Part shown: positions 1-64,000 of the stretch, one piece after another
Position numbering within the stretch: position 1 is the first letter of the stretch
Layout: each line of letters opens with the position of its first letter
IMG/VR virus record: IMGVR_UViG_3300048938_000061
Length of the DNA: 64,000 nucleotides
Reading direction: 5' to 3' (one strand)
From: a virus
Lineage: Duplodnaviria > Heunggongvirae > Uroviricota > Caudoviricetes
Notes under the pieces: model-generated
What the model saw: only the letters and a program-made list of their open reading frames with translations
What the model was told of the DNA's origin: nothing
The model's database searches: none
Made by a program: the position numbers and the translations under genes

Positions 1-249
1 TCAGATTTTAAGATCTTGAATAAATCGATGCTCACAATTGAAAACGCCTGCTTCATTGAGTATGTCGTGTGTCCATCGATAACGACGGTAAACAGATTTA
101 GCCTGATCAAGTAGCTCAACTTGCCCACATAGATACTGCCGGATAACCTCTAAATCCTCTTTAGGTATCGCTACATCAACAAAATCTCTTAATTGTTGAG
201 AAGCTGGCTGCACCTGCAAAAATCCAAAGAATTCATCCCACAAATTCAT
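1..249 (-). CDS. hypothetical protein (82 aa); last gene of a 3-gene coupled operon
   Basis: Complete ORF with its stop at 1..3. Its start overlaps the upstream gene stop (246..249, ATGA-type overlap). No recognisable motif. Confidence 0.45.
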   Translation of the reverse strand: MNLWDEFFGFLQVQPASQQLRDFVDVAIPKEDLEVIRQYLCGQVELLDQAKSVYRRYRWTHDILNEAGVFNCEHRFIQDLKI

Positions 250-662
250 AGGCTTCGCTCTTCCACTGCTGTCAGAATGCGTGCGGGATCAACATTTGAT
301 GTCAGCCCATCTTTCTTCACCGAGATTTGGGGTAGCGGCCCCAAACCAGCGCGCCGACGCATTTCGTCAAGTGGCACGGTTTTATGAATTTCATCAATAA
401 TAAGCCGCCTACGATTGCTGAAATCAGGAAGCAGCGGTGGCAGGTGCTTTAACATCCGCTTGCCGAAATCAATGACATATACGAGTGGAAGAACAACCAC
501 AAAGATGACCACTAATGGGATCATCGTAATACGCTCACAAATTTTATAGAACGCCGCTTTATCAATTAGATGCCTGATCTCAGGACATGCTTTTGCAACT
601 TTAAACTCAGAATAATATCCGCGTCGTGGCGAAATATATCGCCAAGGAAAGAACGGCTTCAT
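246..662 (-). CDS. hypothetical membrane protein (138 aa)
   Basis: Hydrophobic stretch 'MIPLVVIFVVVLPLVYVI'. Its start overlaps the stop of the upstream phosphoesterase gene (659..662). Confidence 0.55.
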   Translation of the reverse strand: MKPFFPWRYISPRRGYYSEFKVAKACPEIRHLIDKAAFYKICERITMIPLVVIFVVVLPLVYVIDFGKRMLKHLPPLLPDFSNRRRLIIDEIHKTVPLDEMRRRAGLGPLPQISVKKDGLTSNVDPARILTAVEERSL

Positions 663-1495
663 AGCCGCCCTCCTTGGAATTGGTATCTCGGATCATTTAG
701 ATCAATCACAAGGTCAAACTGATAATCTCTGTTTTCATTCACATATCCGCGTGGATTTACAACCACATGGGTATCGTGAACTTGATAATCGAACGAATTG
801 TGGACATGTCCATGAAGGCACAAATGAGGTCTGTACTCATAAATCATATCATCAAGATTCGATACGAAGGACGCGTTCAACGGATCATTTGCATATCGAC
901 TATGAACAGACAATGGATGAACACCATGATGCGTAACCAGTACCGTTTTACCTGCAAAAGGTTCTGCCAAAGCTTTTTCGAGGTATGCCCGAGAAGCGAC
1001 ATGCATATCCAAAATATGCTTGGGATTAAGGCGCGTGTAAGGCTCTTTTCGGTACTTGATCTGATTGAAATCATTCATCGAACCTTTGGCATGTAACATG
1101 CCTAAAGCCTGGTCACCCATGAGCTTATAATCAGTCCAAAGGGTAGCTCCAATGAAACGGACATCACCGATAACAACTTGGTCGTTCTCAAGAAAATGAA
1201 TGTTCGGAAATCTTGTTGCGGCTTTCTTGGCTTCAGCAAGACCATCAACAAGAGAACCCTTATAATATTCATGATTACCCGCCACATAGATCGTTGGAAC
1301 ATGAACATGTTCGGCAAGCCACTCGATTCCTCCTGCTGGCGATTTGTTAACAAGGTCTCCAGTGCATACACAGACATCGATATTCTCGGGCATCTTGAAA
1401 CGATACGAGATGTCGTCGACTTCCAGATGCAAATCAGATAGTGGCCAAATTCTCATTAACGGACTCCTTCTCATTATTATATGCCCGAATTTCAC
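659..1495 (-). CDS. metallophosphoesterase, calcineurin-like (Icc/CpdA-like architecture)
   Basis: Ordered motifs 'LSDLHL' (DxH), 'CTGDLVN' (GD), 'AGNHEYY' (GNHE), 'VTHHG' and 'HGHVH' (GHxH). Paralogue of 12484..13293. Confidence 0.85.
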   Translation of the reverse strand: MKFGHIIMRRSPLMRIWPLSDLHLEVDDISYRFKMPENIDVCVCTGDLVNKSPAGGIEWLAEHVHVPTIYVAGNHEYYKGSLVDGLAEAKKAATRFPNIHFLENDQVVIGDVRFIGATLWTDYKLMGDQALGMLHAKGSMNDFNQIKYRKEPYTRLNPKHILDMHVASRAYLEKALAEPFAGKTVLVTHHGVHPLSVHSRYANDPLNASFVSNLDDMIYEYRPHLCLHGHVHNSFDYQVHDTHVVVNPRGYVNENRDYQFDLVIDLNDPRYQFQGGRL

Positions 1496-1689
1496 ATTAT
1501 ATCAATCATCAGTTTTAAAAATGAATTCGAGACTTCACTTATTAATGTTGAATATGTCGGTTTTTTGGAGAATATTAATACCGGAAATATTCCTGCGAAC
1601 GCAATTTAACGATTTATTTTTTCGACCAACCTTTCCGATCTTTATTTTTGATCAATTATTTAGGCTGAATAAGTCAAAAAGGGATAACA

Positions 1690-2577
1690 ATGACCTATCA
1701 CACCAACGGTTACGACATTCATTCCTCATCTTTCGATAAAAGCATCAATTATTCTAAATTGACCAGTGATGGCGGAATGATTGAAACACGCTTTGTGCAA
1801 AGGTTAAAAGATCGATTTATCGTTTACATATCTTCAATGTCAGGATGCGATAAAGCATGCCGTTTCTGTCATCTAACCCAGACAGGCCAAACGATGGCAA
1901 TGAATCTCACGCGCGATCAAATGCTTGAACAGGCTGAGACGGTTTTATCTTCGTCCGCATATCCCGAAGCCACGACTGTTCATTACAATTTCATGGCGCG
2001 TGGAGAGCCGATGACCAATCCGATGGTCAATAAGCATCTATTCCATGATTTGAAACTGGCGGCCGAGAAACGCGGACTGTTTCCACGCATCAAGATCTCC
2101 AGCATTCTACCAACCGATTTTCATGCTTTCGATCCAACATCTCTATGGGATGAAGAAAGTCCCGCGATTGACTTCTATTATTCACTCTATAACCCCGATC
2201 CGGCCTGGCGCAAACGCTGGATTCCGAAAGCCCTGCCCCCGGAAGAAGCTCTTGCATGGCTTGCTAAGTGGCAGCAAGTCACAGGCAACCGCGTCATTCT
2301 ACACTGGGCGCTAATTGATGGTGAAAATGACACCGAATACAATGCACGTGAGGCAACACGTCTAGCGAACGAAGCTGGCCTAAATTGGGATTTCAATCTC
2401 GTTCGATATAATCCTGCCAATGGTAAATCCAAGGAAGCATCCGAAGATCAGATCGAGCGTTTTCTATCAGTTCTACGCAACGAGGTCAGCGATGCAAACC
2501 GCGTAAAGGTCATCCCCAGGGTTGGTTTCGACGTCAAAGCGTCATGCGGGATGTTTCTAACACCTGAGGCGGCGTAA
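1690..2577 (+). CDS. radical SAM enzyme, RlmN/Cfr-like, lacking the N-terminal domain (295 aa)
   Basis: 'SGCDKACRFCHLTQTG' (Cx3Cx2C) at about residue 50. C-terminal 'KASCGMF' resembles the RlmN C-terminal 'AACGQL' Cys motif. The protein is about 80-100 aa shorter than canonical RlmN. Confidence 0.7.
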   Translation: MTYHTNGYDIHSSSFDKSINYSKLTSDGGMIETRFVQRLKDRFIVYISSMSGCDKACRFCHLTQTGQTMAMNLTRDQMLEQAETVLSSSAYPEATTVHYNFMARGEPMTNPMVNKHLFHDLKLAAEKRGLFPRIKISSILPTDFHAFDPTSLWDEESPAIDFYYSLYNPDPAWRKRWIPKALPPEEALAWLAKWQQVTGNRVILHWALIDGENDTEYNAREATRLANEAGLNWDFNLVRYNPANGKSKEASEDQIERFLSVLRNEVSDANRVKVIPRVGFDVKASCGMFLTPEAA

Positions 2578-2597
2578 TCACCTGGTGTCTTTCTTGG

Positions 2598-3431
2598 TTG
2601 TTTTCTACACTGATGGAAATGGCGTCCTTCAAGGCACACCCACGTCAGCATATAAAACGCGTTGAACAAAGCGCACAGGAAGCAGATATGGACATTAATA
2701 CCCTTAAAAATCGAGTACACGAATACGTTCAAAAGCAGATTGATGACGACATTTTTGAACGTCCACTAATGGCAAAAGCATGCATTAATAATGCTATCGA
2801 TTATGCTCTCGGCAAAGGAACAAAAAACGAGGTGTCTCTTCTCCATAAAATGACGCTTCTTCTTCAGCTGCCAGATTTTGATACATTCAAGTTAGGCTAT
2901 TCTTCGGTCGACCCTGATGACGACCTATCAAGTTTTTTTGAGGCAATCTTCAACAATGAGATTGCTTCAATGTTCAAGGAAACGCAGGCGAAAATTTCTG
3001 CAACGTCAATTGAAAGACACCTGCTCACAGACGCAGAATATGTGTTGGAGATCGCTAATTATCGAGAAGATAGCAAATTTATCGACAGAATGGCGCGCAA
3101 TCAAATCCGTGCTGCTGTCAGTCATCTAAAAGAAGGAGCCGCAGATACTGTGGACGTAGCAACAGCCATTGAATCTGGAAACATTCTGCAAACTCTACTA
3201 GCGCACCGAAATGATCACAAACTCCATGTGATACACGGCACGTCAATCGAACGTATTGATCAAATCACTGAGAAACTACGCCAACTTAGAGTGCTTGCTC
3301 GACCACATCGCCATATGGGTTGGGGCAAGGATGCCATGAATAAGAACATTCTTGAATTGGTTGCTGACCTAAATAATTCTAGAGCTGCTACAAATGAACT
3401 TGATAAAAGCGATACAGCAATGAAAATGTGA
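2598..3431 (+). CDS. hypothetical protein (277 aa)
   Basis: Long ORF four codons downstream of the radical SAM gene. No recognisable motif. Confidence 0.6.
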   Translation: MFSTLMEMASFKAHPRQHIKRVEQSAQEADMDINTLKNRVHEYVQKQIDDDIFERPLMAKACINNAIDYALGKGTKNEVSLLHKMTLLLQLPDFDTFKLGYSSVDPDDDLSSFFEAIFNNEIASMFKETQAKISATSIERHLLTDAEYVLEIANYREDSKFIDRMARNQIRAAVSHLKEGAADTVDVATAIESGNILQTLLAHRNDHKLHVIHGTSIERIDQITEKLRQLRVLARPHRHMGWGKDAMNKNILELVADLNNSRAATNELDKSDTAMKM

Positions 3432-3458
3432 TTATATCCGAACTAATTATTTGCAAAA

Positions 3459-3511
3459 CAAGAAGGCGAGACAATCATGATTGGCTTGCCTTCTTGTTAA
3501 TTTCTGTTTTT
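3459..3511 (+). terminator. rho-independent terminator (hairpin plus T-run)
   Basis: Stem 'caagaaggc' (3459..3467) pairs with 'gccttcttg' (3488..3496), followed by 'ttaatttctgttttt'. Confidence 0.55.
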
Positions 3512-3626
3512 AACGTGGCGCAATCACTATGACCACATCACTCAGTTGAGGCTTCTTTATTTTACGTGGGCCCCCTCTACCACTACATTATTTTGATAAG
3601 AAAACGTAATTTGAAATGGATCAATA

Positions 3627-3667
3627 TTAAAAAGGAGGCATCACAAAGCCGACGCCTCCTTTTTAAT
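3627..3667. terminator. bidirectional rho-independent terminator between convergent genes
   Basis: 'aaaaaGGAGGCatcacaaagccgacGCCTCCttttt': a GC stem flanked by an A-run and a T-run. Confidence 0.6.
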
Positions 3668-3713
3668 ATTTTATAGTTTAAATTATTTGCCCGCTTAAAG
3701 CTCACAAAATTGT

Positions 3714-6700
3714 TCAGAACTTAATTTTTAGGCCAACGTTAAACGAAGTCGCCGTCTTCCCGCCATCTGTTGGGATTGCGACTTCACCGCCACCGTAAAT
3801 CGACAGCTTTTCATTGAAGTTGTATTCTGTGCTTAGACCCAAAACCACATTGGTTTTCCCACGGCGAGCACCATCGGAAGTGAAATCTGTGCCGCTTAGC
3901 GAAAGATCACGTCGAGACTTCGTAATATCATGCGTCACAGCAGCCTTACCATAAATGCCAAGCGTTGCTCCATTCTTGCCAACCGTCTTTTTGCCGCCAA
4001 TCTTTACGCCAAACTCAGGGCGGAAAAGGTCCGTGCTGGACTTACCAGCTGAAACGCCACCAATACCTGCTTCAGAGAAGCCATCCGTACGCGAATAGAT
4101 GTAAGTGCCAGCAACATAAGGCGTCACAGTGAAATGGCCAATCTTTGCGACATCGTAACCGATGTCCACCTTAGCGGCGAAAATGTTGCCATGGTAATCT
4201 GTGCTGAGATGATCGCCGAGACCGAATATGGAACGGGTGGTTTCGAACTTCTGCCGACCGTAAGCCACCTGACCATTCAGTGTCCACATGTCGTGGGTGT
4301 AGCCGAGATAAGCGCCACCGAAATAGGTGTCTATATTATTATCGTCAGCCTGACCAGACACCTCGACCTTCATCGTGTTCCAGCCAGCATAGGCACCAGC
4401 AACAAGATCACTGGTGATGCGCTTGTCCATTCCAAATACGACACCGCCCAAAGAGTAATCTACGTTTGAAGCTCCTTTGCGACCATTCAGACCACCGACA
4501 CCACCGATACCGTCCATCCAGAGGCCAGTCGCCATATCGTGATCAAAACGCAACTGGTCAAGACGGTTACTCACACGTGACATAGGGGTTTCAATAGCCA
4601 CCATGCTTGCCTGAACAATCGAAGGGTGTACATCGCCGGAAATTTCCTCAAGCGCATTCTTCACAGCTCTCGCGGTATCGAGTTGCTGAATACCAGCTCC
4701 GAGCTTGATAAGATCATTTGACGCCAATACGACAGAAGTTTCCCCTGTCTTGTCAGCCTGGGTCTCGACGCTGTTTTCAATCATGGTCGCCGATTTACAA
4801 CCGTTTTCGCTTTCACAGACACTACTCTGCGTAATAGGGGTCGCGTCATAGCTGACAACGACATCATTACCAGTCAGATGATATGCCCCATTAACGAGAT
4901 AGGTCGGGCGGAAGTCAAAACTTTCAAAGTCACCTGAAATACCGCCTGCAGCTGTCATAACGCTGGTCTGACCTGTGCGGACGTAAGCATTTTCCACGCC
5001 GTCAATAGCCAATAGACCACCATTGATGGTTGCGGTGCCTGTTACATCAAGATTGGAACCTAGAACAACGGAAAGCGCGCCGCCGTCATTTACGTAGTTG
5101 CCGTTAACCCGAAGCGTGCCCGTATACGGCCAACCTGCATGCAGAATGCCTTTCGAGATCACATTACCGAGCTGTCCGTCCCCACCAACAATACCATTGA
5201 CACCGATACTGGTGTTTCCTGTTATAGAGCCGTTGACCACCAGCGCACCATCATTGACGGTAGTTCCGCCCGTGTAACTGTTATTCCCTGTCAAACGAAG
5301 AATGCCGCTGCCGTTCTTAACAAGGCCGCCTGCTCCAGAGATGTCGTTTTGCCAGACAGAGCCTCCGGAGAACGATACGTTGAAATCTCCCCAATCGAAC
5401 TTACCAGGACCGCGTATTGCCTTGGCAACGTCAACCATCCCGTAACCGAACACTGGATCAACTCCAGGCGCTCCGATGTCGCGAGCCGTACCAAGCAATA
5501 CCTGACCAATCTGGTCGCCCTTCATATATGGAAACACCTGCTTTACAAGAGCAGCTGAGGCCGTAATGACGGGGGCGGCGGCCGATGTTCCCGCAAAGAT
5601 ATGGGCATCATTTTGATCGGCATGTCCAGGCATATATAGACTAACTGGAGCGGCCAGACACCAACGAGCCACTGGACCACATTTGTTCGAATAGTATTCA
5701 AGATCACCATTATCGTTGGTCGCAACAACTGTCAGGTAACCACCTGTTTGCAATCGAGCATCCGTCAATTGCAAAGCGCCCCAATTGCCCGGATAATCCA
5801 GGGCGTCATTTGATGCGGACCAAACCATTAGCATACCATGCTGATCAATATACTTAGCAGAAATCTGACGTAATAGATCTAGTCCTGCAGAAGTCGAAAA
5901 CCCGTTGATAGGCAATTCCCAAGCTTTAACGCCAATGCTATGGTTTATAATGGTCACACCATCGACAAGCATATTTGCGTAAATCTGGTCGAATATTGAA
6001 TAAGAGATATAGCCATCAGTATCAAAAAGATGCGCTTGAGAAAGCTTTACACCCGGAGCTATACCACCAGCATAGCCAGTGTTGTTTTGCCACGTTGAAT
6101 CTGTATTACCAGTGATTATCATTGAAACGCTATCACCATGTCTTGTTTCAGTTTGTGTGCTGTTAGTGACATAGTTTCTTGTTGCGATGATTTTACCCTT
6201 CAGATGGATTCCTTCTCCACTAAAACCAGAATCCAAGGCACCAACGATAACATTTTGACCTGTAACGCCACGCGCATAGGCGTCATGAGCACCAATTGTT
6301 GTCATTGTTTTCGAAGTCTTGGTCTTATAAATGACAGGTATTTGCCATTCAGCAAGCCGAGGGACAGGAACGGTCGCAAGAAACTTGCTCGCTGACCGTT
6401 CAATACCTGTCACACTGTCAGCAATTGAACGACCAGCATCTCTCAATGCGTCAATGGCTTGCCTACCGACATTGTCGGTATATCTCAATGATGGAGCATA
6501 TTTGGCACCTTGTTCAGAGAAAGGAGGATTTTCACCAGGAAACGTTGAAGGAGGCGTCCAACCGCCAGAACCTCCGCTTCCTCCTGAGCCGCCATTCCCA
6601 AGTTCTGTATTATTATTCGAACCACCGTCATCGCCACCACCGCTACAAGCTGTCAAAAACGATGTTGCAAGAAGAGCAGAGATTAGTAGCGTTTTTCGTA

Positions 6701-6794
6701 AATTAGTGGTTTTCAAGATATGTCCCCAAATAAAATAAGCGCGAAGGCCTTCTATGAAGTGATTCATTGTCCATTCAATATTTATTGGCTGCAA
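3714..6794 (-). CDS. autotransporter (type Va) with S8 subtilisin-like serine protease passenger domain; probable lipoprotein
   Basis: Signal peptide with lipobox 'LTAC' and a Gly/Ser-rich linker. Catalytic triad contexts 'ALDSGF' (Asp), 'HGDSVS' (His) and 'GTSAAAP' (Ser). The C-terminal beta-barrel ends '...GLKIKF'. The true start is probably the internal Met 'MNHF...'. Confidence 0.85.
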   Translation of the reverse strand: MQPINIEWTMNHFIEGLRAYFIWGHILKTTNLRKTLLISALLATSFLTACSGGGDDGGSNNNTELGNGGSGGSGGSGGWTPPSTFPGENPPFSEQGAKYAPSLRYTDNVGRQAIDALRDAGRSIADSVTGIERSASKFLATVPVPRLAEWQIPVIYKTKTSKTMTTIGAHDAYARGVTGQNVIVGALDSGFSGEGIHLKGKIIATRNYVTNSTQTETRHGDSVSMIITGNTDSTWQNNTGYAGGIAPGVKLSQAHLFDTDGYISYSIFDQIYANMLVDGVTIINHSIGVKAWELPINGFSTSAGLDLLRQISAKYIDQHGMLMVWSASNDALDYPGNWGALQLTDARLQTGGYLTVVATNDNGDLEYYSNKCGPVARWCLAAPVSLYMPGHADQNDAHIFAGTSAAAPVITASAALVKQVFPYMKGDQIGQVLLGTARDIGAPGVDPVFGYGMVDVAKAIRGPGKFDWGDFNVSFSGGSVWQNDISGAGGLVKNGSGILRLTGNNSYTGGTTVNDGALVVNGSITGNTSIGVNGIVGGDGQLGNVISKGILHAGWPYTGTLRVNGNYVNDGGALSVVLGSNLDVTGTATINGGLLAIDGVENAYVRTGQTSVMTAAGGISGDFESFDFRPTYLVNGAYHLTGNDVVVSYDATPITQSSVCESENGCKSATMIENSVETQADKTGETSVVLASNDLIKLGAGIQQLDTARAVKNALEEISGDVHPSIVQASMVAIETPMSRVSNRLDQLRFDHDMATGLWMDGIGGVGGLNGRKGASNVDYSLGGVVFGMDKRITSDLVAGAYAGWNTMKVEVSGQADDNNIDTYFGGAYLGYTHDMWTLNGQVAYGRQKFETTRSIFGLGDHLSTDYHGNIFAAKVDIGYDVAKIGHFTVTPYVAGTYIYSRTDGFSEAGIGGVSAGKSSTDLFRPEFGVKIGGKKTVGKNGATLGIYGKAAVTHDITKSRRDLSLSGTDFTSDGARRGKTNVVLGLSTEYNFNEKLSIYGGGEVAIPTDGGKTATSFNVGLKIKF

Positions 6795-6924
6795 ATGATA
6801 TTTACGGCAATTTCTTGTAATAATAAAAATATTAAATAGAATGTCGTATTTTATATTGATTTAACGTTGTCGAAGTTTATTAATTGATCAGACAAATTGA
6901 AGAATCCAAAACAAGGTACCAATA

Positions 6925-7386
6925 ATGGCCGTAGAAATTGAACGAAAATTCCTAGTAAAAAACGACAGCTGGAAAGCACGCGTCGTCAGCAGCTATCACA
7001 TTATTCAGGGATATCTCGTTGGTGAGCCAAAACTTGCAGTCCGTCTTCGCATCATCGACGACAAGGAAGCCCTTCTTACGATCAAGGGCAAGGGTGAAGG
7101 CATCGCACGACCTGAATACGAGTACCCGATCCCGCTCGTAGACGCCAAAGGAATGCTCTCAATGTGCGGCACACGCATCCTTGAGAAGACACGTCATCTG
7201 ATCAATGCAAACGACGGCCTCAAGTGGGAAGTTGATGTGTTTGCTGGTCGGCACGCTGGTCTCGTACTTGCTGAGATCGAATTGCCAAGCCTCGACACCA
7301 ATGTCGAGTTGCCTGAATGGACAGGCGAAGACGTAAGCGAAGACCCCCGTTATCTCAACGCTGTGCTAGCCATCCCTGCCGAGTAG
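6925..7386 (+). CDS. CYTH-domain protein (CyaB/ThTPase-like triphosphate tunnel metalloenzyme)
   Basis: N-terminal 'EIERKFLV' (the ExExK hallmark of CYTH). 153 aa. Confidence 0.8.
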   Translation: MAVEIERKFLVKNDSWKARVVSSYHIIQGYLVGEPKLAVRLRIIDDKEALLTIKGKGEGIARPEYEYPIPLVDAKGMLSMCGTRILEKTRHLINANDGLKWEVDVFAGRHAGLVLAEIELPSLDTNVELPEWTGEDVSEDPRYLNAVLAIPAE

Positions 7387-7419
7387 CCTGCCATCTTAGG
7401 CTCTACTCGGCGAGACGCA

Positions 7420-8226
7420 CTACGACATCTGCATGGCAGGTTGGTAGTCATCCAGAAAGGTTATGCAGCTGTCGTCGAATCCAGAATTGATGAATTCGGC
7501 CAAGTCATCAAAGAGTTCAGCACTCTTACCGTGCCAATTAAGATGAAAAAAATCCTGAGCATAGCGCTTGTTATTTGACAGGAAAGTCTTGAGAGCTTCA
7601 AAATCACCATTGATATCGCGATCCTCATCGACGCCCTCTTCTACTGCTCTCCCGAGCGCGTTGAGTTTTTCTGACATCTGGCCCTCAGTAAGGCCGCCAT
7701 ACGAAAACTGATAATTCCCGGCCATCCCGACGCAAATGTCTTCAACGTAAGCGACGTCAGCCCCAACGGTTTTCAGAACAGTATGCATGTCATCCAGACA
7801 CTCGTCCGCAAATGCACCAACGAGATGGACCTTCTTGTCTTTCAGACTGTGATGCCATGGATCGATTTCAAGAATGTGCCCGTCACCTTCGTCGTAATAT
7901 GGACGGGTCGCGTCACACCACGTAATTCCACGGTTCTCTTCAGATATCTGATCGGGATCATAATCATATTGATCCTTGGTCCAGCCATATCCGTATTCGA
8001 AACGACGGAACTGAATACCTTCTTCTCTGCAAAATTCCTCAATTCGCACTTGTTGCCATTCGACCTCGTCTACGTCGTAGAAGGACATGATGACTTCGTC
8101 TAGGTTATCTTTGTTGTTGTCGAGGAAGTCCATGATTTTCGACAACTCAACTTCTATATCGGTACCGAATTTATTCAATCCGGCGTCCCACATTTCCTCG
8201 AAATGATGAATAACAAGTACAGCCAT
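7420..8226 (-). CDS. hypothetical acidic protein (268 aa)
   Basis: Long ORF, very Asp/Glu-rich. No confident family. Confidence 0.55.
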   Translation of the reverse strand: MAVLVIHHFEEMWDAGLNKFGTDIEVELSKIMDFLDNNKDNLDEVIMSFYDVDEVEWQQVRIEEFCREEGIQFRRFEYGYGWTKDQYDYDPDQISEENRGITWCDATRPYYDEGDGHILEIDPWHHSLKDKKVHLVGAFADECLDDMHTVLKTVGADVAYVEDICVGMAGNYQFSYGGLTEGQMSEKLNALGRAVEEGVDEDRDINGDFEALKTFLSNNKRYAQDFFHLNWHGKSAELFDDLAEFINSGFDDSCITFLDDYQPAMQMS

Positions 8227-8235
8227 ATTGCCTGC

Positions 8236-8850
8236 TCACATTGCCATGGCAGGCACTCTCGAAAGCTCGCGGTGAGCAACGAGGCCAGCAGTGATATCAC
8301 GGACTAGCGGGGTATCCCGAAGCCTCTCCAGGAAGAATTCCGGCTTGAGCAAATAGCTTTCCTTCGGGTCCATTCTGAAGCTTAGTGAACCGTCATCAGC
8401 CATATCGAGGATGTAGCGCATACGATTGAGCTTGTAGCCGTCATTGATCACGCCCAAAGCGCCTTCAGGATGAGCGTCGACCAGCTGGCAGATGTGTTTC
8501 TCAGCCTTGCTGCGGCTGCTACTGTCAATTATGATGTCTAGACGGATCAGAAGTTCGAGGGCGCTCTTTTCGTCAGGTGAGATGAAACGAGAATTAGCGT
8601 CGACCCAAAGATGTGGGTAGCTTCCAGTCGCTTTATGAAAATTATCGAGAGAATGTTCTGCTACGTAGATATTCCCATTGTTCCAGTCACCATTATCACG
8701 TCTATAATAACGGTACATAAAGGCTGGACCGCCCATGGTCACGCCGTACGAAGCCCCGCCCAGATCGACTTCCGAATAATTATTATCTCTTTTATGATAA
8801 AGAGTACGACCAGATAATACGTCTTCAATAAAAGCCGGAACCATTCTCAT
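8236..8850 (-). CDS. hypothetical protein (204 aa)
   Basis: Long ORF 10 nt downstream of the previous gene. No motif. Confidence 0.55.
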   Translation of the reverse strand: MRMVPAFIEDVLSGRTLYHKRDNNYSEVDLGGASYGVTMGGPAFMYRYYRRDNGDWNNGNIYVAEHSLDNFHKATGSYPHLWVDANSRFISPDEKSALELLIRLDIIIDSSSRSKAEKHICQLVDAHPEGALGVINDGYKLNRMRYILDMADDGSLSFRMDPKESYLLKPEFFLERLRDTPLVRDITAGLVAHRELSRVPAMAM

Positions 8851-9083
8851 TCTAATTTCTCACTATTCATTTTTATTTCACGAGCAACGAAGTAAATTGA
8901 TCGATCTTATCAACATGATATTTTTCGATCAGTCGTATGCATTCAACAAGTACAAAAGACCAATCTTGTAATCGTAAAATATCTTTTCAAAAATGAGCTA
9001 AGCAGATGCAAATACATAAGCAATCAGGCGGTTATTAACCGCCCGACATCAATAATCATATTCATGAATTTAAGACACAAAAA

Positions 9084-9332
9084 CTAGCTGGCGAGTGAAA
9101 GAGCAGCCAGAGTTTTATCCAATGGTTTCCAGTGAGGACAAGTCCATTTGGATTTACGCTCACGACCGCTTGGAAGAATTCCGAAATCACACGAAGATGG
9201 CTGGTCAACGTCGATCACACAGCGCCACGGCTTTTCTCCCTCTTCGTGATCAACAAAACACGAATAACGAACACCTCGTTTGTAATCAGATTTGTTATCA
9301 GCGTCTAAACTGCTCTCAAAATTATCTTCCAT
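9084..9332 (-). CDS. small Cys-containing hypothetical protein (82 aa)
   Basis: ORF with six Cys. Only intermediate confidence that it is coding. Confidence 0.35.
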   Translation of the reverse strand: MEDNFESSLDADNKSDYKRGVRYSCFVDHEEGEKPWRCVIDVDQPSSCDFGILPSGRERKSKWTCPHWKPLDKTLAALSLAS

Positions 9333-9686
9333 ATAAATAAATCCTTTTTGAACTAGTTACGAAAATTTAAGGTGGCAGTCAATATTTCGTTTTTTAATCG
9401 GAGTAGAAAATACAATTTAGACGTAGTAAATTTCGAAACAATATGATGCTTTAAAAGCTTAGTAGGGTCGGCGGGCGTATTAGCAATCTCAGATTAAAAA
9501 GCGAGGAGATTCATAAACAAAACCTTCCTTTCTTCAAAATTTTAATTTAAAAATGCGTGCGGCTTTTTATACAATCATGCCATCTACGATTTTGTATAAA
9601 TTCCATCTGCCGTCAATAATAGTTTCCAGTTTCAATTAACTTTTTGTAGTCCAAATGCTATCGCTTTCTAAATAAACATTATACGA

Positions 9687-10469
9687 CTAATGCCAGCCTG
9701 GAACACGCAGGTGCCGTCCTGAACCTTCTTCTTTGCTCCACCGTATGACGTCGCGTATATGTGACAATATATCATCGGGGACTTCCTGACCTTGTCGAGC
9801 ATTTCCATATTTGGTATATAGAAAATCGCGTTGTTGTTCCAGTTCTTCTTCCGATTTAACTCTAGCATAGTCACCGCGTCTAATGCCGAGTTGAAAATCG
9901 GATTTACATATCTTGCTTTTCTCTGCTTGAATTTTATTGAGGGCTTGCGTAAACCTCGGTTCTGCTATTCCAGTCCCACAGGTCCATTCATAATCCATAT
10001 ATTCACGTGAACTGTATGAACCGACTTCGATGCCATTTATTTCCAAATCATATCCAAACTCAGTCGGAACGATGTCCGGACATATACCAGAAATTTCTTC
10101 CATAAATGTTTTTGCGTCGAGCATGATTTCGAAATCATTGCCATCACAAGCTTTGGTGTCGAAAAGTTCAACCTTCATGAAATAAGGTTGATGCGTTGCG
10201 TCAAAGACAGGCTCTTTTCGAAAACATGGTGTCAGAGATACGAATTTCCCTTCGCCGAGCGTCCCATTCATCAATGCATCTACAAAAGACTGCTCTGAAG
10301 ACCCGACGAGCAATCCGAGATTTCTTAACTCATAAGTTCGGCTGAGATCATCCAGTGTTGAACTAACAGCTTCAATGCTCGCATGCCATGGCAGATCAAC
10401 GCGCTTATAACCAAGATTTTCATACCAATTGAGCGCTTTGACAAGGAACTCCCAGTTAACGGCGACCAT
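9687..10469 (-). CDS. class II aminoacyl-tRNA-synthetase-like catalytic core (SerRS-like paralogue without tRNA-binding arm)
   Basis: 'TPCFRKEPVFDATHQPYFMKVELF' parallels the SerRS motif 2 of this same window ('[28 protein letters not shown]'). 'GTGIAEPRFTQALNKIQ' parallels motif 3 ('GSGVAVGRLLIAIMENYQ'). Only 260 aa. Overlaps the upstream gene by 14 nt. Confidence 0.55.
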   Translation of the reverse strand: MVAVNWEFLVKALNWYENLGYKRVDLPWHASIEAVSSTLDDLSRTYELRNLGLLVGSSEQSFVDALMNGTLGEGKFVSLTPCFRKEPVFDATHQPYFMKVELFDTKACDGNDFEIMLDAKTFMEEISGICPDIVPTEFGYDLEINGIEVGSYSSREYMDYEWTCGTGIAEPRFTQALNKIQAEKSKICKSDFQLGIRRGDYARVKSEEELEQQRDFLYTKYGNARQGQEVPDDILSHIRDVIRWSKEEGSGRHLRVPGWH

Positions 10470-11274
10470 TAGCGAATGCCCTTGCTGTTACTGCAGCCAT
10501 ATCAAGAAGACTCTGAAGTGAAATCGATGGATGATGCTTGTTCAGGTAAGCTTCTATGGCACCCTGAAGGTCGGATAACTCTACAAGCGCCATTATGTCC
10601 ACGCCCTGCTTGACAGCATCCATGAACTCATTGACCTCTTCCGCAATCTTTGAAGGTTCTCCAAGGATGCCCTTCTCGATATCCGTGATGTGATAACCAG
10701 GTCTCGCCTGCTTTGGCAAAAGGTCAGCGATGTAATCCCAGAGCATATTGGGTGCAATCTTGCGTTCAAACGGACATACAGACGCCGCATTCACCTCCCG
10801 GATAACGTTTGCCAAATCTTTGGTGACTGGACCGCGTTCAAGATAAGTGACCGCCTTCGTGGCGCGAATACGATGAAACCCAGTTTCTGCAAACTCGTAG
10901 CTGGTGCCAGCGCTCATGTGGTAAGTGCTACCCTGTCGAAGAAAACCACGTGCAACCGGAACAGGGTCTTTGCTTTCACCTGGCTTACAGGACACCTGAA
11001 TAATTTCATGGTCTCCATCTGGAGCGTTTTCGATAAACCATTCTTCATGAGTTATCTTGCCAAGCAAGATATGCGAATGAAATCGATATCGATGATCGTG
11101 AAGCTCCTCTTCAGGAGTGTCCGCGAGCAAATCAGGATGCCAGAAATGAATTCGAGTATCATCCGTGAGCTTTAGCTGAATAAATCCGAGGCCAAACCAA
11201 TGCGGTGTCGTGCCGAATGAACGCAGGTGATCGACGTCCAGAAATTGGTCTAAACGGCCATCAAAAATACTCAT
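10456..11274 (-). CDS. two-domain protein: His-rich N-terminal domain (cupin-like?) fused to MazG-like NTP pyrophosphohydrolase domain
   Basis: C-terminal 'AEEVNEFMDAV...LVELSDLQGAIEAYL' fits the MazG/HisE all-alpha EExxE...D pattern. The N-terminal region has 'HFWHPD...HDHRYRFHSH'. Confidence 0.5.
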   Translation of the reverse strand: MSIFDGRLDQFLDVDHLRSFGTTPHWFGLGFIQLKLTDDTRIHFWHPDLLADTPEEELHDHRYRFHSHILLGKITHEEWFIENAPDGDHEIIQVSCKPGESKDPVPVARGFLRQGSTYHMSAGTSYEFAETGFHRIRATKAVTYLERGPVTKDLANVIREVNAASVCPFERKIAPNMLWDYIADLLPKQARPGYHITDIEKGILGEPSKIAEEVNEFMDAVKQGVDIMALVELSDLQGAIEAYLNKHHPSISLQSLLDMAAVTARAFANGRR

Positions 11275-11374
11275 AACGAAACCTCTTTTTTTTGAAAATA
11301 TATTGCATTGGAAGTCTTATTTATAAGGCAGTCAACCATTTTTCGATTATTCGCGATTTAATAATAAAAATGGG

Positions 11375-11410
11375 GTCCGAATAAATTTCGAAGCCCCTGA
11401 GATCACTTTA
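11375..11410 (-). terminator. probable rho-independent terminator for gene 11424..11996
   Basis: 'GGGGtccgaataaatttcgaagCCCC' hairpin, followed on the minus strand by a T/A-rich run. Confidence 0.4.
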
Positions 11411-11423
11411 TTTATGTTTAAAA

Positions 11424-11996
11424 TTAAAGGCGGCTTGCTTGAATATACGAAGCCGAATATTCTTCGTCGCCTCCATACTGTGTCACCTCATTTATTTGCG
11501 CGACGACGTCGGAAAACAGGCCTATATCGTCAGTTTTAAGAGCAATTTCCAGATTATTGTAAATATTTTGAAGAACATTTAGCTTATCTGTCTCAGAGGC
11601 TCTCAATTTCGAGGAGTCGACGGTATATGGAGCGACGATATTGAAGTTATCTTTGACAACTTCGATTTGTTGCTTCATTGAAGTAGCGAGTTCAATTGCA
11701 CCTTTTACGTCGCCATCTTCTAACAAGTCACTCAGATGCCAATAATTCTCATTTAAGGTTACAAGTTCGCCCTCAATCAACGCACCATCTTCAAAGTGAC
11801 TGTAGCTCAATGGATAGTTATCGCCTTGAATATTAGGCGAAACAGCATTGCTGTTAATATAGATCGCGCCTGTGAGAGCAACAGCTGTCACAGTGGCAGT
11901 GAAAAGCCTATTCTCAGCAGCTTCAGCCATCCATTCTGAAAGTTTTGACATCGAATTTCCTCCCGAGGATTTATCGTCATTATTGTTCACCGGCAC
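11424..11996 (-). CDS. hypothetical secreted/membrane-anchored protein (190 aa)
   Basis: N-terminal hydrophobic segment 'LFTATVTAVALTGAIYI'. No other motif. Confidence 0.5.
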   Translation of the reverse strand: MPVNNNDDKSSGGNSMSKLSEWMAEAAENRLFTATVTAVALTGAIYINSNAVSPNIQGDNYPLSYSHFEDGALIEGELVTLNENYWHLSDLLEDGDVKGAIELATSMKQQIEVVKDNFNIVAPYTVDSSKLRASETDKLNVLQNIYNNLEIALKTDDIGLFSDVVAQINEVTQYGGDEEYSASYIQASRL

Positions 11997-12074
11997 GCGA
12001 CTAACAATTAAAAATCGTGCTTGCCGATTTTATACGTGTAACATACATTTATGTAACAAAGGCGAGAATTGCGT

Positions 12075-12461
12075 ATGACCAGAATTGAACGTCTATTGAT
12101 TATTTGTTTACTTGTTTCAAGATCCATGGAAGTCGAAAAAACTCTTGAATTTGTGGATGTAATTGAAAGTGGATGCCTTGCACATGAACAAGATTCCATC
12201 CAATACAAAAATAATCTGGTCGCGGCCGCAAAGACTGCACCACTTGACGACAAATATCGGCCAATAATGATGATGTTGTTCCAAGCTCATCAATTGGAAA
12301 ACAAAATTGATCTTTTACAGAAACATGAAATTCATCTGGAGAAAATCCTGGCAACGCTTCGACATCCCGCTCAAAGCCGAATTGCTGAAAAAATATTAAT
12401 TCAAAAGCTATCAGATTTTGTGAAGTATCACCCGTCATCTGAAGCGACACAAACTGGCTAA
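12075..12461 (+). CDS. hypothetical helical protein (about 128 aa)
   Basis: Coding-like composition. 'aaaggcgag' lies upstream of the ATG at 12075 (alternative TTG at 12069). Preferred over the overlapping antisense ORF 12100..12480. Confidence 0.4.
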   Translation: MTRIERLLIICLLVSRSMEVEKTLEFVDVIESGCLAHEQDSIQYKNNLVAAAKTAPLDDKYRPIMMMLFQAHQLENKIDLLQKHEIHLEKILATLRHPAQSRIAEKILIQKLSDFVKYHPSSEATQTG

Positions 12462-12483
12462 TATTCGTAAGGGAGACCATTTT

Positions 12484-13293
12484 TTAAAGTTCGATGACTT
12501 TACCGAACTCAAATTTTTCGTTTTCAGCGCCATAGCCCCGAGGGTTGCAAATCACCCTTGTGTTGCCAACATGGTAATCAAATGGCTGATGAACATGTCC
12601 ATGAACCCAAAGGTTAGGTTGATGTTCTTCAATTAAATCTGACAAATCAGAAACGAAAGCTCCATTCGTCGCATCGCCTTCAAATTTCGGATGAATTGAA
12701 GCTCTGTGTGGAGCATGATGGCTTACTACAACCGTTTTGCCATCAAAAGGTACCGCCAGAGTGACGTCGATGAAACTCCTCGTCTCTTGGTGAAGAGTTA
12801 CAAAGTCAGAAGGAAGTGCAAGCCTTGGAATGATGCCATCGCCTTTAGGAGCCTTTAAATAAATATTGCTGTAGTCCGACAGCCCATTTTTAGCGGCCCA
12901 CATGGCTTTTTGGATCGCTACATTACGCTCCGCTCCTGCTTCAGGGGCATCAATTGCAAAGTCAGTCCACAACGTGCCACCAAGAAAGCGTACGCCTTCA
13001 ATGATTTCAACACCGTTATCAAGGAAAGTCACATCTAGAGCGTTTGCGATAAGCCGCGCATTTTTGCGACCGCTTTCGATTGATGTATCATAGAATTCAT
13101 GATTTCCTGGCACCCAGATGACTGGCATTTTTGGCCTGACGACTTTTCCCACCCAGTTAATCGCAAGATGCATTGAATCGGTGACATCGCCAGCCAGAAC
13201 ACAAACATCAGCCTGCGGGTATCGATCAGGCTTTATCAACCGGATCGCGTCCTTCTGTGGGATATGTAGGTCAGATAAAATCCAGATACGCAT
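12484..13293 (-). CDS. metallophosphoesterase, calcineurin-like (paralogue of 659..1495)
   Basis: 'LSDLHI', 'LAGDVTD', 'PGNHEFYD', 'VSHHAPH', 'VHGHVHQPFDY'. Clear end-to-end similarity to 659..1495. Confidence 0.85.
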   Translation of the reverse strand: MRIWILSDLHIPQKDAIRLIKPDRYPQADVCVLAGDVTDSMHLAINWVGKVVRPKMPVIWVPGNHEFYDTSIESGRKNARLIANALDVTFLDNGVEIIEGVRFLGGTLWTDFAIDAPEAGAERNVAIQKAMWAAKNGLSDYSNIYLKAPKGDGIIPRLALPSDFVTLHQETRSFIDVTLAVPFDGKTVVVSHHAPHRASIHPKFEGDATNGAFVSDLSDLIEEHQPNLWVHGHVHQPFDYHVGNTRVICNPRGYGAENEKFEFGKVIEL

Positions 13294-13390
13294 ATGTCTT
13301 GATTACAGGATCAGAATTACTCGGTCAACGATTTAAATATTGACAATAATTATTTATTTAAATAAATGGTCCTTAACAAAGGACATAATT

Positions 13391-15019
13391 ATGAGTTTCC
13401 CCGTTCCAAATGCTATTTTAAATGAACTTAAGCATGACGATTTCTCAAAAACACAAAGTCTTTATTCTAATACGGCGAGAGATCCCGACAGAGAGGTTAA
13501 AATTGACCTTTCAAAGCTATCTGATGACGCTGTTTATGAGCTAGCTGCAGCATTCGAGCAGGCGGACATCATGAAAAATGTACGGATGCTGAATTCAATT
13601 CTTGATTCACGCTCTGGGAAAAAAGACCAGACGGTCAGAGGACTGGAAAGCTTACCAGACCTCCTTAAGAGTTACCTAGAAGTTGAACAAATCAATAAAT
13701 GGATTTTCCGTCGTGAAAAAGATGGGCAGCTTTATCCATATCTCGTTAAAGCCATTCAGATGTGCTCCGATGACAGTTTTCGTCAGACAGACAAAGAAGA
13801 TCAGTTTGTCATCATGCGCCTCGTCTCTTACAGCATTTGCGACGATGGAAAGATGGGAACAAAGTCCGAAACGATCTCGTTTCATCGGCATCACGTATCC
13901 AATCGCAGGATTTCCAAAATCCTGTCCGATTTTGATCTTTTCAAGGAGACAAAAGAACTGATCGCTGAGTACGAAGCTCAAGTGGAGCGTTATCGTGAAA
14001 TCATTATGCCTGGATTTTCGCAGCAATTTGTTGCCACCGGACAGACCGTAAAGATTGGCTATAGCGGCAAGGACACTTTTTTAAACAAAACACGCGTCAT
14101 TCACGACCTGTCTTCAAAAGATTTTGGTGCTTATAACGACACCATGGACGCTGAGACGAAGACCAATCACAATGAAAGCTTCCCGTGTCCATTGCATCCT
14201 ATGGTCAAGGTTTTCGATCTTGAATCTCATGATTTCCATTGGATCAATGGCAATATGGTGGAGCCATATGTCTATAAAAACCTACTCAATCATCTGGTTT
14301 TGCCAGAAACCCATCACGACCTTCTGGAAATGCTTACTGATGACCTGACAGACTTCTCGAATGATTTCGTTGAAGGCAAGGCAGCTGGAAACCTGATTAT
14401 CTGTAAGGGGCCTCCAGGCGTCGGCAAAACGCTGACAGGTGAACTGTATTCAGAGCATAAAAAAGTGCCTCTAATCGTATTACGCGCGGGCAAACTCGGC
14501 ACTACGGTTGCTGAAGTCACAAAAGGAATGAAGCAATACCTGGAATGGGCCACGAGGTGGAATTGCCCTATCCTCGTTAATGAATGCGATATCTACATTG
14601 CCAAGCGCAGTGATAATATCAATCTGAACGCAATCGTCGCCGAAATGCTGCAGTTGGTTGAGTACTATCCTGGCCTGCTCTTTATGACGACAAATCGTCC
14701 TGACGATATCGATGATGCGTTCGTCAGTCGTGCGTTGGCAATTATCAATTACGCAGCACCTGAAGGAAATCTCGTGGACGAAAGCTGGCGTCAGATTGCT
14801 TCTCTTCATGATTTGAAAATGGACGAAACTATGATCATGTCTCTCAAACAGCAATTCCCAAGCATCGTTCAGAGAGACATGAAGATGCTTCTGAAACTCG
14901 CAATGAAAAGATCGAAGCGCAGCCGAGAACCGATTACTCCAGACTTGCTACGCAAGATGGCAATGTTCCGAGACATCAAGATGTCGGCAATTGAATTAGG
15001 CACTCCAGATAACCAATAA
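13391..15019 (+). CDS. AAA+ ATPase (classical AAA clade) with about 340-aa unknown N-terminal domain
   Basis: Walker A 'GPPGVGKT'. Walker B-like 'ILVNECD' (Asn in place of the usual Asp). Sensor-1/Arg-finger region 'TTNRPDDIDDAFVSRA'. The start is probably 'MSFPV' (RBS 'aaagga'); the ORF track extends to 13340. Confidence 0.8.
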   Translation: MSFPVPNAILNELKHDDFSKTQSLYSNTARDPDREVKIDLSKLSDDAVYELAAAFEQADIMKNVRMLNSILDSRSGKKDQTVRGLESLPDLLKSYLEVEQINKWIFRREKDGQLYPYLVKAIQMCSDDSFRQTDKEDQFVIMRLVSYSICDDGKMGTKSETISFHRHHVSNRRISKILSDFDLFKETKELIAEYEAQVERYREIIMPGFSQQFVATGQTVKIGYSGKDTFLNKTRVIHDLSSKDFGAYNDTMDAETKTNHNESFPCPLHPMVKVFDLESHDFHWINGNMVEPYVYKNLLNHLVLPETHHDLLEMLTDDLTDFSNDFVEGKAAGNLIICKGPPGVGKTLTGELYSEHKKVPLIVLRAGKLGTTVAEVTKGMKQYLEWATRWNCPILVNECDIYIAKRSDNINLNAIVAEMLQLVEYYPGLLFMTTNRPDDIDDAFVSRALAIINYAAPEGNLVDESWRQIASLHDLKMDETMIMSLKQQFPSIVQRDMKMLLKLAMKRSKRSREPITPDLLRKMAMFRDIKMSAIELGTPDNQ

Positions 15020-15044
15020 ATAACAAATAATTATCATTAATGAG

Positions 15045-15090
15045 GCTGTCCGATTAAAGTCGAGCGGCCTTATTTTTTGAATAATGCTTA
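15045..15090 (+). terminator. possible rho-independent terminator (imperfect)
   Basis: 'aggctgtccgattaaagtcgagcggcct' imperfect hairpin followed by 'tatttttt'. Confidence 0.3.
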
Positions 15091-15174
15091 AATATCACCG
15101 GAATCTCTACAATAAACCTTGCGGACTCTTTATTGCTTTGGATATCATTAACCCTCAAATGATGAGGTTTTATT

Positions 15175-16374
15175 ATGTCCAGCATTCCAACTTTTAAAAT
15201 TAAAAATTACGACAATAGTGGAAATTATATATACGATTTAAATATGGATGCCGTCCTTTTAAGTATGGACACTCGTCGCGCTTTTACCGTTCTTGAGAAA
15301 CTGGCGAATGGACAAAAGAATGTGGGATATCTTCCCTTATATAAGGGTCTACCGCGACATCATCTTGAAGACCTGATGTCGATTAATTCCAATAATGTCA
15401 TTGATTATGACCTTTCTCTTGAAGCTAAAAATTTCTTTGACAAGCTCGGCGGGAAGTCTGGCTACCGCCAGTTTGTTGAACTCAATCGATATCGCGATAC
15501 CCTGGAGCGTAAAAAGGATCGCATTTCCCAAGAAATGATTGACCTTAACGCTGCAAATTTCATTCTGGCTCCAGCATCAAAGAACGAGATGCTTTATGAC
15601 CATCTCGGAGAAAAAGGCGGCGATGTTGAAACATTGCTTATGCAGTACAACATGCCAAAAGAAATTTTCGAGATGAGTGACACACCGGACCGTCACAATG
15701 CATTCGAAAAATGGATCAGAGATAATGGCCGTCCTTATGCGTGGGATACATTTCGCAATGATTGGAATGGCATCTCTGTCGATGACGTCCTAAGCTGTTG
15801 GGATGATATCTACGACGAAGACAATCAAGATGAAAAGCTTTCGAACCCTGAACTACTCAATCAATTGATAGCTGATGTAAAGGCAACCATCGATTGCCAA
15901 CTTGAAACGGACCATTATGAAGATGCCCAATACGAAGTCGTCGACATCAAAGAAATAGACGAAATAATCACGAATTGGTTCAATCAGAAAGACGCGAACA
16001 AGCCGACAGCTGACCAGAAACTGAAAGAAGAGCTAGCCTCCTGGGGAGAAAAGCAGTCCATCACGTCATATCAACAAGATAAAGGCACATTCGTTGGGCT
16101 TCATCCGAACGTAACAGCACTGGAATGCAAGCAATTTCTGGAACGAGAATTTTCAAAACTGCGCATAGAGATCGACAACATCGACACCATGTGGCGTCAG
16201 CCACTGTCAGAAGGAGTTTACGAGCTATCTGAAAGGCTGTCATCCTCAGGGATTTGGCTAACCCATGGGCCATATGACCCGAAGTATCGAATTCGTTCGA
16301 CGCCGGATAATCTGGATGCCGATTTCCCGACACTGGAACTTGCAGTAGAATTTGCCGAGAACATCAATCGATGA
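15175..16374 (+). CDS. hypothetical protein (399 aa)
   Basis: Long ORF. Its stop overlaps the start of the next gene by 4 nt. Confidence 0.6.
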   Translation: MSSIPTFKIKNYDNSGNYIYDLNMDAVLLSMDTRRAFTVLEKLANGQKNVGYLPLYKGLPRHHLEDLMSINSNNVIDYDLSLEAKNFFDKLGGKSGYRQFVELNRYRDTLERKKDRISQEMIDLNAANFILAPASKNEMLYDHLGEKGGDVETLLMQYNMPKEIFEMSDTPDRHNAFEKWIRDNGRPYAWDTFRNDWNGISVDDVLSCWDDIYDEDNQDEKLSNPELLNQLIADVKATIDCQLETDHYEDAQYEVVDIKEIDEIITNWFNQKDANKPTADQKLKEELASWGEKQSITSYQQDKGTFVGLHPNVTALECKQFLEREFSKLRIEIDNIDTMWRQPLSEGVYELSERLSSSGIWLTHGPYDPKYRIRSTPDNLDADFPTLELAVEFAENINR

Positions 16375-16973
16375 GATACAACCTCTTACCACTTGACGAC
16401 CAGTTCGCAGCGATCATGGATCATCTCGATACATTGAGAGATGAAAACCACCCTAAGGAAATGCGTCCAAGCTATCTTCGGGAACTTGTGAAGCAAGCAA
16501 GCAAGCGCGATGACCTCCCACGAGACAAAGTTTGTCGCTGGCTTGGCTATTGCTATGGCATAGTGATGGCACGGCACAGCAGCCTATCGCAGATATTTTC
16601 GTTTAACGAACCAAAACTTGTTGATGATTTATCGAACCATCCTGTGGTTATGGCGTCATTGGAAATTCTAAACCATTTACAAACTATCATCCAAAAGAAC
16701 GATAAAATCGTTCGATATGCCGATAATTTCCCCAATACTGAGAATGTTTACGCACCAATTTTAATTGAAGCATTGATCGATTATACAAAAAAAGACGCAA
16801 AACTAATTGGTGTAAATGCTTTAAGTCTTCGTCTTGGATTAATTCAAGGCTACATGGTCGCTTATAACTATATCGACGTTGACCAGGAACGTAATTTCAC
16901 CAGGCCTTTATTTCACAAAGCCTACGAAAATATTGGGATTGTGCCACCAAGAAGTGTTTCTGTTAGTGTCTAA
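16371..16973 (+). CDS. hypothetical protein (200 aa)
   Basis: ATGA-type coupling to the upstream gene. Confidence 0.55.
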   Translation: MRYNLLPLDDQFAAIMDHLDTLRDENHPKEMRPSYLRELVKQASKRDDLPRDKVCRWLGYCYGIVMARHSSLSQIFSFNEPKLVDDLSNHPVVMASLEILNHLQTIIQKNDKIVRYADNFPNTENVYAPILIEALIDYTKKDAKLIGVNALSLRLGLIQGYMVAYNYIDVDQERNFTRPLFHKAYENIGIVPPRSVSVSV

Positions 16974-16985
16974 AAGGAAATCACC

Positions 16986-17516
16986 ATGCTGGATATGCAA
17001 AATGTAAATGTTTCCACAGACGCAGCGCTCTCCAATTATACGAGATGGGCTAATTCAGGGTTTTGGGCCAGCTTTTTTCAGCTGGACTTTAATGTTCACT
17101 CATTTAAATCCATAAAGCTACCTAGCGCTAACGTCCGGGAACGTATGTGCAATGCCATGATGGCTAATATCAGCACGGTTTCGCCCTCTCAAATGAACAA
17201 TCGCTTGAGCTTCATGGAAGCTGTCTTGGATGCAATGAGAAAAAGAGAAAGCTTATTGTTGAACCACTATTTCACAATGCGGAAGCACGGCGTTAACGTC
17301 CTGTTTTTATGTTCTATCTCAATGGCGTTTTTGACGTTCGCAATAGGTATGCAGAATAGCCCGCTTTCCCTTGTTATTTCCTCGATGATCGCGATATCTG
17401 CAATCTTGGGCTACAGCACTGCCAGAAATACCTTCAAGAAAAAGTATAATAAGATACAAAGTATCGCAAATGATCCTGGTGAACAGAGTAATTACATTTT
17501 ATGGGAAGAAAAATAA
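16986..17516 (+). CDS. hypothetical integral membrane protein (176 aa)
   Basis: Hydrophobic helices 'VLFLCSISMAFLTFAIG' and 'LSLVISSMIAISAILGY'. Confidence 0.55.
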   Translation: MLDMQNVNVSTDAALSNYTRWANSGFWASFFQLDFNVHSFKSIKLPSANVRERMCNAMMANISTVSPSQMNNRLSFMEAVLDAMRKRESLLLNHYFTMRKHGVNVLFLCSISMAFLTFAIGMQNSPLSLVISSMIAISAILGYSTARNTFKKKYNKIQSIANDPGEQSNYILWEEK

Positions 17517-18046
17517 TGACAAACAGATCAGAACCGATAAATGATGTGAATAAAATATTAGAACATATTATTGCCTTCTCTAAAATGGGATTTATCACAG
17601 GATATTTCAGAATAGAAAATCAAATAGATGCTTCTGCGTTGCCTAGCGTAAAATTACGACGCCAGTTTACTGAAGATCAAGAAAAAAACAGGAGAAGCAC
17701 AGATAGCTATGAAGCTATAGAAAACCGAAAAATCTATACTCATCAAATCGTAGAAAATCTGGAAGCTGCTGAGAAATCTATTGTCGAAAAATTTCAAAAC
17801 GACAAAAGAAAAGGGACAGACGCTTTTTTTGGATCGGTTGTATTCATGTTTTTGTTGGCGATAATTGCAACACAGCTGATAGAAGATGAAAAAAATGCTG
17901 CATCTGTTGGCCTTAACATTCTATCCGTTTTCCCTCTTATTTACATTCCCCTCTATATTTTTATGAAAATCAGAGTTAAGAGACTTTACGACAAGGCCCA
18001 TGCTGCACAAGACATGAGCTGGGTATTTCCATGGAAACAGCCGTAA
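17516..18046 (+). CDS. hypothetical integral membrane protein (about 176 aa)
   Basis: Helices 'FFGSVVFMFLLAIIATQLI' and 'LNILSVFPLIYIPLYIFM'. TAATG overlap with the previous gene. Confidence 0.55.
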   Translation: MTNRSEPINDVNKILEHIIAFSKMGFITGYFRIENQIDASALPSVKLRRQFTEDQEKNRRSTDSYEAIENRKIYTHQIVENLEAAEKSIVEKFQNDKRKGTDAFFGSVVFMFLLAIIATQLIEDEKNAASVGLNILSVFPLIYIPLYIFMKIRVKRLYDKAHAAQDMSWVFPWKQP

Positions 18047-18059
18047 GACTTCGCGAGGT

Positions 18060-18311
18060 TTGGTGACTACTGATACAGAAAGAGAAGGTACGAAAAAGAG
18101 GGTTTCCCGCTTCCGTGAGCGCGAGAAAGCAAGAAACCTTCAAATTGCATTAGCGTCTGCAAGAATGGCGCTTGGCAAAGATGTCGGCGATTCCGGACGC
18201 GCACTTGCCGATTTTCTGGAAAAGCAAGCCAAACAGCCAGATCTTCCTGATGATTATTCCTCCCTAATGGGAGACGCCATTGACGTTTTGCGATCAAAAA
18301 GACGGCGTTGA
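18060..18311 (+). CDS. small basic hypothetical protein (83 aa)
   Basis: ORF 13 nt downstream. Lys/Arg-rich. Confidence 0.35.
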   Translation: MVTTDTEREGTKKRVSRFREREKARNLQIALASARMALGKDVGDSGRALADFLEKQAKQPDLPDDYSSLMGDAIDVLRSKRRR

Positions 18312-18378
18312 ATTGTCATATAGGCAATATTTTCTGCACAGCAAATATAGCGATTCCTCAAAATTTCTGACAGTTAGT

Positions 18379-18738
18379 TCATTTTTTAAACGTGTTAACT
18401 AGGCCCTGGCAACTCGTGTCGAGATCGTTCTTGAGGGAGTCATATCCACGCTCTTCGACCTGTAAATTATATTCAACCAACTTGTGCACCACGAAAGTCT
18501 GAGCATCCTGCTCAGAGATGTTAAGAGTTGACGCCTCAAACATAAATTCGTCGCCAAGTGTTGCCAGTGTCTGAGCTGCAAATGGCGAGACAACGTTCTT
18601 CCCATCAAATCCATTTTTGATCGCGGTGTAGGCCATGCATTGGCCCAACTCTTTATAATGCTTGTCATCTGCCGCACCGGCGAATGTCGCATTAAACGCG
18701 AGTGCAGTCGCAATCAAAATTGTTCTGACGTTATACAT
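18379..18738 (-). CDS. secreted hypothetical protein (119 aa)
   Basis: Signal-peptide-like N-terminus 'ILIATALAFNATFAGAA'. Confidence 0.5.
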   Translation of the reverse strand: MYNVRTILIATALAFNATFAGAADDKHYKELGQCMAYTAIKNGFDGKNVVSPFAAQTLATLGDEFMFEASTLNISEQDAQTFVVHKLVEYNLQVEERGYDSLKNDLDTSCQGLVNTFKK

Positions 18739-18878
18739 TAAGAAAATCCTTTGGTTTTAATCATTTTAGCCACAAGTTTTACGGTCAACAAGTGCCAAAG
18801 CACTCATAAACCTTGAATTAATTTCAGCCTGTATTCATCCTATTCATCAGAGAAATATCCCTGCCAAGGACACCCATA

Positions 18879-19412
18879 ATGCCATCTTCGAGCGAAATAA
18901 AAAGAAATTATGATAGCGATATCATCGTAGAACAACTTTCAGCACCAATGAAAAAATGGGCAAAAATGGGTTTCATGCGCGGATTTGTCGGGTTAAGAAC
19001 TGAGGCCTTGCCGAAAGGCAAGATGGTTTTACCTTCAGCTGCATTTAATGAAGTTGCTTTAAAAGCAATTGATGAGGGTAAGCCAACAGATGAAGAAATG
19101 ACACTTCGAACAAGATTTGTCGCAGAAGTCGATCAAAAGCTTCGAGAAATGCAAGGCGAAGCAATCAATCGCCATTTTAAATTTGCAACGATAGGCCAGT
19201 TTGTAGATATCGTAATGGCTATTGGAATTACTATTTTGATCGTCGGTCTTCTGATAAGGGTTGGCCCCTATCACCCGATCACAATGGCCCTGGTTCCGTT
19301 GTTTGGCGTAAAACTTCTATTCGTACGACACAGTGCAAAGAGAGTGCTGAATATTGCTCAACAAGCCTTTAAATCAAAAGCCGATCAAATAGGCCTGCCA
19401 TGGTCGTCATGA
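18879..19412 (+). CDS. hypothetical membrane protein (177 aa)
   Basis: Helices 'IVMAIGITILIVGLLI' and 'MALVPLFGVKLLFV'. Confidence 0.5.
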   Translation: MPSSSEIKRNYDSDIIVEQLSAPMKKWAKMGFMRGFVGLRTEALPKGKMVLPSAAFNEVALKAIDEGKPTDEEMTLRTRFVAEVDQKLREMQGEAINRHFKFATIGQFVDIVMAIGITILIVGLLIRVGPYHPITMALVPLFGVKLLFVRHSAKRVLNIAQQAFKSKADQIGLPWSS

Positions 19413-19430
19413 CAGGCCTTGTCTCAATGT

Positions 19431-20456
19431 CTAGGCCCATGGGCCTTGTCTGCGTTGTGAAGAAGGCGACAAAACTTTGGCTCCGGCATAGGAAACCAGC
19501 GACTTAATGCGCTGATCGATTGTCGGATGCGTCGAAAACAAATTCCCGGCAAAGGATCGTGCATTATCAAAAAACATGCCTCTAACTTCATTTGGCACGC
19601 CTTGCACGTCTGAACGTCCTGAGATTTTTAGAAGTGCCGAAACCATAGCATCAGGGTTCTTTGTCATGCGAACTGCTTCAAGGTCTGCCATATATTCCCG
19701 CGTTCTAGACAAAGCGAGCTGTGTCATTACCGACAAAATGCGGGTGACAATTAATATGGCCAAGGCAATCAGAACAAGAATGAGGACAGCTGCCGCTCCC
19801 CCACCTTTATCATTGCTGCTCTTTTTGCTGGTTGATGAAACGGTGAACGCGCGAAGAAAAATGTCACCGTTTCTAAACATTAATTCCAAGATCAATGTAA
19901 AGATACCAACGAAAACACTAGCAATAACCATAAGGCGGACATCTCCGTGCCGGATATGCGCAAGTTCATGTGCCAGGACGCCTTCAAGTTCATCTTTACT
20001 TAGCGTACGCATCAATCCACGCGTAACCGCAACCATATATTGCCGCTTCGTCATACCTGAAGCAAAGGCATTCATCGCATCTGTTTCAATAATGCTAAGC
20101 CTAGGCATTGGCATGCCTTTGGCGATACACAGATTTTCAAGAAGATTATAGAGCTCAGGCTCCTGCTTCCGGCTTACAGACTTTGCACCCATCGCCATAT
20201 TAATCATCTGAACATTGAGAAGGAAAGCAATGACAAACCAGACAGCCACACCAACAAAGACATAAGGAATAGTAGGCGGCAGAGCATAAAATCCTGCCAC
20301 CAGTGCTTCCGTAACGGGCATTCCGGAAAGGCCAAGCTGTACAATGAGGCCTGCGTAAACGATCAGTCCCACAAAAACAGGGAACATCGCCAGCAGAAAC
20401 AGAGACTTGATGCCGTTATTCCAAATTTGGGACTGACTGCCCGTTGATTTCATCAT
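19431..20456 (-). CDS. M48 family zinc metallopeptidase (HtpX-like), membrane
   Basis: 'HELAHIRHGD' (HExxH) plus multiple TM helices. Confidence 0.85.
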   Translation of the reverse strand: MMKSTGSQSQIWNNGIKSLFLLAMFPVFVGLIVYAGLIVQLGLSGMPVTEALVAGFYALPPTIPYVFVGVAVWFVIAFLLNVQMINMAMGAKSVSRKQEPELYNLLENLCIAKGMPMPRLSIIETDAMNAFASGMTKRQYMVAVTRGLMRTLSKDELEGVLAHELAHIRHGDVRLMVIASVFVGIFTLILELMFRNGDIFLRAFTVSSTSKKSSNDKGGGAAAVLILVLIALAILIVTRILSVMTQLALSRTREYMADLEAVRMTKNPDAMVSALLKISGRSDVQGVPNEVRGMFFDNARSFAGNLFSTHPTIDQRIKSLVSYAGAKVLSPSSQRRQGPWA

Positions 20457-20480
20457 TCGGTCAATACCTCATCACACTAA

Positions 20481-21050
20481 TCAGAAAGATACCGTGGGCG
20501 CACGCTCTTCCTGCTGTCGCGCATCTTCGGTGAGCATGAACATAGTTTCAGCCTTGAAACCAAGCATTGAAGCATAGAGGACTGCAGGGAACACCTCGAT
20601 TGCGCTGTTATATTCAGCAACAGAACCGTTCAGAAATCGGCGAGATGATGCAACCTTATTTTCGATGTCAGACAGTTCGCGTTGGAGTTCGAGAAAATTC
20701 TGGTTTGCCTTCAGATCAGGATAGGCTTCAGCAACAGCAAAGAGCCTGCCAAGCGCCGCTGTCATCATCCCTTCTGCTTGTGCAGCACCCCCTGGAGACG
20801 TTGCACCATTGGCGGCGGCACGGGCTTTCAAAACTGCTTCGAGCGTATCCTTTTCATGGCTGGCATAACCCTTAACTGTATTGACAAGATTGCCAATCAG
20901 ATCGCTACGCGCACGAATTTGAGCATCGATATCGCTGAAAGCCTGGCGAACATTTTGCCTAAGCCGCACGAGACGGTTGTAGCCAATAATCAGGAATAAG
21001 GCCACAACAGCAAAAATAGCGAGAATGATGTACAAGAATTCCAATTTCAT
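20481..21050 (-). CDS. lemA: LemA family protein
   Basis: 'GYNRLVRLRQNVRQAFSDIDAQIRARSDLIGNLVNTVKGYASHEKDTLEAV' matches the LemA consensus. N-terminal TM anchor. Confidence 0.85.
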   Translation of the reverse strand: MKLEFLYIILAIFAVVALFLIIGYNRLVRLRQNVRQAFSDIDAQIRARSDLIGNLVNTVKGYASHEKDTLEAVLKARAAANGATSPGGAAQAEGMMTAALGRLFAVAEAYPDLKANQNFLELQRELSDIENKVASSRRFLNGSVAEYNSAIEVFPAVLYASMLGFKAETMFMLTEDARQQEERAPTVSF

Positions 21051-21235
21051 CTCCTTTATTCATTTTAAACGGCAATAAGCCATTTATTTATGTAAGGGTT
21101 ATAATTGACACATCAAAGGATAGCAATATTTATGATTTAAAATAATCCCTGTTTAATAAAAATATATTTTTATCAATTAAATTTGAAATTTGCACATTAA
21201 TAGTCCCTCATAAAAATGAAATTCAGGAGATAATT

Positions 21236-21661
21236 ATGCGTTTCGGAAAATTAGATGCCGCCCCTTTTCCCATTGAAGCATCAGATGAAAACATCGCGTT
21301 AGCCAAGGAGTTTTTGCTTCAAAAATGGATTGAGCGGCATGAAGAGTTAAAAATTGACCGCCCTGCCCCAACCGATCTTTCGAATTCTTGTAAGTTCAGC
21401 GCTTTGTTTTCGAGTGTAGTTTTTGGAGGCGACATTGCGGGAAATTATGATCACGTTTTCACATTAATTGATGACGAAGTTTTAGATCTGAACGAAGATG
21501 CAGTCGATGTAGCAGAACTACCCGATCCACATAAAGAGGATGATGCGTTCATTTACAGTGAGGATTTTGACTATTCAATCCGGACTTGTATTCCACGCGT
21601 TCAAAATTGGATTGCTGAATTTTCGGTCCTGCTTGAAGCTACAACCTCTTTAAAAATTTAA
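21236..21661 (+). CDS. hypothetical protein (141 aa)
   Basis: ORF downstream of an AT-rich divergent promoter region (21051..21235). Confidence 0.5.
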   Translation: MRFGKLDAAPFPIEASDENIALAKEFLLQKWIERHEELKIDRPAPTDLSNSCKFSALFSSVVFGGDIAGNYDHVFTLIDDEVLDLNEDAVDVAELPDPHKEDDAFIYSEDFDYSIRTCIPRVQNWIAEFSVLLEATTSLKI

Positions 21662-22291
21662 AGGGGTTAACTGTCGATTTTCTTCATAATAGAATCGTGT
21701 AACATGGCTTTGGTGTGAATACTTCTTTTCTTCTAAAGAAGTCGGAATATTCAACTCAGGCAGCAAAACCTCAATAGCGCTTTCAATATCAGGGTATTCT
21801 GATGCCACAAAGCGATGATTTCCACGCCGAAATTTAACATGCCAGCCAATGCCACCAACTACGCCTTCATGAGGCTTTGCCTCTGAATGCTGAGTTGCAT
21901 GAACAGATTTCGATTTTCCGCTCACTTGATTGAGTGCCATATAGGTCCTGCAGATATCGCCATAACCTTGATATTCATAACAGCAATGAAAGGTCCAGTC
22001 GCCCGTTACAAGCGTTTTGTCCCGATGCCTATACCAATCAACCAATTCTTGAACCATATGACGTTTCGTGGTTCGGCTATAACCACCAATTACAGCTGAA
22101 TTGATGAGCGTCGTTCCCATGCCAAGAACAATGGATTCACCAAACCAGCACTTTACATCGCCACCATTTTCACCACGCCAAACATCACCAATATGACAGC
22201 CGTCCAGCTCAACACGCCATCTAGCCCGTTCCAGAAAACCATAATCAATCTGATTTGTGTGGTCGATCTTGATGAGAACTGGTTCTGACAT
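21650..22291 (-). CDS. hypothetical protein (213 aa)
   Basis: Long ORF. No motif. Confidence 0.55.
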   Translation of the reverse strand: MSEPVLIKIDHTNQIDYGFLERARWRVELDGCHIGDVWRGENGGDVKCWFGESIVLGMGTTLINSAVIGGYSRTTKRHMVQELVDWYRHRDKTLVTGDWTFHCCYEYQGYGDICRTYMALNQVSGKSKSVHATQHSEAKPHEGVVGGIGWHVKFRRGNHRFVASEYPDIESAIEVLLPELNIPTSLEEKKYSHQSHVTRFYYEENRQLTPLNF

Positions 22292-22301
22292 GACAATCTC
22301 C

Positions 22302-22721
22302 CTAAACAGTTAGCGGTGGATCTTCGGCATCTTTAGCAAACTGGGCTTCCTTAAAAGACTTCTGCCGTTCTCTATATAGCCTAGTCCAATCCTCGCCCCA
22401 TTCCTTCTGTGCCGCCTTGATTGCATCCACACGCTCACGCGCTGCAATGGCTTCTGGCCTGCCATTTTCTGTCAGTTCCCACAGCATGTCCGCCTTCCCG
22501 CCCATAATTGACAGACCAAACTTGGTTGATCGAACCCAACCATTTCGGCGAGCTTTTTTAAAAGCAGGCTTGAGATAGCTGTCGATGGGAGGGAAGCTGT
22601 TTTTCAATTCTCCGTCTGATCCTGCGAACCAGGACATGACCGTGTCGAGATGCTTCGGGTCTTTCGGATAATAGCGCCCGACCATCACCTCATTGTGGTT
22701 CATTGTTTTTTTGCGGGCCAT
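22302..22721 (-). CDS. hypothetical basic protein (139 aa)
   Basis: ORF between RNase J and the 213-aa gene. Confidence 0.5.
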   Translation of the reverse strand: MARKKTMNHNEVMVGRYYPKDPKHLDTVMSWFAGSDGELKNSFPPIDSYLKPAFKKARRNGWVRSTKFGLSIMGGKADMLWELTENGRPEAIAARERVDAIKAAQKEWGEDWTRLYRERQKSFKEAQFAKDAEDPPLTV

Positions 22722-22729
22722 ATATCCTC

Positions 22730-24283
22730 CTATGCAACCATCGGTGAGAGGCTGGTTTCAAAGTGCTCATAAACGGCTTCAGGGTTATTGCTGTCCCAAG
22801 GAACAAAAGTGCCACGTTCAACGCCGGATCTCTCGGCAACGAGATCAATTTTCAGATGTGCGACCTTCCTGATGCCTTGCTGATTGATTGCGAACACAGT
22901 CCCTTCTTTAGGGAGGCAAACCTGTTCTACACCATTACTCATCGCAATATCGGCATGGGCTTCCATGTGGTGTTCCTCCCCGTGAACAGGAATAGAAAAA
23001 CGAGGGCGAACAAGGTCATACATGGTAGCAATCTCGTTTCCGACCGCATGGCCAGTTACGTGGAGAGGTGAGCCCCGATATTCCTTTTCCAAGATGCGGA
23101 CCCGCTTTGAACGAAGCTTGTCGAAGATCGAATAAAGGTCTTGTTCGTTGCCTGGAATAACGCGAGCCGAATGAACCACTGTATCGGACTGATGGACTTC
23201 CGGCAGTCTCCAATTTTCACCAGCGGCGTATTTTGCAAGAGATGCATTCTGTTCACCTTGCGCACCCGTACAAATCAACACCATCTCACGACGATCAAGT
23301 CCTCTAAGATGAGAAGGCTCTTTCAAAAATGGCCGAACGCCGTCCATCAATCCGAGTTCGCGTGCTATTTCTTCATTGCGCCGCAATGAACGGCCAGAGA
23401 GCGCCACTTGACGGCCAGTAGCGGCGGCAGCACGGCCAATTGATGCCACACGAGCAATATTGGTCGCAAAACAACTAACCAAACAAAGACCAGGAGCCTT
23501 TTTAAATACTTTCGCCATACCAGTTGCAACATCGCGTTCCGAAGTAACTGTACCTTGTCGATCCGCATTGGTGCTGTCACAAACTATAGCAAGAACGCCT
23601 TTTTCGCCCAGAGACTGGAGAGCCTTCATATTCGTTGGCCGACCCACTACTGGATGAGGATCGAATTTCCAGTCACCAGTATGAAAGACCTTTCCAACAG
23701 GCGTATCGAAAACAAGGCTTACACATTCAGGAACTGAGTGCGTCATGCGGATCGTATCGATATGCATGTTACCGACGCGTAGCCTGTTTCCAGGCTGGAA
23801 CTGACGCAGTTTAACATGTCCCAATGTTCCGGCCTCAGCAAAGCGGTTATTGAGAACCTTGGAAGCAAACGGAGTTGCGTAGATCGGACATTTTATTGTA
23901 GGCCAAAGCCGATGGATAGCGCCAATATGGTCTTCATGAGCATGTGTCACGACAAGACCTGAAAGCCTTGGCAAAACACCTTTCAGTGAATTCAAATCGG
24001 GGAAAATGGCGTCGACGCCATCAATATCGCGTGGAGCAAACGCAGAGCCTGCGTCAACCAAAACCCACTCGCCATCATAGCCGTAAAGGGTCCAGTTCAT
24101 TCCAATCTGACCGATGCCGCCGACTGTGCAAACGAGAACAGAATCTCGACTAGGAATTGGTAAAATTGAGGGGGAATTATTTGAATTTAATTTTAATAAT
24201 TCAGAATTTAAATGGGATTTACCCGAAACGTTTTCTTTTTCTTTCATGCTCTTCGTTTTCCGTGAATTTAGGACCAATGTCAA
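22730..24283 (-). CDS. rnj: ribonuclease J (metallo-beta-lactamase / beta-CASP family)
   Basis: 'LVCTVGGIGQIGMNWTLY...VLVDAG' N-terminal motif and 'VTHAHEDHIGA' (HxHxDH). The N-terminal 30-40 aa extension is probably not translated. Confidence 0.85.
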   Translation of the reverse strand: MTLVLNSRKTKSMKEKENVSGKSHLNSELLKLNSNNSPSILPIPSRDSVLVCTVGGIGQIGMNWTLYGYDGEWVLVDAGSAFAPRDIDGVDAIFPDLNSLKGVLPRLSGLVVTHAHEDHIGAIHRLWPTIKCPIYATPFASKVLNNRFAEAGTLGHVKLRQFQPGNRLRVGNMHIDTIRMTHSVPECVSLVFDTPVGKVFHTGDWKFDPHPVVGRPTNMKALQSLGEKGVLAIVCDSTNADRQGTVTSERDVATGMAKVFKKAPGLCLVSCFATNIARVASIGRAAAATGRQVALSGRSLRRNEEIARELGLMDGVRPFLKEPSHLRGLDRREMVLICTGAQGEQNASLAKYAAGENWRLPEVHQSDTVVHSARVIPGNEQDLYSIFDKLRSKRVRILEKEYRGSPLHVTGHAVGNEIATMYDLVRPRFSIPVHGEEHHMEAHADIAMSNGVEQVCLPKEGTVFAINQQGIRKVAHLKIDLVAERSGVERGTFVPWDSNNPEAVYEHFETSLSPMVA

Positions 24284-24352
24284 TTAGTAAATCGCATGAA
24301 ACAACGTTGGTTAGACGACAGGCGACAGTTTGTTGCAAAAAAGAACCAGTTA

Positions 24353-24898
24353 TTAAAGTGAATGCTGTTTTATCCGATACGAAAGAGCACGGAAAAACGC
24401 CACTAACAGCAAAACGATAACTGCAAAAGACACTATTGCATTCAAGCCAGCAAGGCTAACTCCAAGGAAACGCAATGCAGGTTCAGTGCACGATACCATT
24501 TTTGTATTCTGGATTGCACTCAATAAATCTGTCGCATCCATTCCCGATTGTAAATTAAACGATCCACAAGATGTAGGACCTTCCCAAAATTTCCATTCAG
24601 CACCTGCGTGATAAACGGAAATTACCAGACCATACAAATAAATAATAACTGCCAAAATAATCATATGAATTATTTTTCGATAAGGAGAGGCGGCCCAAGA
24701 CAACGATAAAAGCATTACAGGGATGCCTAAATAATGCGAAATTCGTCCTTTGTAACATAGCTCACACGGTACATAGCCTCCCACGTGTTCAAAACACAGT
24801 GCAATTGTGATTGCAATAAATGAGATAAAAATAGCAATACAAACAATACCTTCAGGCCTTCTAAAAACTTTCGCGGTCAATCCCATAAAATTCTCCAA
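24353..24898 (-). CDS. DsbB-like disulfide bond formation membrane protein (tentative)
   Basis: 4 TM helices. Cys pair 'CELC' in the first loop and a second Cys pair ('C...SC') in the second loop. Confidence 0.5.
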   Translation of the reverse strand: MENFMGLTAKVFRRPEGIVCIAIFISFIAITIALCFEHVGGYVPCELCYKGRISHYLGIPVMLLSLSWAASPYRKIIHMIILAVIIYLYGLVISVYHAGAEWKFWEGPTSCGSFNLQSGMDATDLLSAIQNTKMVSCTEPALRFLGVSLAGLNAIVSFAVIVLLLVAFFRALSYRIKQHSL

Positions 24899-25017
24899 TC
24901 AATATCTATTAAAAAAAATAGTTCATTCAAAAATTATTGACAACACATAATATTTATGGATTTTTAAAACTCATCGGCAAGCGATTGCCCTATCAATAAA
25001 TTAATAAGGAGATTTAA

Positions 25018-25977
25018 TTGATTAACCCATCCGCCTATGTCATGAACCCAAATTCAATCAATCCATTCGAAATGGTATTTTCGCTATTTTTATCATTCAT
25101 CGCAATTATTATTGTCGGATTGATAATCCGTTCGTGTTTTGTCATGGTTCGCGAAAAATCCTTCAAGACCACTGTTCTTTTTGGGAGTCGATATTTTCGC
25201 ACTTTGAAGCCTGGTTTGCATCTGAAGTTCCCATATCCATTCGAAATGGTTGATCGAACAGGATATACAGGTATCGCCGAATTGCCTGTTGAAGTAAAAT
25301 CTCTCACCAAGGATCGCGCTAACATTACTCTCGGTGTTCGCGTTCAGTATGTCGCAAACGAGGACAAGGCTTATGAGGCTGCATACATGCTGGAAAATCC
25401 AGAAATGCAGATCAAATCCTATATCGAAAACACGATGCGCGCCCAGATTACGACTATGAACGTGGAAGATGTCTTTTCATCCACCAATGAGTTCGAAAGC
25501 AGTGTTCAGCAAGAGTTGGAAACTCGTTTTCATGCCTATGGCTACAATATCATCAATGTTCTCATCGATCAGCCACAGCTTTCGAAAGAACTGACGGCCG
25601 CGTACCAAGCCAAGCTTGTCGCGGTACAGCTTCAGGAAGCCGCAACTGCTGAAGGCGAAGCAATCCGCATTAAAATGGTAGCAAAGGCCAACGCTGAAGG
25701 TGAAAGCCTTGTCGTTAAGGCAAATGCTTTCAAAGAATTTCGAAAGGTTGTCGCCGAAGGCAATGCTGAGGCAATCAACGCCTTCCTTAACGATCTCCCT
25801 GACGCCTCGATCACAGGCAAGGATGTCATGCAATTCTTTGCTGGAATTGATGAGCGAGATGCGCTGCGCGATGTCGGTCAAAATGGCGGACGAGTGGTCA
25901 TGATCACTGGTCAAACAAATGCCAACCCAATTGCGGGTACGACAGCAGCAATTGAAGCGGCGGTTAAAGATCGATAA
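25018..25977 (+). CDS. SPFH/band-7 (stomatin/flotillin-like) membrane protein
   Basis: N-terminal TM, then a band-7-like region. Ala/Glu-rich coiled-coil 'AKLVAVQLQEAATAEGEAIRIKMVAKANAEGE'. Confidence 0.65.
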   Translation: MINPSAYVMNPNSINPFEMVFSLFLSFIAIIIVGLIIRSCFVMVREKSFKTTVLFGSRYFRTLKPGLHLKFPYPFEMVDRTGYTGIAELPVEVKSLTKDRANITLGVRVQYVANEDKAYEAAYMLENPEMQIKSYIENTMRAQITTMNVEDVFSSTNEFESSVQQELETRFHAYGYNIINVLIDQPQLSKELTAAYQAKLVAVQLQEAATAEGEAIRIKMVAKANAEGESLVVKANAFKEFRKVVAEGNAEAINAFLNDLPDASITGKDVMQFFAGIDERDALRDVGQNGGRVVMITGQTNANPIAGTTAAIEAAVKDR

Positions 25978-26175
25978 TCGGGCAGGATATAATGAAAAAA
26001 GGCGTGGAAATTTCTGCGCCTTTTCGTATTGGCTTTGTCATGTAATAAACACTAAATACGCTAATCCCATTTTTTGCACGGCTTTTAATATTAAATAAGC
26101 TAAACAATCAGAACGTTTTAATTTGATACAAGACTTATTGAAGGGAGATGTCTCGTTTAGCGAGCAATTTACGTC

Positions 26176-28311
26176 ATGGAAAAATCGAAGCGAGTTCTAT
26201 TTCTAACTGAAAAATGGCAAGGACGCGTCATGGAGCGCTCCAACGACGACCATTCCAGGAAGAAAGAGTTCAAAGGTGTGGAAACCCTTGTTTCGCTCGA
26301 TCCGACCCCTCGCAGTGAATATCTGGATTGGATTTGCCGCACTTATGTCGGTCAATCATTCCTAATCGAAGACGCTGACCGCGTCTCCAACACCCTCACC
26401 ATATTTCATCGATTCAAACGCCGCTTGCCTGTTGCACAGCGTGACATTGGTCGTATCAAAAACGAACAGGATCTATGGGAGATCGTAGAACGCTTCATTC
26501 CTCATAACGGGGAGGAAGAACCAGTCGAAGGCAAGGAGTTGAAGCGTCAGGAAAAGGCAACGGCGATAAGCGAAAGCGACATCCTGGAAAGTACCGACCT
26601 CGAAGGCTGGATTGTTGCTTCTCCTGTTACACATTTTGCAGCTCGATGGTGGTCCAGAGGAACACGCTGGTGCACAGGCATGAAGAACCCAGCGCATTTC
26701 AATAGATACGCAATCAACGGACCTTTGCGCGTATTCATCTCGCCTTCTGGGGATAAATTTCAGGCGCATATTGCCACATTTACGTTCTGCGACGCTGCAG
26801 ATCGACAGATCGATAAAAACAAATTCCTTTCCAGTATTCCCAAATCCGCGCTCGAATTGTTGCAAGGCGATGTCATCCAATCTTTTGACAACCTAGGTAA
26901 TATCACAACTATTCCAGCGCTTTTAAGATCAGAAGGAATGATTGAAAAGGCAAAGAAAGCAGGTTTTGATAAGGCTGTCACCATCGCTGAAAACAAGGGC
27001 GGTTACGCGCTCAAGTTTTTGCCATCCATGCTGTCTATGTGGGCTTATGGACTGGCCGAAGAATCTGATTTCAGACGTGGCGAGCAGCGGGCTGACATCG
27101 CGCTCTTTCATGGCGGTGAAGTGCTCGCAAGATACTTTGTCGCCAATCACTACGGAATTGCTCTTGGAAATGAAATCAAGAAGACGGCAGACGTTGAATT
27201 CATTCAACAAGCGGCCAACGGCATGATGTGTCTATGGGAGAAAAACTCGATTTTCGCTGAGGGATTTCTCGTTGGAGTAAAAGACGCGTTTGCAGAGGAT
27301 TTCTTCACTCAAAAGACTTGGGACGTCTATTTCGCACAGGCTTCCAAAAAACAACGAGGAAAGAGCGTTTTCGAAATCAAGCCGGATGTAGTAACCGACG
27401 AGATGGCAAATGCGTTGGCCAGACATAACCTGCTCACGATACTTCCGCTTTCATTGGTGACGCCAGAGCGCGTCGACATTTTCGTATCAGAGACACCTGA
27501 GCACATTAGCCGCATTACTCACATCGGCCTCGATCACATGATTTCTGATGAGGCGATCAAACAGGCCGCACGCTGGAAAAAAGGCAAAGGCCTCGCCTTC
27601 ATTCCTTTCGAACGATTGAACCAAGAATTATTCCGTAGTGTCGTCGAGGAGTTCCCTACGGCCATCTGTCACGTTGACGAGCGATATCTAACAACAGAAC
27701 TGATCGACAGGGTTGTATGTGTAACTCCGAATGTAGTGTTCAACATTCCAAAACGTTTTGTGACCGAGGAACTGCTGATCAAAGCCGTTTCTATTCAAGG
27801 CAACCTGTATCAACAGCTAAAACCTGAATGGCGAACCCCGTCAGTGACAGAAGTCGCGTTACGCGTCTCGCCCAACGTCTTCGTCAACACGGACTGCGAA
27901 TTGACTTACCAGCAATTCCTCGACGGCGTAGCACTATCAGGTAGCACGCTCTCACGCGTTCCTCTGATTTATCGTACAATTGAGATGTGCGAAGCCGCAT
28001 TGAGCTTCAATATCAGCGAGGCAATCAGCCACGTCCCTCCTCCCATACTTAAAACAATCAAGCAGAAAGTCGACGCCAACACTGGAACGCTGTTTGAAGA
28101 AAAGATCAGAAATTGGAACCGCCCGATTTCAAAACGCTATGCTGCATCAGATCCAATCCATTCCTTCTACCCTGATGAGGCAACGATCTTGCCCGAGCGT
28201 CTGAAAAAACTAATGCACGGCGACAAAACGGAGATTTACACCGATCCAGAAGGCTTGCTCGTTCGCGACCCAGAAATGAAAAATGCCCAGGCACTCGCTA
28301 TGTCAATATAG
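26176..28311 (+). CDS. large hypothetical protein (711 aa), paralogue A; C-terminal DUF4116-like helical repeats (tentative)
   Basis: N-terminal 200 aa is highly similar to 28380..30632 (for example 'WWSRGTRWCTGMKNP'). C-terminal repeated 'ExxxxAL...I..VP' units. Confidence 0.7.
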   Translation: MEKSKRVLFLTEKWQGRVMERSNDDHSRKKEFKGVETLVSLDPTPRSEYLDWICRTYVGQSFLIEDADRVSNTLTIFHRFKRRLPVAQRDIGRIKNEQDLWEIVERFIPHNGEEEPVEGKELKRQEKATAISESDILESTDLEGWIVASPVTHFAARWWSRGTRWCTGMKNPAHFNRYAINGPLRVFISPSGDKFQAHIATFTFCDAADRQIDKNKFLSSIPKSALELLQGDVIQSFDNLGNITTIPALLRSEGMIEKAKKAGFDKAVTIAENKGGYALKFLPSMLSMWAYGLAEESDFRRGEQRADIALFHGGEVLARYFVANHYGIALGNEIKKTADVEFIQQAANGMMCLWEKNSIFAEGFLVGVKDAFAEDFFTQKTWDVYFAQASKKQRGKSVFEIKPDVVTDEMANALARHNLLTILPLSLVTPERVDIFVSETPEHISRITHIGLDHMISDEAIKQAARWKKGKGLAFIPFERLNQELFRSVVEEFPTAICHVDERYLTTELIDRVVCVTPNVVFNIPKRFVTEELLIKAVSIQGNLYQQLKPEWRTPSVTEVALRVSPNVFVNTDCELTYQQFLDGVALSGSTLSRVPLIYRTIEMCEAALSFNISEAISHVPPPILKTIKQKVDANTGTLFEEKIRNWNRPISKRYAASDPIHSFYPDEATILPERLKKLMHGDKTEIYTDPEGLLVRDPEMKNAQALAMSI

Positions 28312-28379
28312 AGAGGTCGCGAAACCAGAGTCTGGTTTCATGCAAGGTAAAATGGTCTCCTGATCAAAGGAGATTTTAT

Positions 28380-30632
28380 ATGGCAATTACACCGAGACTG
28401 CTGTTCCTCAGAAACAAATGGAACGCGCGATTGATCGAAAGGCAGGCTACAGATAGCTCGCATCCACAGGACGCCAATCCGATGGACTTTCTGATTGATG
28501 TCGACCCAACGAAGAAGCGCGAGTACACCGACTGGCTATGCCGAACATACGTCTCGGGCAATTTTCGCTACGAAGACCGCGAACGCGTAAAGTTTACACT
28601 CGAACTTTTCAATCTGCACAAACACCGCCTCCCTGTCGAACAGCGCGACATCGGACGCATGAGAACCGAGCAGGATGTATGGCATATCGTCGAAAATTAT
28701 TTACCGAAGGATGACGAAGAAGAACCAACGCCTGCTGGACGAGAGAAAAGACGCCAGGAACGTGCAAAGGCTTTGGCTGAAAGCGAGATTGATGATAGCG
28801 AATTGAGCGGTGATTGGATTATCGCATCCCCCAACACTCATTTCGCAAGCCAATGGTGGGGAAGAGGTACGCGCTGGTGTACGGCTATGAAAACACCTGA
28901 GAATTTCGATGCCTATATGGTATCTAGTCCTCTTCGCATTTTTATATCTCCTGATGGCAGCAAATTACAGGCTCATATAGCCTCTATGACAATCTGCGAC
29001 GAAGAGGATATTCCGCTTGATTTTAAGACTGTTGCGAAACAATTACCTGTTGCAGCAATCGAGCTTCTTAGATGCGATTTAATCCAATGTATCCATAAAG
29101 CCGATCCGGCTGTACTTGATTATCCTGACAGGACTCCAAAAGAGCTATTGGACGATAATACAACAAAGGCACTCATAAAGAAGCTGGAGGAGTTTTCTTT
29201 AATTAAGGTGAATTCGACCAATGGTGCATGGTCATTGAGAATACTCGAAAATAAATATTCAGAATGGCTAAGGCATTTGCATAAAGACGCAAGTATCCCA
29301 AAACAAATAGGATACGCTCGACAGGAAGGATCTGTCGTATATCTGTCTGAAAATAATAAGGTGACAAATGCATTCCCTTTTCACAGCAGAAAAATGGACA
29401 AGGACAACACAGACAAGACTCTGAATGCAATTGTGAAAACTAATGATAAAGCATTTATCAAAGAATGCGCTGATGAACTTATGGATGCTTGGCGAGTTAA
29501 AATGTTAGGCTCGAATATAGTTAATCAATTCATGGCCGCTATTCCTGACGATTGTAAAACTGACAATTTTTGGAAAGCATACACAGAAGGATTCGCTGCC
29601 TATACAAGAAATAAGGATTTCATTTCGCCACCTGAGCAATATCTGAATGAAAATAACATTAGAAACATCGCGCTGTTTAATCTTCCGAGAGTTCCACTTC
29701 ATAAGATCACAAAGGAAATTTTGAAAGAAGGACTATACAGCTCAGGATCAGATGGAAAGATATTTGCCAAAAACAACGATTTATTCAGACTCATAAATGA
29801 AGAAGAAATCATTGAATTTGCGACGTCTGGTAAAGGTGCAGATGTTGAGTTTCTTCCCGAAAAACACATAACACCAAAATTAGCTAAATATTATGTTGAG
29901 GCCAGACCAGCGCACATTGGACACCTTGATCTTGCTACCGATTTTAACTCAACGGGCCGCAGTGCGATAACAGAAGAGTTGTGTTTCAGGGCTATTGAAC
30001 TCTCGCAGGCAGCGATAAGTTCAATTCCTAGGAGAATGCTGACGCCAGAAATGTGTATTTACGCAATTGAACATCACAGATTTGCTATTAATGATATACC
30101 GAAAAACATGAGAACAGTTGAGATGTATGTTGAAAGCATTCGGCGCGAGCCAGACACTATTTCACATGTTCATACTGATAAAGTTTTGATCCCCTATGAA
30201 ACCTTTTTGTCTGCTGTTTCAAGCAACTCCAGCCATCTTGGAATTGTTCCATTACCATATAGAACGACAGAGATGTGTACCGCCGCCATCAACAGCATAA
30301 CCAAAAATGATGTCGACGATTTATCGCCACACATCGCCGAAAAGAACCGAATTGGTAAAATGGAAGAAATTTTAAAACACGTGCCGCCGAAAGTTGCACA
30401 TCAAATACCAGCATTCAAAGAAATAATGGAATTACGCTCCAATAATACGAATTTTATAGCACGAGGATATGCCAATGACATCCACATAATGAATTTTGAA
30501 CCTTATGATCAAATTCCAGAAGCCTTACCAATATTATTCAAGGATTCAAAATCAAAAGAGTATCAGAGTTTACCAATGAATGTTATGGAAATTATGGAAG
30601 AATTTGAAGAAAAGATTTGCCCGAAACTATAG
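28380..30632 (+). CDS. large hypothetical protein (750 aa), paralogue B
   Basis: 'WWGRGTRWCTAMKTP' and flanking blocks match paralogue A. The C-terminal half is AT-rich, with 'EMC.AAI' repeats. Confidence 0.7.
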   Translation: MAITPRLLFLRNKWNARLIERQATDSSHPQDANPMDFLIDVDPTKKREYTDWLCRTYVSGNFRYEDRERVKFTLELFNLHKHRLPVEQRDIGRMRTEQDVWHIVENYLPKDDEEEPTPAGREKRRQERAKALAESEIDDSELSGDWIIASPNTHFASQWWGRGTRWCTAMKTPENFDAYMVSSPLRIFISPDGSKLQAHIASMTICDEEDIPLDFKTVAKQLPVAAIELLRCDLIQCIHKADPAVLDYPDRTPKELLDDNTTKALIKKLEEFSLIKVNSTNGAWSLRILENKYSEWLRHLHKDASIPKQIGYARQEGSVVYLSENNKVTNAFPFHSRKMDKDNTDKTLNAIVKTNDKAFIKECADELMDAWRVKMLGSNIVNQFMAAIPDDCKTDNFWKAYTEGFAAYTRNKDFISPPEQYLNENNIRNIALFNLPRVPLHKITKEILKEGLYSSGSDGKIFAKNNDLFRLINEEEIIEFATSGKGADVEFLPEKHITPKLAKYYVEARPAHIGHLDLATDFNSTGRSAITEELCFRAIELSQAAISSIPRRMLTPEMCIYAIEHHRFAINDIPKNMRTVEMYVESIRREPDTISHVHTDKVLIPYETFLSAVSSNSSHLGIVPLPYRTTEMCTAAINSITKNDVDDLSPHIAEKNRIGKMEEILKHVPPKVAHQIPAFKEIMELRSNNTNFIARGYANDIHIMNFEPYDQIPEALPILFKDSKSKEYQSLPMNVMEIMEEFEEKICPKL

Positions 30633-30933
30633 GGAATGCACTGGTAGTGGTAAGCTGTTACCGGATAGTTGTCTTAAGCAAAATATTGATCGACGATCAT
30701 ATTAAAACATTATGGAGATTAAAATATGAGCGAAGAAACCATCTCTCTCTCGCCACATAACTCCTGACGCCAGATTACGGCTATGAAGGCGACAGCATAG
30801 TAACCGTTCGACGTCCTGAAGCCACACCATCATCGCCAGGCCTGTGAAACTTGAAAAGTGACGTATATGAAAAGGCGGCTGTTGAGCCGCCTTCATTGTT
30901 TTAAATCACTCAATGAAGAGCTTTACCAGGCCG

Positions 30934-31155
30934 TTATCGAGCGCCCTCTATCACAGGCGTATGCGCTTTCGCACGGTACCGTAGAGAAGTAGTGTACGAG
31001 GTTCCAACAAATGTATGGGCTTTCACATAATGATTATAAAGGGTGTCGGTGTCCGATGAAGTGACCTTTTGGAAACCATAATCCCAAGCGAACATAGCGC
31101 AGACGAACAGTGTCAGGAAAACAATAATCGTGGATGATTGTCTAGTTTGATCCAT
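30934..31155 (-). CDS. small membrane protein (73 aa), translationally coupled
   Basis: The ATG overlaps the upstream stop (TGATG at 31153..31157). TM helix 'STIIVFLTLFVCAMFAW'. Confidence 0.45.
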   Translation of the reverse strand: MDQTRQSSTIIVFLTLFVCAMFAWDYGFQKVTSSDTDTLYNHYVKAHTFVGTSYTTSLRYRAKAHTPVIEGAR

Positions 31156-32585
31156 CAGAAGCCACCGCCAGTTGATGAATCTCCACCGCCAAATCCGCCT
31201 CCAGAGGACCACGATGATGAACCTCCAAAGCCACCGCTGTCGGACGAAGATGACGATCCCCAAGAAGATGAGCCACTTGAGCTATCCCAAGAACTAGAGC
31301 TGGTCGATGAACTGCGAACTCGTGGAGAATAGTAATCCTCTGTCTGTCGATGGGAGCGTTGTACCGCATCCCAGAACACGGAAGCTGTGATCACACCGGT
31401 TGCAAGATTCTCAATCGTCCGATCATCGAGCTTGTCGCTGAATCGGTCAGAAGAACCACTCCAACCACGACGACGAAGCATACTTTCGGCATCATCCAAC
31501 TCCTTCATACGTTTTTCAAACTCAAGTTTACCAGGCTGGAGATGCAGGATCTGCACACTAATATTCTTGTGATTAGCCTCCAGAGCGCTGATCTGTGCAA
31601 CGATCTGATCGTCCTCTTTACCCTCAGTCTTTCGTGCCAAAGCGTAAAGATCGCTGATGCCGAGCTTCGCCATCTGTTCAGCATAGGTCTTTGTAATCCG
31701 GAACAGATCATCATCGGTCGCAAGGGCCGCTTCAGAAATGTATTCAGACGCTTGTCGGACGTCACCACGAAGCACCGAAATTTCGTTGTCGATCTGCTTT
31801 AGTGATTTGTTTGATGCATCGACCTTTTCCTTAAGCGCAAAAACGTGTTCGTGGGTCTTTTGATAGATTGCCTCCAATGAAGACACATCAGACTTGTGAT
31901 CTTCATTAACTTTATGAATACGTTCATTGAACCATTCAGGAATAGCATGCAAAATATCGTAATCACCTTTCTTGCGCTTGAATGAGATCAAGTTCGCAAG
32001 CCAGCCATCGATACGTGCAGTCAAACCAAAACTATTATATTCGGATTCTCCATAATTTCGCTTGATCAGGTACGAAAAGAACGGGTCCTCTTCATACGCA
32101 ACACGCTTTTCAGAAAGCTCTGATTGTGCGCGTTCCATCTTGCGGACGAGGCTTCCAATAACCTCATTAACGCTGGCCAGATGGCTTCGCAAACGAATAG
32201 CTTCTGGATCTTCTTCGTAACGAAGATTGGCTGCCTTATTGGCCTTATCGTAAACTTCGAAAGCTGCATTCGTATCGCGGGCAACACCCTCTCTCTGATC
32301 GCGAAGATCATTGATCTTTTGTTCAGCCGCTTTAATTTTGGCCTTGGAATCGTTGATGCGCTGATCACGAGAACGCAACATGTTTTCGATGTTTTTAGGC
32401 AGAGCGACGTCCTGCTTCAAATGCATTGAAGCCAATTGCTGGAGAAGTCGTGCCTGCTCCTGAACGACGCCGCTCAGTTCACGTTCAAGACCAGCGATCT
32501 GACTCGTTACAATGCGAGCCTGTCTCTGAACTTCATCACGCTTGCTAGCAAGTTTATGAGAAATTTCTCTTCCTGTTGTAGCCAT
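31155..32585 (-). CDS. coiled-coil protein with Ser/Gly-rich C-terminal tail (476 aa)
   Basis: Extensive heptad-like charged sequence. The tail is 'SSSTSSSSWDSSSGSSSWGSSSSSDSGGFGGSSSWSSGGGFGGGDSSTGGGF'. Confidence 0.7.
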   Translation of the reverse strand: MATTGREISHKLASKRDEVQRQARIVTSQIAGLERELSGVVQEQARLLQQLASMHLKQDVALPKNIENMLRSRDQRINDSKAKIKAAEQKINDLRDQREGVARDTNAAFEVYDKANKAANLRYEEDPEAIRLRSHLASVNEVIGSLVRKMERAQSELSEKRVAYEEDPFFSYLIKRNYGESEYNSFGLTARIDGWLANLISFKRKKGDYDILHAIPEWFNERIHKVNEDHKSDVSSLEAIYQKTHEHVFALKEKVDASNKSLKQIDNEISVLRGDVRQASEYISEAALATDDDLFRITKTYAEQMAKLGISDLYALARKTEGKEDDQIVAQISALEANHKNISVQILHLQPGKLEFEKRMKELDDAESMLRRRGWSGSSDRFSDKLDDRTIENLATGVITASVFWDAVQRSHRQTEDYYSPRVRSSSTSSSSWDSSSGSSSWGSSSSSDSGGFGGSSSWSSGGGFGGGDSSTGGGF

Positions 32586-32600
32586 CTGAATATCCCTTCC

Positions 32601-33791
32601 TTACCAGCCCGTGATCATCTGATTTTTTTGCTGTGGAATTGACCACTTGAATTCCAGAGTTCCGGCAGGCTTCTCGCCGACTTCAAAATCATCGATGACA
32701 CCATCAGATTGCTTGTCTTGACCAACTTTGTTGTAAGTCTTTTCAGGAACACGGATGCCCCAATGAGTCACGGTCTCGGTATTGCCTGTTTCAAAGCTCT
32801 TTATTGGAAAAGACACCGCAACGCCGTTTACGTCCAACGCCTCGACAATCAAATAATATACTTTGGTCCGATTATTATCCGGCGTGCGCCAGACACCTGA
32901 ACGAACTCCTGCACGATCAACAATACGAAGCATCAAAGGTGTTTGGATGCGATTTACCTGTTCATCCAGGTTTCGTTTGGCTGCAGAAAATGCAACCTCG
33001 TCACCCTTCTTAGCGGCGATTTCAATCCGATAAAAATAGGGTTCCAACGAACGTTTAGCGCCATCATCCATAGGCTTTGCTGACACTTCGTTTTTCAACG
33101 TTTCAAGTTCAGACTGCAAAATTGCAATTGCAGCTTTAGCCTTAAGTGAAGATGCCATTTCATTCAGAGTGACAATATTCTTGCGCGCATCATCGACACG
33201 TTTGGCATCAATAAACTGTTGAGTAGCATCACGAAGATTATCAGAATGGGCCTTGGCAACATCGTCATTATATTCTTCGGCAGCTGAAATGGCCGCCGTA
33301 TGAGCGCTCTTCAATGCTTGGGGAAGACGAGTTTCGACATCAAGTTTCAATTCAGCTGCAATGCGATCTTGTTCTGCTTTCGCCGCGATTTCAGCCCGTT
33401 CACGAGGCTTTACCACGAACTCGCTATGAATAAATAAGGCCGATCCATAAATAAATGCTACCGATGCGACCGCAGCTGCAGATCGTGCTGCAATTTTCCC
33501 GCGATTAATCCACATCCGCGCAAGTAGACGAGAAAATCCAGGTGCAAGCGGCTCATGAACATAGCGATTTTTGTCCATATCTTCGACAGCACGATTAATA
33601 ATTTCGTCAGAAACAAGCATTCCTTGCGATTCATACCACTGTCGAAGTTTAGCCTTGAGTGCCGAACGACGATCATCGGAAAGAATTTCCGTTTCCTGAA
33701 TGGCCATTTCATGACGAATTGTATCGACAGTATCTGCCGCCATTAAAACGTCTTCCATCGAAGGCGTATTTTTCACTGCAATAGCTGACAT
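32601..33791 (-). CDS. coiled-coil protein with single TM segment (396 aa)
   Basis: 'AAAVASVAFIYGSALFI' hydrophobic segment followed by an Ala/Lys/Glu-rich helical region. Confidence 0.65.
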   Translation of the reverse strand: MSAIAVKNTPSMEDVLMAADTVDTIRHEMAIQETEILSDDRRSALKAKLRQWYESQGMLVSDEIINRAVEDMDKNRYVHEPLAPGFSRLLARMWINRGKIAARSAAAVASVAFIYGSALFIHSEFVVKPRERAEIAAKAEQDRIAAELKLDVETRLPQALKSAHTAAISAAEEYNDDVAKAHSDNLRDATQQFIDAKRVDDARKNIVTLNEMASSLKAKAAIAILQSELETLKNEVSAKPMDDGAKRSLEPYFYRIEIAAKKGDEVAFSAAKRNLDEQVNRIQTPLMLRIVDRAGVRSGVWRTPDNNRTKVYYLIVEALDVNGVAVSFPIKSFETGNTETVTHWGIRVPEKTYNKVGQDKQSDGVIDDFEVGEKPAGTLEFKWSIPQQKNQMITGW

Positions 33792-33857
33792 TAAGCTTTA
33801 ATTCCTTATTAAAACAAATAGCATGAGGCCAGAACCATTCCAGCCTCATGCGGAGAA

Positions 33858-35042
33858 TTAAACGTTTACAGTCACGGTCTGAGCCTTGCCATTGGAGACA
33901 AGGTCAGCAATCCGGCGCTTGCCATCTTCGACGTAATCACGAATTTCCTTCGCGTTCTGTTCAGATTCCCTACGCATATCAGAAATAATCTTGGTGCTGT
34001 TTTCTTGGAACTCGACAACAGAATCGACCAGCTTCTTTACCGACTGGGCGCGAATGCTCGGGCCATAGCCCTTACGGAGCGCATTTTCGGTAATCTTCGT
34101 GCCAACGTCAGCGATACTTTCAAGGCTTTTGGAAATTCCGTCATGCATCGCATCGAGCGCCTGCGTTGCTTCGTGAAGCCCCATAAGCCCCGTATAAGTC
34201 GCCTTGAGCGCCGTGAGAACTGAACTATTCGTACTCATAAATGCAACAGACTGCTTGAAAAGGCGATCTTTCGCCATATGCGATTCAGCAAGCTTCGCCA
34301 TAGTCACTTCGGTTACAGAATAAGAAACCTGCAGATTATTGGCGAGGTCGGTCGCAATCTGCCAGCGATCTTCGACGGCCTTTGCGGCGCGCTGGGCTTC
34401 ATCGCGCTCAAGTTCGAGACGGCTCTTTTCCTGCGGAGATGCGTCAGATGCCTGCTGCACCAGCACCATTGCATCCGCTACCTTCGTCTGTGCGGCCTTG
34501 AGGTCCTCATCGAGGATCGCCTTGACTTCGTATGCGATGATTTCAGCTTCCTTGATAGAACTGCGGAAATCAGCATAAGCTTCGAGAATAGCACTCTCTC
34601 GTTCAACCTGAACGCCAACGTCCTTGATCACTTCGTCAAAAGTCTTGCGGATAGCATCAAAACGATCAGAAATGTCGCCGCGAGTAAGCTTCATGACAAC
34701 ATTCGACACTCGGTCACCAACGGTTGGTGCAGAACGCTCAGCCTGCGATACAAGACGTTTGGAGTCATCACGAATACTGTCGAAACGCTTGACGATATCA
34801 TCGAAACGACCGCCAAAATTGATCTGTGAAATCTGGCTTGCTACCAAGCTGTCGAAATTTTGCTGGTGTGAAAGAGTACGGGCAATAACGAGAACTCGAT
34901 CTTCATCTACATCAGAAATGCGCTTTAATAGCGCAACAATTGGAGCTGTACCTGTGTCGGGCGTACCGACGCCGAGCACCTTCAAGCTATCAAGAGCTTT
35001 CTGAAGGTATTTTGGAGCCGCAGATTTAATCATATCGTTCAT
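33858..35042 (-). CDS. all-helical protein, TelA-like (toxic anion resistance family) - tentative
   Basis: About 394 aa, with coiled-coil segments throughout. The length and composition fit TelA/YaaN-type proteins. No diagnostic motif was verified. Confidence 0.35.
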   Translation of the reverse strand: MNDMIKSAAPKYLQKALDSLKVLGVGTPDTGTAPIVALLKRISDVDEDRVLVIARTLSHQQNFDSLVASQISQINFGGRFDDIVKRFDSIRDDSKRLVSQAERSAPTVGDRVSNVVMKLTRGDISDRFDAIRKTFDEVIKDVGVQVERESAILEAYADFRSSIKEAEIIAYEVKAILDEDLKAAQTKVADAMVLVQQASDASPQEKSRLELERDEAQRAAKAVEDRWQIATDLANNLQVSYSVTEVTMAKLAESHMAKDRLFKQSVAFMSTNSSVLTALKATYTGLMGLHEATQALDAMHDGISKSLESIADVGTKITENALRKGYGPSIRAQSVKKLVDSVVEFQENSTKIISDMRRESEQNAKEIRDYVEDGKRRIADLVSNGKAQTVTVNV

Positions 35043-35362
35043 TATTTCTATTTCCTTTCAAAATTCAATAGACCGCGATTCTTCAATAATATTTAAACGA
35101 TTGTCGCAATCAGTAGATGCATTTATTTTCTAATGTCAGGTAATTCGTCTGCTTATTAATGTCAATATATTTTCGGTTATTTACGAATTTTTATCCGGGA
35201 ATAATGCGGCTTTTTATTTAAGACGCCTCCACTGATATTAGAGGCTATATTTTTGAGGTGCCAACTTCAATATATATGCGATTCCATTCGCCGAATAGGT
35301 ATTTAAGTCCATTATAGTTAAATAAAAACGTTTACCCGTCCACAAAATTAATTGAAAATGAA

Positions 35363-38074
35363 TTGCAGATCATATATTGCAACATTATTGAACAGGCGGT
35401 TTCAGGCATGGCGAAAAATAACATGACACTCGGTTTCCGTAAAACCATTTTGGTGCATGGCAGAATGGCATTACGAACTGAACGACTACGGTTGGCTAGA
35501 GAGGGAGCCAGCGGTATCCAAGTCATGGCAATCGAACATTTTGCAGAGCGGCTTGCGGGCGGTTTTCTCAAAATGGTTGATAATCGTACGCTCAAACAGG
35601 TCATAGGGAAAATTCTGCCTGAAACAGATATTGGAGAACTGGAGCCAATTAAAGATTTGCCTGGGATGACAGCCGCAGCTGCCGACACCCTCATGAAACT
35701 ATGGCTTTCTCAGCCTGATTTTGAAAACAATTCTGACCACAAGCGCATTCAGTCTATCATCGCACTTGAAACCGCAGTGGTTAATGCCCTTCCCGCTCAT
35801 CTGCGGCGACCCAATGACATTATTGAGATCGCCATTACACGCGCCAAACACTCTCCATCCATCTTTGGCAACGTCTCCATAAGCGGAATGACTGAACTAC
35901 ATCCGGTATGGCGTCCTCTCATTGATGAGGTTTCCAAGTATATCTCTATCGAATGGAATGCTGGACCACGAGAAGTGTCTTCTTGGATTGAAAATGCAAT
36001 GCGAGTCAATCGTTGCGAACCAACTAATCCGGAAATTCAGTCATACATTTGCGGCACTGCACTTCATGAAGTTATCGAAGCCGTTCGTTGGTCCCGCAAA
36101 TTGATGTCAGAAGGTGTATTGCCACGAGATATTGCCATCGCAAGTGTCTCAACGACGGCTTATGATGAACATATGCTAGCAGTTTGCTCCGACAGCAAGT
36201 TAGGTATTCATTTCGCTCACGGCATTTCCTGTGTGCATAGGATTGAAGGACAGGCGGCCAGCGCGCTCGCAGATGTGTTATTGCGTGGATTATCTCAAAA
36301 GCGAGTTCAACGCCTATTTGACCTTCTGCAAGGTATTGGTTCAGAGGTTGTCAAAGGTCTGTCTGGTGATTGGAGCCGCAATTTCCGGCCGGATGCAGCC
36401 CTCACTGAACTATCGCGTTGGGAGAAAACGCTAAACAGCAAACCACAGCTCGCAGAACTTAAAAACATTATGCTCCCGATCCTTTCTCTTATTTCCAAGG
36501 GGATCGATGTTGCTCCAGAAGCTGGCGAGAAGCTATTTCACGGCCAAACCAAGAAAATTTGGGAAGCGGCTCTCCTGGAAGGGCCTGCAGCCGCCTTAGA
36601 CCGTACAATCCCCGTACAAAGAATTGATGACGGTGAAGATCCTCATTCCTCTGCATGTTTTATGTCGGCAGAGAAATTGGCGGCCTCTCCAAGGCCTTAC
36701 GTTCGCCTCATTGGACTGACTTCAAGAGATTGGCCTCGGCAATCTGTAGAAGATGCTCTCATTCCAGACTACATCATTCCTTCGGCCGCACTTGATCCGC
36801 TGCCTCGTTCCAATATTGACAGACGTGATTACAATACGATTAAGGCCACGACTGAGAAACTCCTTATTCTTTCATGGCCTCGGCGTGATGCTGAAAGCCG
36901 TCAATTAGGCGTCAGCCGTCTGGTTACACAGGCAGAACGTGATCGCGCAATATCCATACAACTCACGGACCGCCCTGAACATGCGTTCTCTGAGGCAGAT
37001 CGCATGTTTGCGCGCGACAAGGAATACGCAACAACCACACAAGCATTGTCGGCGGCACAATGTTGGTCAAATTGGCGATCCAAGGATTTGACCGCTCATG
37101 ATGGCGTCATTTCGCCTAATCACCCGCGTGTCCTGGAAGTGTTCAATCAATACCATTCGGCAACATCCATTCGCTTACTACTGCGCGATCCAATTGGCTT
37201 TGTCTGGCGTTATGCACTTGGTTTCAGTGCACCAGAATACGAGGATGCTCCACTTTTTGCCGATCCTCGCGAATTCGGAAATATCGTCCATGACATTTTG
37301 AAGCAAACCGTTGATCAGTTAATCCGTAAGGGCGGTTTCGTAAACGCATCAGCAGACGACATTTCTCGCACGATTGATGAGCAGTCAATTAATGTTGGTA
37401 TGCGGGTCGAAATGTCTAAACCGATCCCACCAAAACTGATCTGGTTTGGAATGATGGAAAGAGCCACTCAGTTCGCTAAGAAAGCACTGCTTAGTGAAAT
37501 TGAACCCTATGCTAATCAGGTTACATATGCAGAGGTTCCATTCGGCGGAAAAATAGAGCTTCAGGATGTTGAGTTCCCTTGGGATACTGAACAAGAAGTA
37601 ACCGTCCCAGGAACTGGCATCAAATTGCAAGGCATTATTGACCGTCTGGATTACTCAACGTCTTCGCCAAGAGCCCGCGTAATCGATTACAAGACTGGAA
37701 AGACGCCGAAAAACATTGACGACCTCATTATTGGTGGTGGCAACGAAATCCAACGCGCGATCTATGGCTTCGTTGTTAAGTCACTGATGGGCGGCAATGC
37801 TCAAGTTGAAACGGGACTTCTTTATCCTGAAACTGGTGTCTTTGCCATTCTGGAAGAGCCTGAAGAGGTTTTGACACAGGTTGCAAACGGTATCTTGATT
37901 GCCAAGGAATCTCTCAAACGAGGAAATGCGATTCCAGGAATTGGAACCAGAGAAACATTTAACGACATGCGTTTTGCACTGCCAGCAAACGCCGCAGCCA
38001 CATATTTGCTGCGAAAAAACCAGACGTTTCTTGATCAGATCGGGGAAGCGGCAGATATTTGGGAGTACAAATAA
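35363..38074 (+). CDS. addB: AddB-type helicase-nuclease subunit (inactive helicase, RecB-family nuclease)
   Basis: C-terminal 'RVIDYKTGKTP' (the DYKTG PD-(D/E)xK nuclease motif). No Walker A. Lies immediately upstream of addA. An alternative start is at 35408 ('MAKNN'). Confidence 0.75.
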   Translation: MQIIYCNIIEQAVSGMAKNNMTLGFRKTILVHGRMALRTERLRLAREGASGIQVMAIEHFAERLAGGFLKMVDNRTLKQVIGKILPETDIGELEPIKDLPGMTAAAADTLMKLWLSQPDFENNSDHKRIQSIIALETAVVNALPAHLRRPNDIIEIAITRAKHSPSIFGNVSISGMTELHPVWRPLIDEVSKYISIEWNAGPREVSSWIENAMRVNRCEPTNPEIQSYICGTALHEVIEAVRWSRKLMSEGVLPRDIAIASVSTTAYDEHMLAVCSDSKLGIHFAHGISCVHRIEGQAASALADVLLRGLSQKRVQRLFDLLQGIGSEVVKGLSGDWSRNFRPDAALTELSRWEKTLNSKPQLAELKNIMLPILSLISKGIDVAPEAGEKLFHGQTKKIWEAALLEGPAAALDRTIPVQRIDDGEDPHSSACFMSAEKLAASPRPYVRLIGLTSRDWPRQSVEDALIPDYIIPSAALDPLPRSNIDRRDYNTIKATTEKLLILSWPRRDAESRQLGVSRLVTQAERDRAISIQLTDRPEHAFSEADRMFARDKEYATTTQALSAAQCWSNWRSKDLTAHDGVISPNHPRVLEVFNQYHSATSIRLLLRDPIGFVWRYALGFSAPEYEDAPLFADPREFGNIVHDILKQTVDQLIRKGGFVNASADDISRTIDEQSINVGMRVEMSKPIPPKLIWFGMMERATQFAKKALLSEIEPYANQVTYAEVPFGGKIELQDVEFPWDTEQEVTVPGTGIKLQGIIDRLDYSTSSPRARVIDYKTGKTPKNIDDLIIGGGNEIQRAIYGFVVKSLMGGNAQVETGLLYPETGVFAILEEPEEVLTQVANGILIAKESLKRGNAIPGIGTRETFNDMRFALPANAAATYLLRKNQTFLDQIGEAADIWEYK

Positions 38075-38075
38075 T

Positions 38076-41000
38076 ATGCTAAATGACTCAACAGCTCGTC
38101 GTGTTGCCCTTCTCGAAATCAACCGCACTCTTATGGTTGAAGCTGGTGCTGGTTCGGGAAAAACATCACTCATGGCAGGGCGCATTATTTCAATGCTCGC
38201 CAATGGAATTCATCCTCGCGATATTGCAGCCGTATCATTTACGGAAATGGCGGCAGCTGAACTCATGGCCCGCGTCAGTGATACAATAGACGATGTATTA
38301 AAAGGAACGCCACCAGCCGACCTCCGTGCCTCTTACGAAGGCGGCAACGTCTCATCAGAAGGGCAAGCGAAGCTTCAGGAGGCCCAACATCACCTTGGTG
38401 AAATGACCTGCACCACTATTCACGGTTTCTGTAAGCGTCTCCTGAAGCCCTATCCGGTCGAGGCCGATATTGATCCTGGTGCCGCAATCCTAGATGCGAC
38501 GCAGGCATCTCTCCTTTTTGAGGACGTATTCAACGAATGGATTCGTGAGCGACTGAACAGCGAAGATTATCATAAAGATATCATTACCGAGATGGTCGCC
38601 GCCCATTCAGATACAAAGGAAGCTATCGAAACCATCCGTCGTCTCGCTGAACAGTTACGTGGTTCACCAGACCTATTCCTACATAAACAGGAATTCGATA
38701 TTTCTCCTGTGACTAAATTAATTAGCCAAATCGAAAGCTACGAAAAATGGATCGCGGGTCTTGGTTTTGAAGCCGAGGGCAATGAAGATATCCGCGCCGA
38801 TTTTGCTAAATTGCTAAATGATTTGAAGGCAACAAAAACCGTGAAAACGCATCAAGCGGTCATGGACATCATTCGTATGAAGCTTTCCAGTTCGGTTCTC
38901 AAAGCCGATGGCGGATTTCGCGTCTACAAGATGAAGGGAAAATGGCAGGTTGCTGCTCCTTCAAAAAAGGTCGGTGAAGATTGCAATACAGAGGCGACTG
39001 AACGCTATAATGAAATAGCAGAAGGTTACACCGCCATTAAAACAATGGCCGCGTCGGCAGCGCTTACGATCCTTGAAAGAGAAATTCGCCCAATGCTTAA
39101 TCGCTATCGCGAAAGAAAGCGGCAGGGCGCTGCTCTTGATTTTGAAGATTTGCTCGTCGCAACCCGCAAGCTTCTGCAAAATTATCCTGAGATCGCAAGT
39201 GCTCTCGGACAGCGGTATAAACATGTCCTCGTTGACGAATTCCAGGACACTGACCCTGTCCAGACAGAGATTTTCAAGCATCTTTGTTTCGACCGTGACA
39301 GCGACGGCGACTGGCTTCCACGTGATGGCGCGATCTTCCTTGTCGGTGATCCAAAACAGGGGATTTATCGTTTCCGTGGCGCTGACGTGAAGACATATCT
39401 GGATATGCGTAATCTTCTCGAAAAACATGACCCGACATCTATCTTGAAAATCTCTACAAATTTTCGGTCGAGCAAAGGCATTCTGGATTATGTCAATAAC
39501 GTATTCGATGTTCCTTTAAGCACACCTACACAGCCAGGATTTACCGCACTCGACCCTTTCCGTCAGGACACGACAAAACATCCTTCGGTTTCGACAATAA
39601 AGATTGGTGAATGGCCTAACATTGCCGAGACACGTGATGAGGAAGCGCGTCAAATTGCAGAAATGGCGCGTAAATTAATTAACACATTCCCTGTTTTTGA
39701 TAAGAGAATTGGGGCCACACGTCCGTGCAAACCATCCGACATTGCATTGCTCGCTCCAACAGGTTCTGATCTGTGGCGCTATGAGCACGCACTGGAAGAA
39801 GAAGGAATTTCAGTTGCTACTCAGGCGGGCAAGGGAATGTTTCAGCGGCAGGAAGTTCAAGACATGATCGCGATCACCCGCGTTCTTGCTGATCCTCGCG
39901 ACCATCTCGCTTTAGGTGCACTATTGCGTGGCCCTCTAGTCGGCATGTCGGAAAACGATCTTCTTGATGCTGCCTACAATCTTCCGAAACGCGAAGATGA
40001 AAGTCTTGCTCATTTACACATTGGTGTCGACACGGACCATATCAAAAATCCCGTTCTGAAGTCTGTTTTGAAACAACTCAACACGTTGCGTAACAACGGC
40101 AAATACACGACGCCTTATGACGTTCTTTCGAGCGCTGTAGACATGTTGAACATCAGAGCGACCGTTAAAGCTCGCCATGTGAAGTCACCTCATCGTGCGT
40201 TGGCCAATATAGACAGATACCTTGAAATGAGCCGTCCTTACACAACACGAGGATTAAGAGCCTTCTCTGATGAGGTCCGTTCCCTATGGGAAGAAGCTGA
40301 GCGTATTGCGGAAGCACATCCTGACGGAGAAGATCAGTCGGTCTCCATCATTACGATGCACTCATCTAAGGGGCTGGAATGGCCTGTGGTTTTCGTTATT
40401 AACACAATGACAGAAATTATGCGTTCGAGACCGCTGGTTGTTGATGTTAGTTCACGTCAAATATCGATGCCTTTCTTCGGAAGTCAGCCAACAGGATATA
40501 GCGAATTAAAACAGATTTCGGATGACGAATCTCACAATGAACGCGTGCGCTTACTTTACGTAGCAACGACGCGTGCCCGCGATCTTCTCGTTGTTCCTGT
40601 TCATGAAAAAGTAACGGAAAGGCAGTGGGCAACTGTAACTGACTTGAAGTTACAGGATATCCAGACAATGGATCTGGAAACTTTTTCCAGCAAGATGCGC
40701 ATACAGCGCGATGTCACCCTCAATAATCAGGATGAGAAGACTTTTTCTGAACAAACTAACTCAATTCTGTCTGCCAAGAAGCTCGTCGTAAATAAAACCC
40801 CTTCTCGCCACGAAAGCCACGCATCGAGCCTTCGGATTACTATCGATGATCTCATCGAAGCTGAACCAGTCAGCGACCCATCCGAATTCGTTCAAGGCAG
40901 CGCAGAACGCGGTATTGTGATGCATAAGCTGATGGAAGAAATCCTGACAGGAGAGTTGTCCGAGAACGAGGAAGATATTGAAAAGCGTGCGCGCGAGTTA

Positions 41001-41378
41001 ATCCAACAGATGATTGCTTCAAAAGAAGATGAGATCAAAGACATGGATGAACACATCATGACAAAGGAGATCATACAAACCCTCTCCTTGCCCCAAATCG
41101 TCATGATGCGTGATCGGCTTGTGCCAGAAGTTGCAACCTATTCCTCATTCGAAAACGACAAGTTTGAAGGCGTTACATTCGGCATTATGGATGCGGCCGA
41201 AATATCGGATAATGGAACCGTTGAAACCGTTATTGATTGGAAATCGGACAGAAGTCCCGCAGACGCAACAATTGAATTGTACCGCAAGCAAATTTCGGAC
41301 TATATGGCCATGAACGGGGTCAACCGGGGATTGATCGTTTTTATGGCAAGCGGAAAAGTTATAGAAGTAGCCGCATGA
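38076..41378 (+). CDS. addA: AddA-type ATP-dependent helicase/nuclease (UvrD/Rep superfamily 1)
   Basis: 'AGAGSGKTSLM' (Walker A), 'VLVDEFQDTDPVQ', 'MHSSKGLEWPVVFV', C-terminal 'IDWKSD' nuclease region. The start is placed at the ATG two nt after the addB stop; the ORF track over-extends to 37899. Confidence 0.85.
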   Translation: MLNDSTARRVALLEINRTLMVEAGAGSGKTSLMAGRIISMLANGIHPRDIAAVSFTEMAAAELMARVSDTIDDVLKGTPPADLRASYEGGNVSSEGQAKLQEAQHHLGEMTCTTIHGFCKRLLKPYPVEADIDPGAAILDATQASLLFEDVFNEWIRERLNSEDYHKDIITEMVAAHSDTKEAIETIRRLAEQLRGSPDLFLHKQEFDISPVTKLISQIESYEKWIAGLGFEAEGNEDIRADFAKLLNDLKATKTVKTHQAVMDIIRMKLSSSVLKADGGFRVYKMKGKWQVAAPSKKVGEDCNTEATERYNEIAEGYTAIKTMAASAALTILEREIRPMLNRYRERKRQGAALDFEDLLVATRKLLQNYPEIASALGQRYKHVLVDEFQDTDPVQTEIFKHLCFDRDSDGDWLPRDGAIFLVGDPKQGIYRFRGADVKTYLDMRNLLEKHDPTSILKISTNFRSSKGILDYVNNVFDVPLSTPTQPGFTALDPFRQDTTKHPSVSTIKIGEWPNIAETRDEEARQIAEMARKLINTFPVFDKRIGATRPCKPSDIALLAPTGSDLWRYEHALEEEGISVATQAGKGMFQRQEVQDMIAITRVLADPRDHLALGALLRGPLVGMSENDLLDAAYNLPKREDESLAHLHIGVDTDHIKNPVLKSVLKQLNTLRNNGKYTTPYDVLSSAVDMLNIRATVKARHVKSPHRALANIDRYLEMSRPYTTRGLRAFSDEVRSLWEEAERIAEAHPDGEDQSVSIITMHSSKGLEWPVVFVINTMTEIMRSRPLVVDVSSRQISMPFFGSQPTGYSELKQISDDESHNERVRLLYVATTRARDLLVVPVHEKVTERQWATVTDLKLQDIQTMDLETFSSKMRIQRDVTLNNQDEKTFSEQTNSILSAKKLVVNKTPSRHESHASSLRITIDDLIEAEPVSDPSEFVQGSAERGIVMHKLMEEILTGELSENEEDIEKRARELIQQMIASKEDEIKDMDEHIMTKEIIQTLSLPQIVMMRDRLVPEVATYSSFENDKFEGVTFGIMDAAEISDNGTVETVIDWKSDRSPADATIELYRKQISDYMAMNGVNRGLIVFMASGKVIEVAA

Positions 41379-41403
41379 TCGCGGCTACCGTCACTTTTGT
41401 GAG

Positions 41404-43008
41404 TTGGGGTCGTTGCGAATGAATACGAGAACACAGCAGATTTCTGATGAAGAAATAGATTCAATAGGCCAGATATTCGAAGACAGAATGAACGAGAACG
41501 TACGTTTTGTCGACAACATCAAGGTCGCTGAAGATGATTTTTCTGAACTTGATTACAAGACATCACGGCCGTCTGCATCATTCATTACTAGCATTGACTA
41601 CGATACCAAATTCTACATCGAAACTCACCCAGGTGCCTATAACGGCGTTAATTTTCCACTTCTTACTGCAAACGCTGCACAAGACTTACAACATATCAAG
41701 GCTGCCAATCTTCGGAACAGGTACGAAACGACAGCCGCAATCATAGAATTTGTAAAATCAGGATCGTCTAAACGTCAGATTGCCGACATGCATGTCGCAC
41801 GAAACCAGTACTCTTGCACGTCCTGCAATGGAATTGGAAATCACACATGCTCTAATTGTAGCGGATATGGGAGCAATACTTGCTACAAGTGCAGTTTCGG
41901 TACGGTTTCTTGTTTCCATTGCGGCGGGACAGGCCGTAGCAATCCATCACAAAGTCGCCATGTATCGCCGTGCGCATTATGTGTTGGGACAGGGCGCAGA
42001 ACCTGCTCCGATTGTAACGGTACCACAAAAATAAGATGCGGGAATTGCAAAGGTTCTGGAGATATTGGCTGTGGCACCTGCAAAAGCAGCGGTGTCTTAA
42101 CGGACTTCTATGGTCTCAGATACTCTTCTGAGTTCAAACACAATTTGGCGAATTCATCGTTTGAAGAGGATGAGCTTTACCCTCTTTATGATTGGATGCA
42201 CAGTGGATTTTCAAATCCCAATACAAGCAGCGCCACTGCTCCTTCATTAAATATGCAACGAATAATTACTGACGCGAAACCAGCGGTTGAACGTTCAAGA
42301 CACTTGCTGTCAATAAAAATTGACGCCATGAAAATGATCATTGAAGGCAGCTACAAACAAAAGAATATCCAAGCACGATATGTCATGTTTGATAAACCGT
42401 GGGTCTGGTACAATCCATACCTCGATGAGGACGTCGCTAGAATAGCCGAAAGAGCATCCAAATTTTCAACATCTTTGCCATCAGATTTTCTTCTCGAAAT
42501 GGCCAAACACCCTGCACTCAATGAAGCCTTGAGAAATGGATGGTCTCGTGAGGATGTTGATGGTGAAGAATGGGCGGAGAAAGTACATCAGAACAGCCTT
42601 GGCTCAATAAGCAAGGAAGTTGCAAGGCCAATATTCATTGCGTTTCGGCAGTGTATGGAAAACTATGAGAAAACGGTCATCAAGAAGACATTCAAACTGC
42701 CACTTCTTGCAACCTTACTGCTCTGGTTAGGGACGCAGTACATGAACCTTCCGTGGAGTATCTCTTATGGTGGCTTAGGAAACATACTTATCGTACTCTA
42801 TGTACTCGCCCCCTATTTCATCACCAACAAGATGATCCAATCGAGCGTTAAAAGGCGCGTGCGCAAAGAAACAGGCGCTGATCAGCAACCGAAGCTGGGT
42901 ATTGCCGGACGCATAGTGCCCATCATCAGCTCTGCGCTTTTCGCAGCCACTTGGTATTTCGGATTTCAGCTGTCGAATATCGTGATCGCTGGACGTCCAT
43001 TATTCTGA
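41404..43008 (+). CDS. membrane-anchored protein with two DnaJ-type CR zinc-finger domains (8x CxxCxGxG-like)
   Basis: 'CTSCNGIG..CSNCSGYG..CYKCSFG..CFHCGGTG' and 'CALCVGTG..CSDCNGTT..CGNCKGSG..CGTCKSSG'. Three C-terminal TM helices. Confidence 0.7.
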   Translation: MGSLRMNTRTQQISDEEIDSIGQIFEDRMNENVRFVDNIKVAEDDFSELDYKTSRPSASFITSIDYDTKFYIETHPGAYNGVNFPLLTANAAQDLQHIKAANLRNRYETTAAIIEFVKSGSSKRQIADMHVARNQYSCTSCNGIGNHTCSNCSGYGSNTCYKCSFGTVSCFHCGGTGRSNPSQSRHVSPCALCVGTGRRTCSDCNGTTKIRCGNCKGSGDIGCGTCKSSGVLTDFYGLRYSSEFKHNLANSSFEEDELYPLYDWMHSGFSNPNTSSATAPSLNMQRIITDAKPAVERSRHLLSIKIDAMKMIIEGSYKQKNIQARYVMFDKPWVWYNPYLDEDVARIAERASKFSTSLPSDFLLEMAKHPALNEALRNGWSREDVDGEEWAEKVHQNSLGSISKEVARPIFIAFRQCMENYEKTVIKKTFKLPLLATLLLWLGTQYMNLPWSISYGGLGNILIVLYVLAPYFITNKMIQSSVKRRVRKETGADQQPKLGIAGRIVPIISSALFAATWYFGFQLSNIVIAGRPLF

Positions 43009-43043
43009 AAACTCGCTTGGGCCTAAGACGCCGTCTACTTCTG

Positions 43044-43682
43044 TCAGGCGGCGTCCTTTTGTCGGATCGAGAAATTCAACGTATTCATGTCGTATCCGCT
43101 CTGGATCAACGCCTCAAGCAGCGTTTCTGAAGGCTCCTTCGGCCCAAGCATACGCTGAATCTCCACATGACCATAACCCAAACGCCCCCACTCTTTCTCC
43201 AATCGCTCACGGCCCGGATTGTTTGCGTCCCATTCTTCGAATGCATTGCTCAAGACGCGCGCGTCGGATTGATTAGCTCCTGATCCACCCCAGGAATAGC
43301 AAAGTTGCTTTGTATATTTATCTTCTGGAGGACAACCCCAATATACCCGAAGCGCTCCTGGTTTAGCTTTCTTCAATGAGAAACGCTTGGGAAGCTTTTC
43401 TGGAGTATCTTCAACGGGTTTTAGCGCAACCGAAAACTTCAAAGTTGTTATATCGTATCCACGCTCTTTGAGAATGGAGACAAGATTTGGCTCCCTCATA
43501 CTGTCCTCGAAAATAGACATCAACATATTAACGTCACGTCCACTCGTTCCATCTCCACCGTGGGCGTAGACAAGGCTTGGATAACTGAAGAAATCAAGTT
43601 TACCCCAGGCAATTTTGAGAGCGCGGGGCTTCGCATCGATCTGATAAATACGACGACGTTTAATTATATTAGTATCAGACAT
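43044..43682 (-). CDS. hypothetical protein built of two internal about 100-aa repeats (212 aa)
   Basis: 'KIAWGKLDFFSYPSLVYAHGGDGTSGRDVNMLMSIFED' versus 'RVYWGCPPEDKYTKQLCYSWGGSGANQSDARVLSNAFEE'. Confidence 0.55.
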   Translation of the reverse strand: MSDTNIIKRRRIYQIDAKPRALKIAWGKLDFFSYPSLVYAHGGDGTSGRDVNMLMSIFEDSMREPNLVSILKERGYDITTLKFSVALKPVEDTPEKLPKRFSLKKAKPGALRVYWGCPPEDKYTKQLCYSWGGSGANQSDARVLSNAFEEWDANNPGRERLEKEWGRLGYGHVEIQRMLGPKEPSETLLEALIQSGYDMNTLNFSIRQKDAA

Positions 43683-43938
43683 TTTCTACCCCGTAGACGA
43701 AATGGTTCACAAACTAAATAAGGATTAATTCATCATGGTAATATTAATTCTATTAATCAGGAAGCAGAAATTTTTTATGCATTTACGTGGCATTTTACAA
43801 AGGAAGGAGTGCAGATGAGATTTATTGCTAAAATATCCTCCAGAACGAAACGTCGTTTCCACCTTGTCGGCCAGGTGTAAACAGATACAGCAAATTAACA
43901 CGATGATAAATGTCTGATAATCCAACGTTTTAAAAAAA

Positions 43939-44901
43939 TCAAAGACATCTATAAATTGGAGTATTCACTGCATCAAGTTTATTTACCCATGTCAGATGCT
44001 CATCGAAAAGCTGGTCTTCACCACGCCACGTATATGCTGCCAGCACACCGTCCTTCGCTATCGAGAAATCGAGGCAAGCCATCTTCGGCGAGAGCAAATA
44101 GGGCGTTCCGCTCATCCAATAGTGACCGAAGAACGTCAGCTTGTTCGATGCCGCAATCTTCAGATGATCTGGGAGTGAAAGCTCAGGCAGGTTCTCTAAA
44201 CCTTCTTCCGGCATGACAGCACTGCGATAATCAGTGGCGTCATCCTTCCACCATTGCAAGCGTGATTTTGTTCTAACGACACCACCCTTGTCGGTAAAAG
44301 AAAAACCGTCAGGAAGTTCGATCTCCAACCCCTTGGTGACAACCTCAATTGGATCATAAAGGGCATGCCCCTTTTCGAAACTTGCTAGAAGATCGTCACG
44401 ATTCATTGACCCATCATCGTTCATATGAGCTTTTAACGCGTTAAGAGAACTCGGATGCCAACATGCATGAGCCGCTCTGAAATCATCCGTTTCAAAAGCG
44501 ACAGCCAACGTCGAAAAGAATTCAACCAACTCTTTATGGAGATTTGAATCTTCACCAACAGCTTCGATGAAGGCTTTATGTTGATGACGGTTTTTGGGCC
44601 CACGTAGTCGTAAATGTCGGCCGGACTTACTGTCGGGAACTGGTGTTGCATAACCGATTGCGTTGAGTTCGTGATTGCCCATCAAAACATGAGCTGCGCC
44701 AGCATCACGCATTCTCCGAGGGATGTCTATGGAACGAAGTTGGTCAGGACCGCGATCAATCAGATCACCCAGAAAGATAGCCATCCTGTTGGGATTTGAA
44801 TGGCGATAGGTCCCGGCCCTGTTTACGTAACCAAGCTTTTCCAGAAGAGATTCAAGTGCATCAGCGTGACCGTGAATATCTCCAATAAAATCGTATTCCA
44901 T
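43939..44901 (-). CDS. PPP-family metallophosphatase (ApaH/PrpA-like)
   Basis: 'GDIHGH' (GDxHG), 'LGDLIDRGP' (GDxxDRG), 'GNHE'. Confidence 0.85.
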   Translation of the reverse strand: MEYDFIGDIHGHADALESLLEKLGYVNRAGTYRHSNPNRMAIFLGDLIDRGPDQLRSIDIPRRMRDAGAAHVLMGNHELNAIGYATPVPDSKSGRHLRLRGPKNRHQHKAFIEAVGEDSNLHKELVEFFSTLAVAFETDDFRAAHACWHPSSLNALKAHMNDDGSMNRDDLLASFEKGHALYDPIEVVTKGLEIELPDGFSFTDKGGVVRTKSRLQWWKDDATDYRSAVMPEEGLENLPELSLPDHLKIAASNKLTFFGHYWMSGTPYLLSPKMACLDFSIAKDGVLAAYTWRGEDQLFDEHLTWVNKLDAVNTPIYRCL

Positions 44902-45151
44902 AAGACCTGCTACTGAAATTTAGATAAATCAATTAGACAGCAATCTCTCGTAAACAGCAACTCTCAACTGTCAGAATTTCTCATATCATCCAATTCTTTT
45001 TCTATTCCAGAAAGCTCTTTACTTAATTCCGCCAGTTTAATGCCTTCAGGATCGATTGATGGATATGACTTAATCGTCTCAATGTCTTGAAAAACTTCGG
45101 TTTGTCTATCGACTAGATAATCGAATCTGGTGTACGCCATCACAGGAATCC

Positions 45152-45616
45152 TTACCGAGGACGAATGCCAATCAAAGCCGTAGCTTCTTCCCGGTCAATA
45201 AAAATCGAATGATTGATCGTCGTCTCCCCACCGAATTTGAAGTAATGACTTTCGAATCTATATCCTTCTACACCATCACAACGGCATTCATATCCCTGAT
45301 CTTTCATAGAATTCATGAACAATTCTGCTTCATCTGTGGTTGTAGAAACCTGGATCATCAGTTTCATATCCTCACCTGGAGACGGCTCTGGACGGACACG
45401 AATAATTGCTCCAGCTTCCTCAAGTCCAAGTAGGACTTCATAGCTCTCCAGCGGAGTGGGTCCGCTTTTCTGCATAAATCGTTCAATATTGAATTCCGGC
45501 CGTAAGGGATCATTGTCCCCTTTTTTCGCCGTGTAATTCGGAAAACCAGACCTTGCCATGTTCTGAATGAATCGTAGTCCTTGATCACGACTAACCTTGA
45601 TTTCGATAAAATCCAT
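45152..45616 (-). CDS. hypothetical protein (about 154 aa)
   Basis: ORF downstream of serS. Start chosen at the internal Met, to avoid a 29-nt overlap with serS. Confidence 0.45.
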   Translation of the reverse strand: MDFIEIKVSRDQGLRFIQNMARSGFPNYTAKKGDNDPLRPEFNIERFMQKSGPTPLESYEVLLGLEEAGAIIRVRPEPSPGEDMKLMIQVSTTTDEAELFMNSMKDQGYECRCDGVEGYRFESHYFKFGGETTINHSIFIDREEATALIGIRPR

Positions 45617-45683
45617 CTTCTGCCCCTTGTTCACTGATACGGGAGACGTCCCAGTGACACCTCCCTCGAATTCAAAACCCAAA

Positions 45684-46976
45684 TTAATTAGGCTGGATAG
45701 TCTCAAGCCCACCCATATACGAACGTAACGAGGTCGGAACCGTGATGGTGCCGTCTTCGTTCTGATAATTCTCCATGATCGCGATCAGGAGACGCCCGAC
45801 AGCGACCCCGGAACCATTGAGCGTATGAACGAATTGTGTACCCTTCTGGCCCCTTACCTTGTGACGGGCATTCATGCGACGGGCCTGGAAGTCACCGCAA
45901 TACGAGCAGCTTGAAATCTCACGGTAGGTCTTCTGGCCTGGTACCCAGACTTCGATGTCGTAGGTTTTGCGAGCGCTAAAGCCCATATCGCCGCCGCAGA
46001 GTAGCATTACGCGGTACGGAAGCTCGAAAGCCTGCAGGATAGCCTCAGCAGCGCCTAGCATGCGCTCCAGTTCCACTTCGCCGTCCTCTTCCTTCACAAT
46101 CGATACCAGCTCGACCTTATTGAACTGATGCTGCCGTAGAATACCTCGGACGTCACGGCCAGCCGATCCTGCTTCCGAACGGAAACATGGCGTAAGCGCA
46201 GTAAACCGTAGCGGCAAGCTTTCCGTCTCCACGATCTGATCGGAAACCAGATTGGTAAGCGAGACCTCAGCTGTTGGGATCAGGTAACGGCCATCCGTCG
46301 TTTTAAAGAGATCTTCTTCAAATTTGGGAAGCTGTCCTGTGCCGAACATTGCGGTTTCGCGAACCAGCAGAGGCACCTGACATTCCTCGTAACCGTGCTT
46401 GCTTGCCATATCTAGCATAAACTGACCAAGCGCACGTTCCAGCTTAGCAATACCTCCACGAAGAACAACAAAGCGGGAACCCGAGATGCGACCAGCGCTC
46501 TCGAAATCTAGACCGCCAAGTTCTTCACCAAGCTCAAAATGCTGTTTTGGCAAAAAACCCATTTCAGGGATCAATCCAACCGTCCGTACAAGAACATTGT
46601 CTTTCTCATCAACGCCAGCAGGTACACTATCGAGTGGCAAGTTAGGGAAAGTGGCAAGTCGATCAATCAGAGCGTCACCAACCGCTTTCGCTTTAACTTC
46701 CAGCGAGGAGATGGCTTCCTTCAAGGTTGCCACATCTTGCTTAAGAGCATCGCCGGAAGCCTTGTCACCTGCTTTATAAAAGGCTCCAATTTTCGATGAA
46801 AGAACCTTTACCTCATGATTTTTGGTTTCAATTTCCGAATTCGATTCATTGACGATATCACGGGAATCGCGAACAAATCCAAAAATGAACAGCGCCTCAT
46901 CACGCGTATAACCACGCTTCTCAAGGCCTGCAATAAATGCTTCCTCATTATCAATAATTGTTTTTGCGTTATGCAT
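45684..46976 (-). CDS. serS: seryl-tRNA synthetase
   Basis: N-terminal coiled-coil arm. Motif 2 'FRSEAGSAGRDVRGILRQHQF'. Motif 3 'GSGVAVGRLLIAIMENYQ'. 430 aa. Confidence 0.95.
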   Translation of the reverse strand: MHNAKTIIDNEEAFIAGLEKRGYTRDEALFIFGFVRDSRDIVNESNSEIETKNHEVKVLSSKIGAFYKAGDKASGDALKQDVATLKEAISSLEVKAKAVGDALIDRLATFPNLPLDSVPAGVDEKDNVLVRTVGLIPEMGFLPKQHFELGEELGGLDFESAGRISGSRFVVLRGGIAKLERALGQFMLDMASKHGYEECQVPLLVRETAMFGTGQLPKFEEDLFKTTDGRYLIPTAEVSLTNLVSDQIVETESLPLRFTALTPCFRSEAGSAGRDVRGILRQHQFNKVELVSIVKEEDGEVELERMLGAAEAILQAFELPYRVMLLCGGDMGFSARKTYDIEVWVPGQKTYREISSCSYCGDFQARRMNARHKVRGQKGTQFVHTLNGSGVAVGRLLIAIMENYQNEDGTITVPTSLRSYMGGLETIQPN

Positions 46977-47022
46977 TGTCTTATTCCGTTTTCGATTTCC
47001 TAAGTTCGCGTCAAATGGATAA

Positions 47023-47565
47023 TTAAATAGACACGTCTCTCGTCTTTTTAAGAGATTTGGAAATCATAGATCGAAGCTGGTCACGATAAAGACCATCGTC
47101 TTTTTTCTTTGGCTTGAAATAGCCCCAGTTGTCAAGAAATCCGAGAAATTGCTGATGCTGCTCATGCGACAGCTTTAGAATTTCCCCCATAAAGCTATGC
47201 ATGACAACAACACGAGGGTCGCCCTCTGGAGAAACAGTGATTGTCATCGATGAGCTAGTGTTTTCATCAATTGTATCAACAAGTGAACCGACAAACTCCG
47301 GACGATCATGGTTCTTTGCAAACCAAGGAAGTAATTCGCCGCAATCGATAATCGGAACATATTGAACAGCGCCATCACTTTCATCAACACGCGTGATAAT
47401 GCCTTGGCTTACTAGAATATCCAGCGCAATTTGTGCGCGCTTGGAAGGACGCACGGCCTTCATGCCAAATCGAAGTGTGCCTTTATTGGGCTCAAGCATA
47501 CCAAACCAAGCCGCACAAATTGCCTTAACTTCATCAGTTAGATTTTCAAACTTTTCAATGCTCAT
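47023..47565 (-). CDS. hypothetical protein (180 aa), last gene of the candidate operon
   Basis: Long ORF 95 nt downstream of the previous gene. No motif recognised. Confidence 0.55.
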   Translation of the reverse strand: MSIEKFENLTDEVKAICAAWFGMLEPNKGTLRFGMKAVRPSKRAQIALDILVSQGIITRVDESDGAVQYVPIIDCGELLPWFAKNHDRPEFVGSLVDTIDENTSSSMTITVSPEGDPRVVVMHSFMGEILKLSHEQHQQFLGFLDNWGYFKPKKKDDGLYRDQLRSMISKSLKKTRDVSI

Positions 47566-47660
47566 ATCTAAAATCCTCTTCGCGGGGATTTAAACACCAT
47601 TGCGCTTAAAACATCAACTGAAAATGTCATTATTTATTCGGAATTATTAAGTACGCATTT

Positions 47661-48203
47661 TTAATTATGGTAATTCGTATTTTCCTCAGCGGATAAAGTC
47701 TGGTATTTGGGGATAATTATGCCAAGGGAGACAACAGAGCCACTTAAAAAACCACCGAGTTCGACATTAATTCCATTATCGCCACGATAAATAGCAGCAG
47801 CCAATCGATGATGGCCATCAAATAAACTAATTGGCAAATAATCACTGCCATTCAATTCAATTCCAATTGGCTCATCGAAACCATAATGCACAAGGAATGC
47901 AATCCGGGCTTCATGTTTGGCAGCGCCCCATGATCTTTCATGAATGGCAAATTGTGCTGAATATGGTTCGGCTTCGAAACGCAAGGCTTCAATGGCAACC
48001 TTCACTCCATTCATCGTCACGCCTTTGCCATCGTGCCAAGGTGAGTTTTCAAATGGGTTAAACTCAGCTAGACGATCAAGAGGAAGGCTACCAATCAGCC
48101 TATCTTCACTATCAGGATGAAATTCAATGAGATTTTCAACACCGCCCCAACGTTCGGCATCTTCTAACGGAATAGTTTCGACCAAATTTTCATCCATCAC
48201 CAA
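47661..48203 (-). CDS. ParB/sulfiredoxin-fold-like protein (180 aa) - tentative
   Basis: 'SLFDGHHRLAAAIYRG' resembles the ParB/Srx DGxHR nucleotide-binding/nuclease motif. Overlaps the upstream micro-ORF by 7 nt. Confidence 0.5.
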   Translation of the reverse strand: MVMDENLVETIPLEDAERWGGVENLIEFHPDSEDRLIGSLPLDRLAEFNPFENSPWHDGKGVTMNGVKVAIEALRFEAEPYSAQFAIHERSWGAAKHEARIAFLVHYGFDEPIGIELNGSDYLPISLFDGHHRLAAAIYRGDNGINVELGGFLSGSVVSLGIIIPKYQTLSAEENTNYHN

Positions 48204-48403
48204 GCCTCAATAATAGCGAACGGGTTTACCGTAGCCCAAACAAGACCATCATACTCGACCAGATGGTGTTCTCCAAACTGATCCAGAACATTAAAGACGC
48301 CTGGTTCCGCATAAGGTTGCGTTTCGCCGACGAACTGGACCTTGCGCCCAAGATCGTCATCCATAACCGACATTTCGATGTCGTCACCAAGCTTGGGCTT
48401 CAT
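48197..48403 (-). CDS. micro-protein (68 aa), translationally coupled
   Basis: Internal Met 'MKPKLGDD...' preceded by 'GGAAGGAAAAGCAA'. The ORF-track 124-aa version would overlap the upstream gene by 188 nt. Confidence 0.45.
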   Translation of the reverse strand: MKPKLGDDIEMSVMDDDLGRKVQFVGETQPYAEPGVFNVLDQFGEHHLVEYDGLVWATVNPFAIIEAW

Positions 48404-49406
48404 TTGCTTTTCCTTCCAAGATTCCCGCATCAAGTAGCCCCTTCTCGGTGACGACATAACCGACACCACCGCGCTCGATCCAATCGGCGGCAAGCAATTC
48501 ATTGATCTCACCGTTACTAATGTCGAACGCACCGCATCTCGCACGAGGATTGGATCGCTTACTGTAAGCATTCAGGCCACCCGCAGAATGAGCATATGCA
48601 AGCAGCTTTTTGCGTTTAGGGGTCATCTTGATCGTAGCGACATACGCGTCACGAATAGCCTTCTTCTTGGCTTCTTCAGCCTGGTTCAAGGCAGTTGAAA
48701 TTCTCTCCGAGATCGCAATCACATCGGGGATGGTGGCGATATCGCTCACTTTGACATCGAATTCATCCGTCTCAAGCCCGTTCTCTTGCAAGATCGAGTG
48801 AACGAGAGCTTTATGCTGAGGATGAAATTGAAAGAGATGGCCGCAGGAAGTTTCGACCGAATACGGGCCAGTTGGCTCTTTAAAAGAGACCTGCATCAAG
48901 TCGCCTTGAGAGTTTTTGACACGCAGGAATCCACGACCAAATTCAAATCCAGTGGGTCGCCCTTCAAAACGTGATCCGCCTGCGGCGACAAATGCGTCGA
49001 AGATTGGCTGTGCGGCAATGGATTCAGCATCATGATCCCGCGCACGTTCTGCAGTGACTTGATCCAGATGGCGAGCGATAGCCGCCGAGTCATGCTTACC
49101 GTACGTATGGCCAACGAATTTCAAACAGTCGTTGACTGAATTTCCTTCGCAGCGAGGTTCATCGAGGCGACCGATGATAACAATTCTGTTCGCCTCAGTG
49201 GTGCCGACATTCCAGTCGTAAACAACACTGTTCCCAAGACCTGCATAGTCGAGACCTTGCACAAAAGATTCAGCTGTCCTGCTATCTGTGAACGAATGAA
49301 TTTCAACCAGAAACGACGGAAGCTGATCAACCGATGTCAGCGGCTCACCGTCTAGCGCGGAGATGCCTGTATTGTTACCCGGATTAGCGAACAGCTCGGC
49401 CATCAC
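48384..49406 (-). CDS. hypothetical protein (340 aa)
   Basis: Long ORF. Its start overlaps the stop of the upstream gene (49403..49406). Confidence 0.6.
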   Translation of the reverse strand: MMAELFANPGNNTGISALDGEPLTSVDQLPSFLVEIHSFTDSRTAESFVQGLDYAGLGNSVVYDWNVGTTEANRIVIIGRLDEPRCEGNSVNDCLKFVGHTYGKHDSAAIARHLDQVTAERARDHDAESIAAQPIFDAFVAAGGSRFEGRPTGFEFGRGFLRVKNSQGDLMQVSFKEPTGPYSVETSCGHLFQFHPQHKALVHSILQENGLETDEFDVKVSDIATIPDVIAISERISTALNQAEEAKKKAIRDAYVATIKMTPKRKKLLAYAHSAGGLNAYSKRSNPRARCGAFDISNGEINELLAADWIERGGVGYVVTEKGLLDAGILEGKANEAQAW

Positions 49407-49804
49407 TCCACGCCTCCTGGCTTGTCAGGATCTTCGGGATGACGTTCATAGCGAATATGATATTTTGCCAAAGACAGTTTTTCTGTTCCAATTATACGAA
49501 CGATTTCACCATAAGTTAATTCATACTCGGCAACGGCCACATTAAAAATATTCCCGACACCCTTAACAGCGCTCATCAATGGATCGCTTGCAAGAGGATG
49601 ATCAGACCATTTCAAAGTAGCTTCCCGCTCTGACATGTCATGGCGTCCAGCATCAATCCAAAAACGTTCTATCTCATTCCAGATATAATAAATATCCATA
49701 TATGAAAATTCGCCAACACTAGAAATATAATTTTCAACCGCACATAGAATTTGGGTTTCGGCTTTTTTAGCTTCTAATTCTCGCTTATGAATTTTCATTC
49801 TCAC
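49403..49804 (-). CDS. hypothetical protein (133 aa)
   Basis: ORF 14 nt downstream of the phosphatase gene. Confidence 0.5.
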   Translation of the reverse strand: MRMKIHKRELEAKKAETQILCAVENYISSVGEFSYMDIYYIWNEIERFWIDAGRHDMSEREATLKWSDHPLASDPLMSAVKGVGNIFNVAVAEYELTYGEIVRIIGTEKLSLAKYHIRYERHPEDPDKPGGVE

Positions 49805-49818
49805 AACTCCAATATTCT

Positions 49819-50604
49819 TTATGCAGCGATTTCTACGTATTCATTCATATTATTATCGAACACAGTGCCAAGACCGCGATCAAGCAGGACAGGTTCGACG
49901 TCGACAACAGACTTGAAACTGCCATCCGTCTGGAAAAAACGGAACGAGCCGTTATCGATAGCTACTGCCGTTAGGCGACCGCTATGATAAGCACCCGTAT
50001 CAATCGAAATGCGATTTTCCGTGACGACTGGAAGGTCGCCAACGACAGTGTGTCCGTGAACAATAATGTTCTGAAGACGCCCAACATGATCCAGAAACGG
50101 GTCCCTGATCCACATCAGGTTCTTTTCCGTCTGATCTGTTAGGGAAACCATTGGATCGATGCCAGCGTGGGCGAAAACGATACCGTCAACAGTTACCATT
50201 GGCTTGGCGTTCGCAAACATGCGCAGATGATCTCCATGCATGGTACGCACAAACTCCACTGCCTCATTTAGGTCGCCTGGATAATATGAAGCCAATGTTT
50301 CCATACCACCGCGAGACATCCAAGCCGCTGCATATCTGCGATCCTGTTCAAATACAGCTTTCAGAAAAAGGTCATCATGATTGCCCTTAAGAACAATTGA
50401 ACCTTCATAATCGATGAGAGCTTCTGCAACGGCATCCATGGCCTGACGGGATTGAGGCCCCTTATCGCAGATATCACCTAAAAAAATAAAAATGGGAGTG
50501 GCGTCATGAATTGCAGCATCTGCAACAGCATGCGCCATGATCGCGTTTAGAAGATCAGCGCGACCATGGACATCACCAATTGCATAAGTGATTTTCTTTG
50601 ACAT
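49819..50604 (-). CDS. PPP-family metallophosphatase (second copy)
   Basis: 'GDVHGR', 'LGDICDKGP', 'GNHDD'. Start at 'MSKKITYA', preceded by 'aaaggggcgagaa'. Confidence 0.85.
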   Translation of the reverse strand: MSKKITYAIGDVHGRADLLNAIMAHAVADAAIHDATPIFIFLGDICDKGPQSRQAMDAVAEALIDYEGSIVLKGNHDDLFLKAVFEQDRRYAAAWMSRGGMETLASYYPGDLNEAVEFVRTMHGDHLRMFANAKPMVTVDGIVFAHAGIDPMVSLTDQTEKNLMWIRDPFLDHVGRLQNIIVHGHTVVGDLPVVTENRISIDTGAYHSGRLTAVAIDNGSFRFFQTDGSFKSVVDVEPVLLDRGLGTVFDNNMNEYVEIAA

Positions 50605-50727
50605 TTCTCGCCCCTTTGGATGCGAGATTAATATCATTATTTAAATGGATGTCAACAAAATAGATTAATTTAAAGACAGAAATTCTTATAATTAATTATA
50701 TAATTACTGATGTAACTCCTATTATCC

Positions 50728-51285
50728 CTAGCCACTCTTTTTCATATTTTCAAGGTCTATTTCTTCCATCATTTTTGTTAGCATTTTTGCATCAACGTTG
50801 CTTTTGTCGACCTTCGATTCTAGAGCTTCGATATCCTTTTTCAGGACATTAATTCGGTCGTTGTAAAATTCGGCACTTGAAAGCGCGTTTTTCGCAGCCT
50901 TTTCGATAGCTTCACGTTTATTCGTGTAGTGCGAATCGTCATACTGAAGAATACCGGAATGCGTGGTGTTAGGAAATCCGAGTTTCTCTGCCTTATCTTC
51001 GACGATCTGGCTGCCGTCCCATGTGTAGACAGTGGTCGATTCCGTGAATTCGTCAGCGCTATTCAGAAGATTAACGAACAGGTTGGAATCGGAATTGATT
51101 TCATCCTGATACCGCATAAGCTCGCCTTTCCGATCCCAAAGATCATCGTATGGCTTGATAATCACACCTTCGGCAGATATGCCAATCAAATCATGAACCA
51201 TGGGCGACCCGATATAAACAATGTCACCAACTTTATGTACGATATGGCCAATATTGTAATGTTTCTTGATGGCTTTAACGCCCAT
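50728..51285 (-). CDS. hypothetical protein, member of tandem paralogue pair (185 aa)
   Basis: Shares 'IGSP' and 'LGFPNTTHSGIL' blocks with 51314..51835. Confidence 0.6.
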   Translation of the reverse strand: MGVKAIKKHYNIGHIVHKVGDIVYIGSPMVHDLIGISAEGVIIKPYDDLWDRKGELMRYQDEINSDSNLFVNLLNSADEFTESTTVYTWDGSQIVEDKAEKLGFPNTTHSGILQYDDSHYTNKREAIEKAAKNALSSAEFYNDRINVLKKDIEALESKVDKSNVDAKMLTKMMEEIDLENMKKSG

Positions 51286-51313
51286 GTTTTTCTCCTGTGT
51301 TTACATAATAAGA

Positions 51314-51835
51314 TTAGTTCATTGCCTTCAACGTCTCGACCTGTTTAGCATATCGATCACGCGCATCAGTCTCTTTGACAAGTTCCTTGGTAAGTTCATC
51401 AATCCGTCTAACTGACCACTTGAAAGCAGATTCCGAATTTTCCAGTGCCCATTCAATGACTTTAGAACGATCTGTAGAAAAACGATTTTCGTACATCAAC
51501 AGGCCTTCATGAGTAGCGTTTGGATAGCCAAGGTTCTCACAAAAATGCTCTGTTATCTCAGCTTCATTATAAGAAAAAACACGAATTGATCGCTCGAAGA
51601 CGTCTTTCATATTTATTAATTCGCGTAATTTCACTGGATCACTGACTAGTTCTTCATAAATGCGATCAAGTTCACCACCTAAGCGAGAAAAAACTCTGTT
51701 GATTTCCTGAATCACGCCTTCATTATCGAAAACAATAATATTCGGAATATATGGTGACCCAATTCTGAACAATCCATTCTGAACATCTATGTTGTGCTCA
51801 ATACCATAGTACTCTTTAATCGATTTCCACCCCAT
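51314..51835 (-). CDS. hypothetical protein, member of tandem paralogue pair (about 173 aa)
   Basis: 'LGYPNATHEGLL' and 'FRIGSPYIPNII' blocks parallel the neighbouring gene. Confidence 0.6.
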   Translation of the reverse strand: MGWKSIKEYYGIEHNIDVQNGLFRIGSPYIPNIIVFDNEGVIQEINRVFSRLGGELDRIYEELVSDPVKLRELINMKDVFERSIRVFSYNEAEITEHFCENLGYPNATHEGLLMYENRFSTDRSKVIEWALENSESAFKWSVRRIDELTKELVKETDARDRYAKQVETLKAMN

Positions 51836-51918
51836 GATTTGCTCCATATATTTTCACTAATAATGATTTAAATAAGACCGCTTTGCTTATTGGAATCTTC
51901 GTTTTTTTGTTGCTTTAA

Positions 51919-53814
51919 CTAACCACCCGTCTTCCAACGCGACCGCTCTTCGAAGATTACCTCAATCATCCTATCGAGTTCCTCGCTTGTCAGGCCGTCA
52001 GTAATGCCCTTGAGACGCTGACGTTCCTTATCCATTCTGTAGCGCTTCATCACTTCACTATTTTCGTTATCCACGATGCTCTGAACGCCTTCTTCAGCGA
52101 TGTTCACACGAAGGTTCTTGAACTTCGTCACGAATACGACGCCAGGATCAATATTCTCGACTTCCATGCGAACTGGATCACCAACCTTGGTCACCACAAT
52201 ATCGCCGATCTTTTCTTCGGTGATCTCGAAGATTTTGTTCGGAACCGAGTCAACGGAGACGTAGAAGCTAGTCTTACCGTTCTGGACATATGGCATGTGC
52301 GTTACGACGAGACCTTCAATAGCATCGTTCACACTTCCATGATTAGCTTCAAAAGCGCTGTCCCGTGAGGAACGCTGCCGAGCACGGCTATATTCGGTTA
52401 CTGCTGCTTGTACTGACGATCCGATGCCGACAATGTTGCGATTATCCTGAGCGACAATTGCAAATCCTTTACGAACGCCACTGCCATCCAGAACAATCGA
52501 GAAATAGGCCTCGTTACCATTGATCGAGATCAGGATAGGCTCTGCCGCTTCATAGCCGCGATAGTTCGAATATGCCTGCGTGAGGACTTCTCGTGCGGTT
52601 TCCTCGGTAATACCAGCACGTGGGTAAAACGTAATCTGTCCAGTCCTTGCGTCAGCGATATAAACACCGGACGAGGCACCTTCAGATTTGGCGTTCTGGA
52701 ATTGAGTTCCAGAATAATAGACGATCTTGCCTCGTGGGTCGATTGTAACCGAGATGCCTTTGGTGCTCTGGATTACATTATTGCCTGAGATCGCGCATGC
52801 CCACCAACCTTGAGAATAGCAACCCCAATCGTCAAATCGTTCTGCAATTTTGTCCTGCGGATAGACACGGTCGATCCATTCGGGAACATCTTCAGCCTTG
52901 GCATATTCCTTGAGATCGCCTGTTGTAGCGTTAATGACAACCCACTTCACGGGCTGATAGGCCGAAAAACCAACAGTAGGATACATAAGTGCAACGATCC
53001 AATGAGGTACGCCCTGTGGATCGATCTGGAAGATAGGTTCATCATAGCGATAGTTGATGTAGCCTGCCGAGTAGACGCGACGGATGACAGAGTCGTTGAA
53101 ATAAGCCCCCTCACCGATCTTAATCGGATGGTTCTGAACGAATTTAGCATCAAGTTCATTTGCCTGAGAAACCATCATGTAGCCAGGTGTTGTGCCAAAA
53201 TTCATATAGCGGAAAAAACTGGAGTGTTCCAAAGGTGCAACCCAGAAGAACTTTCCATTGATTTCATTACCCCACATGTCGCCAATAGTGACACGCGAAC
53301 CGACACCCTGCTCATCAGAACTGGAAATTAATTCAGCTGCACGCTTGCGAGCCATCGCAGAGGTCACGAGCCGAACCTGAGATTGATCTGTTAACGGCAT
53401 TGCAACGTCACGGCTCGCGACAATCGGTTTCGCGATATTTGCATATTGTTCAGCATTCAGCATGCCACTGGTCGAAATAAACGCGACAATTAGAAATCCA
53501 ATAAGCACAATTACGTAGGTAACAATTGCCAAACCTAACGTTTCAGCTTCTCTACGAGCGAATGGAACTGAAACAAAAAACGAAATTGCCCACAGGACCA
53601 ATACGGTAAAAACCGTTTCAACCAACCAAGGATCAAGAGGTAACATAAATACGTAAGATGCTACCCATCCGAGAATAGCGCCAAGGATGCCCAACCCAAT
53701 CGAAATTCGTCCAATAGTGAAAATACCATTGAACAAAAAAAGAAAGGCAGAAACTGCAGCCCACACCCCATAACTAAACATGCCTGCAACTCCAATCATA
53801 ATTAAATCGCTCAT
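51919..53814 (-). CDS. large membrane protein (631 aa): N-terminal multi-TM domain plus about 500-aa extracytoplasmic domain
   Basis: At least four N-terminal hydrophobic helices. Long soluble remainder, with no recognised motif. Confidence 0.65.
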   Translation of the reverse strand: MSDLIMIGVAGMFSYGVWAAVSAFLFLFNGIFTIGRISIGLGILGAILGWVASYVFMLPLDPWLVETVFTVLVLWAISFFVSVPFARREAETLGLAIVTYVIVLIGFLIVAFISTSGMLNAEQYANIAKPIVASRDVAMPLTDQSQVRLVTSAMARKRAAELISSSDEQGVGSRVTIGDMWGNEINGKFFWVAPLEHSSFFRYMNFGTTPGYMMVSQANELDAKFVQNHPIKIGEGAYFNDSVIRRVYSAGYINYRYDEPIFQIDPQGVPHWIVALMYPTVGFSAYQPVKWVVINATTGDLKEYAKAEDVPEWIDRVYPQDKIAERFDDWGCYSQGWWACAISGNNVIQSTKGISVTIDPRGKIVYYSGTQFQNAKSEGASSGVYIADARTGQITFYPRAGITEETAREVLTQAYSNYRGYEAAEPILISINGNEAYFSIVLDGSGVRKGFAIVAQDNRNIVGIGSSVQAAVTEYSRARQRSSRDSAFEANHGSVNDAIEGLVVTHMPYVQNGKTSFYVSVDSVPNKIFEITEEKIGDIVVTKVGDPVRMEVENIDPGVVFVTKFKNLRVNIAEEGVQSIVDNENSEVMKRYRMDKERQRLKGITDGLTSEELDRMIEVIFEERSRWKTGG

Positions 53815-53930
53815 TTAATTCCTGTTATAGAATTATAAATATTTTTGTCAATAAATCCCCTTTAAATAAGAATAAATAAACAAATTTGTCGTTGCATAAT
53901 TGAGCTTGCGATGTTATATAATCCCCATAA

Positions 53931-54602
53931 ATGGAGAAAATCATGTCTAGCGAAAAAGATTGGAACAAAATTGATTTTATCAATTGGATGAACCGCAATG
54001 GTCTCACCCATGATGATGTTGCTTGTGTATTCAATCAGCACCCGCTGACGAATGATCTTACTGCATCCAATGTTCGCGATATTCTCGACGGCACGGCTCC
54101 TCTATGGGAAGAGTACGAAGCAAGCGCACGACGCTTTGAAGCTGAACGACTTGTATCAGATGACGTCGACATGACCGCAGCGATTGCTGAACTATCCGAT
54201 AAATGTCAGACGGTTCCGCAGGGCGTTATTACTGGCATTACCGCAGGCTCGCTGCGGGGTTGGACATCTGCGAACACAATCGTTTACTTCGTTGCTACCA
54301 AGTCGGAGAACGTCGCCAAGGATTACCCTTCGAATATCATTCCAATCGCTTGTGACAACATCATGGATCGTGTTGAAGTCCGCCAGGACAGCGATGGTAA
54401 TTGGTATCGTCTTGCTGATCCTGTGCGTATGGTCATCGATGCTATTCGTTACGATGTTGAACAAGATCGTTTTTCGGTAGAAGAACTCTTCCGAGAAGCC
54501 ATTGCAGAAGGCGTAAGACGAGATGAACTATGTGAGTTTGCGAAGCGTCAAGGCGATGTAGCAGTTACAAAACTCAATTACTACTTCACACTTCTCGACT
54601 GA
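53931..54602 (+). CDS. hypothetical protein (223 aa); candidate partner of the AbiEii-like gene
   Basis: ORF 68 nt upstream of the nucleotidyltransferase-like gene. Confidence 0.5.
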   Translation: MEKIMSSEKDWNKIDFINWMNRNGLTHDDVACVFNQHPLTNDLTASNVRDILDGTAPLWEEYEASARRFEAERLVSDDVDMTAAIAELSDKCQTVPQGVITGITAGSLRGWTSANTIVYFVATKSENVAKDYPSNIIPIACDNIMDRVEVRQDSDGNWYRLADPVRMVIDAIRYDVEQDRFSVEELFREAIAEGVRRDELCEFAKRQGDVAVTKLNYYFTLLD

Positions 54603-54670
54603 TCCAGTTTGTCAAATGCTGAAGTTGAAGTCATCGTATTGGTGACTTCGGCTTCAGAGAGAAAAAGAAT

Positions 54671-55534
54671 ATGCAAACAGGCGACCAAATCGCAGAATCC
54701 ATTAGACAACGCGCCAAGAATACAGGGATCGATCCACTCGAATCCATGCGCAGATTTGTCATGGAGCGCTTTATTGTTCGCTTAAACCTCGCAGACAAGA
54801 CGGACAAAGTCGTTCTGAAAGGCGGAATGGCATGGTGGCTTCAGCCAGAGCTGGTTGAACACGCTCGATCAACGTTCGATATAGACATACACTTACATGT
54901 TCCAGAAAAACACGAAGACGTTGTAGCCCTGTTTAAAAAGGCACAGTCTATCGACTGCGAAGACGGGTGTCGCTTCGAGTTCAAGAAAATTCGCAAACTG
55001 GAACATTCCGGTGATCATGAAGGCTTACGCGTCATGGTTCGCGCTTTTATTGGAACGAAATTCGTGGACTTCCACAGCGACATTGGATTTGGAGGCACAA
55101 AGCCCTCTACTTTAAAAACTGTCAATTTCAAATCAATGCATCCTCGCGTATCAGGAGGAAGCATAATGATTACTCCTCCAGAATTTGTAGTTTCCGAAAA
55201 AATTTCAGCGATAATTAAGAACGGAACAAGCAACACTCGTATCAAAGATTATAACGATCTTTTTGTTCTTTCTAATATTCACATAGACGCAGCGGATTTG
55301 GTCTACGCCATTAATACAACATTTTCAGATCGTAAACAGGAACTTCCCTACTCAATTGACGAAATCGCTGGGCTGTCTCAACAATATGCTGATGCCAATC
55401 AAGCAGCTTGGGAAAAATGGCTTATCCAGTCCAACAGGACAGCAAGAATGCCTGGTGATTTCTCTCAAGTCGTAAATAGAGTAGGGTCTTTTACAGAAGA
55501 AATAATGGCTTATAAAAACACTTGGCGTCCATAG
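54671..55534 (+). CDS. AbiEii/DUF1814-like nucleotidyltransferase (type IV TA / abortive-infection toxin family) - tentative
   Basis: 'VVLKGGMAWWLQ...RSTFDIDIHL' resembles the conserved LKGGTAL...RxSxDID signature of AbiEii. About 287 aa. Confidence 0.5.
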   Translation: MQTGDQIAESIRQRAKNTGIDPLESMRRFVMERFIVRLNLADKTDKVVLKGGMAWWLQPELVEHARSTFDIDIHLHVPEKHEDVVALFKKAQSIDCEDGCRFEFKKIRKLEHSGDHEGLRVMVRAFIGTKFVDFHSDIGFGGTKPSTLKTVNFKSMHPRVSGGSIMITPPEFVVSEKISAIIKNGTSNTRIKDYNDLFVLSNIHIDAADLVYAINTTFSDRKQELPYSIDEIAGLSQQYADANQAAWEKWLIQSNRTARMPGDFSQVVNRVGSFTEEIMAYKNTWRP

Positions 55535-55539
55535 CCCAT

Positions 55540-56226
55540 TTAACTCCACCAGTAAGCAATTACAGGGCGAAGTTTATTAATCCCAGCGTCATCCATAATT
55601 CCGAGCTTTTTTAAATACCATCGGATCTCACTAGGGATTTGCGGCACAACCTTTACGGTTTCCGCCCACCGTTTTTCCTGTTCTGAAATAGGAAACCTGT
55701 AATCATCCATGCGTACAGGCTTTCCGTCTGGCTCCATGATAAAGTAACTCCAAAGTCCAAAACCGTCATTAAGATAACTAATCCGATCCTTGGATTGCCA
55801 GATGCTCCCATTATTTTCCGGACGATGAGCCTCGATCATCTGATCAAGATAATCCGACCGCCTGCACCATTCTTTTCTATACGAGAGGTTTGGGAAGAAA
55901 ATAACATCGCGCGGGTCGTCGTCATTCGGGCCGAATACGAGCTGATAAAGGTCTTCCGCTGGACCAATGTCCGCTGGGCGACGATTTCCTTCTGTGTAAG
56001 TCCTGGATAGGAGCTGCAATTCTCCAATCGACGGAATAGGGTCTTTGCTATAAAAAATTTTTTTGTAGAAATCCAACTCAACGGTCAGGAATTCAGAAGT
56101 AGCGTTGTCGAAAATATCCCTGAAGACATCTAATGTATCATGCGCTTCGCAATCGAGAATTACCTCGTTTTCGAAATCATGCCACGGCATGCCATATCCT
56201 ATTGCATTGTGAAAAGCATTACTCAT
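55540..56226 (-). CDS. hypothetical protein (228 aa)
   Basis: Long ORF. No motif. Confidence 0.55.
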   Translation of the reverse strand: MSNAFHNAIGYGMPWHDFENEVILDCEAHDTLDVFRDIFDNATSEFLTVELDFYKKIFYSKDPIPSIGELQLLSRTYTEGNRRPADIGPAEDLYQLVFGPNDDDPRDVIFFPNLSYRKEWCRRSDYLDQMIEAHRPENNGSIWQSKDRISYLNDGFGLWSYFIMEPDGKPVRMDDYRFPISEQEKRWAETVKVVPQIPSEIRWYLKKLGIMDDAGINKLRPVIAYWWS

Positions 56227-56340
56227 TTAAATCTCCAGTTATATTTTTATTATCAAAATTTACACTACAAACTCAAGTCTAATAATCGCTGCTGTTTATT
56301 TAATTGAATCCCAGCTTTAAATAAGGCATAAAATAGCATT

Positions 56341-56616
56341 ATGGAGGCCACAATGTCATTTTTTTCAACATTTTCTATTTGTTGTAACAGAGGGAATTTC
56401 CACGATTCCCATATTACGGTGTTTTTGAATTCAGATGATCATACTAATGAAGCAATCCGTGTTTTTATTGACACGGTTATTGGTAAGAGAAATGACATAA
56501 ACTCGATTATGGCAGAATTGCTTTCGTCTAAAGCAGAAGGTTCTAACGAATTTCTGTTTTCTCTCGGATCAAACGCAAACAAAGACGTCGGTCTAGGCGA
56601 GCTACGAGCTGACTAA
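56341..56616 (+). CDS. small hypothetical protein (91 aa)
   Basis: ORF ending 2 nt before the DUF4031-like gene. Confidence 0.35.
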   Translation: MEATMSFFSTFSICCNRGNFHDSHITVFLNSDDHTNEAIRVFIDTVIGKRNDINSIMAELLSSKAEGSNEFLFSLGSNANKDVGLGELRAD

Positions 56617-56618
56617 AA

Positions 56619-56897
56619 ATGGCCGTGTACGTCGACAAGACCAGAACACCATACCGCAACATGATCATGTGCCACATGTTGGCTGATACACCTCATGAAT
56701 TGCATGATATGGCATTGAAGATCGGTATGAAACTGTCTTGGTTCCAACCATTGTCGTCACCGCATTATGATGTCTGTCTTATGCGCAGAAAACGTGCAAT
56801 TAATCTAGGGGCAGTAGAGATCGACCGAAGGAAGACAGTCGAACTCATTCGAAAAATAAGAGAAAACTCCGATATTGATTGGCGTCCGCATACTTAA
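56619..56897 (+). CDS. DUF4031-like small protein (92 aa) - from recollection of the family pattern
   Basis: 'MAVYVDKTRTPYRNMIMCHMLADTPHELHDMALKIGMKLSWFQ...HYDV' matches my memory of the DUF4031 N-terminal pattern (MAVYVDD...W.HL.ADT..ELH.FA..IGL...WFQ...HYDV). Confidence 0.5.
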   Translation: MAVYVDKTRTPYRNMIMCHMLADTPHELHDMALKIGMKLSWFQPLSSPHYDVCLMRRKRAINLGAVEIDRRKTVELIRKIRENSDIDWRPHT

Positions 56898-56925
56898 AGG
56901 GCGAACAAACAAAACCCGGATTTGC

Positions 56926-57966
56926 TCACATCGATGGCGCAGATGACAGCGCGGTTTCGTTCGCGACCAACATGTCGAGATCCGCGAGCATCTGCGGGTA
57001 ATAGTCCCTGCCCGCTATTTCAATGCCGACGTTATCACGTTGCAAATTCTCAATTGCATCCATTATGCTATCTTTCGCAGCAATAAGCCTCCCAAAGTCT
57101 CTTGCGGGCATACGCGCCATATTAATCGCAGCGTGATTAAGTGTTTCACTTTTAAATGTCTCAGGAATGCCGGGTACATATATAGGACGTCCCTGTAAAA
57201 GTGCATATCTCACCGCGTGCATTGAACCACTTTCCATATCCCCTTGCATAAAGAATGTTGCAGCGGAAACGCCAGTCTGAATGCGGTTCCTGCGTATTAG
57301 TGAAGACGGGTCATGTTCTTTACCCAACGACTGCTCGGTTATCACGACGCCACCGCTTTGAACTATGCGCTCTACAAGGGAAAACGCGGAGTCAGATGAA
57401 TACACATCAATGCCAGAGCCAATGATCGCGGCTGTAGGTGATTTAACGTCGAGAGCAATGTTATGAGCAATGGAATCTACACCACGCGCAAGACCTGAAA
57501 CGATAGTCCAGCCGTCCTCTGCTAAAGTAGCGGTAACTCGCCGAGAGACGGCCGCACCGAACTCCGTAGGACTGCGTGTACCTATACAGGCCACAGAACG
57601 ATCCAGTAGGTTCATATCACCACTGGTGTAAATCACGAGAGGTGCGTCGGGTGATGATGCAAGGCGCTTAGGATAACCGTCGTCATATATGCTGAATATG
57701 ACTGCGCCCATTTCACGGGCATCAAATAATTCGCCTTCCGCGTTGTCTATTGCCTGAAGAACGGCATCCCGTCCTTCTAAAAGAATTCGTCGAACGGGTG
57801 CTGTGGCTACACCCTTCAGGATTTCTTCAGTCGAATTAACAACGTCACCCAAGGTTTCGAATTTATCGAGAATTTTGTTCATCGTTGTCGGGCCAAGGCC
57901 TTTAATACCCAGTAGCGTCTTAATGCCCAACGCAGATTTAAGCTGTATGTCATCCATACCCAACAT
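56926..57966 (-). CDS. dprA: DNA processing protein DprA/Smf
   Basis: 'ACIGTRSPTEFGAAVSRRVT...IVSGLARGVDSIAHNIALD...TAAIIGSGIDVYSSDSAF' Rossmann-like DprA core. Confidence 0.85.
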   Translation of the reverse strand: MLGMDDIQLKSALGIKTLLGIKGLGPTTMNKILDKFETLGDVVNSTEEILKGVATAPVRRILLEGRDAVLQAIDNAEGELFDAREMGAVIFSIYDDGYPKRLASSPDAPLVIYTSGDMNLLDRSVACIGTRSPTEFGAAVSRRVTATLAEDGWTIVSGLARGVDSIAHNIALDVKSPTAAIIGSGIDVYSSDSAFSLVERIVQSGGVVITEQSLGKEHDPSSLIRRNRIQTGVSAATFFMQGDMESGSMHAVRYALLQGRPIYVPGIPETFKSETLNHAAINMARMPARDFGRLIAAKDSIMDAIENLQRDNVGIEIAGRDYYPQMLADLDMLVANETALSSAPSM

Positions 57967-58119
57967 CCCATAGAATCATTTAACTAAAGATAACGTCCAA
58001 TGATGCATGTTCATAACATTAAATCGAAATTCGTTTTGCAACATCAAGTGACACTGACTAGCGCTAAAAGAAAAACGGGCAGAATATTTCTACCCGCTGA
58101 GCATGTTTAGGATTGATAT

Positions 58120-58500
58120 TTATCGAGCAGGTTTATTTTCTGAAAGTCTCAAAACACCTTTTATCAATCTATATATAAACCAAACTCCCGTAAAAATAAG
58201 TATGAAAAAACCCACTATGAAGAATGCTGTAACAGCTCCTATAAAAGACCAAAGAATAGTCCACCAAGCTGTAGAGATAAGGTAATTAAAGTGGGAGTTA
58301 TAAATTGTGCCTTCGGAATCATTCCGTTTCACATAGGCTACTATCATGCCGATTATGAAACCAAGCCCTCCTGTAAATATACTAATAATAAATGCAATAT
58401 ACGTAATCCAAGCCACTGTTTTAAGGCTGTCGGATTGTTCAATATTTTGCCCGCTATTCATTTGAAACTCCATTATGTATCGGCAATTATATTTATTCAC
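58120..58500 (-). CDS. small integral membrane protein (126 aa)
   Basis: Three hydrophobic helices ('AWITYIAFIISIFTGGLGFIIGMIVAYV', and so on). Confidence 0.5.
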   Translation of the reverse strand: MNKYNCRYIMEFQMNSGQNIEQSDSLKTVAWITYIAFIISIFTGGLGFIIGMIVAYVKRNDSEGTIYNSHFNYLISTAWWTILWSFIGAVTAFFIVGFFILIFTGVWFIYRLIKGVLRLSENKPAR

Positions 58501-58548
58501 TTCTTTAATCTGGCGGCAATGATTATTTATTGATATTTATTTTTTATC

Positions 58549-59379
58549 GTGTATTTTGCCCGCAAAAGGAACCGACAAATGACTGCACCAATTGCAAATA
58601 TGGAAAAGTACAACAAGGAAATGGTGAAATCGCTGGTCGACAAGATCGCTTTCATCGACAAGGTTGACGCCGAAGTTTTTGTCGATTTTGGCTGCGCAGA
58701 CGGCACCCTTCTTGGCTTCATCAAGAAGCTTTTCCCACAATACACTTTGATCGGTTACGACAACGATTCAGAAATGATCGAACGGGCGAAGACAAATCCT
58801 GAGAATGAAGGAATTGTCTTTACGACGGACTGGGCTGAGATCGAAGCCATCGTTAGTTCAGAGAAAAAACGCGGGCATCATGCCTGTGTTGTCCTGTCGT
58901 CCGTTATACATGAACTCCGCAGCTATCTTTCGGAACAGGAGATGGCTGACGTATGGAGCAAAATCTGGAGCGCTGGAACAAAGGAGAAGTTGTTCAGCTA
59001 TGTCGCTATCCGAGATATGATGGTCAGCCGGACTACCAGCCGCGCTGCAGACCCGATGCAGGTTGCCCGTATTCGCCAGCTATTCGACAAAGACAAGCTA
59101 AACCAATGGGAAGCAATTTGGGGTTCTATCAACGAAAATTGGAGCCTGACGCATTTCCTGTTAACGTATCGCTACACCCATTCTTGGGAACGTGAGGCTC
59201 GGGAAAACTATCTCCCTGTGAACTACGAAGATTTTATGGCGAGCATTCCAATTGATTATTTTCCGATTTTCATGGAACACTACACGCTTCCATTCCTGAG
59301 ACGTTGTGTGCAAAAGGATTTTGGTTTTGATCTGTCGGATCGCACTCACTTGAAGCTGGTTCTCGAACTTCGCAAATAA
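58549..59379 (+). CDS. class I SAM-dependent methyltransferase (small-molecule/unknown substrate)
   Basis: Motif I 'VFVDFGCADGTLL', with an acidic residue after the beta-2 strand ('GYDNDSEMI'). Confidence 0.7.
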   Translation: MYFARKRNRQMTAPIANMEKYNKEMVKSLVDKIAFIDKVDAEVFVDFGCADGTLLGFIKKLFPQYTLIGYDNDSEMIERAKTNPENEGIVFTTDWAEIEAIVSSEKKRGHHACVVLSSVIHELRSYLSEQEMADVWSKIWSAGTKEKLFSYVAIRDMMVSRTTSRAADPMQVARIRQLFDKDKLNQWEAIWGSINENWSLTHFLLTYRYTHSWEREARENYLPVNYEDFMASIPIDYFPIFMEHYTLPFLRRCVQKDFGFDLSDRTHLKLVLELRK

Positions 59380-59589
59380 CATAGATTACACCAGCCAAGC
59401 CACGATATAAAAAAAGGCAGCCTTTATACCAGCCCCTAACCGAAATGTTGAAGAACTGCTGTGTTCTGCATTATCTATTAAGCGGCTACTACCGTGACCT
59501 TACGATACCGAGATACCGAGATGCCGACTGTGACATCTCAGGTCACATCCTGCGCGCGACTAACGCGTTCTCTGCTGGAACATACCTGT

Positions 59590-59890
59590 CAAGAAGCCAC
59601 TCGACCCACGGGTAGGTACGGCTCCGTCCTTGACACTATATGCAAGCTTCTCATGCTTTTTGGCGTCCGCCAGTTCTTGGAAAACCGTATCGACCCTTTC
59701 CGAACCTGTCGGCAGGACGCTTGGTGGGACAAATTCGTCAATGATTCACTGAACCCAGTCTGAGGGGACTGGATGGCCAACTCCGAGGTGCTGGTCAATT
59801 TTTGCGAGTTTTCCTTCTCTGCTCAGATCCGCAAAGCCAGTTCTCATCGTTGACACCCTTTCTTCCAGTGTCGTTCTGAGCATATCTTAA
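59590..59890 (-). pseudogene. probable decayed gene remnant in GC-shifted, ORF-poor 1-kb region
   Basis: Only short broken frames, for example 'MLRTTLEERVSTMRTGFADLSREGKLAKIDQHLGVGHPVPSD*'. GC is visibly higher than the flanks. No intact ORF over 90 aa across 59380..60376. Confidence 0.3.
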
Positions 59891-60376
59891 GCTGCAGAAT
59901 GTTAGGTCAAAGACCTAATTTATCGGCCTGCCATGTTGGTTTCCACATATTAGTTAAGGCTGGACCCTTTAGAGATACGCTTTTGCATAGGTGTTTAGAC
60001 TCTCAAGGTGCTACGGTGACTGCCGTAGGCTCGCGTCAACAATGTTCCACCACCAAGAGAGTAATTAATATAAAAATCATTGGGCGTATGGCATCAAGGG
60101 GAGAATAAATGATAGTTAATTATCGGAGCATACTGAATGGGGAAATTCTCGGTTCAAGTATCAAATTTACGCCTGTATACCTTTAGACTGATCAATACAC
60201 TTAGCTCTCCAACTATTATCCCGAAAAATGACACCATGAGATTCGAAGGCCCTGGATTAATTCGAAAAAATAATAATTAATAATCACAAATAAGCATTAT
60301 CAACAAGCGATTTATATATTTATCTATTGCTATTTATTTATAATTTGTTTATTGAGGCAACATCAAAAGGAAAATA

Positions 60377-60568
60377 ATGATGTCCAATAAATCACAGAGA
60401 CTTACCACAGCGACTGCTTATTTAATTCGAGCAATGTTCTTGTCTGTAATGGTAGCTTCACCTGTTCTTCCTTTTGCAGCAACCCAAGCCTTCGGGCTCA
60501 TAGGATTGGATAACTCAGCTAAAAGTGCAGGCGCTGGTTTGGTTCTCTGGATGAGCTTGCAACGCTAA
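60377..60568 (+). CDS. small hydrophobic peptide (63 aa)
   Basis: ORF after a strongly AT-rich promoter-like region. TM-like 'AMFLSVMVASPVLPFAA'. Confidence 0.35.
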   Translation: MMSNKSQRLTTATAYLIRAMFLSVMVASPVLPFAATQAFGLIGLDNSAKSAGAGLVLWMSLQR

Positions 60569-60578
60569 ACAGCTTGCC

Positions 60579-61238
60579 TTGTGTCGGGACAACATTTATC
60601 AAGGGCTTCCAGAACGTGTTTCGGAGGCCCTTTTGCACGTAGGTGAAATGTATATCTGTGATGTGTTGCAACCCAAACTATTTAATGCGCTAGAGATTGT
60701 TGCTCTTCATATGCATGATCTTTTCAATAGGGACGGAAGGTTTATTCATGACATATCGAAGCAAAGCTGTGTTTTGTGTTCGCTGACCGTTCGTGATTTT
60801 CTCTTTTTAAATGGTTTCCGGGATGTTGAAGTTCGACCCGTATTTGTCGCGATACGCGCCATTGAAAATAACGCAGAGCTCTATTCACTTGGCATTGGCA
60901 ACCTTAATTTAAAGGCGGCACCCGACCCAAAACGATGGCATGGACACATGGTCGTGTATCTGCCTTCTGATGGGATCATAATAGACACCACTCTTTATCA
61001 AGCTAAGAGGTCCTATTGGAGCAAGCTGCCATCCATGATGGTCACTCAGTTTGACGACAGCCATGAACAATGGAATTTGCGATCAATAGCTTCTGTTATG
61101 GCTGAACAGGAGCAAAAATCTCTCATCATTCAATGGTTTGACCAGCCTATGAATAAAAATTGGAAGGACGGACCTGATACCTCAAAGCGGAGACGTGAAC
61201 CTATCGTGAAAGCCATGGCAAACCTGTTTAAAAATTGA
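60579..61238 (+). CDS. hypothetical protein (219 aa)
   Basis: Long ORF. Confidence 0.55.
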   Translation: MCRDNIYQGLPERVSEALLHVGEMYICDVLQPKLFNALEIVALHMHDLFNRDGRFIHDISKQSCVLCSLTVRDFLFLNGFRDVEVRPVFVAIRAIENNAELYSLGIGNLNLKAAPDPKRWHGHMVVYLPSDGIIIDTTLYQAKRSYWSKLPSMMVTQFDDSHEQWNLRSIASVMAEQEQKSLIIQWFDQPMNKNWKDGPDTSKRRREPIVKAMANLFKN

Positions 61239-61307
61239 TATTTGTCATAAGCTCAGTATTCAACCAATCTGTATCCAGTGATGTAACAATGAGATACGGA
61301 GAACGAA

Positions 61308-61931
61308 ATGGGTTGGGTTTTTGGAGCTAAACCAAACAATATTGGTGAATGGTTGCACAAGATTTATAGTCGGGAAACGAACGACACGAAACAGATCTGT
61401 CTTGACTACGCTATGGTCAACATGTCTGAGATTTATATCGCTGTTGAACAAACCGACAAGTATGGGATCAAAACCATAACCGCCGAAATCATGAGCATTA
61501 AGTTTGCAAACGAACGGGAAGACGGCTTCGTCTATCCACAAATGGGTTACAACGTATATGGAGAACAATGCGGAGTTCACCAGACCAGCTGTCCCAAGCG
61601 AATTTTGGATGTCCTAACACCCACTGACGACATAACATCGAATGAGTGGCGTGATAAGTGTCGCAAAAGACTGGAACACAGAGCCTCCGTATCCAAACTT
61701 CAAGACGGTGACTACATACAATTCTCCGAGAAGATACAATTCAATAACGGAGAGCAACGCGACACGTTTAAAATTAAAAGCTTCAACAAAAAGAAAATTC
61801 TTGTAGCCGTTTCTAACGATACAGGTGAAACACTTTTTCGTGCCCAAATAAAAAACTGGCGAGATATCGCCTTCAAGAAACTTGAAGAAGACGATCTCCC
61901 TTGGAAAGCAGTCAACAGGATGCGACCATGA
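61308..61931 (+). CDS. hypothetical protein (207 aa)
   Basis: Long ORF. Its stop overlaps the next gene start (ATGA at 61928..61931). Confidence 0.55.
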   Translation: MGWVFGAKPNNIGEWLHKIYSRETNDTKQICLDYAMVNMSEIYIAVEQTDKYGIKTITAEIMSIKFANEREDGFVYPQMGYNVYGEQCGVHQTSCPKRILDVLTPTDDITSNEWRDKCRKRLEHRASVSKLQDGDYIQFSEKIQFNNGEQRDTFKIKSFNKKKILVAVSNDTGETLFRAQIKNWRDIAFKKLEEDDLPWKAVNRMRP

Positions 61932-62470
61932 CAGTTCTGGGAAATATCGTCCTGAACTCCAACGAGCGCATCGTATTCCACACTACAAGTGCCAGTTTTG
62001 ATGCGTTTGACGAAGCCTACCTCGGCACTGGCGTGGACAACAACTCCGCGCTCGGTTTCTTTTTTTCGGACAATCCAGAAAACATAATCCTGTACACAGA
62101 CACAGATAGTCGTGTGCTAGTATCTGCTGTCCGCGTGGAGAAGCCATATGGTGAACTCTCCTATTACGAGTTGTTTGGCTATCAGGAAAACGGCGGCACG
62201 GTTACTTCCAAGGAGGACTTCGCATCGATGAGAGACAACCTCCTGATCCACGGATATGACTCCATTGAGTATGAAGACAATGAGGAAGCAATGCTGATAG
62301 CTCTTTCCGCATCTTCAATAAGGCCCCTCGCCTGGTTTTCAGTAGATCAGGCCACAGAGCTTGGCAAACAGATTGGAAGTTTAGCTGACCCGGAAGATGA
62401 CAAAGCACGCCTAGTCTGCCTTCAGACCGTCTTGTCAGGATTGAACACAGATACCCCTTATCTACGTTAG
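61928..62470 (+). CDS. hypothetical protein (about 180 aa)
   Basis: Translationally coupled to the upstream gene. Confidence 0.55.
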   Translation: MTVLGNIVLNSNERIVFHTTSASFDAFDEAYLGTGVDNNSALGFFFSDNPENIILYTDTDSRVLVSAVRVEKPYGELSYYELFGYQENGGTVTSKEDFASMRDNLLIHGYDSIEYEDNEEAMLIALSASSIRPLAWFSVDQATELGKQIGSLADPEDDKARLVCLQTVLSGLNTDTPYLR

Positions 62471-62889
62471 CGGCGATAGCCGCGAGAGAGGACACTATGG
62501 AGGCGCGTGTGGAGCGGCTCGGGACCGATAGTGATCATTTGCTCAGATAGACGTGCACTCGTATACCTCTGCCGTACAATTTTATCGGAGCAAGTCGTAA
62601 CGGGGTCAGGTAGACTAACTTCATATAAACTGTTCCCAACCTTCACGACGTATTGTTGCGCGACCTGATCAAATGTGATTGCATCTTCTTTCAAAGAGGG
62701 AACCTTTAAATTATTTCGGAAAATCTTATTCAATAGAAATTCATTGAAAAATCCTGATTGATCGCGTTGATATAAACAAGCCTCTCCCTTAATTAGAAAG
62801 GTATTCGCGCATCTACCTTTGACGCGACCAATTTCGCCGCGCTCAATACGTGGCAATTTTGCAGAAATATACATAACGAAATTCTCCAA
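62467..62889 (-). CDS. hypothetical protein (140 aa)
   Basis: ORF convergent with the previous gene, with a 4-nt stop/stop overlap. Confidence 0.45.
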   Translation of the reverse strand: MENFVMYISAKLPRIERGEIGRVKGRCANTFLIKGEACLYQRDQSGFFNEFLLNKIFRNNLKVPSLKEDAITFDQVAQQYVVKVGNSLYEVSLPDPVTTCSDKIVRQRYTSARLSEQMITIGPEPLHTRLHSVLSRGYRR

Positions 62890-62978
62890 AAATGATCCAT
62901 GAAATTACATTGGATAAATACGCTATTACCAGAAATATTCAAATAAATAATTGAGTGCTATTGTAAAATATTGACTTA

Positions 62979-63242
62979 TTAATATCGGCACAATTCGCCC
63001 TCGCCGCGCTGGTTAAGAGCTGCCATTATGTCATAAATACAAAACCCATCCACCTCATCAAGGCAGAATTCAGAGGCTTCAAACTGGATCCAAAGATTTA
63101 TAATATATTCAGTTGGGTGCTTTTCAAATATTTCACGAACACGGGACTGATAAGTATTTCTGCGATTTTCTTCAGCGCGCTCTTTTTTTATTCGCGCGCC
63201 TTCCGCCAACATCTTTACAAACTCTTCAATCACTTTTTCCAT
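62979..63242 (-). CDS. hypothetical protein (87 aa)
   Basis: Small ORF, Glu/Arg-rich. Confidence 0.35.
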   Translation of the reverse strand: MEKVIEEFVKMLAEGARIKKERAEENRRNTYQSRVREIFEKHPTEYIINLWIQFEASEFCLDEVDGFCIYDIMAALNQRGEGELCRY

Positions 63243-63284
63243 AAATATACCTGATTAATCATACTTCAAAGTACGATAATCGTT

Positions 63285-63992
63285 TTAGATGGAAAATACC
63301 ATGTCAACCTCTTCAGTTTCGTTATCAATTGGATTCAATGAGACTTCAGCACTGTAGCCTATATTTACATTCCCCAATTTCGACTGCATAAATTTTCTGA
63401 TGTCAAACTTAAGTTCATCTGCTTTTCCCATTGTAATTAAGGCCGTTTCAATAATTTCTTCCTTAATGCCCTCGGAGATTGCAATTTTTAGAATTGCTTC
63501 GTCATACGACATGTTGAAGCGTTCAATAGTCCGCCCAGTGAGCTTCCCATATATTTCTTTTTCCGGATACCAGAGAATAGCCTGCAAATCTGCCGCACTC
63601 ATCTCGTAACCATAGTTTTTTAGCTTTTGAATTGATTTTGTTACTACATTCCCAATCCATCTTCTCATAGTACCATTTTTAGGCATATCTACTGGCATAC
63701 CCAGTGACCCAACAATTGAATCAGCAGCACCTGGCCAACCTAACTTTGATTTAAACTCGGAAGCTTCGACATTTGATGGGCGTTCTTTTCTAGGGACCGA
63801 TAATGTTGCATAAGAATTGGAAATTTTACCTTCAACATACCGACGCCTAATCTTTTCCCAACCAAGTTTTAACTTGCGGCAATAATCTAAAAGAGCGGGT
63901 GCGTCCATTTCATCGATTTCACGACTTGTGCGAGCAAGACCTTCCTTTTCAAGAAGCCCCTTCATTCGCACGCTTTCCATGGATTTCTTCAT
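63285..63992 (-). CDS. hypothetical protein (235 aa)
   Basis: Long ORF near the window end. Confidence 0.55.
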   Translation of the reverse strand: MKKSMESVRMKGLLEKEGLARTSREIDEMDAPALLDYCRKLKLGWEKIRRRYVEGKISNSYATLSVPRKERPSNVEASEFKSKLGWPGAADSIVGSLGMPVDMPKNGTMRRWIGNVVTKSIQKLKNYGYEMSAADLQAILWYPEKEIYGKLTGRTIERFNMSYDEAILKIAISEGIKEEIIETALITMGKADELKFDIRKFMQSKLGNVNIGYSAEVSLNPIDNETEEVDMVFSI

Positions 63993-64000
63993 TCCTTTCA

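Follow-up and report, generated by a model that had tools for sequence, protein, structure and literature searches.

The closest solved structure to the phosphoesterase considered here (PE1) is that of PptH from Mycobacterium tuberculosis (Rv2795c, PDB 6UNC), a phosphopantetheinyl hydrolase (PMC8557913) that also gave the sole PDB sequence match of note. Both are stand-alone proteins of approximately 270–310 aa with a binuclear metal site, and PptH was the best PDB fold match of a confident AlphaFold2 model of PE1 (pLDDT 95.7; Foldseek E 6e-11), with a TM-score of 0.73 against ≤0.56 for all other solved metallophosphoesterases. The resemblance, which takes in the cap region, is one of fold only: the aligned structures share 18% sequence identity, the HMM match is limited to the N-terminal 65 residues (E 2.8e-4), and at the level of sequence PE1 falls outside the PptH family. 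A scan of neighbouring genes, in the window (the whole 64,000-nucleotide stretch of DNA analysed) and in the loci of its relatives, revealed no carrier-protein, PptT or phosphopantetheinyl transferase gene. The CpdA/Icc 3′,5′-cAMP phosphodiesterases, whose name is attached to PE1 homologues in the source database, belong to the same superfamily and are of similar length.

Among phages, the enzymes of phrog_1649 (Caulobacter phage Cr30 gp033, CcrColossus gp102 and those of Brevundimonas jumbo phages) have the same size and motifs as PE1, but they occur without homologues of the two small proteins, M138 and S82, encoded beside PE1, which is by contrast chromosomal and stably inherited. On chromosomes and plasmids of the Rhizobiales, members of the same phosphoesterase family (40–50% identity) form two-gene modules with an AAA+ ATPase, tightly coupled through 4-nt overlaps (for example QMO81_RS35210/35205 of R. 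leguminosarum pRlBT01c); the partner in these modules is an AAA+ protein of 520–770 aa, in some cases with an FtsH-type M41 domain, whereas the partners of PE1 are small. No relevant literature was found on AAA+/metallophosphoesterase defence pairs or on DUF6634. PDC-S10, an unvalidated single-gene defence candidate which PADLOC also reports in jumbo phages (bioRxiv 10.64898/2026.04.22.720137), matches PE1 at 5.7e-14, a partial match whose best-scoring stretch is residues 1–107 only, and matches a second phosphoesterase of the window (PE2) at 4.4e-12.

The genes for PE1, M138 and S82 lie in that order on the minus strand. When the open reading frames were re-read from the sequence, all three were found where a sequence-only reading of this DNA had put them, as were the ATGA-type overlaps described there, both junctions reading CTATGA. 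The PE1 stop codon (TGA, 661..659) shares bases with the M138 start (ATG, 662..660), and the M138 stop (TGA, 248..246) with the S82 start (ATG, 249..247). Each downstream gene has its own Shine–Dalgarno sequence: AGGAGG at 669..674 (minus strand), within the 3′ end of the PE1 gene in the codons of the tail ...QFQGGRL, precedes M138, and GGAAGAG at 264..258 precedes S82. The lineage-specific PE1 tail PRYQFQGG is kept in relatives and missing from other PE homologues. The S82 stop codon occupies bases 3..1, so that the end of the operon coincides with the edge of the window; in the source contig (L001) a convergent 163-aa gene follows 35 nt past the operon end. Overlaps of 4 nt are not unusual in themselves, and others are found in the window at 16371..16374 and 49403..49406, but that between the PE and M genes is retained in every relative in which both are complete.

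The span of the phosphoesterase, previously given as 659..1495, required correction. We place the coding sequence at 659..1456, starting at ATG 1456, because all PE homologues begin with M[KR][IL]W, the JGI gene call is of 265 aa, a ribosome-binding site (GAAGGAG, 1464..1470, minus strand, read from the sequence) lies 7 nt before this ATG, and GTG 1495, merely the start of the longest open reading frame, is not kept in relatives. The (A/G)GGA core of the ribosome-binding block was invariant in 7 aligned relatives.

Upstream of the corrected start, a promoter-like site at 1476..1505 (minus strand; −35 TTGATA at 1505..1500, 18-nt spacer, −10 TATAAT at 1481..1476) matches the consensus at 11 of 12 positions, although the number of such sites in the region was not above that in shuffled sequence. 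Blocks of TTGnCA and GCATAnA at this site were kept in 7 relatives, and it may function as a promoter; the assignment is tentative because the predicted −10 element would put the transcription start almost on the PE1 ribosome-binding site. The whole interval 1457..1689, in which alignment of 7 relatives showed the blocks AATATTC and ATTCAA to be kept, could serve as a divergent regulatory region shared by the PE operon and that of the neighbouring radical-SAM gene (see below). No convincing terminator was found within the operon, and none downstream; two weak hairpins inside M138 were at chance level.

Purifying selection acts on all three operon genes, with pairwise dN/dS of 0.04–0.08 for PE, 0.07–0.21 for M138 and 0.16–0.45 for S82 (0.04–0.09 for the radical-SAM gene). 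The features expected of a translationally coupled operon are thus present together, namely a common strand, stop/start overlaps with an internal Shine–Dalgarno sequence, conservation, and a single promoter-like site found solely upstream of PE, and they uphold the earlier view of the locus as a coupled unit. As read from its sequence, the set of PE1, M138 and S82 is a real, conserved and coupled operon, whose co-transcription is predicted.

PE1 (265 aa; PF00149, phrog_1649) is, by its sequence, a calcineurin-like metallophosphoesterase in which all catalytic motifs are preserved, and is predicted to be active. The match to PF00149 (E 5e-13) scores 50.4 bits, above the gathering cutoff of 21.5; that to phrog_1649, for which PHROGs provides no curated cutoff, is a full-length match with E 2.7e-51 that aligns residues 1–251 of 265 with profile positions 36–284 of 308. 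The motifs D8-x-H10, G33-D34, G60-N61-H62-E63, H176 and H215-G216-H217-x-H219 are all present and their residues were invariant in a 47-sequence alignment, save G216, which is nearly so. The clade numbers more than 3,300 homologues, found mainly in large or jumbo phages, plasmids and alphaproteobacterial islands: 186 phage records, nearly all of 150–440 kb, carry a homologue, as do 130 plasmids, and the phage copies share 35–39% identity with PE1 over 95% of the protein. In a paralogy search, PE1 and PE2 were the sole related pair in the 1–20 kb part of the window.

M138 (246..662, minus strand, 138 aa) was previously labelled a membrane protein, and the label holds. There is one hydrophobic segment, at approximately aa 46–66 (465..527, minus strand; Kyte–Doolittle 19-residue mean 2.83), indicating a single-pass protein, and a comparable segment occurs in 31 of 31 members of what profile and word-index searches show to be an undescribed family. 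Its size was 9 close clusters in the word-index search and 35 clusters at 50% identity in a full HMMER profile search. Conserved soluble parts flank the variable hydrophobic segment on both sides, following the pattern PWRY..PR..YFR..IAR.CPEIR - TM - PDF...R...I..AH...P..EIR.R.G, and the mean net charge across the family is +5 in the N-terminal part versus +1 in the C-terminal part, which, by the positive-inside rule only, suggests a cytoplasmic N-terminus. M138 had no match in Pfam, NCBIfam, PHROG or PADLOC; across the family, a single marginal PHROG match was seen (1 of 31 members, E 0.0099), and isolate phages, plasmids and IMG/VR yielded no member. AlphaFold2 modelled M138 poorly (pLDDT 64), and the low confidence kept the model out of fold searches. 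A role as a holin or spanin was considered: one remote homologue has a TIGR02594/tail-lysozyme-like gene on one side and, on the other, a 65-aa hydrophobic open reading frame with, as judged by eye, two transmembrane segments; the others lie elsewhere, and there was no match to a family model.

The third protein, S82 (1..249, minus strand, 82 aa), is small, soluble and fast-evolving, and carries the motifs WG[DE]FF ... [DE][IL][DE]VI ... YR[RK]xRW. A weak but consistent homology links it to the 100–109-aa product of the third gene in relatives and to that of an 84-aa gene in the more distant locus L097; identity falls to 27–30% where PE1 retains 80–84%. Just 2 clusters were found among 5.8 billion proteins. 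To judge from these searches, M138 and S82 appear to represent two new small-protein families overlooked by current domain libraries.

Divergent from the operon lies an RlmN/Cfr-like radical-SAM gene (1690..2577, plus strand, 295 aa), which matches phrog_27142 at 6.4e-85 and TIGR00048 at 2.3e-20, the latter far under the model cutoff. Its product has Tyr where the resolving cysteine would lie. The divergent placement of the gene recurs in L097 and in every relative whose locus reaches beyond PE on the upstream side, and the gene is probably a fourth member of the cassette. Its homologues in jumbo phages are 40–44% identical, and at least 11 of the 27 phage records carrying the radical-SAM gene carry PE as well. 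Alignment places the actual start of the gene that follows it at M31; identification of that gene as Tpt1/KptA, hinted at by a match of E 0.035, was unsupported by a profile search of PDB.

How far the membrane partner travels with the phosphoesterase was judged from gene neighbourhoods in other genomes. The PE–M–S order was kept in every relative examined (L003, L005–L007 and L088–L093, amounting to eight distinct loci), most of them with saturated dS, and in L007 it is retained although the flanking genes differ. Beyond these relatives, PE and M are adjacent in L094, and in L097, a locus of 63% GC whose PE and M are 52% and 36% identical to the window proteins, a divergent radical-SAM gene is followed by PE, a 76-aa open reading frame, M, two small open reading frames and the S-like gene. 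In 80 of 80 PE loci from other species (34–50% identity), by contrast, no homologue of M138, S82 or the radical-SAM protein was found nearby, nor did any of the 80 have a small transmembrane open reading frame immediately downstream of PE. Instead, an AAA+ ATPase adjoins PE in 34 of them, often with 4-nt overlaps. PE2, too, is the divergent neighbour of an AAA ATPase; the 126-aa protein encoded after it, having neither a hydrophobic segment nor similarity to M138, was rejected as an M138 analogue.

Conversely, four of seven remote M-family loci (L099–L102) have a gene other than PE directly upstream, three of these four lying in phage-like gene arrays; a further locus, L095, is uninformative, with merely 257 nt upstream. 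To locate M genes in metagenomes, a degenerate DNA pattern was drawn up by hand and checked against loci already known to carry M; it returned 5 matches, 1 of them false. The remote homologues lie among PHROG-matching genes, and M in loci lacking PE is no further from M138 than is M in PE-linked loci, so that M may work without PE. The proposal of joint action by the phosphoesterase and a membrane partner therefore receives partial support: M accompanies PE in the lineage of the window, L094 and L097, and is missing from the 80 other PE loci. The partnership is real for one enzyme sub-lineage and is not a trait of the whole family. In a neighbour-joining tree, M-linked and AAA-linked PEs share one super-clade; elsewhere in the family the AAA+ ATPase seems to fill an equivalent accessory role, which argues for one enzyme with interchangeable partners.

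The locus is best read as an accessory cassette of phage or mobile-element origin whose partners are interchangeable. The explanation we prefer, tentatively and as something short of probable, is a coupled operon in which PE1 would be the effector, M138 its tether or gate and S82 an adaptor, each partner being exchangeable. A single mRNA would be made from a promoter located approximately 20–50 nt before ATG 1456, and translation of M138 and S82 from it would be coupled across the pair of CTATGA junctions. PE1 would be a cytoplasmic binuclear metallophosphodiesterase and the enzymatic component, held or gated by M138 at the inner membrane via the conserved 45-aa cytoplasmic N-terminal domain, while S82 would serve as an adaptor or regulator. 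PE1, M138, S82 and the radical-SAM enzyme are inherited together as a cassette, both in the bacterial lineage of the window and in one or more distant lineages of high GC. Gene pool and genomic setting point to phage or mobile-element conflict, or to processing of nucleic-acid ends, rather than to housekeeping. On the other side, no recognisable defence gene adjoins the operon in the window, the locus keeps its synteny from species to species where a conflict gene might come and go, and PE is under strong purifying selection, so a non-conflict role is possible. The reality, coupling and joint inheritance of the genes, the intact motifs and the change of partners are shown by the sequences; binding between the proteins, their topology in the membrane, the substrate and the biological role are inferred.

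Somewhat unlikely, in our estimation, is adjacency without partnership, whereby M138 and S82 would be independent mobile-element genes fixed downstream of PE1 and co-transcribed through compaction, with PE1 working alone, as most of its relatives seem to. The 80 loci in which PE lacks M and S speak for this account, as do M genes placed, with no PE, after a DNA methyltransferase (L101), after the tail-lysozyme-like TIGR02594 gene (L100) or in a phage small-gene array (L102), and 4-nt overlaps are common in the window. However, PE and M are neighbours in three lineages separated by 20 points of GC content, the full radical-SAM/PE/M/S set is found in two, and both the PE–M overlap and the Shine–Dalgarno sequence in the PE tail are kept despite saturated dS. 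The metallophosphoesterase domain of bacterial Pnkp removes 2′,3′-cyclic or 3′-phosphate ends, and by analogy the locus could be a cassette for RNA modification and end healing, in which the radical-SAM enzyme would modify adenines of tRNA or rRNA, and PE1 would remove such ends, with M138 and S82 in accessory roles. Linkage of the radical-SAM gene to PE in two distant lineages, and their joint presence in the phage records noted above, would fit, as would the settings of phage PE genes (beside RNA ligase in Cr30, inside tRNA arrays in CcrColossus and S-CRM01, beside DNA ligase in Serratia phage BF). These phage contexts are anecdotal and variable, though, and the phages that carry both genes are jumbo phages related to one another, hence not independent observations; with no ligase or kinase gene near PE1, and the weak Tpt1 hint having failed to hold up, we consider the RNA cassette distinctly unlikely.

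A toxin–antitoxin or abortive-infection module, with PE1 a toxic phosphodiesterase or nuclease restrained at the membrane by S82 (as antitoxin or sensor) via M138, strikes us as very doubtful. It would accommodate the far faster evolution of S82 than of PE1 (dN/dS up to 0.45 versus 0.04–0.08) and the match of PE1 to a PADLOC candidate, and a possible parallel is a mycobacteriophage metallophosphoesterase with toxic, host-DNA-damaging activity (PMC12287305). Against it, most PE homologues lack a small downstream partner, no known defence gene was recognised among the window neighbours, and the synteny of the locus is stable. Scans of the window for tRNA and Rfam families returned nothing, and no near-identical DNA was found in plasmid and phage collections; the source is an uncultured bacterium represented solely in JGI, ENA and Logan assemblies. 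We regard it as highly improbable that PE1 is a housekeeping cyclic-nucleotide phosphodiesterase of the CpdA/Icc type: JGI does name homologues ‘Icc-related predicted phosphoesterase’ and ‘CpdA’, and PE1 does match the NCBIfam CpdA model (NF008359) at 3.1e-08, but with 33.4 bits against a curated cutoff of 225; the CpdA-type structure Rv0805 reaches a TM-score of approximately 0.49 versus 0.73 for PptH, and the phage and plasmid distribution is atypical of a housekeeping gene.

A more ambitious extension of the preferred reading, which as a whole we think unlikely, is that radical-SAM, PE, M and S constitute an unrecognised four-component membrane-associated system, shared by distant bacteria and built of jumbo-phage-type genes, in which M and S would control a PptH-like phosphodiesterase; with AAA+ proteins replacing these partners elsewhere, it might represent a new modular family directed at phage defence, counter-defence or RNA. 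Should the cassette turn out to be no more than an operon peculiar to one lineage and serving an ordinary phosphodiesterase, its value would be one of local annotation only. The wiring of one enzyme to different partners, an AAA+ ATPase in one case and two small proteins with a radical-SAM enzyme in the other, provides a handle on the function of a widespread clade whose members turn up repeatedly in large phages and plasmids and next to defence genes: the AAA–PE pair on pRlBT01c adjoins a CBASS system.

Three consecutive open reading frames (ORFs), read from the sequence on the minus strand of window 1..1495, encode a phosphoesterase (PE1), a 138-aa protein (M138, 246..662) and an 82-aa protein (S82, 1..249). 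The PE1 stop codon (TGA, 661..659) overlaps the M138 start (ATG, 662..660), and the M138 stop (TGA, 248..246) overlaps the S82 start (ATG, 249..247), the junction reading CTATGA in both cases. The stop codon of S82 occupies bases 3..1, the window edge coinciding with the end of the third gene, and in the source contig (1.0 Mb, from a JGI metagenome) a convergent 163-aa gene lies 35 nt beyond it, so that the operon comprises three genes. The minus-strand operon with two stop/start overlaps proposed by the sequence-only reading was thereby upheld. The start which that reading gave to PE1, GTG at 1495, was not: it is simply the longest-ORF start, and ATG 1456 is preferred (PE1, 659..1456) because GAAGGAG sits 7 nt before it, every PE homologue has the N-terminus M[KR][IL]W, the publicly called gene encodes 265 aa, and the GTG is not kept among relatives.

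Internal Shine-Dalgarno sequences on the minus strand precede the downstream starts of M138 (AGGAGG, 674..669) and S82 (GGAAGAG, 264..258). One strong promoter-like site, TTGATA-18-TATAAT, lies just 5′ of PE1 (1505..1476, minus strand), and an alignment showed both blocks to be kept across seven relatives; it is a tentative candidate for the operon promoter, since the predicted transcription start falls almost on the ribosome-binding site. Between the two divergent operons (1457..1689) lie further conserved blocks, AATATTC and ATTCAA, ~21 nt apart, which could be an operator or the promoter of the radical-SAM gene. At its C-terminus (window 659..694), PE1 shares with close relatives a 12-residue extension, NDPRYQFQGGRL, that is absent elsewhere among PE homologues. 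This tail is poorly modelled (AlphaFold2 pLDDT 57). M138 has its AGGAGG ribosome-binding site within the codons for the tail, which may be conserved for the sake of translational coupling and not for a function in the protein.

PE, M and S, the families of the three genes, were all present at each relative locus recovered from other assemblies (L003–L007 and L088–L093; the contig of L007 ends such that PE is seen as its C-terminal part alone). Pairwise Nei-Gojobori dN/dS among relatives was 0.04–0.08 for PE1, 0.07–0.21 for M138, 0.16–0.45 for S82 and 0.04–0.09 for the divergent radical-SAM gene, with synonymous sites saturated in the deeper pairs. PE1, M138 and S82 are therefore coding genes under purifying selection, with constraint weakest on the third: its product is 82–85 aa in the clade of the window and 100–109 aa elsewhere, with only 27–30% identity between the two, and the M–S junction is ATGA, GTGA or a gap of 11–26 nt. 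In L093 S was uncalled, yet the DNA is identical to that of L092, where the start is GTG.

PE1 matched the calcineurin-like metallophosphoesterase family PF00149 at 50 bits (cutoff 21.5), and its catalytic and metal-binding motifs are complete and strictly invariant in 47 homologues, save for the nearly invariant G216. Its top family match was phrog_1649 (2.7e-51, full length), and it partly matched the unvalidated PADLOC candidate PDC-S10; assignment to the CpdA/Icc equivalog was rejected (33 bits, cutoff 225). AlphaFold2 modelled PE1 with confidence (pLDDT 95.7), and the nearest solved structure is Mycobacterium tuberculosis PptH, a phosphopantetheinyl hydrolase (PMC8557913), at TM 0.73 and 18% identity. 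The likeness to PptH is one of fold only, the sequence-level test of family membership having failed, and the remaining metallophosphoesterase structures reached TM ≤0.56. The family has at least 3,324 homologues and occurs in Rhizobiales chromosomes, on 130 plasmids (several multi-copy) and in 186 phage records, nearly all from phages of 150–440 kb. PE1 adds one new member both to a known superfamily and to a clade that is associated with phages and uncharacterised.

M138 had been described as a membrane protein, and a single hydrophobic segment (~aa 46–66) bears this out. M138 had no match among Pfam, NCBIfam or PADLOC models, and PHROG gave a marginal match for 1 of 31 members of its family (E 0.0099) and otherwise none. 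A word-index search with M138 recovered nine close clusters only; a full HMMER profile search recovered 35 at 50% identity, all of 93–141 aa except two short fragments and one 979-aa protein. The shared architecture is PWRY..PR..YFR...IAR.CPEIR, a transmembrane segment, and PDF...R...I..AH...P..EIR.R.G, the soluble parts on either side being conserved and the hydrophobic sequence variable. Mean net charge is ~+5 in the N-terminal part versus ~+1 in the C-terminal part, so that the positive-inside rule would put the N-terminus in the cytoplasm. AlphaFold2 modelled M138 poorly. For S82, a search of 5.8 billion proteins gave just one other cluster, yet homologues are recognised in every relative, as the third gene, and in one remote locus, L097, as a gene of 84 aa. 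Neither family has a description in these libraries or in the literature searched.

Seven remote M loci were obtained from cluster look-ups and from matches, in a metagenome collection, to a degenerate DNA pattern built on the M family alignment and validated on known loci. L097 (63% GC) carries a radical-SAM fragment divergent from PE (52% identity), followed by a 76-aa ORF, M (36% identity), ORFs of 81 and 88 aa, and the S-like 84-aa gene; at L094 the PE C-terminus precedes M. L095 was uninformative, with M at the contig edge and an integrase-like gene nearby (weak Pfam match), and at L099 the upstream gene is divergent and PE is absent from the 0.9-kb contig. Elsewhere M follows a TIGR02594/tail-lysozyme-like gene and precedes a 65-aa hydrophobic ORF with, by eye, two transmembrane segments (L100), directly follows a DNA methyltransferase (L101), or lies in a phage-like array of small genes (L102). 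These last three contexts are phage-like and span 534..1068 (L100), 1426..2446 (L101) and 5001..5698 (L102), M preceding a DUF3850 RNA-binding protein in L102. Searches of isolate phages, plasmids and IMG/VR nevertheless returned no M member. The three extra ORFs interleaved in the high-GC cassette of L097 (8990..10417, minus strand) include the 76-aa ORF, which bridges PE and M exactly, overlapping the PE stop codon and terminating at the M start; the ORF of 88 aa is found after M in L094 as well.

Among 80 PE loci from GTDB species genomes (34–50% identity), none had homologues of M138, S82 or the radical-SAM gene, and none had a small transmembrane ORF directly downstream of PE. A same-strand AAA+ ATPase was present in 34/80, frequently with a 4-nt overlap and once apparently fused, being either FtsH-like with an M41 domain or 520–530 aa long; a DUF6634 protein was also present in 21/80. 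On Rhizobium leguminosarum pRlBT01c the AAA-PE pair adjoins a CBASS system. PE2, the paralogue of PE1 within the window (12484..13293; 40% identity), has a 126-aa non-membrane protein after it and forms a divergent pair with an AAA ATPase of 559 aa (13340..15019; IetA-like, 5e-11), which weakly matches the AAA partners of other PE loci. The AAA+/phosphoesterase pair looks like an uncharacterised two-gene module. The suggestion that the membrane partner accompanies the phosphoesterase received partial support: the tabulated neighbours show the pair in the relatives, L094 and L097, but not at 80/80 GTDB PE loci, at PE2 or at L099–L102.

Each component of the cassette is also found without the others, and the whole recurs in lineages ~20 points of GC content apart, which local synteny alone can hardly explain. 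A functional partnership of PE1 with the small proteins is proposed tentatively; the main rival, only somewhat less likely, is that M138 and S82 are two small mobile-element genes that hitch-hike beside PE1. In a neighbour-joining tree, M-linked PEs and Mesorhizobium AAA-linked PEs fell in one super-clade, a pattern that fits a conserved enzyme exchanging its partners. The analysis showed an operon whose enzyme has its active site intact, is inherited together with M, S and the radical-SAM gene, and has other partners elsewhere. In the proposed partnership PE1 would be the effector, M138 would use its conserved, presumably cytoplasmic N-terminal domain to tether or gate PE1 at the membrane, and S82 would act as adaptor or regulator. 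The large-phage and plasmid gene pool, the AAA-PE pair beside CBASS and the phage neighbour genes (RNA ligase, DNA ligase or tRNA arrays adjoin PE homologues in 4/6 phage genomes inspected) make a role tied to phage/mobile-element conflict or nucleic-acid end processing most likely. Three points speak against conflict, however: no defence gene could be recognised among the neighbours in the window, the synteny of the locus is stable, and PE1 is under strong purifying selection. No description of the radical-SAM/PE/M/S cassette turned up in these libraries or in the literature search either; the operon is best read as a modular accessory phosphoesterase operon.

The radical-SAM protein (RlmN/Cfr-like, 295 aa, 1690..2577, plus strand) matches phrog_27142 (6e-85), has jumbo-phage homologues at 40–44% identity (201phi2-1, Psa21, CcrColossus and Brevundimonas phages) and is missing the N-terminal ~80 residues of RlmN/Cfr. 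In an alignment with Cfr (PDB 9p0p), Tyr (VYISS) takes the place of Cys (FCISS) just before the CX3CX2C cluster, and the C-terminal Cys is retained (ASCGMF versus AACGQL). This Tyr is conserved across all relatives. We take the Cys before the cluster in Cfr/RlmN to be the resolving Cys (RlmN C118), and the C-terminal Cys is presumably the methyl carrier.

The following gene (2598..3431, plus strand) begins at Met31 (2688) in all six relatives, so that this, rather than TTG 2598, is most likely its start. Its product has an invariant motif, RNDHKLHVxHGTxIERIDQ, and no match in families or PDB; a weak hint of Tpt1 was unconfirmed. Beyond it lie an S8-peptidase autotransporter (3714..6794), a CYTH protein (6925..7386) and a long run of ORFs lacking Pfam or PADLOC matches (7420..19412; 268, 204, 260, 272, 190, 126, 399, 200, 176, 181 and 177 aa). 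The whole forms an orphan-rich region, yet relatives keep at least part of its synteny.

What the first reader, a model, noticed from the sequence alone, without database searches (positions are those of the whole stretch)
659..50604. Four metallophosphoesterases (two paralogous pairs) in 64 kb, each beside different ORFan cargo
The Icc/CpdA-like pair (659..1495 and 12484..13293) is alignable end-to-end, from 'MRIW(P/I)LSDLH' to 'HGHVH(N/Q)(S/P)FDY'. The PPP pair (43939..44901 and 49819..50604) shares GDxHG / GDxxD(R/K)G / GNH(E/D). Each copy flanks a distinct set of uncharacterised genes: a radical SAM gene; an AAA+ cluster; a six-gene ORFan operon; and a repeat protein. Such repeated 'conserved enzyme plus variable neighbours' patterns are typical of signalling or defence modules. 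One possibility is phosphoesterases acting on cyclic or oligonucleotide signals. An alternative is a lineage-specific expansion of regulatory phosphatases.
Basis: partly seen in the sequence, partly recalled or inferred. Interest (0 to 1): 0.55.

Follow-up and report, generated by a model that had tools for sequence, protein, structure and literature searches.

The report
Four conserved phosphoesterase genes, no system
The four metallophosphoesterase genes are real, but they are old, vertically inherited chromosomal genes of a Rhizobiales lineage that keep the same order and spacing in distant relatives. The differing neighbours are mostly later insertions, so this is an ordinary arrangement, not a new defence or signalling system.

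Summary
All four genes encode intact binuclear metallophosphoesterases (Pfam PF00149). MPE1 (659-1456) and MPE2 (12484-13293) are true full-length paralogues (40% identity, E=3e-61). MPE3 (43939-44901) and MPE4 (49819-50604) share only the N-terminal PPP motif block (34% over 74 aa), so they belong to one subclass but are not a close pair.

The source is a low-GC (44%) Hyphomicrobiales bacterium related to 'Mesorhizobium sp. SP-1A'. On a relative's contig (proteins 50-66% identical, GC 67%) the four orthologues lie at about 1.2-2.0, 11.8, 44.9 and 50.4 kb. They have the same order and strand there, with conserved rSAM, CYTH, serS, DprA and several 'ORFan' neighbours. MPE4 and MPE3 are also neighbours next to DprA in Agrobacterium rubi and Rhizobium leguminosarum.

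The variable neighbours are lineage-specific insertions: a five-gene AAA+ cluster with jumbo-phage homologues, and a block containing AbiEi/AbiEii. None of the four reaches the curated cut-off of CpdA, YfcE, ApaH, PrpE, PrpA/B or Pnkp. PADLOC gives only a weak partial hit to an unvalidated candidate (PDC-S10).

MPE1/2 belong to a large family that is often multi-copy in Proteobacteria and also occurs in about 190 large-phage records (phrog_1649). Its substrate is unknown.

Verdict: uncharacterised members of known enzyme kinds; low interest.

The parts
659..1456 (-). MPE1: Icc/PptH-like metallophosphoesterase, 265 aa, with all metal-binding motifs
   Evidence: PF00149 E=6e-13. phrog_1649 E=3e-51, full length. 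40% identical to MPE2. Orthologues: R. leguminosarum pRlX5 at 50% and the L092 terminal fragment.
1476..1505 (-). Promoter-like site (TTGATA-18-TATAAT, 11/12) upstream of the MPE1 ATG
   Evidence: This is a consensus match only. The overall promoter count was 45 against 35 +/- 6 in shuffles, about 1.7 sd above background.
1690..2577 (+). Radical-SAM-like Fe-S protein (CxxxCxxC at residues 53-60), divergent from MPE1
   Evidence: Pfam Radical_SAM E=1.8e-4, below cut-off. phrog_27142 E=6e-85. 40-44% identity to jumbo phages. Orthologues at 55% in L092 and 57% in L102. Motif seen.
6925..7386 (+). CYTH-domain protein, a conserved backbone neighbour
   Evidence: PF01928. 81% in L091 and 50% in L092, where it overlaps the rSAM gene. 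Clusters at >=90% with WP_315922308.1 of Mesorhizobium sp. SP-1A.
9687..11274 (-). Conserved pair of unknown-function genes (260 aa and 272 aa) downstream of MPE2
   Evidence: 73-88% in L091 and 52-63% in L092/L093. No Pfam family above cut-off.
12484..13293 (-). MPE2: paralogue of MPE1, 269 aa
   Evidence: PF00149 E=6e-16. phrog_1649 E=6e-55. Orthologues at 77% (L091), 61% (L092) and 51% (A. rubi L087). AF2 model pLDDT 87; best PDB fold is Mtb PptH 6UNC, TM about 0.6.
13340..18046 (+). Five-gene AAA+ cluster, a lineage-specific insertion beside MPE2
   Evidence: AAA PF00004. phrog_29662 E=2e-69 and 30% identity over 88% to phage PBS1/AR9. Third gene matches phrog_7775. Present in L091; absent in L092, L093 and L087.
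43939..44901 (-). MPE3: PPP-type (Pnkp-phosphatase/ApaH/PrpE-like) phosphoesterase, 320 aa
   Evidence: PF00149 on the N-terminal half. Motifs GDxHG, GDxxDRG, GNHE, HACW and GHYW are invariant. AF2 pLDDT 92; best fold is 4J6O, TM to target 0.69. Orthologues at 83% (SP-1A), 58% (L094) and 48% (A. rubi, R. leguminosarum).
45684..46976 (-). serS (seryl-tRNA synthetase), lying between MPE4 and MPE3
   Evidence: PF00587/PF02403. 58% identical and in the same position in L094.
47023..49804 (-). Five small, tightly packed genes downstream of MPE4; the 339 aa and 180 aa genes are conserved
   Evidence: ORF spacing. The 339 aa gene is 36% and the 180 aa gene 41% identical in L094. The 178 aa gene is 38% identical in A. 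rubi. No Pfam, PADLOC or PHROG hits.
49819..50604 (-). MPE4: lambda-phosphatase/NinI/ApaH-like PPP phosphoesterase, 261 aa
   Evidence: PF00149 E=1e-11. phrog_246 E=5.5e-41. Below all NCBIfam cut-offs. Orthologues at 56-57% in L094, R. leguminosarum and A. rubi.
50728..56226 (.). Block absent from the L094 relative: 185/177 aa tandem paralogues, a 631 aa gene, AbiEi/AbiEii (53931-55534) and a 228 aa gene
   Evidence: No L094 match. AbiEii PADLOC E=9e-53 and AbiEi E=2e-4. Paralogue pair at 35%. The 228 aa gene has a 40% homologue between MPE4 and MPE3 in R. leguminosarum.
56619..57966 (.). DUF4031 gene and DprA, conserved backbone neighbours of MPE4
   Evidence: PF13223 and PF02481. 65% and 61% in L094; DprA 37-39% in R. 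leguminosarum and A. rubi.

Best explanation
There is no single system. The window carries two old sets of metallophosphoesterase genes that belong to the conserved replicon backbone of a Hyphomicrobiales (Rhizobiales) lineage.

MPE1 and MPE2 descend from an ancient, probably tandem, duplication. Their family is Icc/PptH-like and is habitually multi-copy in Proteobacteria. They are predicted Mn/Fe-dependent phosphodiesterases with an unknown small-molecule or phosphodiester-linked substrate.

MPE3 and MPE4 are two different PPP-type enzymes that have been neighbours since before Rhizobiaceae and this lineage diverged. MPE3 is like the Pnkp phosphatase domain and ApaH. MPE4 is like lambda phosphatase, NinI and ApaH. 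They are predicted phosphomonoesterases or dinucleoside-polyphosphate hydrolases. MPE4 is probably co-transcribed with a few small genes running into serS.

Each enzyme acts on its own. The different 'cargo' beside each reflects insertion of lineage-specific genes between conserved genes, namely a phage-related AAA+ cluster and an AbiE toxin-antitoxin block, plus fast sequence drift in a strongly AT-shifted genome.

Shown: domain identity, intact catalytic motifs, paralogy, synteny, insertions.
Inferred: substrates, independence of the four genes, operon structure.
For: - Domains and motifs.
- Paralogy is restricted to the MPE genes themselves.
- Collinearity of all four orthologues with almost identical spacing on ENA contig NODE_361 (GC 67%, proteins 50-66% identical). 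The MPE1-type N-terminus is seen there.
- The close relative L091 is fully syntenic, including the AAA+ cluster. L092, L093 and A. rubi lack that cluster.
- MPE4 and MPE3 are adjacent or 3 kb apart next to DprA in A. rubi and R. leguminosarum.
- MPE1 and rSAM orthologues are still linked on R. leguminosarum pRlX5.
- The family is commonly multi-copy: 13 of 81 loci have a second copy, and pRlX5 has six matches.
- The NJ tree puts MPE1 and MPE2 in different old clades.
- No window neighbour of MPE1/2 recurs in 80 other loci.
- PADLOC finds only AbiE as a recognised system in the window.
- No riboswitch or other Rfam element lies near any MPE.
Against: - Four MPEs among about 68 genes is more than a random draw would give.
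- Conservation of the four-gene layout over large divergence could itself reflect selection for co-location.
- MPE1 and MPE2 each sit head-to-head with a gene that has strong large-phage homologues (rSAM-like, AAA+). The MPE1/2 family is itself common in large lytic phages.
- In other Rhizobiales the family is linked to a DUF6634 plus FtsH-like AAA/M41 module, so some members may work in multi-gene systems.
- Substrates are untested.
- The tree has no bootstrap support.
- The MPE1 orthologue in L092 was seen only as a 53-residue fragment.
Confidence: 0.72

Rival explanations
1. Defence or counter-signalling modules. The MPE1/2-type enzymes would degrade cyclic or oligonucleotide immune signals, or otherwise take part in phage conflict. 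Their variable neighbours (rSAM-like gene, AAA+ cluster) would be sensor or effector partners.
For: - Weak PADLOC hits of MPE1/2 to candidate PDC-S10 (E=6e-14 and 4e-12).
- The family is present in about 190 large-phage records at 32-39% identity.
- Both divergent neighbours have strong phage homologues.
- The AAA+ core resembles IetA and TRIP13 ATPases.
- An AbiE pair lies 3.3 kb from MPE4.
- A phage MPE with an anti-defence role is documented in mycobacteriophages (PMC12287305).
Against: - The PDC-S10 match covers only the N-terminal half at 44-50 bits. The candidate is unvalidated, and PADLOC has called it in jumbophage genomes.
- The MPEs are syntenic backbone genes while the AAA+ cluster is a later insertion next to one of them.
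- rSAM-MPE1 spacing drifts from 0.2 to 2.4 to 9 kb among relatives.
- In phages that have both genes they are over 100 kb apart.
- No neighbour recurs across 80 loci.
- The characterised mycobacteriophage MPE was not shown here to belong to the same family.
Confidence: 0.1
2. Horizontally acquired island or degraded giant prophage. The MPEs and their neighbours would have arrived together as phage or mobile-element cargo.
For: - Several window genes have PHROG matches (MPE1/2, MPE4, rSAM-like, AAA+, 16371-16973).
- Many neighbours have no Pfam family.
- AbiE, ART-PolyVal, DUF4031 and DUF6927 lie in the right-hand part of the window.
- Homologues occur on megaplasmids and chromids.
Against: - No repeats, tRNAs or attachment-like features were found.
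- No structural or integrase genes were detected among the proteins scanned.
- Most other neighbours have no PHROG hit.
- Housekeeping genes are interspersed: serS, DprA, AddAB-like, HtpX/LemA, DsbB, RNase J-like.
- Composition is even, 41-50% GC.
- The 50 kb layout is collinear with a relative of very different GC content, which means long vertical residence.
Confidence: 0.06
3. A functionally coordinated nucleotide-metabolism neighbourhood. MPE4 and/or MPE3 would be ApaH-like Ap4A or dinucleoside-polyphosphate hydrolases tied to serS. MPE1 would be a cyclic-nucleotide phosphodiesterase paired with the nearby CYTH (class IV cyclase-like) protein.
For: - MPE4's best NCBIfam match is symmetrical Ap4A hydrolase (E=2e-13).
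- MPE3's fold is next-closest to ApaH.
- MPE4, small genes and serS are tightly packed in both the window and L094.
- Aminoacyl-tRNA synthetases are a main Ap4A source (PMC10148737).
- CYTH lies near MPE1 in the window, L091 and L092.
Against: - Scores are far below the ApaH cut-offs: 50 against 176 bits, and 21 against 223 bits.
- serS is not between or near MPE4 and MPE3 in A. rubi or R. leguminosarum.
- No CYTH gene was found near the MPE1 orthologue on pRlX5.
- CpdA score is 33 against a 225-bit cut-off.
- CYTH proteins are often triphosphatases rather than cyclases (my own knowledge).
Confidence: 0.12

Closest known systems
Phage 'metallo-phosphoesterase' family phrog_1649 (e.g. Rhizobium phage P10VF gp038, CcrColossus gp102, KVP40.0051)
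   Same: MPE1 and MPE2 match the profile full-length (E=3e-51 and 6e-55). They are 32-39% identical to the phage proteins, with the same length and motifs.
   Different: The window genes are chromosomal or chromid backbone genes. Function is unknown in phages too. Phage contexts vary: replication genes, tRNA arrays, or a DUF2493 partner.
M. tuberculosis phosphopantetheinyl hydrolase PptH (PDB 6UNC)
   Same: Best solved-structure match to the MPE2 model (Foldseek E=3e-9, TM about 0.6). Best sequence-profile hit in the PDB (E=4e-7).
   Different: Only 18-20% identity. The sequence match covers only the first ~70 residues. It is not an orthologue, and the substrate cannot be transferred.
CpdA/Icc 3',5'-cAMP phosphodiesterase and YfcE / TIGR03729 phosphoesterases
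   Same: Same class-III-PDE-like MPE architecture and motifs, with weak NCBIfam hits.
   Different: Scores against cut-offs are 33/225 (CpdA), 28/56 (YfcE) and 40/148 (TIGR03729), so these genes are not members.
Phosphatase domain of bacterial Pnkp (C. thermocellum, PDB 4J6O)
   Same: Best fold match (E=2e-12, TM to target 0.69) and best sequence match (E=8e-11) for MPE3. PPP-type motifs are shared.
   Different: MPE3 is a stand-alone 320 aa protein without kinase or ligase domains. TIGR04075 score is 60 against a 750-bit cut-off. No Hen1 gene was noted nearby. An RNA ligase lies about 9 kb away in relatives only, and none was found in the window.
ApaH / PrpE Ap4A hydrolases and PrpA/PrpB / lambda phosphatase (NinI) protein phosphatases
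   Same: MPE4 and MPE3 have GDxHG, GDxxD(R/K)G and GNH(E/D) motifs. MPE4 matches phrog_246 (NinI-like) at E=5.5e-41. Both have weak NCBIfam hits to ApaH, PrpE and PrpA/B.
   Different: All scores are far below the equivalog cut-offs. These are distinct Rhizobiales-centred orthologue groups.
Plant 'Rhizobiales-like phosphatase' RLPH2 (PDB 5VJV)
   Same: Best PDB sequence hit for MPE4 (E=1.4e-6) and among the top folds for MPE3. The class is named for its similarity to Rhizobiales PPP enzymes.
   Different: The match covers only about 75 N-terminal residues. RLPH2's tyrosine-phosphatase specificity cannot be assumed here.
PADLOC phage-defence candidate PDC-S10
   Same: MPE1 and MPE2 hit the model (E=6e-14 and 4e-12).
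   Different: The match is partial (model positions 10-113 of 223) at low score. The candidate is not experimentally validated, and PADLOC has called it in jumbophage genomes.

Membership tests
Calcineurin-like metallophosphoesterase superfamily (PF00149) | Pfam score above gathering cut-off, with the five metal-binding motifs (DxH, GD, GNH[E/D], H, GHxH or GH) | tested here: met
   All four score 41-60 bits against a 21.5-bit cut-off. Motif residues are invariant in the family alignments A1 and A2. MPE4's motifs are visible.
phrog_1649 (phage metallo-phosphoesterase) | Full-length match to the PHROG profile | tested here: met
   MPE1 scores 175 bits (residues 1-251) and MPE2 187 bits (residues 1-260). 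PHROGs has no curated cut-off.
CpdA/Icc cAMP phosphodiesterase (NF008359) | NCBIfam equivalog score >= 225 bits | tested here: not met
   MPE1 33 bits, MPE2 25 bits.
YfcE family (TIGR00040) and TIGR03729 acc_ester | Score >= 56 bits (YfcE) or >= 148 bits (acc_ester) | tested here: not met
   20-28 bits and 39-40 bits respectively.
ApaH symmetrical Ap4A hydrolase (NF001204 / TIGR00668) | Equivalog score >= 176 bits (NF001204) or >= 223 bits (TIGR00668) | tested here: not met
   MPE4 50.5 bits. MPE3 41 and 21 bits.
PrpE (NF010148) and PrpA/PrpB (NF007425, NF008516) | Equivalog score >= 340 bits (PrpE), >= 332 bits (NF007425) or >= 326 bits (NF008516) | tested here: not met
   MPE3 51.5 and 18 bits. 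MPE4 40, 40 and 31 bits.
Bacterial Pnkp (TIGR04075) | Three-domain kinase-phosphatase-ligase protein scoring >= 750 bits | tested here: not met
   MPE3 scores 60 bits on the phosphatase segment only, and the protein is 320 aa with a single domain.
PptH phosphopantetheinyl hydrolase | Orthology to Rv2795c and hydrolysis of phosphopantetheine from carrier proteins | tested here: inconclusive
   It is the best fold match, but at TM about 0.6 and 19% identity. The sequence match is N-terminal only. Activity cannot be tested here.
Known anti-phage defence system (PADLOC-DB v2) | MPE and neighbours match the component models of a defined system | tested here: not met
   Only a partial PDC-S10 hit for MPE1/2 and generic AAA-core hits to IetA and TRIP13. 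Other neighbours give no hits. AbiEi/AbiEii is a separate two-gene system.
Conserved gene-neighbourhood module (enzyme plus partner) | The same neighbour family recurs next to the MPE across unrelated genomes | tested here: not met
   No window neighbour of MPE1/2 has a homologue in 80 family loci. The recurrent neighbours elsewhere (a second MPE copy, AAA-M41, DUF6634, LysR) are absent from the window.

The most novel reading that the evidence does not exclude
The MPE1/2 clade (phrog_1649-like, PptH-like fold) could be an enzyme family shared by hosts and phages that acts on one conflict-relevant substrate. That substrate might be a nucleotide immune signal or a phosphodiester-linked protein or carrier modification. 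In that case the bacterial paralogue pair, the phage-derived AAA+ cluster beside MPE2, and the DUF6634-AAA/M41-MPE modules of other Rhizobiales would be variants of an undescribed defence or regulatory system.
Probability: 0.08. Interest if true: 0.55.

Novelty: new member of a known kind. Interest (0 to 1): 0.18.

Why it matters
The main value is as a correction. An apparent 'conserved enzyme plus variable cargo' pattern can arise from ancient paralogues sitting in a conserved backbone with insertion hot spots. Synteny with moderately distant relatives tells the two apart quickly.

There is also a modest positive result. The work delineates three uncharacterised but widespread metallophosphoesterase orthologue groups:
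- an Icc/PptH-like family, frequently multi-copy, that is shared with large phages;
- a Pnkp/ApaH-like 320 aa family;
- a NinI/ApaH-like 260 aa family.

All three are centred on Rhizobiales, have unknown substrates, and would be reasonable targets for enzymology.

Tried and rejected
- **Duplicated modules:** I looked for duplicated DNA or duplicated neighbour genes around the paralogues and found none.
- **AAA+ next to MPE2:** I tested whether it is the same as the FtsH-like AAA/M41 neighbour seen in other Rhizobiales. Only the generic AAA core is shared (25% over 126 aa), so this was rejected.
- **Co-travelling in phages:** The MPE and the rSAM-like gene are over 100 kb apart in phages that have both. 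No other AAA+ cluster gene was found beside the phage AAA+ homologue in the two phage loci checked. Rejected.
- **Prophage or island reading:** Only a few neighbours have PHROG hits. There are no tRNAs or repeats. Rejected.
- **RNA ligase:** Relatives have one near the DprA-MPE4 block, but I found none in the window or its flanks.
- **Regulatory RNAs:** The Rfam scan gave no hits.
- **Promoters and terminators:** Terminator-like sites were at background. Promoter-like sites were 45 against 35 +/- 6 in the left region. Only the site at 1505-1476 stood out.
- **Organism identification:** The reference-genome scan did not recover the source species; the best match was 43%. Identity was inferred instead from >=90% and 83% matches to Mesorhizobium sp. 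SP-1A proteins.
- **Unused tools:** I did not use the representative-library search or the third fold search, because neither would give context or names bearing on the question.

Full report
**Observation**

ORF listing and Pfam confirm four metallophosphoesterase (MPE) genes, all on the minus strand:

| Gene | Coordinates |
|---|---|
| MPE1 | 659-1456 |
| MPE2 | 12484-13293 |
| MPE3 | 43939-44901 |
| MPE4 | 49819-50604 |

Homologues begin at MRIW, the public gene call is 265 aa, and an 11/12 promoter-like site sits at 1505-1476.
- MPE1 and MPE2 are true full-length paralogues: 40% identity over 273 aa, E=3e-61.
- MPE3 and MPE4 share only the N-terminal PPP motif block: 34% over 74 aa, E=4e-8. 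They belong to one subclass but are not a close pair.
- MPE1 against MPE4 shows no significant similarity.
- An all-against-all comparison of window proteins and a DNA repeat search show that nothing besides the MPE genes themselves is duplicated around them.

**What each enzyme is**

- *Housekeeping families.* None of the four reaches a curated NCBIfam cut-off for CpdA, YfcE, TIGR03729, ApaH, PrpE, PrpA/B or Pnkp. Scores are 20-60 bits against cut-offs of 56-750. They are not orthologues of those families.
- *MPE1/2.* They match phage family phrog_1649 full-length (E=3e-51 and 6e-55). The catalytic residues are invariant. An AlphaFold model of MPE2 (pLDDT 87) is closest to M. tuberculosis PptH (6UNC; TM about 0.6, 19% identity), followed by MPPED2, Mre11/SbcD and GpdQ.
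- *MPE3.* Its family keeps GDxHG, GDxxDRG, GNHE, HACW and GHYW. The model (pLDDT 92) is closest to the C. thermocellum Pnkp phosphatase domain (4J6O), then ApaH, RLPH2, Shewanella-type tyrosine phosphatases and lambda phosphatase.
- *MPE4.* It matches NinI-like phrog_246 (E=5.5e-41). Its best PDB sequence hit is Arabidopsis 'Rhizobiales-like phosphatase 2'.
- *Family size.* Each family is large: over 7000, over 4800 and over 2600 hits respectively. Named members are mainly Rhizobiales.

**Source organism**

- The window lies on a 1.0 Mb JGI metagenome contig.
- Its CYTH protein clusters at >=90% with a protein of 'Mesorhizobium sp. SP-1A', and MPE3 is 83% identical to that strain's orthologue.
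- The window is 44% GC. Syntenic relatives are 49-68% GC.

**Comparative genomics, the decisive evidence**

- *Close relative (MPE2 orthologue 77%, L091).* It has the same neighbours as the window, including the AAA+ cluster.
- *Distant relative (ENA contig NODE_361; GC 67%; proteins 50-66% identical).* It carries all four orthologues at about 1.2-2.0 kb, 11.8 kb, 44.9 kb and 50.4 kb. They are on one strand and in the same order, almost exactly as in the window (0.7, 12.5, 43.9 and 49.8 kb).
- *Conserved alongside them:*
  - the radical-SAM-like gene (55%) and CYTH (50%) near MPE1;
  - the 272 aa and 260 aa pair near MPE2;
  - the 339 aa and 180 aa genes and serS between MPE4 and MPE3;
  - DUF4031, DprA and a methyltransferase beyond MPE4.
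- *Missing from that relative, and from A. rubi where tested:*
  - the five-gene AAA+ cluster (13340-18046);
  - most of the 50728-56226 block, which holds the tandem 185/177 aa paralogues, a 631 aa gene and AbiEi/AbiEii.
  
  By parsimony these are insertions in the window's lineage.
- *Further out.* MPE4 and MPE3 orthologues are adjacent in A. rubi, and 3 kb apart in R. leguminosarum pRlX5. In both they lie next to DprA. The MPE1 orthologue (50%) on pRlX5 is still within 9 kb of the rSAM-like orthologue (57%).

The four-MPE layout is therefore ancestral and vertically inherited.

**Behaviour of the MPE1/2 family elsewhere**

- In 80 loci from reference genomes, the commonest neighbour of a family member is another family member. 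A second copy lies within 10 kb in 13 of 81 loci.
- pRlX5 has six matches to the family.
- A rough NJ tree without bootstrap support places MPE1 with a Mesorhizobium clade. MPE2 falls with its syntenic orthologues, next to the Mesorhizobium tandem copies. This implies an old duplication.
- No window neighbour of MPE1 or MPE2 has a homologue in those 80 loci.
- A different recurrent module appears in 11-12 Rhizobiales loci: DUF6634, then a soluble FtsH-like AAA+/M41 protein, then the MPE. The window's AAA+ gene shares only the generic AAA core with it.

**Phage connection**

- The family occurs in about 190 large or jumbo phage records at 32-39% identity.
- The radical-SAM-like neighbour (CxxxCxxC motif) matches phrog_27142 (E=6e-85) and jumbo phages at 40-44% identity.
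- The AAA+ neighbour matches phrog_29662 (E=2e-69) and Bacillus phages PBS1/AR9.
- In phages these genes are not adjacent to the MPE, and phage contexts of the MPE vary.
- Most other window neighbours have no PHROG hit.

These are gene families exchanged between large phages and hosts. They do not show that the window is a prophage or a defence island.

**Defence test**

- PADLOC recognises only AbiEi/AbiEii in the window.
- MPE1/2 give partial 44-50 bit hits to the unvalidated candidate PDC-S10. PADLOC has also called PDC-S10 in jumbophage genomes (PMC13573597).
- A mycobacteriophage MPE with an anti-defence role is a precedent (PMC12287305). Membership of the same family was not established here.
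- No Rfam element or tRNA is present.

**Mechanism**

The most likely reading is four independent binuclear-metal hydrolases.
- MPE1/2 are phosphodiesterases of unknown substrate.
- MPE3/4 are PPP-type phosphomonoesterases or dinucleoside-polyphosphate hydrolases.
- MPE4 heads a tightly packed gene run reaching serS in both the window and the distant relative. Aminoacyl-tRNA synthetases are a main Ap4A source (PMC10148737). From my own recollection, not checked here, SerRS can make Ap4A. An ApaH-like role is therefore a reasonable but weak hypothesis, because serS is not linked to MPE4 in A. rubi or R. leguminosarum.

**Verdict**

The defence/signalling-module interpretation is not supported. 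The 'paralogue expansion' alternative is partly right but ancient. Novelty is limited to uncharacterised members of a known superfamily, and interest is low.

Noticed in passing
L006, L008-L013, L018, L020, L027, L036, L047 (upstream of the MPE at about 10001 in each locus): A recurrent co-directional module in Rhizobiales: DUF6634 small protein, then a soluble FtsH-like AAA+ (PF00004) plus Peptidase_M41 protein of 650-750 aa, then an MPE1/2-family gene, often followed by a second tandem copy. Its AAA core hits PADLOC IetA at 97 bits. Function is unknown, and the module is absent from the window.
   Followed up: partly
window 13340-18046 (+): A five-gene cluster led by a 559 aa AAA+ protein. 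That protein is homologous along its length to 'ATP-dependent protease' genes of Bacillus jumbo phages PBS1/AR9 (30% identity, phrog_29662). The third gene matches phrog_7775. The cluster is present only in the closest relative, so it looks like a phage-derived insertion of unknown function.
   Followed up: partly
window 1690-2577 (+): A short (295 aa) radical-SAM-like protein with CxxxCxxC. It is 40-44% identical to Fe-S proteins of nucleus-forming and other jumbo phages (201phi2-1, Psa21, CcrColossus, Brevundimonas phages), some of which are annotated RlmN-like. In relative L092 its orthologue overlaps the CYTH gene.
   Followed up: partly
window 26176-28311 and 28380-30632 (+): Tandem paralogues of 711 and 750 aa (31% identity over 740 aa). 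Neither has a Pfam hit on record or a PADLOC match.
   Followed up: no
window 50728-51285 and 51314-51847 (-): Tandem paralogues of 185 and 177 aa (35% identity) just upstream of MPE4. They are absent from the L094 relative and have no family match.
   Followed up: no
window 53931-55534 (+): An AbiEi/AbiEii toxin-antitoxin (abortive infection) pair. AbiEii scores E=9e-53 in PADLOC. It is the only recognised defence system in the window and lies in a lineage-specific block.
   Followed up: yes
window 41404-43008 (+): A 534 aa protein with a run of CxxCxGxG (DnaJ-type zinc-finger-like) repeats and a hydrophobic C-terminus that may span the membrane. The neighbouring 212 aa protein (43044-43682) is an internal two-fold repeat.
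   Followed up: no
window 1-64000 compared with L092, L094, L096, L086: The window is 44% GC. Collinear regions of relatives are 59-68% GC, and the closest relative is 49%. The source is therefore a strongly AT-shifted Hyphomicrobiales lineage related to 'Mesorhizobium sp. SP-1A'.
   Followed up: partly
window 12100-12480 (-) and 12126-12461 (+): Two overlapping antisense ORFs lie downstream of MPE2. The plus-strand one is conserved at 64% in L091 against 32% for the minus-strand one. The minus-strand ORF, which would look like an MPE2 operon partner, is therefore probably spurious.
   Followed up: yes
L099 (Vibrio phage KVP40 NC_005083.2, 27354-28558): The KVP40 MPE homologue lies two genes from a small ORF annotated as matching PF00550 (a phosphopantetheine-binding carrier protein). 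This is curious because the family's closest solved fold is the phosphopantetheinyl hydrolase PptH.
   Followed up: no
NZ_CP140867.1 (R. leguminosarum TP16 pRlX5, 1.32 Mb); L096 and L102: This single non-mobilizable megaplasmid or chromid holds six matches to the MPE1/2 family. It also carries the DprA-MPE4-MPE3 block and the rSAM-like orthologue.
   Followed up: partly
window 56341-62470: A group of genes typical of mobile-element or conflict contexts lies beyond DprA: DUF4031, a methyltransferase, DUF6927 and a weak ART-PolyVal match. Several are nevertheless conserved in the L094 relative.
   Followed up: no
window 9687-10469 (-): The conserved 260 aa neighbour of MPE2 gives faint sub-threshold Pfam hits to class II aminoacyl-tRNA synthetase cores (PF00152 at E=0.005, PF01409 at E=0.04).
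   Followed up: no

Follow-up and report, generated by a model that had tools for sequence, protein, structure and literature searches.

The gene at 1690..2577 (+) of the window, by which we mean the whole stretch of 64,000 nucleotides that was analysed, encodes a short radical SAM (rSAM) protein that is nearest to RlmN and Cfr by sequence, profile and fold. In its family, however, the resolving cysteine of RlmN and Cfr is replaced by an invariant tyrosine, Tyr46. The reading that we prefer, with a probability of about 0.45, is that the protein is a stand-alone enzyme which C-methylates an adenine nucleotide through a methylated Cys286, probably within RNA (tRNA), with Tyr46 serving in place of the resolving cysteine.

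A short relative of RlmN and Cfr

The open reading frame (295 aa on the ORF map, a member of phrog_27142) was present as the earlier note on this DNA had described it. Its ATG follows AGGGA (1680..1684, +), a ribosome-binding-site-like motif read directly from the sequence 5 nt 5' of the start, and the homologues start at the same position. Comparison of the gene with its orthologues gave a dN/dS of 0.065-0.082 (about 0.07); the family is under strong purifying selection and the gene is functional. The AF2 model of the protein has a pLDDT of 90, and the low pLDDT of its C-terminal tail is consistent with a flexible tail. The protein contains four cysteines only, as do many family members.

The Cx3Cx2C motif 'GCDKACRFC' (C53/C57/C60; 1846..1869, +) provides, according to sequence and alignment, the ligands of the radical SAM [4Fe-4S] cluster. 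These cysteines are invariant in the family and align in hhalign with C125/C129/C132 of E. coli RlmN, so that the shift of about 70 residues implied by the earlier placement of the motif at about residue 50 is real. No other Cx3Cx2C was found among all window ORFs of at least 100 aa. The Pfam score for PF04055 (22.2) lies under the gathering score (29.5), and membership of the radical SAM superfamily therefore rests on motif and fold: Cx3Cx2C and a partial TIM-barrel fold are both present.

Profile alignment bore out the proposed kinship, RlmN being the best curated family (TIGR00048, 72.8 bits, E=2.3e-20, profile positions 74-341 of 355, against an equivalog cut-off of 290 bits). The Cfr models gave E values of about 1e-17, and the scores for TIGR04432, NF000424 and NF011024 (61-65 bits) fell short of all the curated cut-offs (468-550). 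In a phmmer search of the PDB the best match was Cfr (2e-15), with RlmN at 5e-15, and hhalign aligned residues 30-291 of the query with RlmN 103-360 at 98% probability. When the AF2 model was searched with Foldseek, the top 11 matches were RlmN/Cfr (E 8e-16 to 2e-11, TMq up to 0.74), the next fold scored 9e-7, and the top 47 matches were radical SAM enzymes only. Folds of the QueE or PFL-activase type, named in the earlier note as the alternative to be considered, were about nine orders of magnitude worse. PFL activase, QueE, viperin and MiaB were rejected, all being weak matches only (E at least 5e-3 in NCBIfam and at least 9e-7 in Foldseek). A canonical RlmN or Cfr orthologue is ruled out by the score, the missing domain and the missing Cys118.

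The N-terminal RNA-recognition domain is missing, as had been proposed. All alignments (TIGR00048, PDB, hhalign, and tblastn, which covers RlmN 88-358) begin at about RlmN residue 88-103, the HhH2 N-terminal RNA-binding domain of about 90 residues is absent, and the extensions of longer family members are unrelated to it. A separate upstream ORF carrying the domain was rejected, since the small ORFs that abut the gene in D6, CcrColossus and Gurke do not resemble RlmN N-termini (E > 0.4); the conservation of such ORFs is no wider than 1-3 lineages. According to alignments, conservation and model strands, the N-terminus here is formed by residues 13-38 (1726..1803, +), which match the beta-sheet extension between the N-domain and the radical SAM barrel of RlmN and Cfr, an element whose role in Cfr has been described (PMC13001441). 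S13, D16, S18, N20, E32, R34, V36 and R38 are invariant in this segment, and the AF2 model has strands at E8-12, E19-24 and E30-39. Net charge was uninformative with respect to RNA binding (median pI 6.6 in the family versus 6.1 in the RlmN core).

Catalytic positions and target-nucleotide pocket

One of the class A features, the methyl-carrying tail cysteine, is present. The tail 'GFDVKASCGMF' (residues 279-289; 2524..2556, +, cysteine codon 2545-2547) was placed by alignments and invariance, and its 'ASCGMF' aligns with 'AACGQL', which contains the methyl-carrying C355 of RlmN and C338 of Cfr; 'KASCGMF' had thus been rightly recognised as an RlmN-type methyl-Cys motif. The correct number of the tail cysteine is Cys286, not 287. 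G279, D281 and A284 correspond to the segment of Cfr that reads N1/N6 of the target adenine with its backbone. The motif 'NFMARGEP' (residues 100-107; 1987..2010, +) was identified by alignments and conservation, and the roles of its residues were taken from published work (PMC9692996, PMC13001441): N100 corresponds to Cfr S153, a ribose contact, M102 to RlmN M176, and G105-E106 to the GE of 'GMGEP'. C53/C57/C60, M102 and C286 are invariant family-wide, and the mCys apparatus, which consists of the tail G-x-D-x-x-A-x-C-G and M102, is kept.

The hallmark of class A radical SAM methylases is a pair of cysteines (PMC9692996, PMC13001441). The resolving cysteine, seven residues before the first cluster cysteine, is absent from this family, and Tyr46 (codon TAC, 1825..1827, +) is found there. 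Three independent alignments (phmmer to the Cfr/RlmN structures, hhalign, and MAFFT with E. coli RlmN) set Tyr46 opposite RlmN C118 and Cfr C105, and the tyrosine was invariant in all family members examined (120/120, 140/140 and 151/151 sequences). No alternative conserved cysteine besides C53/C57/C60/C286 was found in the family. Mutating the resolving cysteine is the standard laboratory route to trap RlmN and Cfr on RNA. In both enzymes this residue is indispensable for release from the RNA; its replacement by Ala or Ser abolishes turnover, and a covalent protein-RNA adduct is trapped in the mutants (PMC9692996, PMC13001441). The earlier note had described an RlmN/Cfr-type methyl-transfer core. 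Lineage, fold and Cys286 agree with this description, but the core is not intact, the resolving cysteine having given way to Tyr46. The absence of the N-domain is therefore not the sole difference from RlmN and Cfr and probably not the main one. Judging from its sequences, the family probably ends its reaction differently from these two enzymes.

The residues by which Cfr contacts its target (roles from PMC9692996 and PMC13001441) were mapped onto the family by sequence alignment at about 20-25% identity, with no coordinate superposition. On this mapping, the equivalents of Cfr M95, Y97, S153, N288, F330, G331, D333 and A336 are 86-99% conserved, whereas those of the flanking-RNA contacts W101, S187, N208, K250, Y252 and H286 are variable. 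The ribose-contact positions are still polar (N100 and N236, versus S153 and N288 in Cfr). Conservation of the positions by which Cfr touches its target adenosine makes an adenine the likely target; since HhH2 is absent and the flanking-RNA contacts differ, its site or context is likely to be other than 23S A2503. The family also has invariant arginines, R34, R38 and R104, and a near-invariant R277, at positions where Cfr has V93, Y97, M157 and Q329, together with the family-specific invariant aromatics Y46, Y163, Y164, Y167 and W177.

Carriers and gene neighbourhoods

The protein matched phrog_27142 ('Fe-S-cluster redox domain-containing') at E=6.4e-85 (residues 8-290 to profile 6-299 of 300), a label shared by 201phi2-1 gp434, CcrColossus gp283 and the Psa21 and Phabio proteins. 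The family comprises about 284 clusters at 50% identity. It is carried in many phyla by jumbo phages (201phi2-1, Phabio, Psa21, CcrColossus and Brevundimonas phages), by plasmids of 0.5-1 Mb, with Pseudomonas megaplasmids among the carriers, and by islands. Gut-phage matches at 25-27% identity were rejected as clade members, L147 being a canonical full-length RlmN/Cfr with both cysteines. Members are named 'adenine C2-methylase RlmN' or 'ribosomal RNA large subunit methyltransferase N' by JGI and in several GenBank records; for the Tyr46 family the label 'RlmN' is probably wrong. A literature search on the Tyr46 clade found no study and no biochemistry of any member.

The window as a whole gave no megablast match in phage and plasmid collections. 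Its interpretation as a phage or plasmid was rejected, because it encodes SerRS, an M48 peptidase and an SPFH protein and has AddAB-like genes, which speak for a chromosome; the island of phage-type genes takes up no more than the left 13 kb. Divergent from the rSAM gene lies a calcineurin-like metallophosphoesterase (659..1495, -; PF00149 E=6e-13, phrog_1649 E=6e-52), and on the ORF map the region 1496..1689 separates the phosphoesterase operon (-) from the rSAM operon (+). The 194-nt gap reported earlier is correct for the mechanical GTG start at 1495 but not if the real start is ATG 1456. The latter may be the true start, since the Metallophos domain begins at residue 14 of the mechanical ORF and a promoter-like site (1505..1476, -, 11/12 matches) overlaps the GTG. 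The same divergent arrangement was found in L002, L010, L148 and L150. In 8 of 59 lineages the rSAM gene has a Metallophos gene no more than 10 kb away, which in L104, L125 and L128 follows directly downstream; such a gene is thus a recurrent, not universal, neighbour of the family.

The co-oriented gene downstream (2688..3431, +) encodes 247 aa from ATG 2688, its mechanical TTG start being at 2598. Conservation sets in at Met31, where all eight homologues (241-254 aa) also start; this residue corresponds to ATG 2688, and AGGAAG precedes the codon, so that the gap to the rSAM gene is probably 110 nt. The 277-aa ORF that had been described 20 nt after the rSAM gene thus stands as the mechanical frame from TTG 2598, but the short gap probably does not. 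Its description as an ORFan was essentially right: there are eight homologues only, which all belong to one bacterial lineage; family-profile, PADLOC, PDB profile and fold searches gave no family or structure match, and the model is all-alpha and of low confidence. A Tpt1/KptA RNA 2'-phosphotransferase was considered and rejected (Pfam E=0.035, not recovered against the PDB, an all-helical model and no fold match). A further gene separates the rSAM gene from the homologue of this gene in L150 and L002. No terminator-like site was found on the + strand from 2577 to 3431, and the probable end of the rSAM operon is a terminator-like hairpin (inverted repeat I1, 3457-3498) followed by a U-rich tract (3457..3512, +). 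The hairpin has a fold energy of -23.8 kcal/mol (z = -4.98), and 0 of 200 shuffles were as stable.

The 'defence-like context' of the earlier note was not upheld. Neither the rSAM protein nor the downstream ORF matched a model in PADLOC-DB 2.0, and a known anti-phage defence system was rejected on this ground for the rSAM protein; the phosphoesterase gave a weak match to a PADLOC candidate family (PDC-S10, 5.7e-15). The neighbours of the rSAM gene in the window belong to phage-type auxiliary families.

Across the family, all-against-all clustering of 9,044 flanking ORFs from 59 lineages revealed no universal partner protein. When 149 neighbours in 29 viral lineages were scanned with Pfam, no family occurred in more than two, and many of the neighbours were nucleotide-metabolism genes. 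A tRNA gene lies within 10 kb in 14 of the 29 viral lineages, with at least two tRNAs in 11 and a distance of at most 1.5 kb in 7, and all tRNAs near viral rSAM genes (213/213) have the same orientation as these. A sharp coupling in position to tRNA genes was rejected, the tRNA density being raised across the whole 20 kb with no sharp peak at the rSAM gene. No tRNA gene lies nearby in half of the viral lineages, in most bacterial loci or in the window itself. In 9 loci RtcB is encoded about 1.1 kb downstream of the rSAM gene, and in 4 there is a CCA-adding enzyme about 2 kb downstream. Five lineages, the window among them, have a class-II aaRS-like core (phrog_4806, E=7e-38) at a distance of at most 10 kb. 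Copies on bacterial chromosomes were found with an AbiEii/LRR cassette, and in 34 bacterial loci (Planctomycetota, Myxococcota) an AbiEii-family nucleotidyltransferase is divergently adjacent, with no recognisable AbiEi antitoxin in the operon. The viral tRNA regions, RtcB, the CCA-adding enzyme, AbiEii and phrog_4806 are associations that count toward RNA or tRNA.

Proposed function and comparison with known systems

A role in nucleic-acid or nucleotide modification, which the earlier note had thought conceivable, is our best guess. The family would descend from the RlmN/Cfr (class A) methyl synthases as a distinct accessory family. The first half of the reaction would proceed as in RlmN and Cfr: one SAM would methylate Cys286 on the flexible tail, and a second would be cleaved at the C53/C57/C60 [4Fe-4S] cluster to give a 5'-deoxyadenosyl radical. 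In the second half, the product-releasing proton abstraction, for which RlmN and Cfr use Cys118 and Cys105, would take place by or through Tyr46, which would have to serve in this step for want of another conserved cysteine in the family. The substrate would most likely be an adenine nucleotide, most probably in RNA, with tRNA favoured. Several observations count against this explanation: the association with tRNA genes is regional and not close, Ala or Ser in place of C118/C105 stops turnover in RlmN and Cfr, the nucleotide-metabolism neighbours fit a free-nucleotide or DNA substrate equally well, and the loss of the N-domain and the variable flanking-RNA positions also suit a mononucleotide.

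It is rather unlikely that, with the same first-half chemistry, the protein acts on a free adenine nucleotide or a nucleotide-derived small molecule ((d)NTP, cofactor, cyclic or oligonucleotide signal). Such a substrate would agree with the absence of HhH2 and of a separately encoded copy upstream, and with a target pocket that is conserved beside variable flanking contacts. R34, R38, R104 and R277 could bind its phosphates, but they would be equally suited to the backbone of an RNA. The phage neighbours include thymidylate synthases, RNR, dCTP deaminase, NAPRTase and cytidylyltransferase-like genes, and those in the window two CpdA-like metallophosphoesterases and a CYTH protein; yet they form a mixed set without a member common to the whole family, and the associations with tRNA genes, RtcB, the CCA-adding enzyme and AbiEii suggest RNA, on which every characterised relative acts (PMC9692996, PMC13001441).

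We consider it doubtful that the family has dispensed with the releasing cysteine in a more radical sense, either with the tyrosine performing a new resolving chemistry, possibly toward a product that is not a simple C-methyl, or as a programmed single-turnover trap on a host RNA such as tRNA. The latter idea taken alone, a natural 'C118-less' protein that turns over once and stays covalently on host RNA for host shut-off, as a toxin or in abortive infection, is improbable. It draws on the fact that loss of C118/C105 is exactly what makes RlmN and Cfr stable protein-RNA crosslinkers (PMC9692996, PMC13001441), and on a family that has no alternative conserved cysteine, is carried by phages, plasmids and islands and is paired divergently with the toxin-family AbiEii in the 34 loci lacking a recognisable AbiEi; moreover, the phage tRNA arrays next to the phage copies could make up for host tRNAs that had been inactivated. 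However, a position that needs merely not to be cysteine should vary (Ala, Ser, others), and the strict invariance of Tyr46 thus argues for a catalytic role and against a trap. A stoichiometric mechanism would also be costly, no antitoxin-like partner is conserved in the phages or the window, and PADLOC gave no match.

Improbable as well is a protein that has abandoned methyl-synthase chemistry and uses Cys286 as a hydrogen-atom donor or acceptor in an isomerisation, crosslink, repair or similar reaction. One of the two defining cysteines is gone, the invariant Y46, Y163, Y164, Y167 and W177 could form a radical-relay path, and the clostridial 'Cfr-like' enzymes also fail on rRNA (PMC5062987), but the retained mCys apparatus would be hard to explain without a methyl-Cys step. 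Modification of DNA, for example adenine C-methylation of a phage or plasmid genome against restriction, is very improbable. It would suit carriers that are large mobile elements and neighbours of which some serve DNA metabolism, and radical SAM enzymes have a part in the hypermodification of phage DNA (PMC8989533, PMC5889632). Against this, the usual hypermodification companions (kinases, glycosylase-like transferases) were not detected in the gene-neighbourhood analyses, the family also occurs in bacterial chromosomes with the AbiEii/LRR cassette, and the polar N100 and N236 are weak evidence for a ribonucleotide. That the protein is the organism's own RlmN (the 23S rRNA m2A2503 / tRNA m2A37 methyltransferase), as the JGI and GenBank names and the best-scoring curated family would have it, is already contradicted, and the housekeeping role that the earlier note had doubted is very unlikely, given 72.8 against 290 bits, the loss of both the N-terminal domain and C118, the lack of conservation at the Cfr positions that read the 23S/tRNA context, the location of the family on phages, megaplasmids and islands, and hosts that are expected to carry an rlmN of their own, RlmN being widely distributed among bacteria (PMC5062987).

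The Tyr46 family represents conserved, uncharacterised auxiliary genes of jumbo phages and Pseudomonas megaplasmids, and poses the mechanistic question of how the enzyme-substrate adduct is resolved, or whether it is resolved at all. Its target could reveal a new manipulation of RNA or nucleotides by large mobile elements; if the protein were a trap, giant phages, megaplasmids and islands would inactivate or mark a specific host RNA covalently.

Compared with RlmN (E. coli b2517; PDB 3RFA, 5HR7), the rSAM protein has the same barrel and beta-extension (Foldseek E=8e-16, TMq 0.71-0.74), the Cx3Cx2C motif, the tail cysteine (mCys355), the methionine (M176) and the 'GEP' and 'NL[IV]xxNP' motifs. 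It differs by the absence of the HhH2 domain, by Tyr for Cys118 and by an identity of about 20-25%, and RlmN is a housekeeping gene whereas the rSAM family consists of accessory genes of mobile elements. Cfr (TIGR04432/NF000424; PDB 9P0P) is the top PDB sequence match (E=2e-15). Its adenosine contacts M95, S153, N288, F330-G331, D333, A336 and C338 are kept or conservatively replaced, and its 'NLIRYNP' is nearly identical to the 'NLVRYNP' of the family. In contrast, the rSAM protein lacks the N-terminal domain, has Tyr for Cys105 and does not keep the U-turn/H90 contacts W101, Y252, H286 and R249 (cryo-EM Cfr complex, PMC13001441). It scores 63-65 bits where the cut-offs are 530-550. There are no grounds for assuming a role in antibiotic resistance.

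The clostridial 'Cfr-like' clade (ClCp, C. sporogenes) does not methylate A2503 and offers a precedent within the RlmN/Cfr family for other targets; unlike the rSAM genes, its members are, according to PMC5062987, full-length chromosomal genes of Firmicutes, and no loss of the N-domain or of the resolving cysteine is reported there. Closer in architecture are Tunturiibacter phage Tunturi_5 gp170 and Klebsiella phage 05F01 gene_104, which also lack the N-domain and keep the 'CGMF' cysteine. Both match phrog_27142 weakly (E=2e-20 and 4e-24, respectively), at only 23-28% identity. The 05F01 protein has Val at the C118 position and a cysteine three residues on, whereas Tunturi_5 gp170 has a cysteine at the C118 position ('ILCLPTQTNC') and therefore, unlike the Tyr46 family, both class A cysteines. 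This short protein with both cysteines indicates that the loss of the domain and the change from cysteine to tyrosine are separable events.

Relationship to RlmN and Cfr

The rSAM gene (1690..2577, + strand) encodes a short radical SAM protein of 295 aa and has AGGGA 5 nt upstream of its ATG. Its cluster cysteines are residues 53, 57 and 60 of GCDKACRFC, the sole Cx3Cx2C motif among window ORFs of at least 100 aa, and Cys286 lies within the C-terminal KASCGMF. In E. coli RlmN (NC_000913.3), the corresponding motif is C125/C129/C132 and the methyl-carrying cysteine is residue 355. The ORF, the motif position and the C-terminal KASCGMF claimed in an earlier note were all found in the sequence and in this comparison.

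In Pfam, Radical_SAM was a sub-threshold match, its 22.2 bits falling short of the gathering score (29.5). The best NCBIfam families were RlmN (TIGR00048, E=2.3e-20) and Cfr (E ~1e-17), with scores of 61-73 bits, whereas the curated cut-offs are far higher (290-550); the TIGR00048 alignment was limited to profile positions 74-341 of 355. The only solved structures matched were Cfr (2e-15) and RlmN proteins (5e-15 to 2e-6). When a 49-member family profile was compared with E. coli RlmN by hhalign, residues 30-291 aligned with RlmN 103-360 at 98% probability. The AlphaFold2 model built on the same family alignment had a mean pLDDT of 90 and a pTM of 0.89, its non-confident part being the last 13 residues, including Cys286. 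Foldseek placed RlmN/Cfr chains in all top eleven positions (E 8e-16 to 2e-11, TMq 0.59-0.74); MqnE, PFL activase and viperin followed at E values 10^4-10^5 times higher. Because profile, PDB, hhalign and Foldseek comparisons agree, the rSAM protein is an RlmN/Cfr-lineage core with the beta-sheet extension at its N-terminus and no HhH2 domain, which bears out the earlier proposal of a core without the N-terminal domain. According to a Cfr cryo-EM preprint, the HhH2 domain binds RNA tertiary structure without sequence specificity, and rRNA binding depends critically on it (PMC13001441).

Tyr46 and the phrog_27142 family

Two conserved cysteines define class A radical SAM methylases, one of which (RlmN C355, Cfr C338) carries the methyl group (PMC9692996). 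The other (RlmN C118, Cfr C105) deprotonates the covalent enzyme-RNA intermediate at C2 or C8, so that the product is released; C118A and C105A/S mutants stay crosslinked to RNA, which was the route to the RlmN-tRNA and Cfr-rRNA structures (PMC9692996, PMC13001441). In the rSAM protein, Tyr46 occupies the C118/C105 position in three independent alignments (phmmer to Cfr and two RlmN proteins, hhalign, and MAFFT with authentic E. coli RlmN included), the local sequences being FIVYISSMSGC versus TLCVSSQVGC in RlmN and SFCISSQCGC in Cfr. The AlphaFold2 model places Tyr46 at the end of strand E42-47, right before the cluster loop. The residue is invariant in 120/120 close and medium homologues, in all 140 sequences drawn from genomes or viral contigs, and in every one of 151 representatives at 50% identity. 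Cys286, within a tail G-x-D-x-x-A-x-C-G, and Met102, which aligns with RlmN M176, are invariant as well. The protein holds four cysteines only, the three cluster ligands and Cys286, a total common in the family; judged from its sequence, it has no second cysteine to take the C118/C105 role. Thus, of the methyl-transfer core proposed earlier, the methyl-carrying cysteine is kept, but the resolving cysteine, overlooked at that time, is replaced by Tyr46.

The rSAM protein is a member of phrog_27142, which it matches at full length (E=6e-85). Homologues of 40-44% identity were found by tblastn in jumbo phages of Pseudomonas (201phi2-1 (gp434), Phabio, Psa21, D6, Viktualia and RVTF4) and Caulobacter (CcrColossus and CcrPW), and in eight Brevundimonas phages. 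Of 1,570 relatives in a large protein collection, many carry the automatic name 'adenine C2-methylase RlmN'; HMMER, run exhaustively over 1.84 billion representatives, gave 284 clusters at E <=1e-30. The genome scan located the family in Pseudomonas megaplasmids of 0.95-1.06 Mb, a 535-kb Paracoccus plasmid, Planctomycetota, Myxococcota, Alcaligenaceae, Saccharibacteria, Nocardia, Acetobacter and others, the nearest genome being 'Mesorhizobium sp. SP-1A' (89% identity). The viral scan gave 61 loci, the majority on contigs of 200-465 kb. In the few longer members, the additional N-terminal sequence is unrelated and does not resemble that of RlmN. A gut-phage match (L147, MT835527) was rejected as a clade member, being an ordinary full-length RlmN/Cfr with an HhH2 domain and both cysteines.

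Two more distant short phage proteins show that loss of the N-terminal domain and replacement of Cys118 are separable: Tunturi_5 gp170 also lacks the domain but keeps a cysteine at the C118 position, and the protein of Klebsiella phage 05F01 has a valine there. The latter, RlmN-like gene_104 product (L145:3956-4885) has a cysteine three residues past that valine, and its gene sits between an ADP-ribosylation gene and anaerobic ribonucleotide reductase genes.

RlmN-type names ('adenine C2-methylase RlmN of 23S rRNA A2503 and tRNA A37', 'ribosomal RNA large subunit methyltransferase N') are carried by members in database entries P0001, P0014 and others, and in GenBank phages D6, Psa21 and Marchewka. 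Since the domain and the catalytic cysteine are missing, this naming is probably a propagated over-annotation.

Chromosomal island and gene neighborhoods

The window is bacterial chromosome. It carries genes for SerRS, AddAB-like nuclease and helicase, an M48 peptidase and an SPFH protein, has a GC content of ~44%, contains no tRNA genes and gave no DNA-level match to phage or plasmid collections. Its left 13 kb (1-13300) consists largely of genes of phage protein families in an otherwise ordinary chromosome and shares synteny with 'Mesorhizobium sp. SP-1A'; nucleotide identity is 72-89%, and GC is ~44% versus 52% in the corresponding region of that genome. The best phage homologues of the island genes are in the same rSAM-carrying Caulobacter and Brevundimonas jumbo phages. 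Few island genes are conserved as well as the rSAM gene (86-89% protein identity), whose dN/dS is 0.065-0.082 at near-saturated dS.

The island encodes two phrog_1649 metallophosphoesterase paralogues (659-1495, - strand, and 12484-13293), each 42% identical to orthologues of the other, and a phrog_6660 CYTH protein (6925-7386). The first phosphoesterase probably starts at ATG 1456 (Met14), where its Pfam domain begins, rather than at GTG 1495, which is overlapped by a near-consensus promoter-like site (TTGATA-18-TATAAT, 1505..1476, - strand). Downstream, a 138-aa ORF (246-662, - strand) has no family match, is conserved (~70% identity) in the same lineage only (L002, L010), and may form a membrane helix, judging by its hydrophobic segment ITMIPLVVIFVVVLPLVYVI. 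In Rhizobium sp. MHM7A, three Metallophos genes lie no more than 20 kb from the rSAM gene. A minimal class-II aaRS-like core (9687-10469, - strand) matches phrog_4806 'histidyl tRNA synthetase' (E=7e-38) and gave no match in Pfam, NCBIfam or PDB. The overlapping upstream ORF (10456-11274, - strand) matches phrog_4784 and, through an 81-aa C-terminal domain, phrog_6408. A small phrog_6408-type protein adjoins the phrog_4806 core in many large phages (CcrColossus, Vibrio phage 2.275.O, Morganella Rgz1, rV5-like coliphages), and each component occurs in ~275-330 phage records, so the two look like a conserved, uncharacterised two-gene module. The pair may be akin to SerRS-like amino-acid:carrier-protein ligases and their cognate carrier.

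The lineage-restricted gene downstream of the rSAM gene (+ strand) appears to start at ATG 2688, because conservation begins there and its eight homologues are of 241-254 aa. Family, PDB-profile and fold searches recognized no family or fold. No + strand terminator-like site lies between the two genes, which are therefore probably one transcription unit, followed by a strong hairpin with a U-tract (3457-3498, -23.8 kcal/mol, z=-5). The downstream gene is no fixed partner, since in two relatives an extra gene intervenes. Between this operon and a convergent gene for a 1026-aa S8-peptidase autotransporter (3714-6794, - strand; tandemly duplicated in relatives L002 and L148) lies a second strong inverted repeat (3623-3670; 20-nt arms, 95% complementary, 8-nt loop, A-/T-run flanks), probably the autotransporter terminator and possibly bidirectional.

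The 139 loci with the rSAM gene fell into 59 lineages (single linkage, at least 70% identity). Clustering of all 9,044 flanking ORFs revealed no partner common to most lineages, and in a Pfam scan of 149 same-strand neighbors from 29 viral lineages, no family recurred beyond two lineages. A tRNA gene lay within 10 kb in 14 of these viral lineages, at least two lay in that range in 11, and one was within 1.5 kb in 7; all 213 tRNAs were on the rSAM strand, and the rSAM gene is inside arrays of 23 tRNAs in L120 and 31 in L135. Within the local 20 kb, tRNA density was raised throughout (~0.17 per kb, higher upstream) and did not peak at the rSAM gene, so the association is one of shared region, not operon. 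Nine loci encode RtcB ~1.1 kb downstream, and four have a gene for a CCA-adding enzyme ~2 kb away on the same side. At 34 loci of Planctomycetota and Myxococcota, the rSAM gene is divergently adjoined at ~160 bp by a fixed cassette, in which an AbiEii-family nucleotidyltransferase gene (Pfam E=9e-28) is followed by one for an LRR protein of ~490-545 aa (e.g. L014:1246-4500, - strand). The cassette also encodes a weakly sulfotransferase-like protein in 21 loci. No AbiEi antitoxin gene was evident in this operon. AbiEii relatives (MenT toxins) modify tRNA 3' ends. A metallophosphoesterase gene was within 10 kb in 8 of the 59 lineages, directly downstream in one viral lineage, and the aaRS-like core within 10 kb in five.

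Predicted reaction and comparison with class A methylases

Contacts from the Cfr-rRNA complex were carried onto the family through a low-identity Cfr sequence alignment. The target-adenosine positions (V36=M95, R38=Y97, N100=S153, N236=N288, V278-G279=F330-G331, D281=D333 and A284=A336, query=Cfr) are 86-99% conserved; in Cfr, the F330 and A336 backbone reads adenine N1 and N6 (PMC13001441). Equivalents of Cfr W101, S187, N208, K250, Y252 and H286, which read flanking nucleotides or helix H90 (PMC13001441), vary within the family. This pattern points to an adenine nucleotide as target, as in Cfr, though in a context that is different or looser, perhaps another RNA site, perhaps a free nucleotide.

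The enzyme probably keeps the opening half of the RlmN/Cfr cycle: SAM would methylate Cys286, the 5'-dA radical would generate a methylene radical on methyl-Cys286, and this radical would add to an sp2 carbon of the base. Release would then have to proceed without a cysteine, most simply with Tyr46 as the base or proton relay triggering C-S fragmentation. That the position is strictly tyrosine, rather than any non-cysteine residue, argues that Tyr46 itself has a job. Our tentative reading, at a probability of roughly 0.45, is that the enzyme C-methylates an adenine nucleotide, probably one in RNA, by way of methyl-Cys and uses Tyr46 as its resolving residue. A free nucleotide as substrate would agree with the nucleotide-metabolism genes that the Pfam scan found in the same neighborhoods, but the neighborhood evidence as a whole leans to RNA or tRNA, and we consider a free nucleotide unlikely. 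A naturally trapping, single-turnover enzyme is quite improbable, and a different radical chemistry deserves equally little credence; DNA modification is very doubtful. A plain RlmN is scarcely credible given the score, domain and cysteine findings, and the existing RlmN annotation is probably wrong.

The Tyr-for-Cys feature is real, conserved and mechanistically provocative; the function of the protein is inferred. The literature searched described neither this clade nor a class A enzyme with tyrosine in place of the cysteine. By analogy, the rSAM protein would share with class A methylases the first half of the reaction. Unlike RlmN and Cfr, it scores below the curated cut-offs, lacks the N-terminal domain and lacks the second cysteine; for these three reasons it is neither RlmN nor Cfr, nor strictly class A by the two-cysteine definition.
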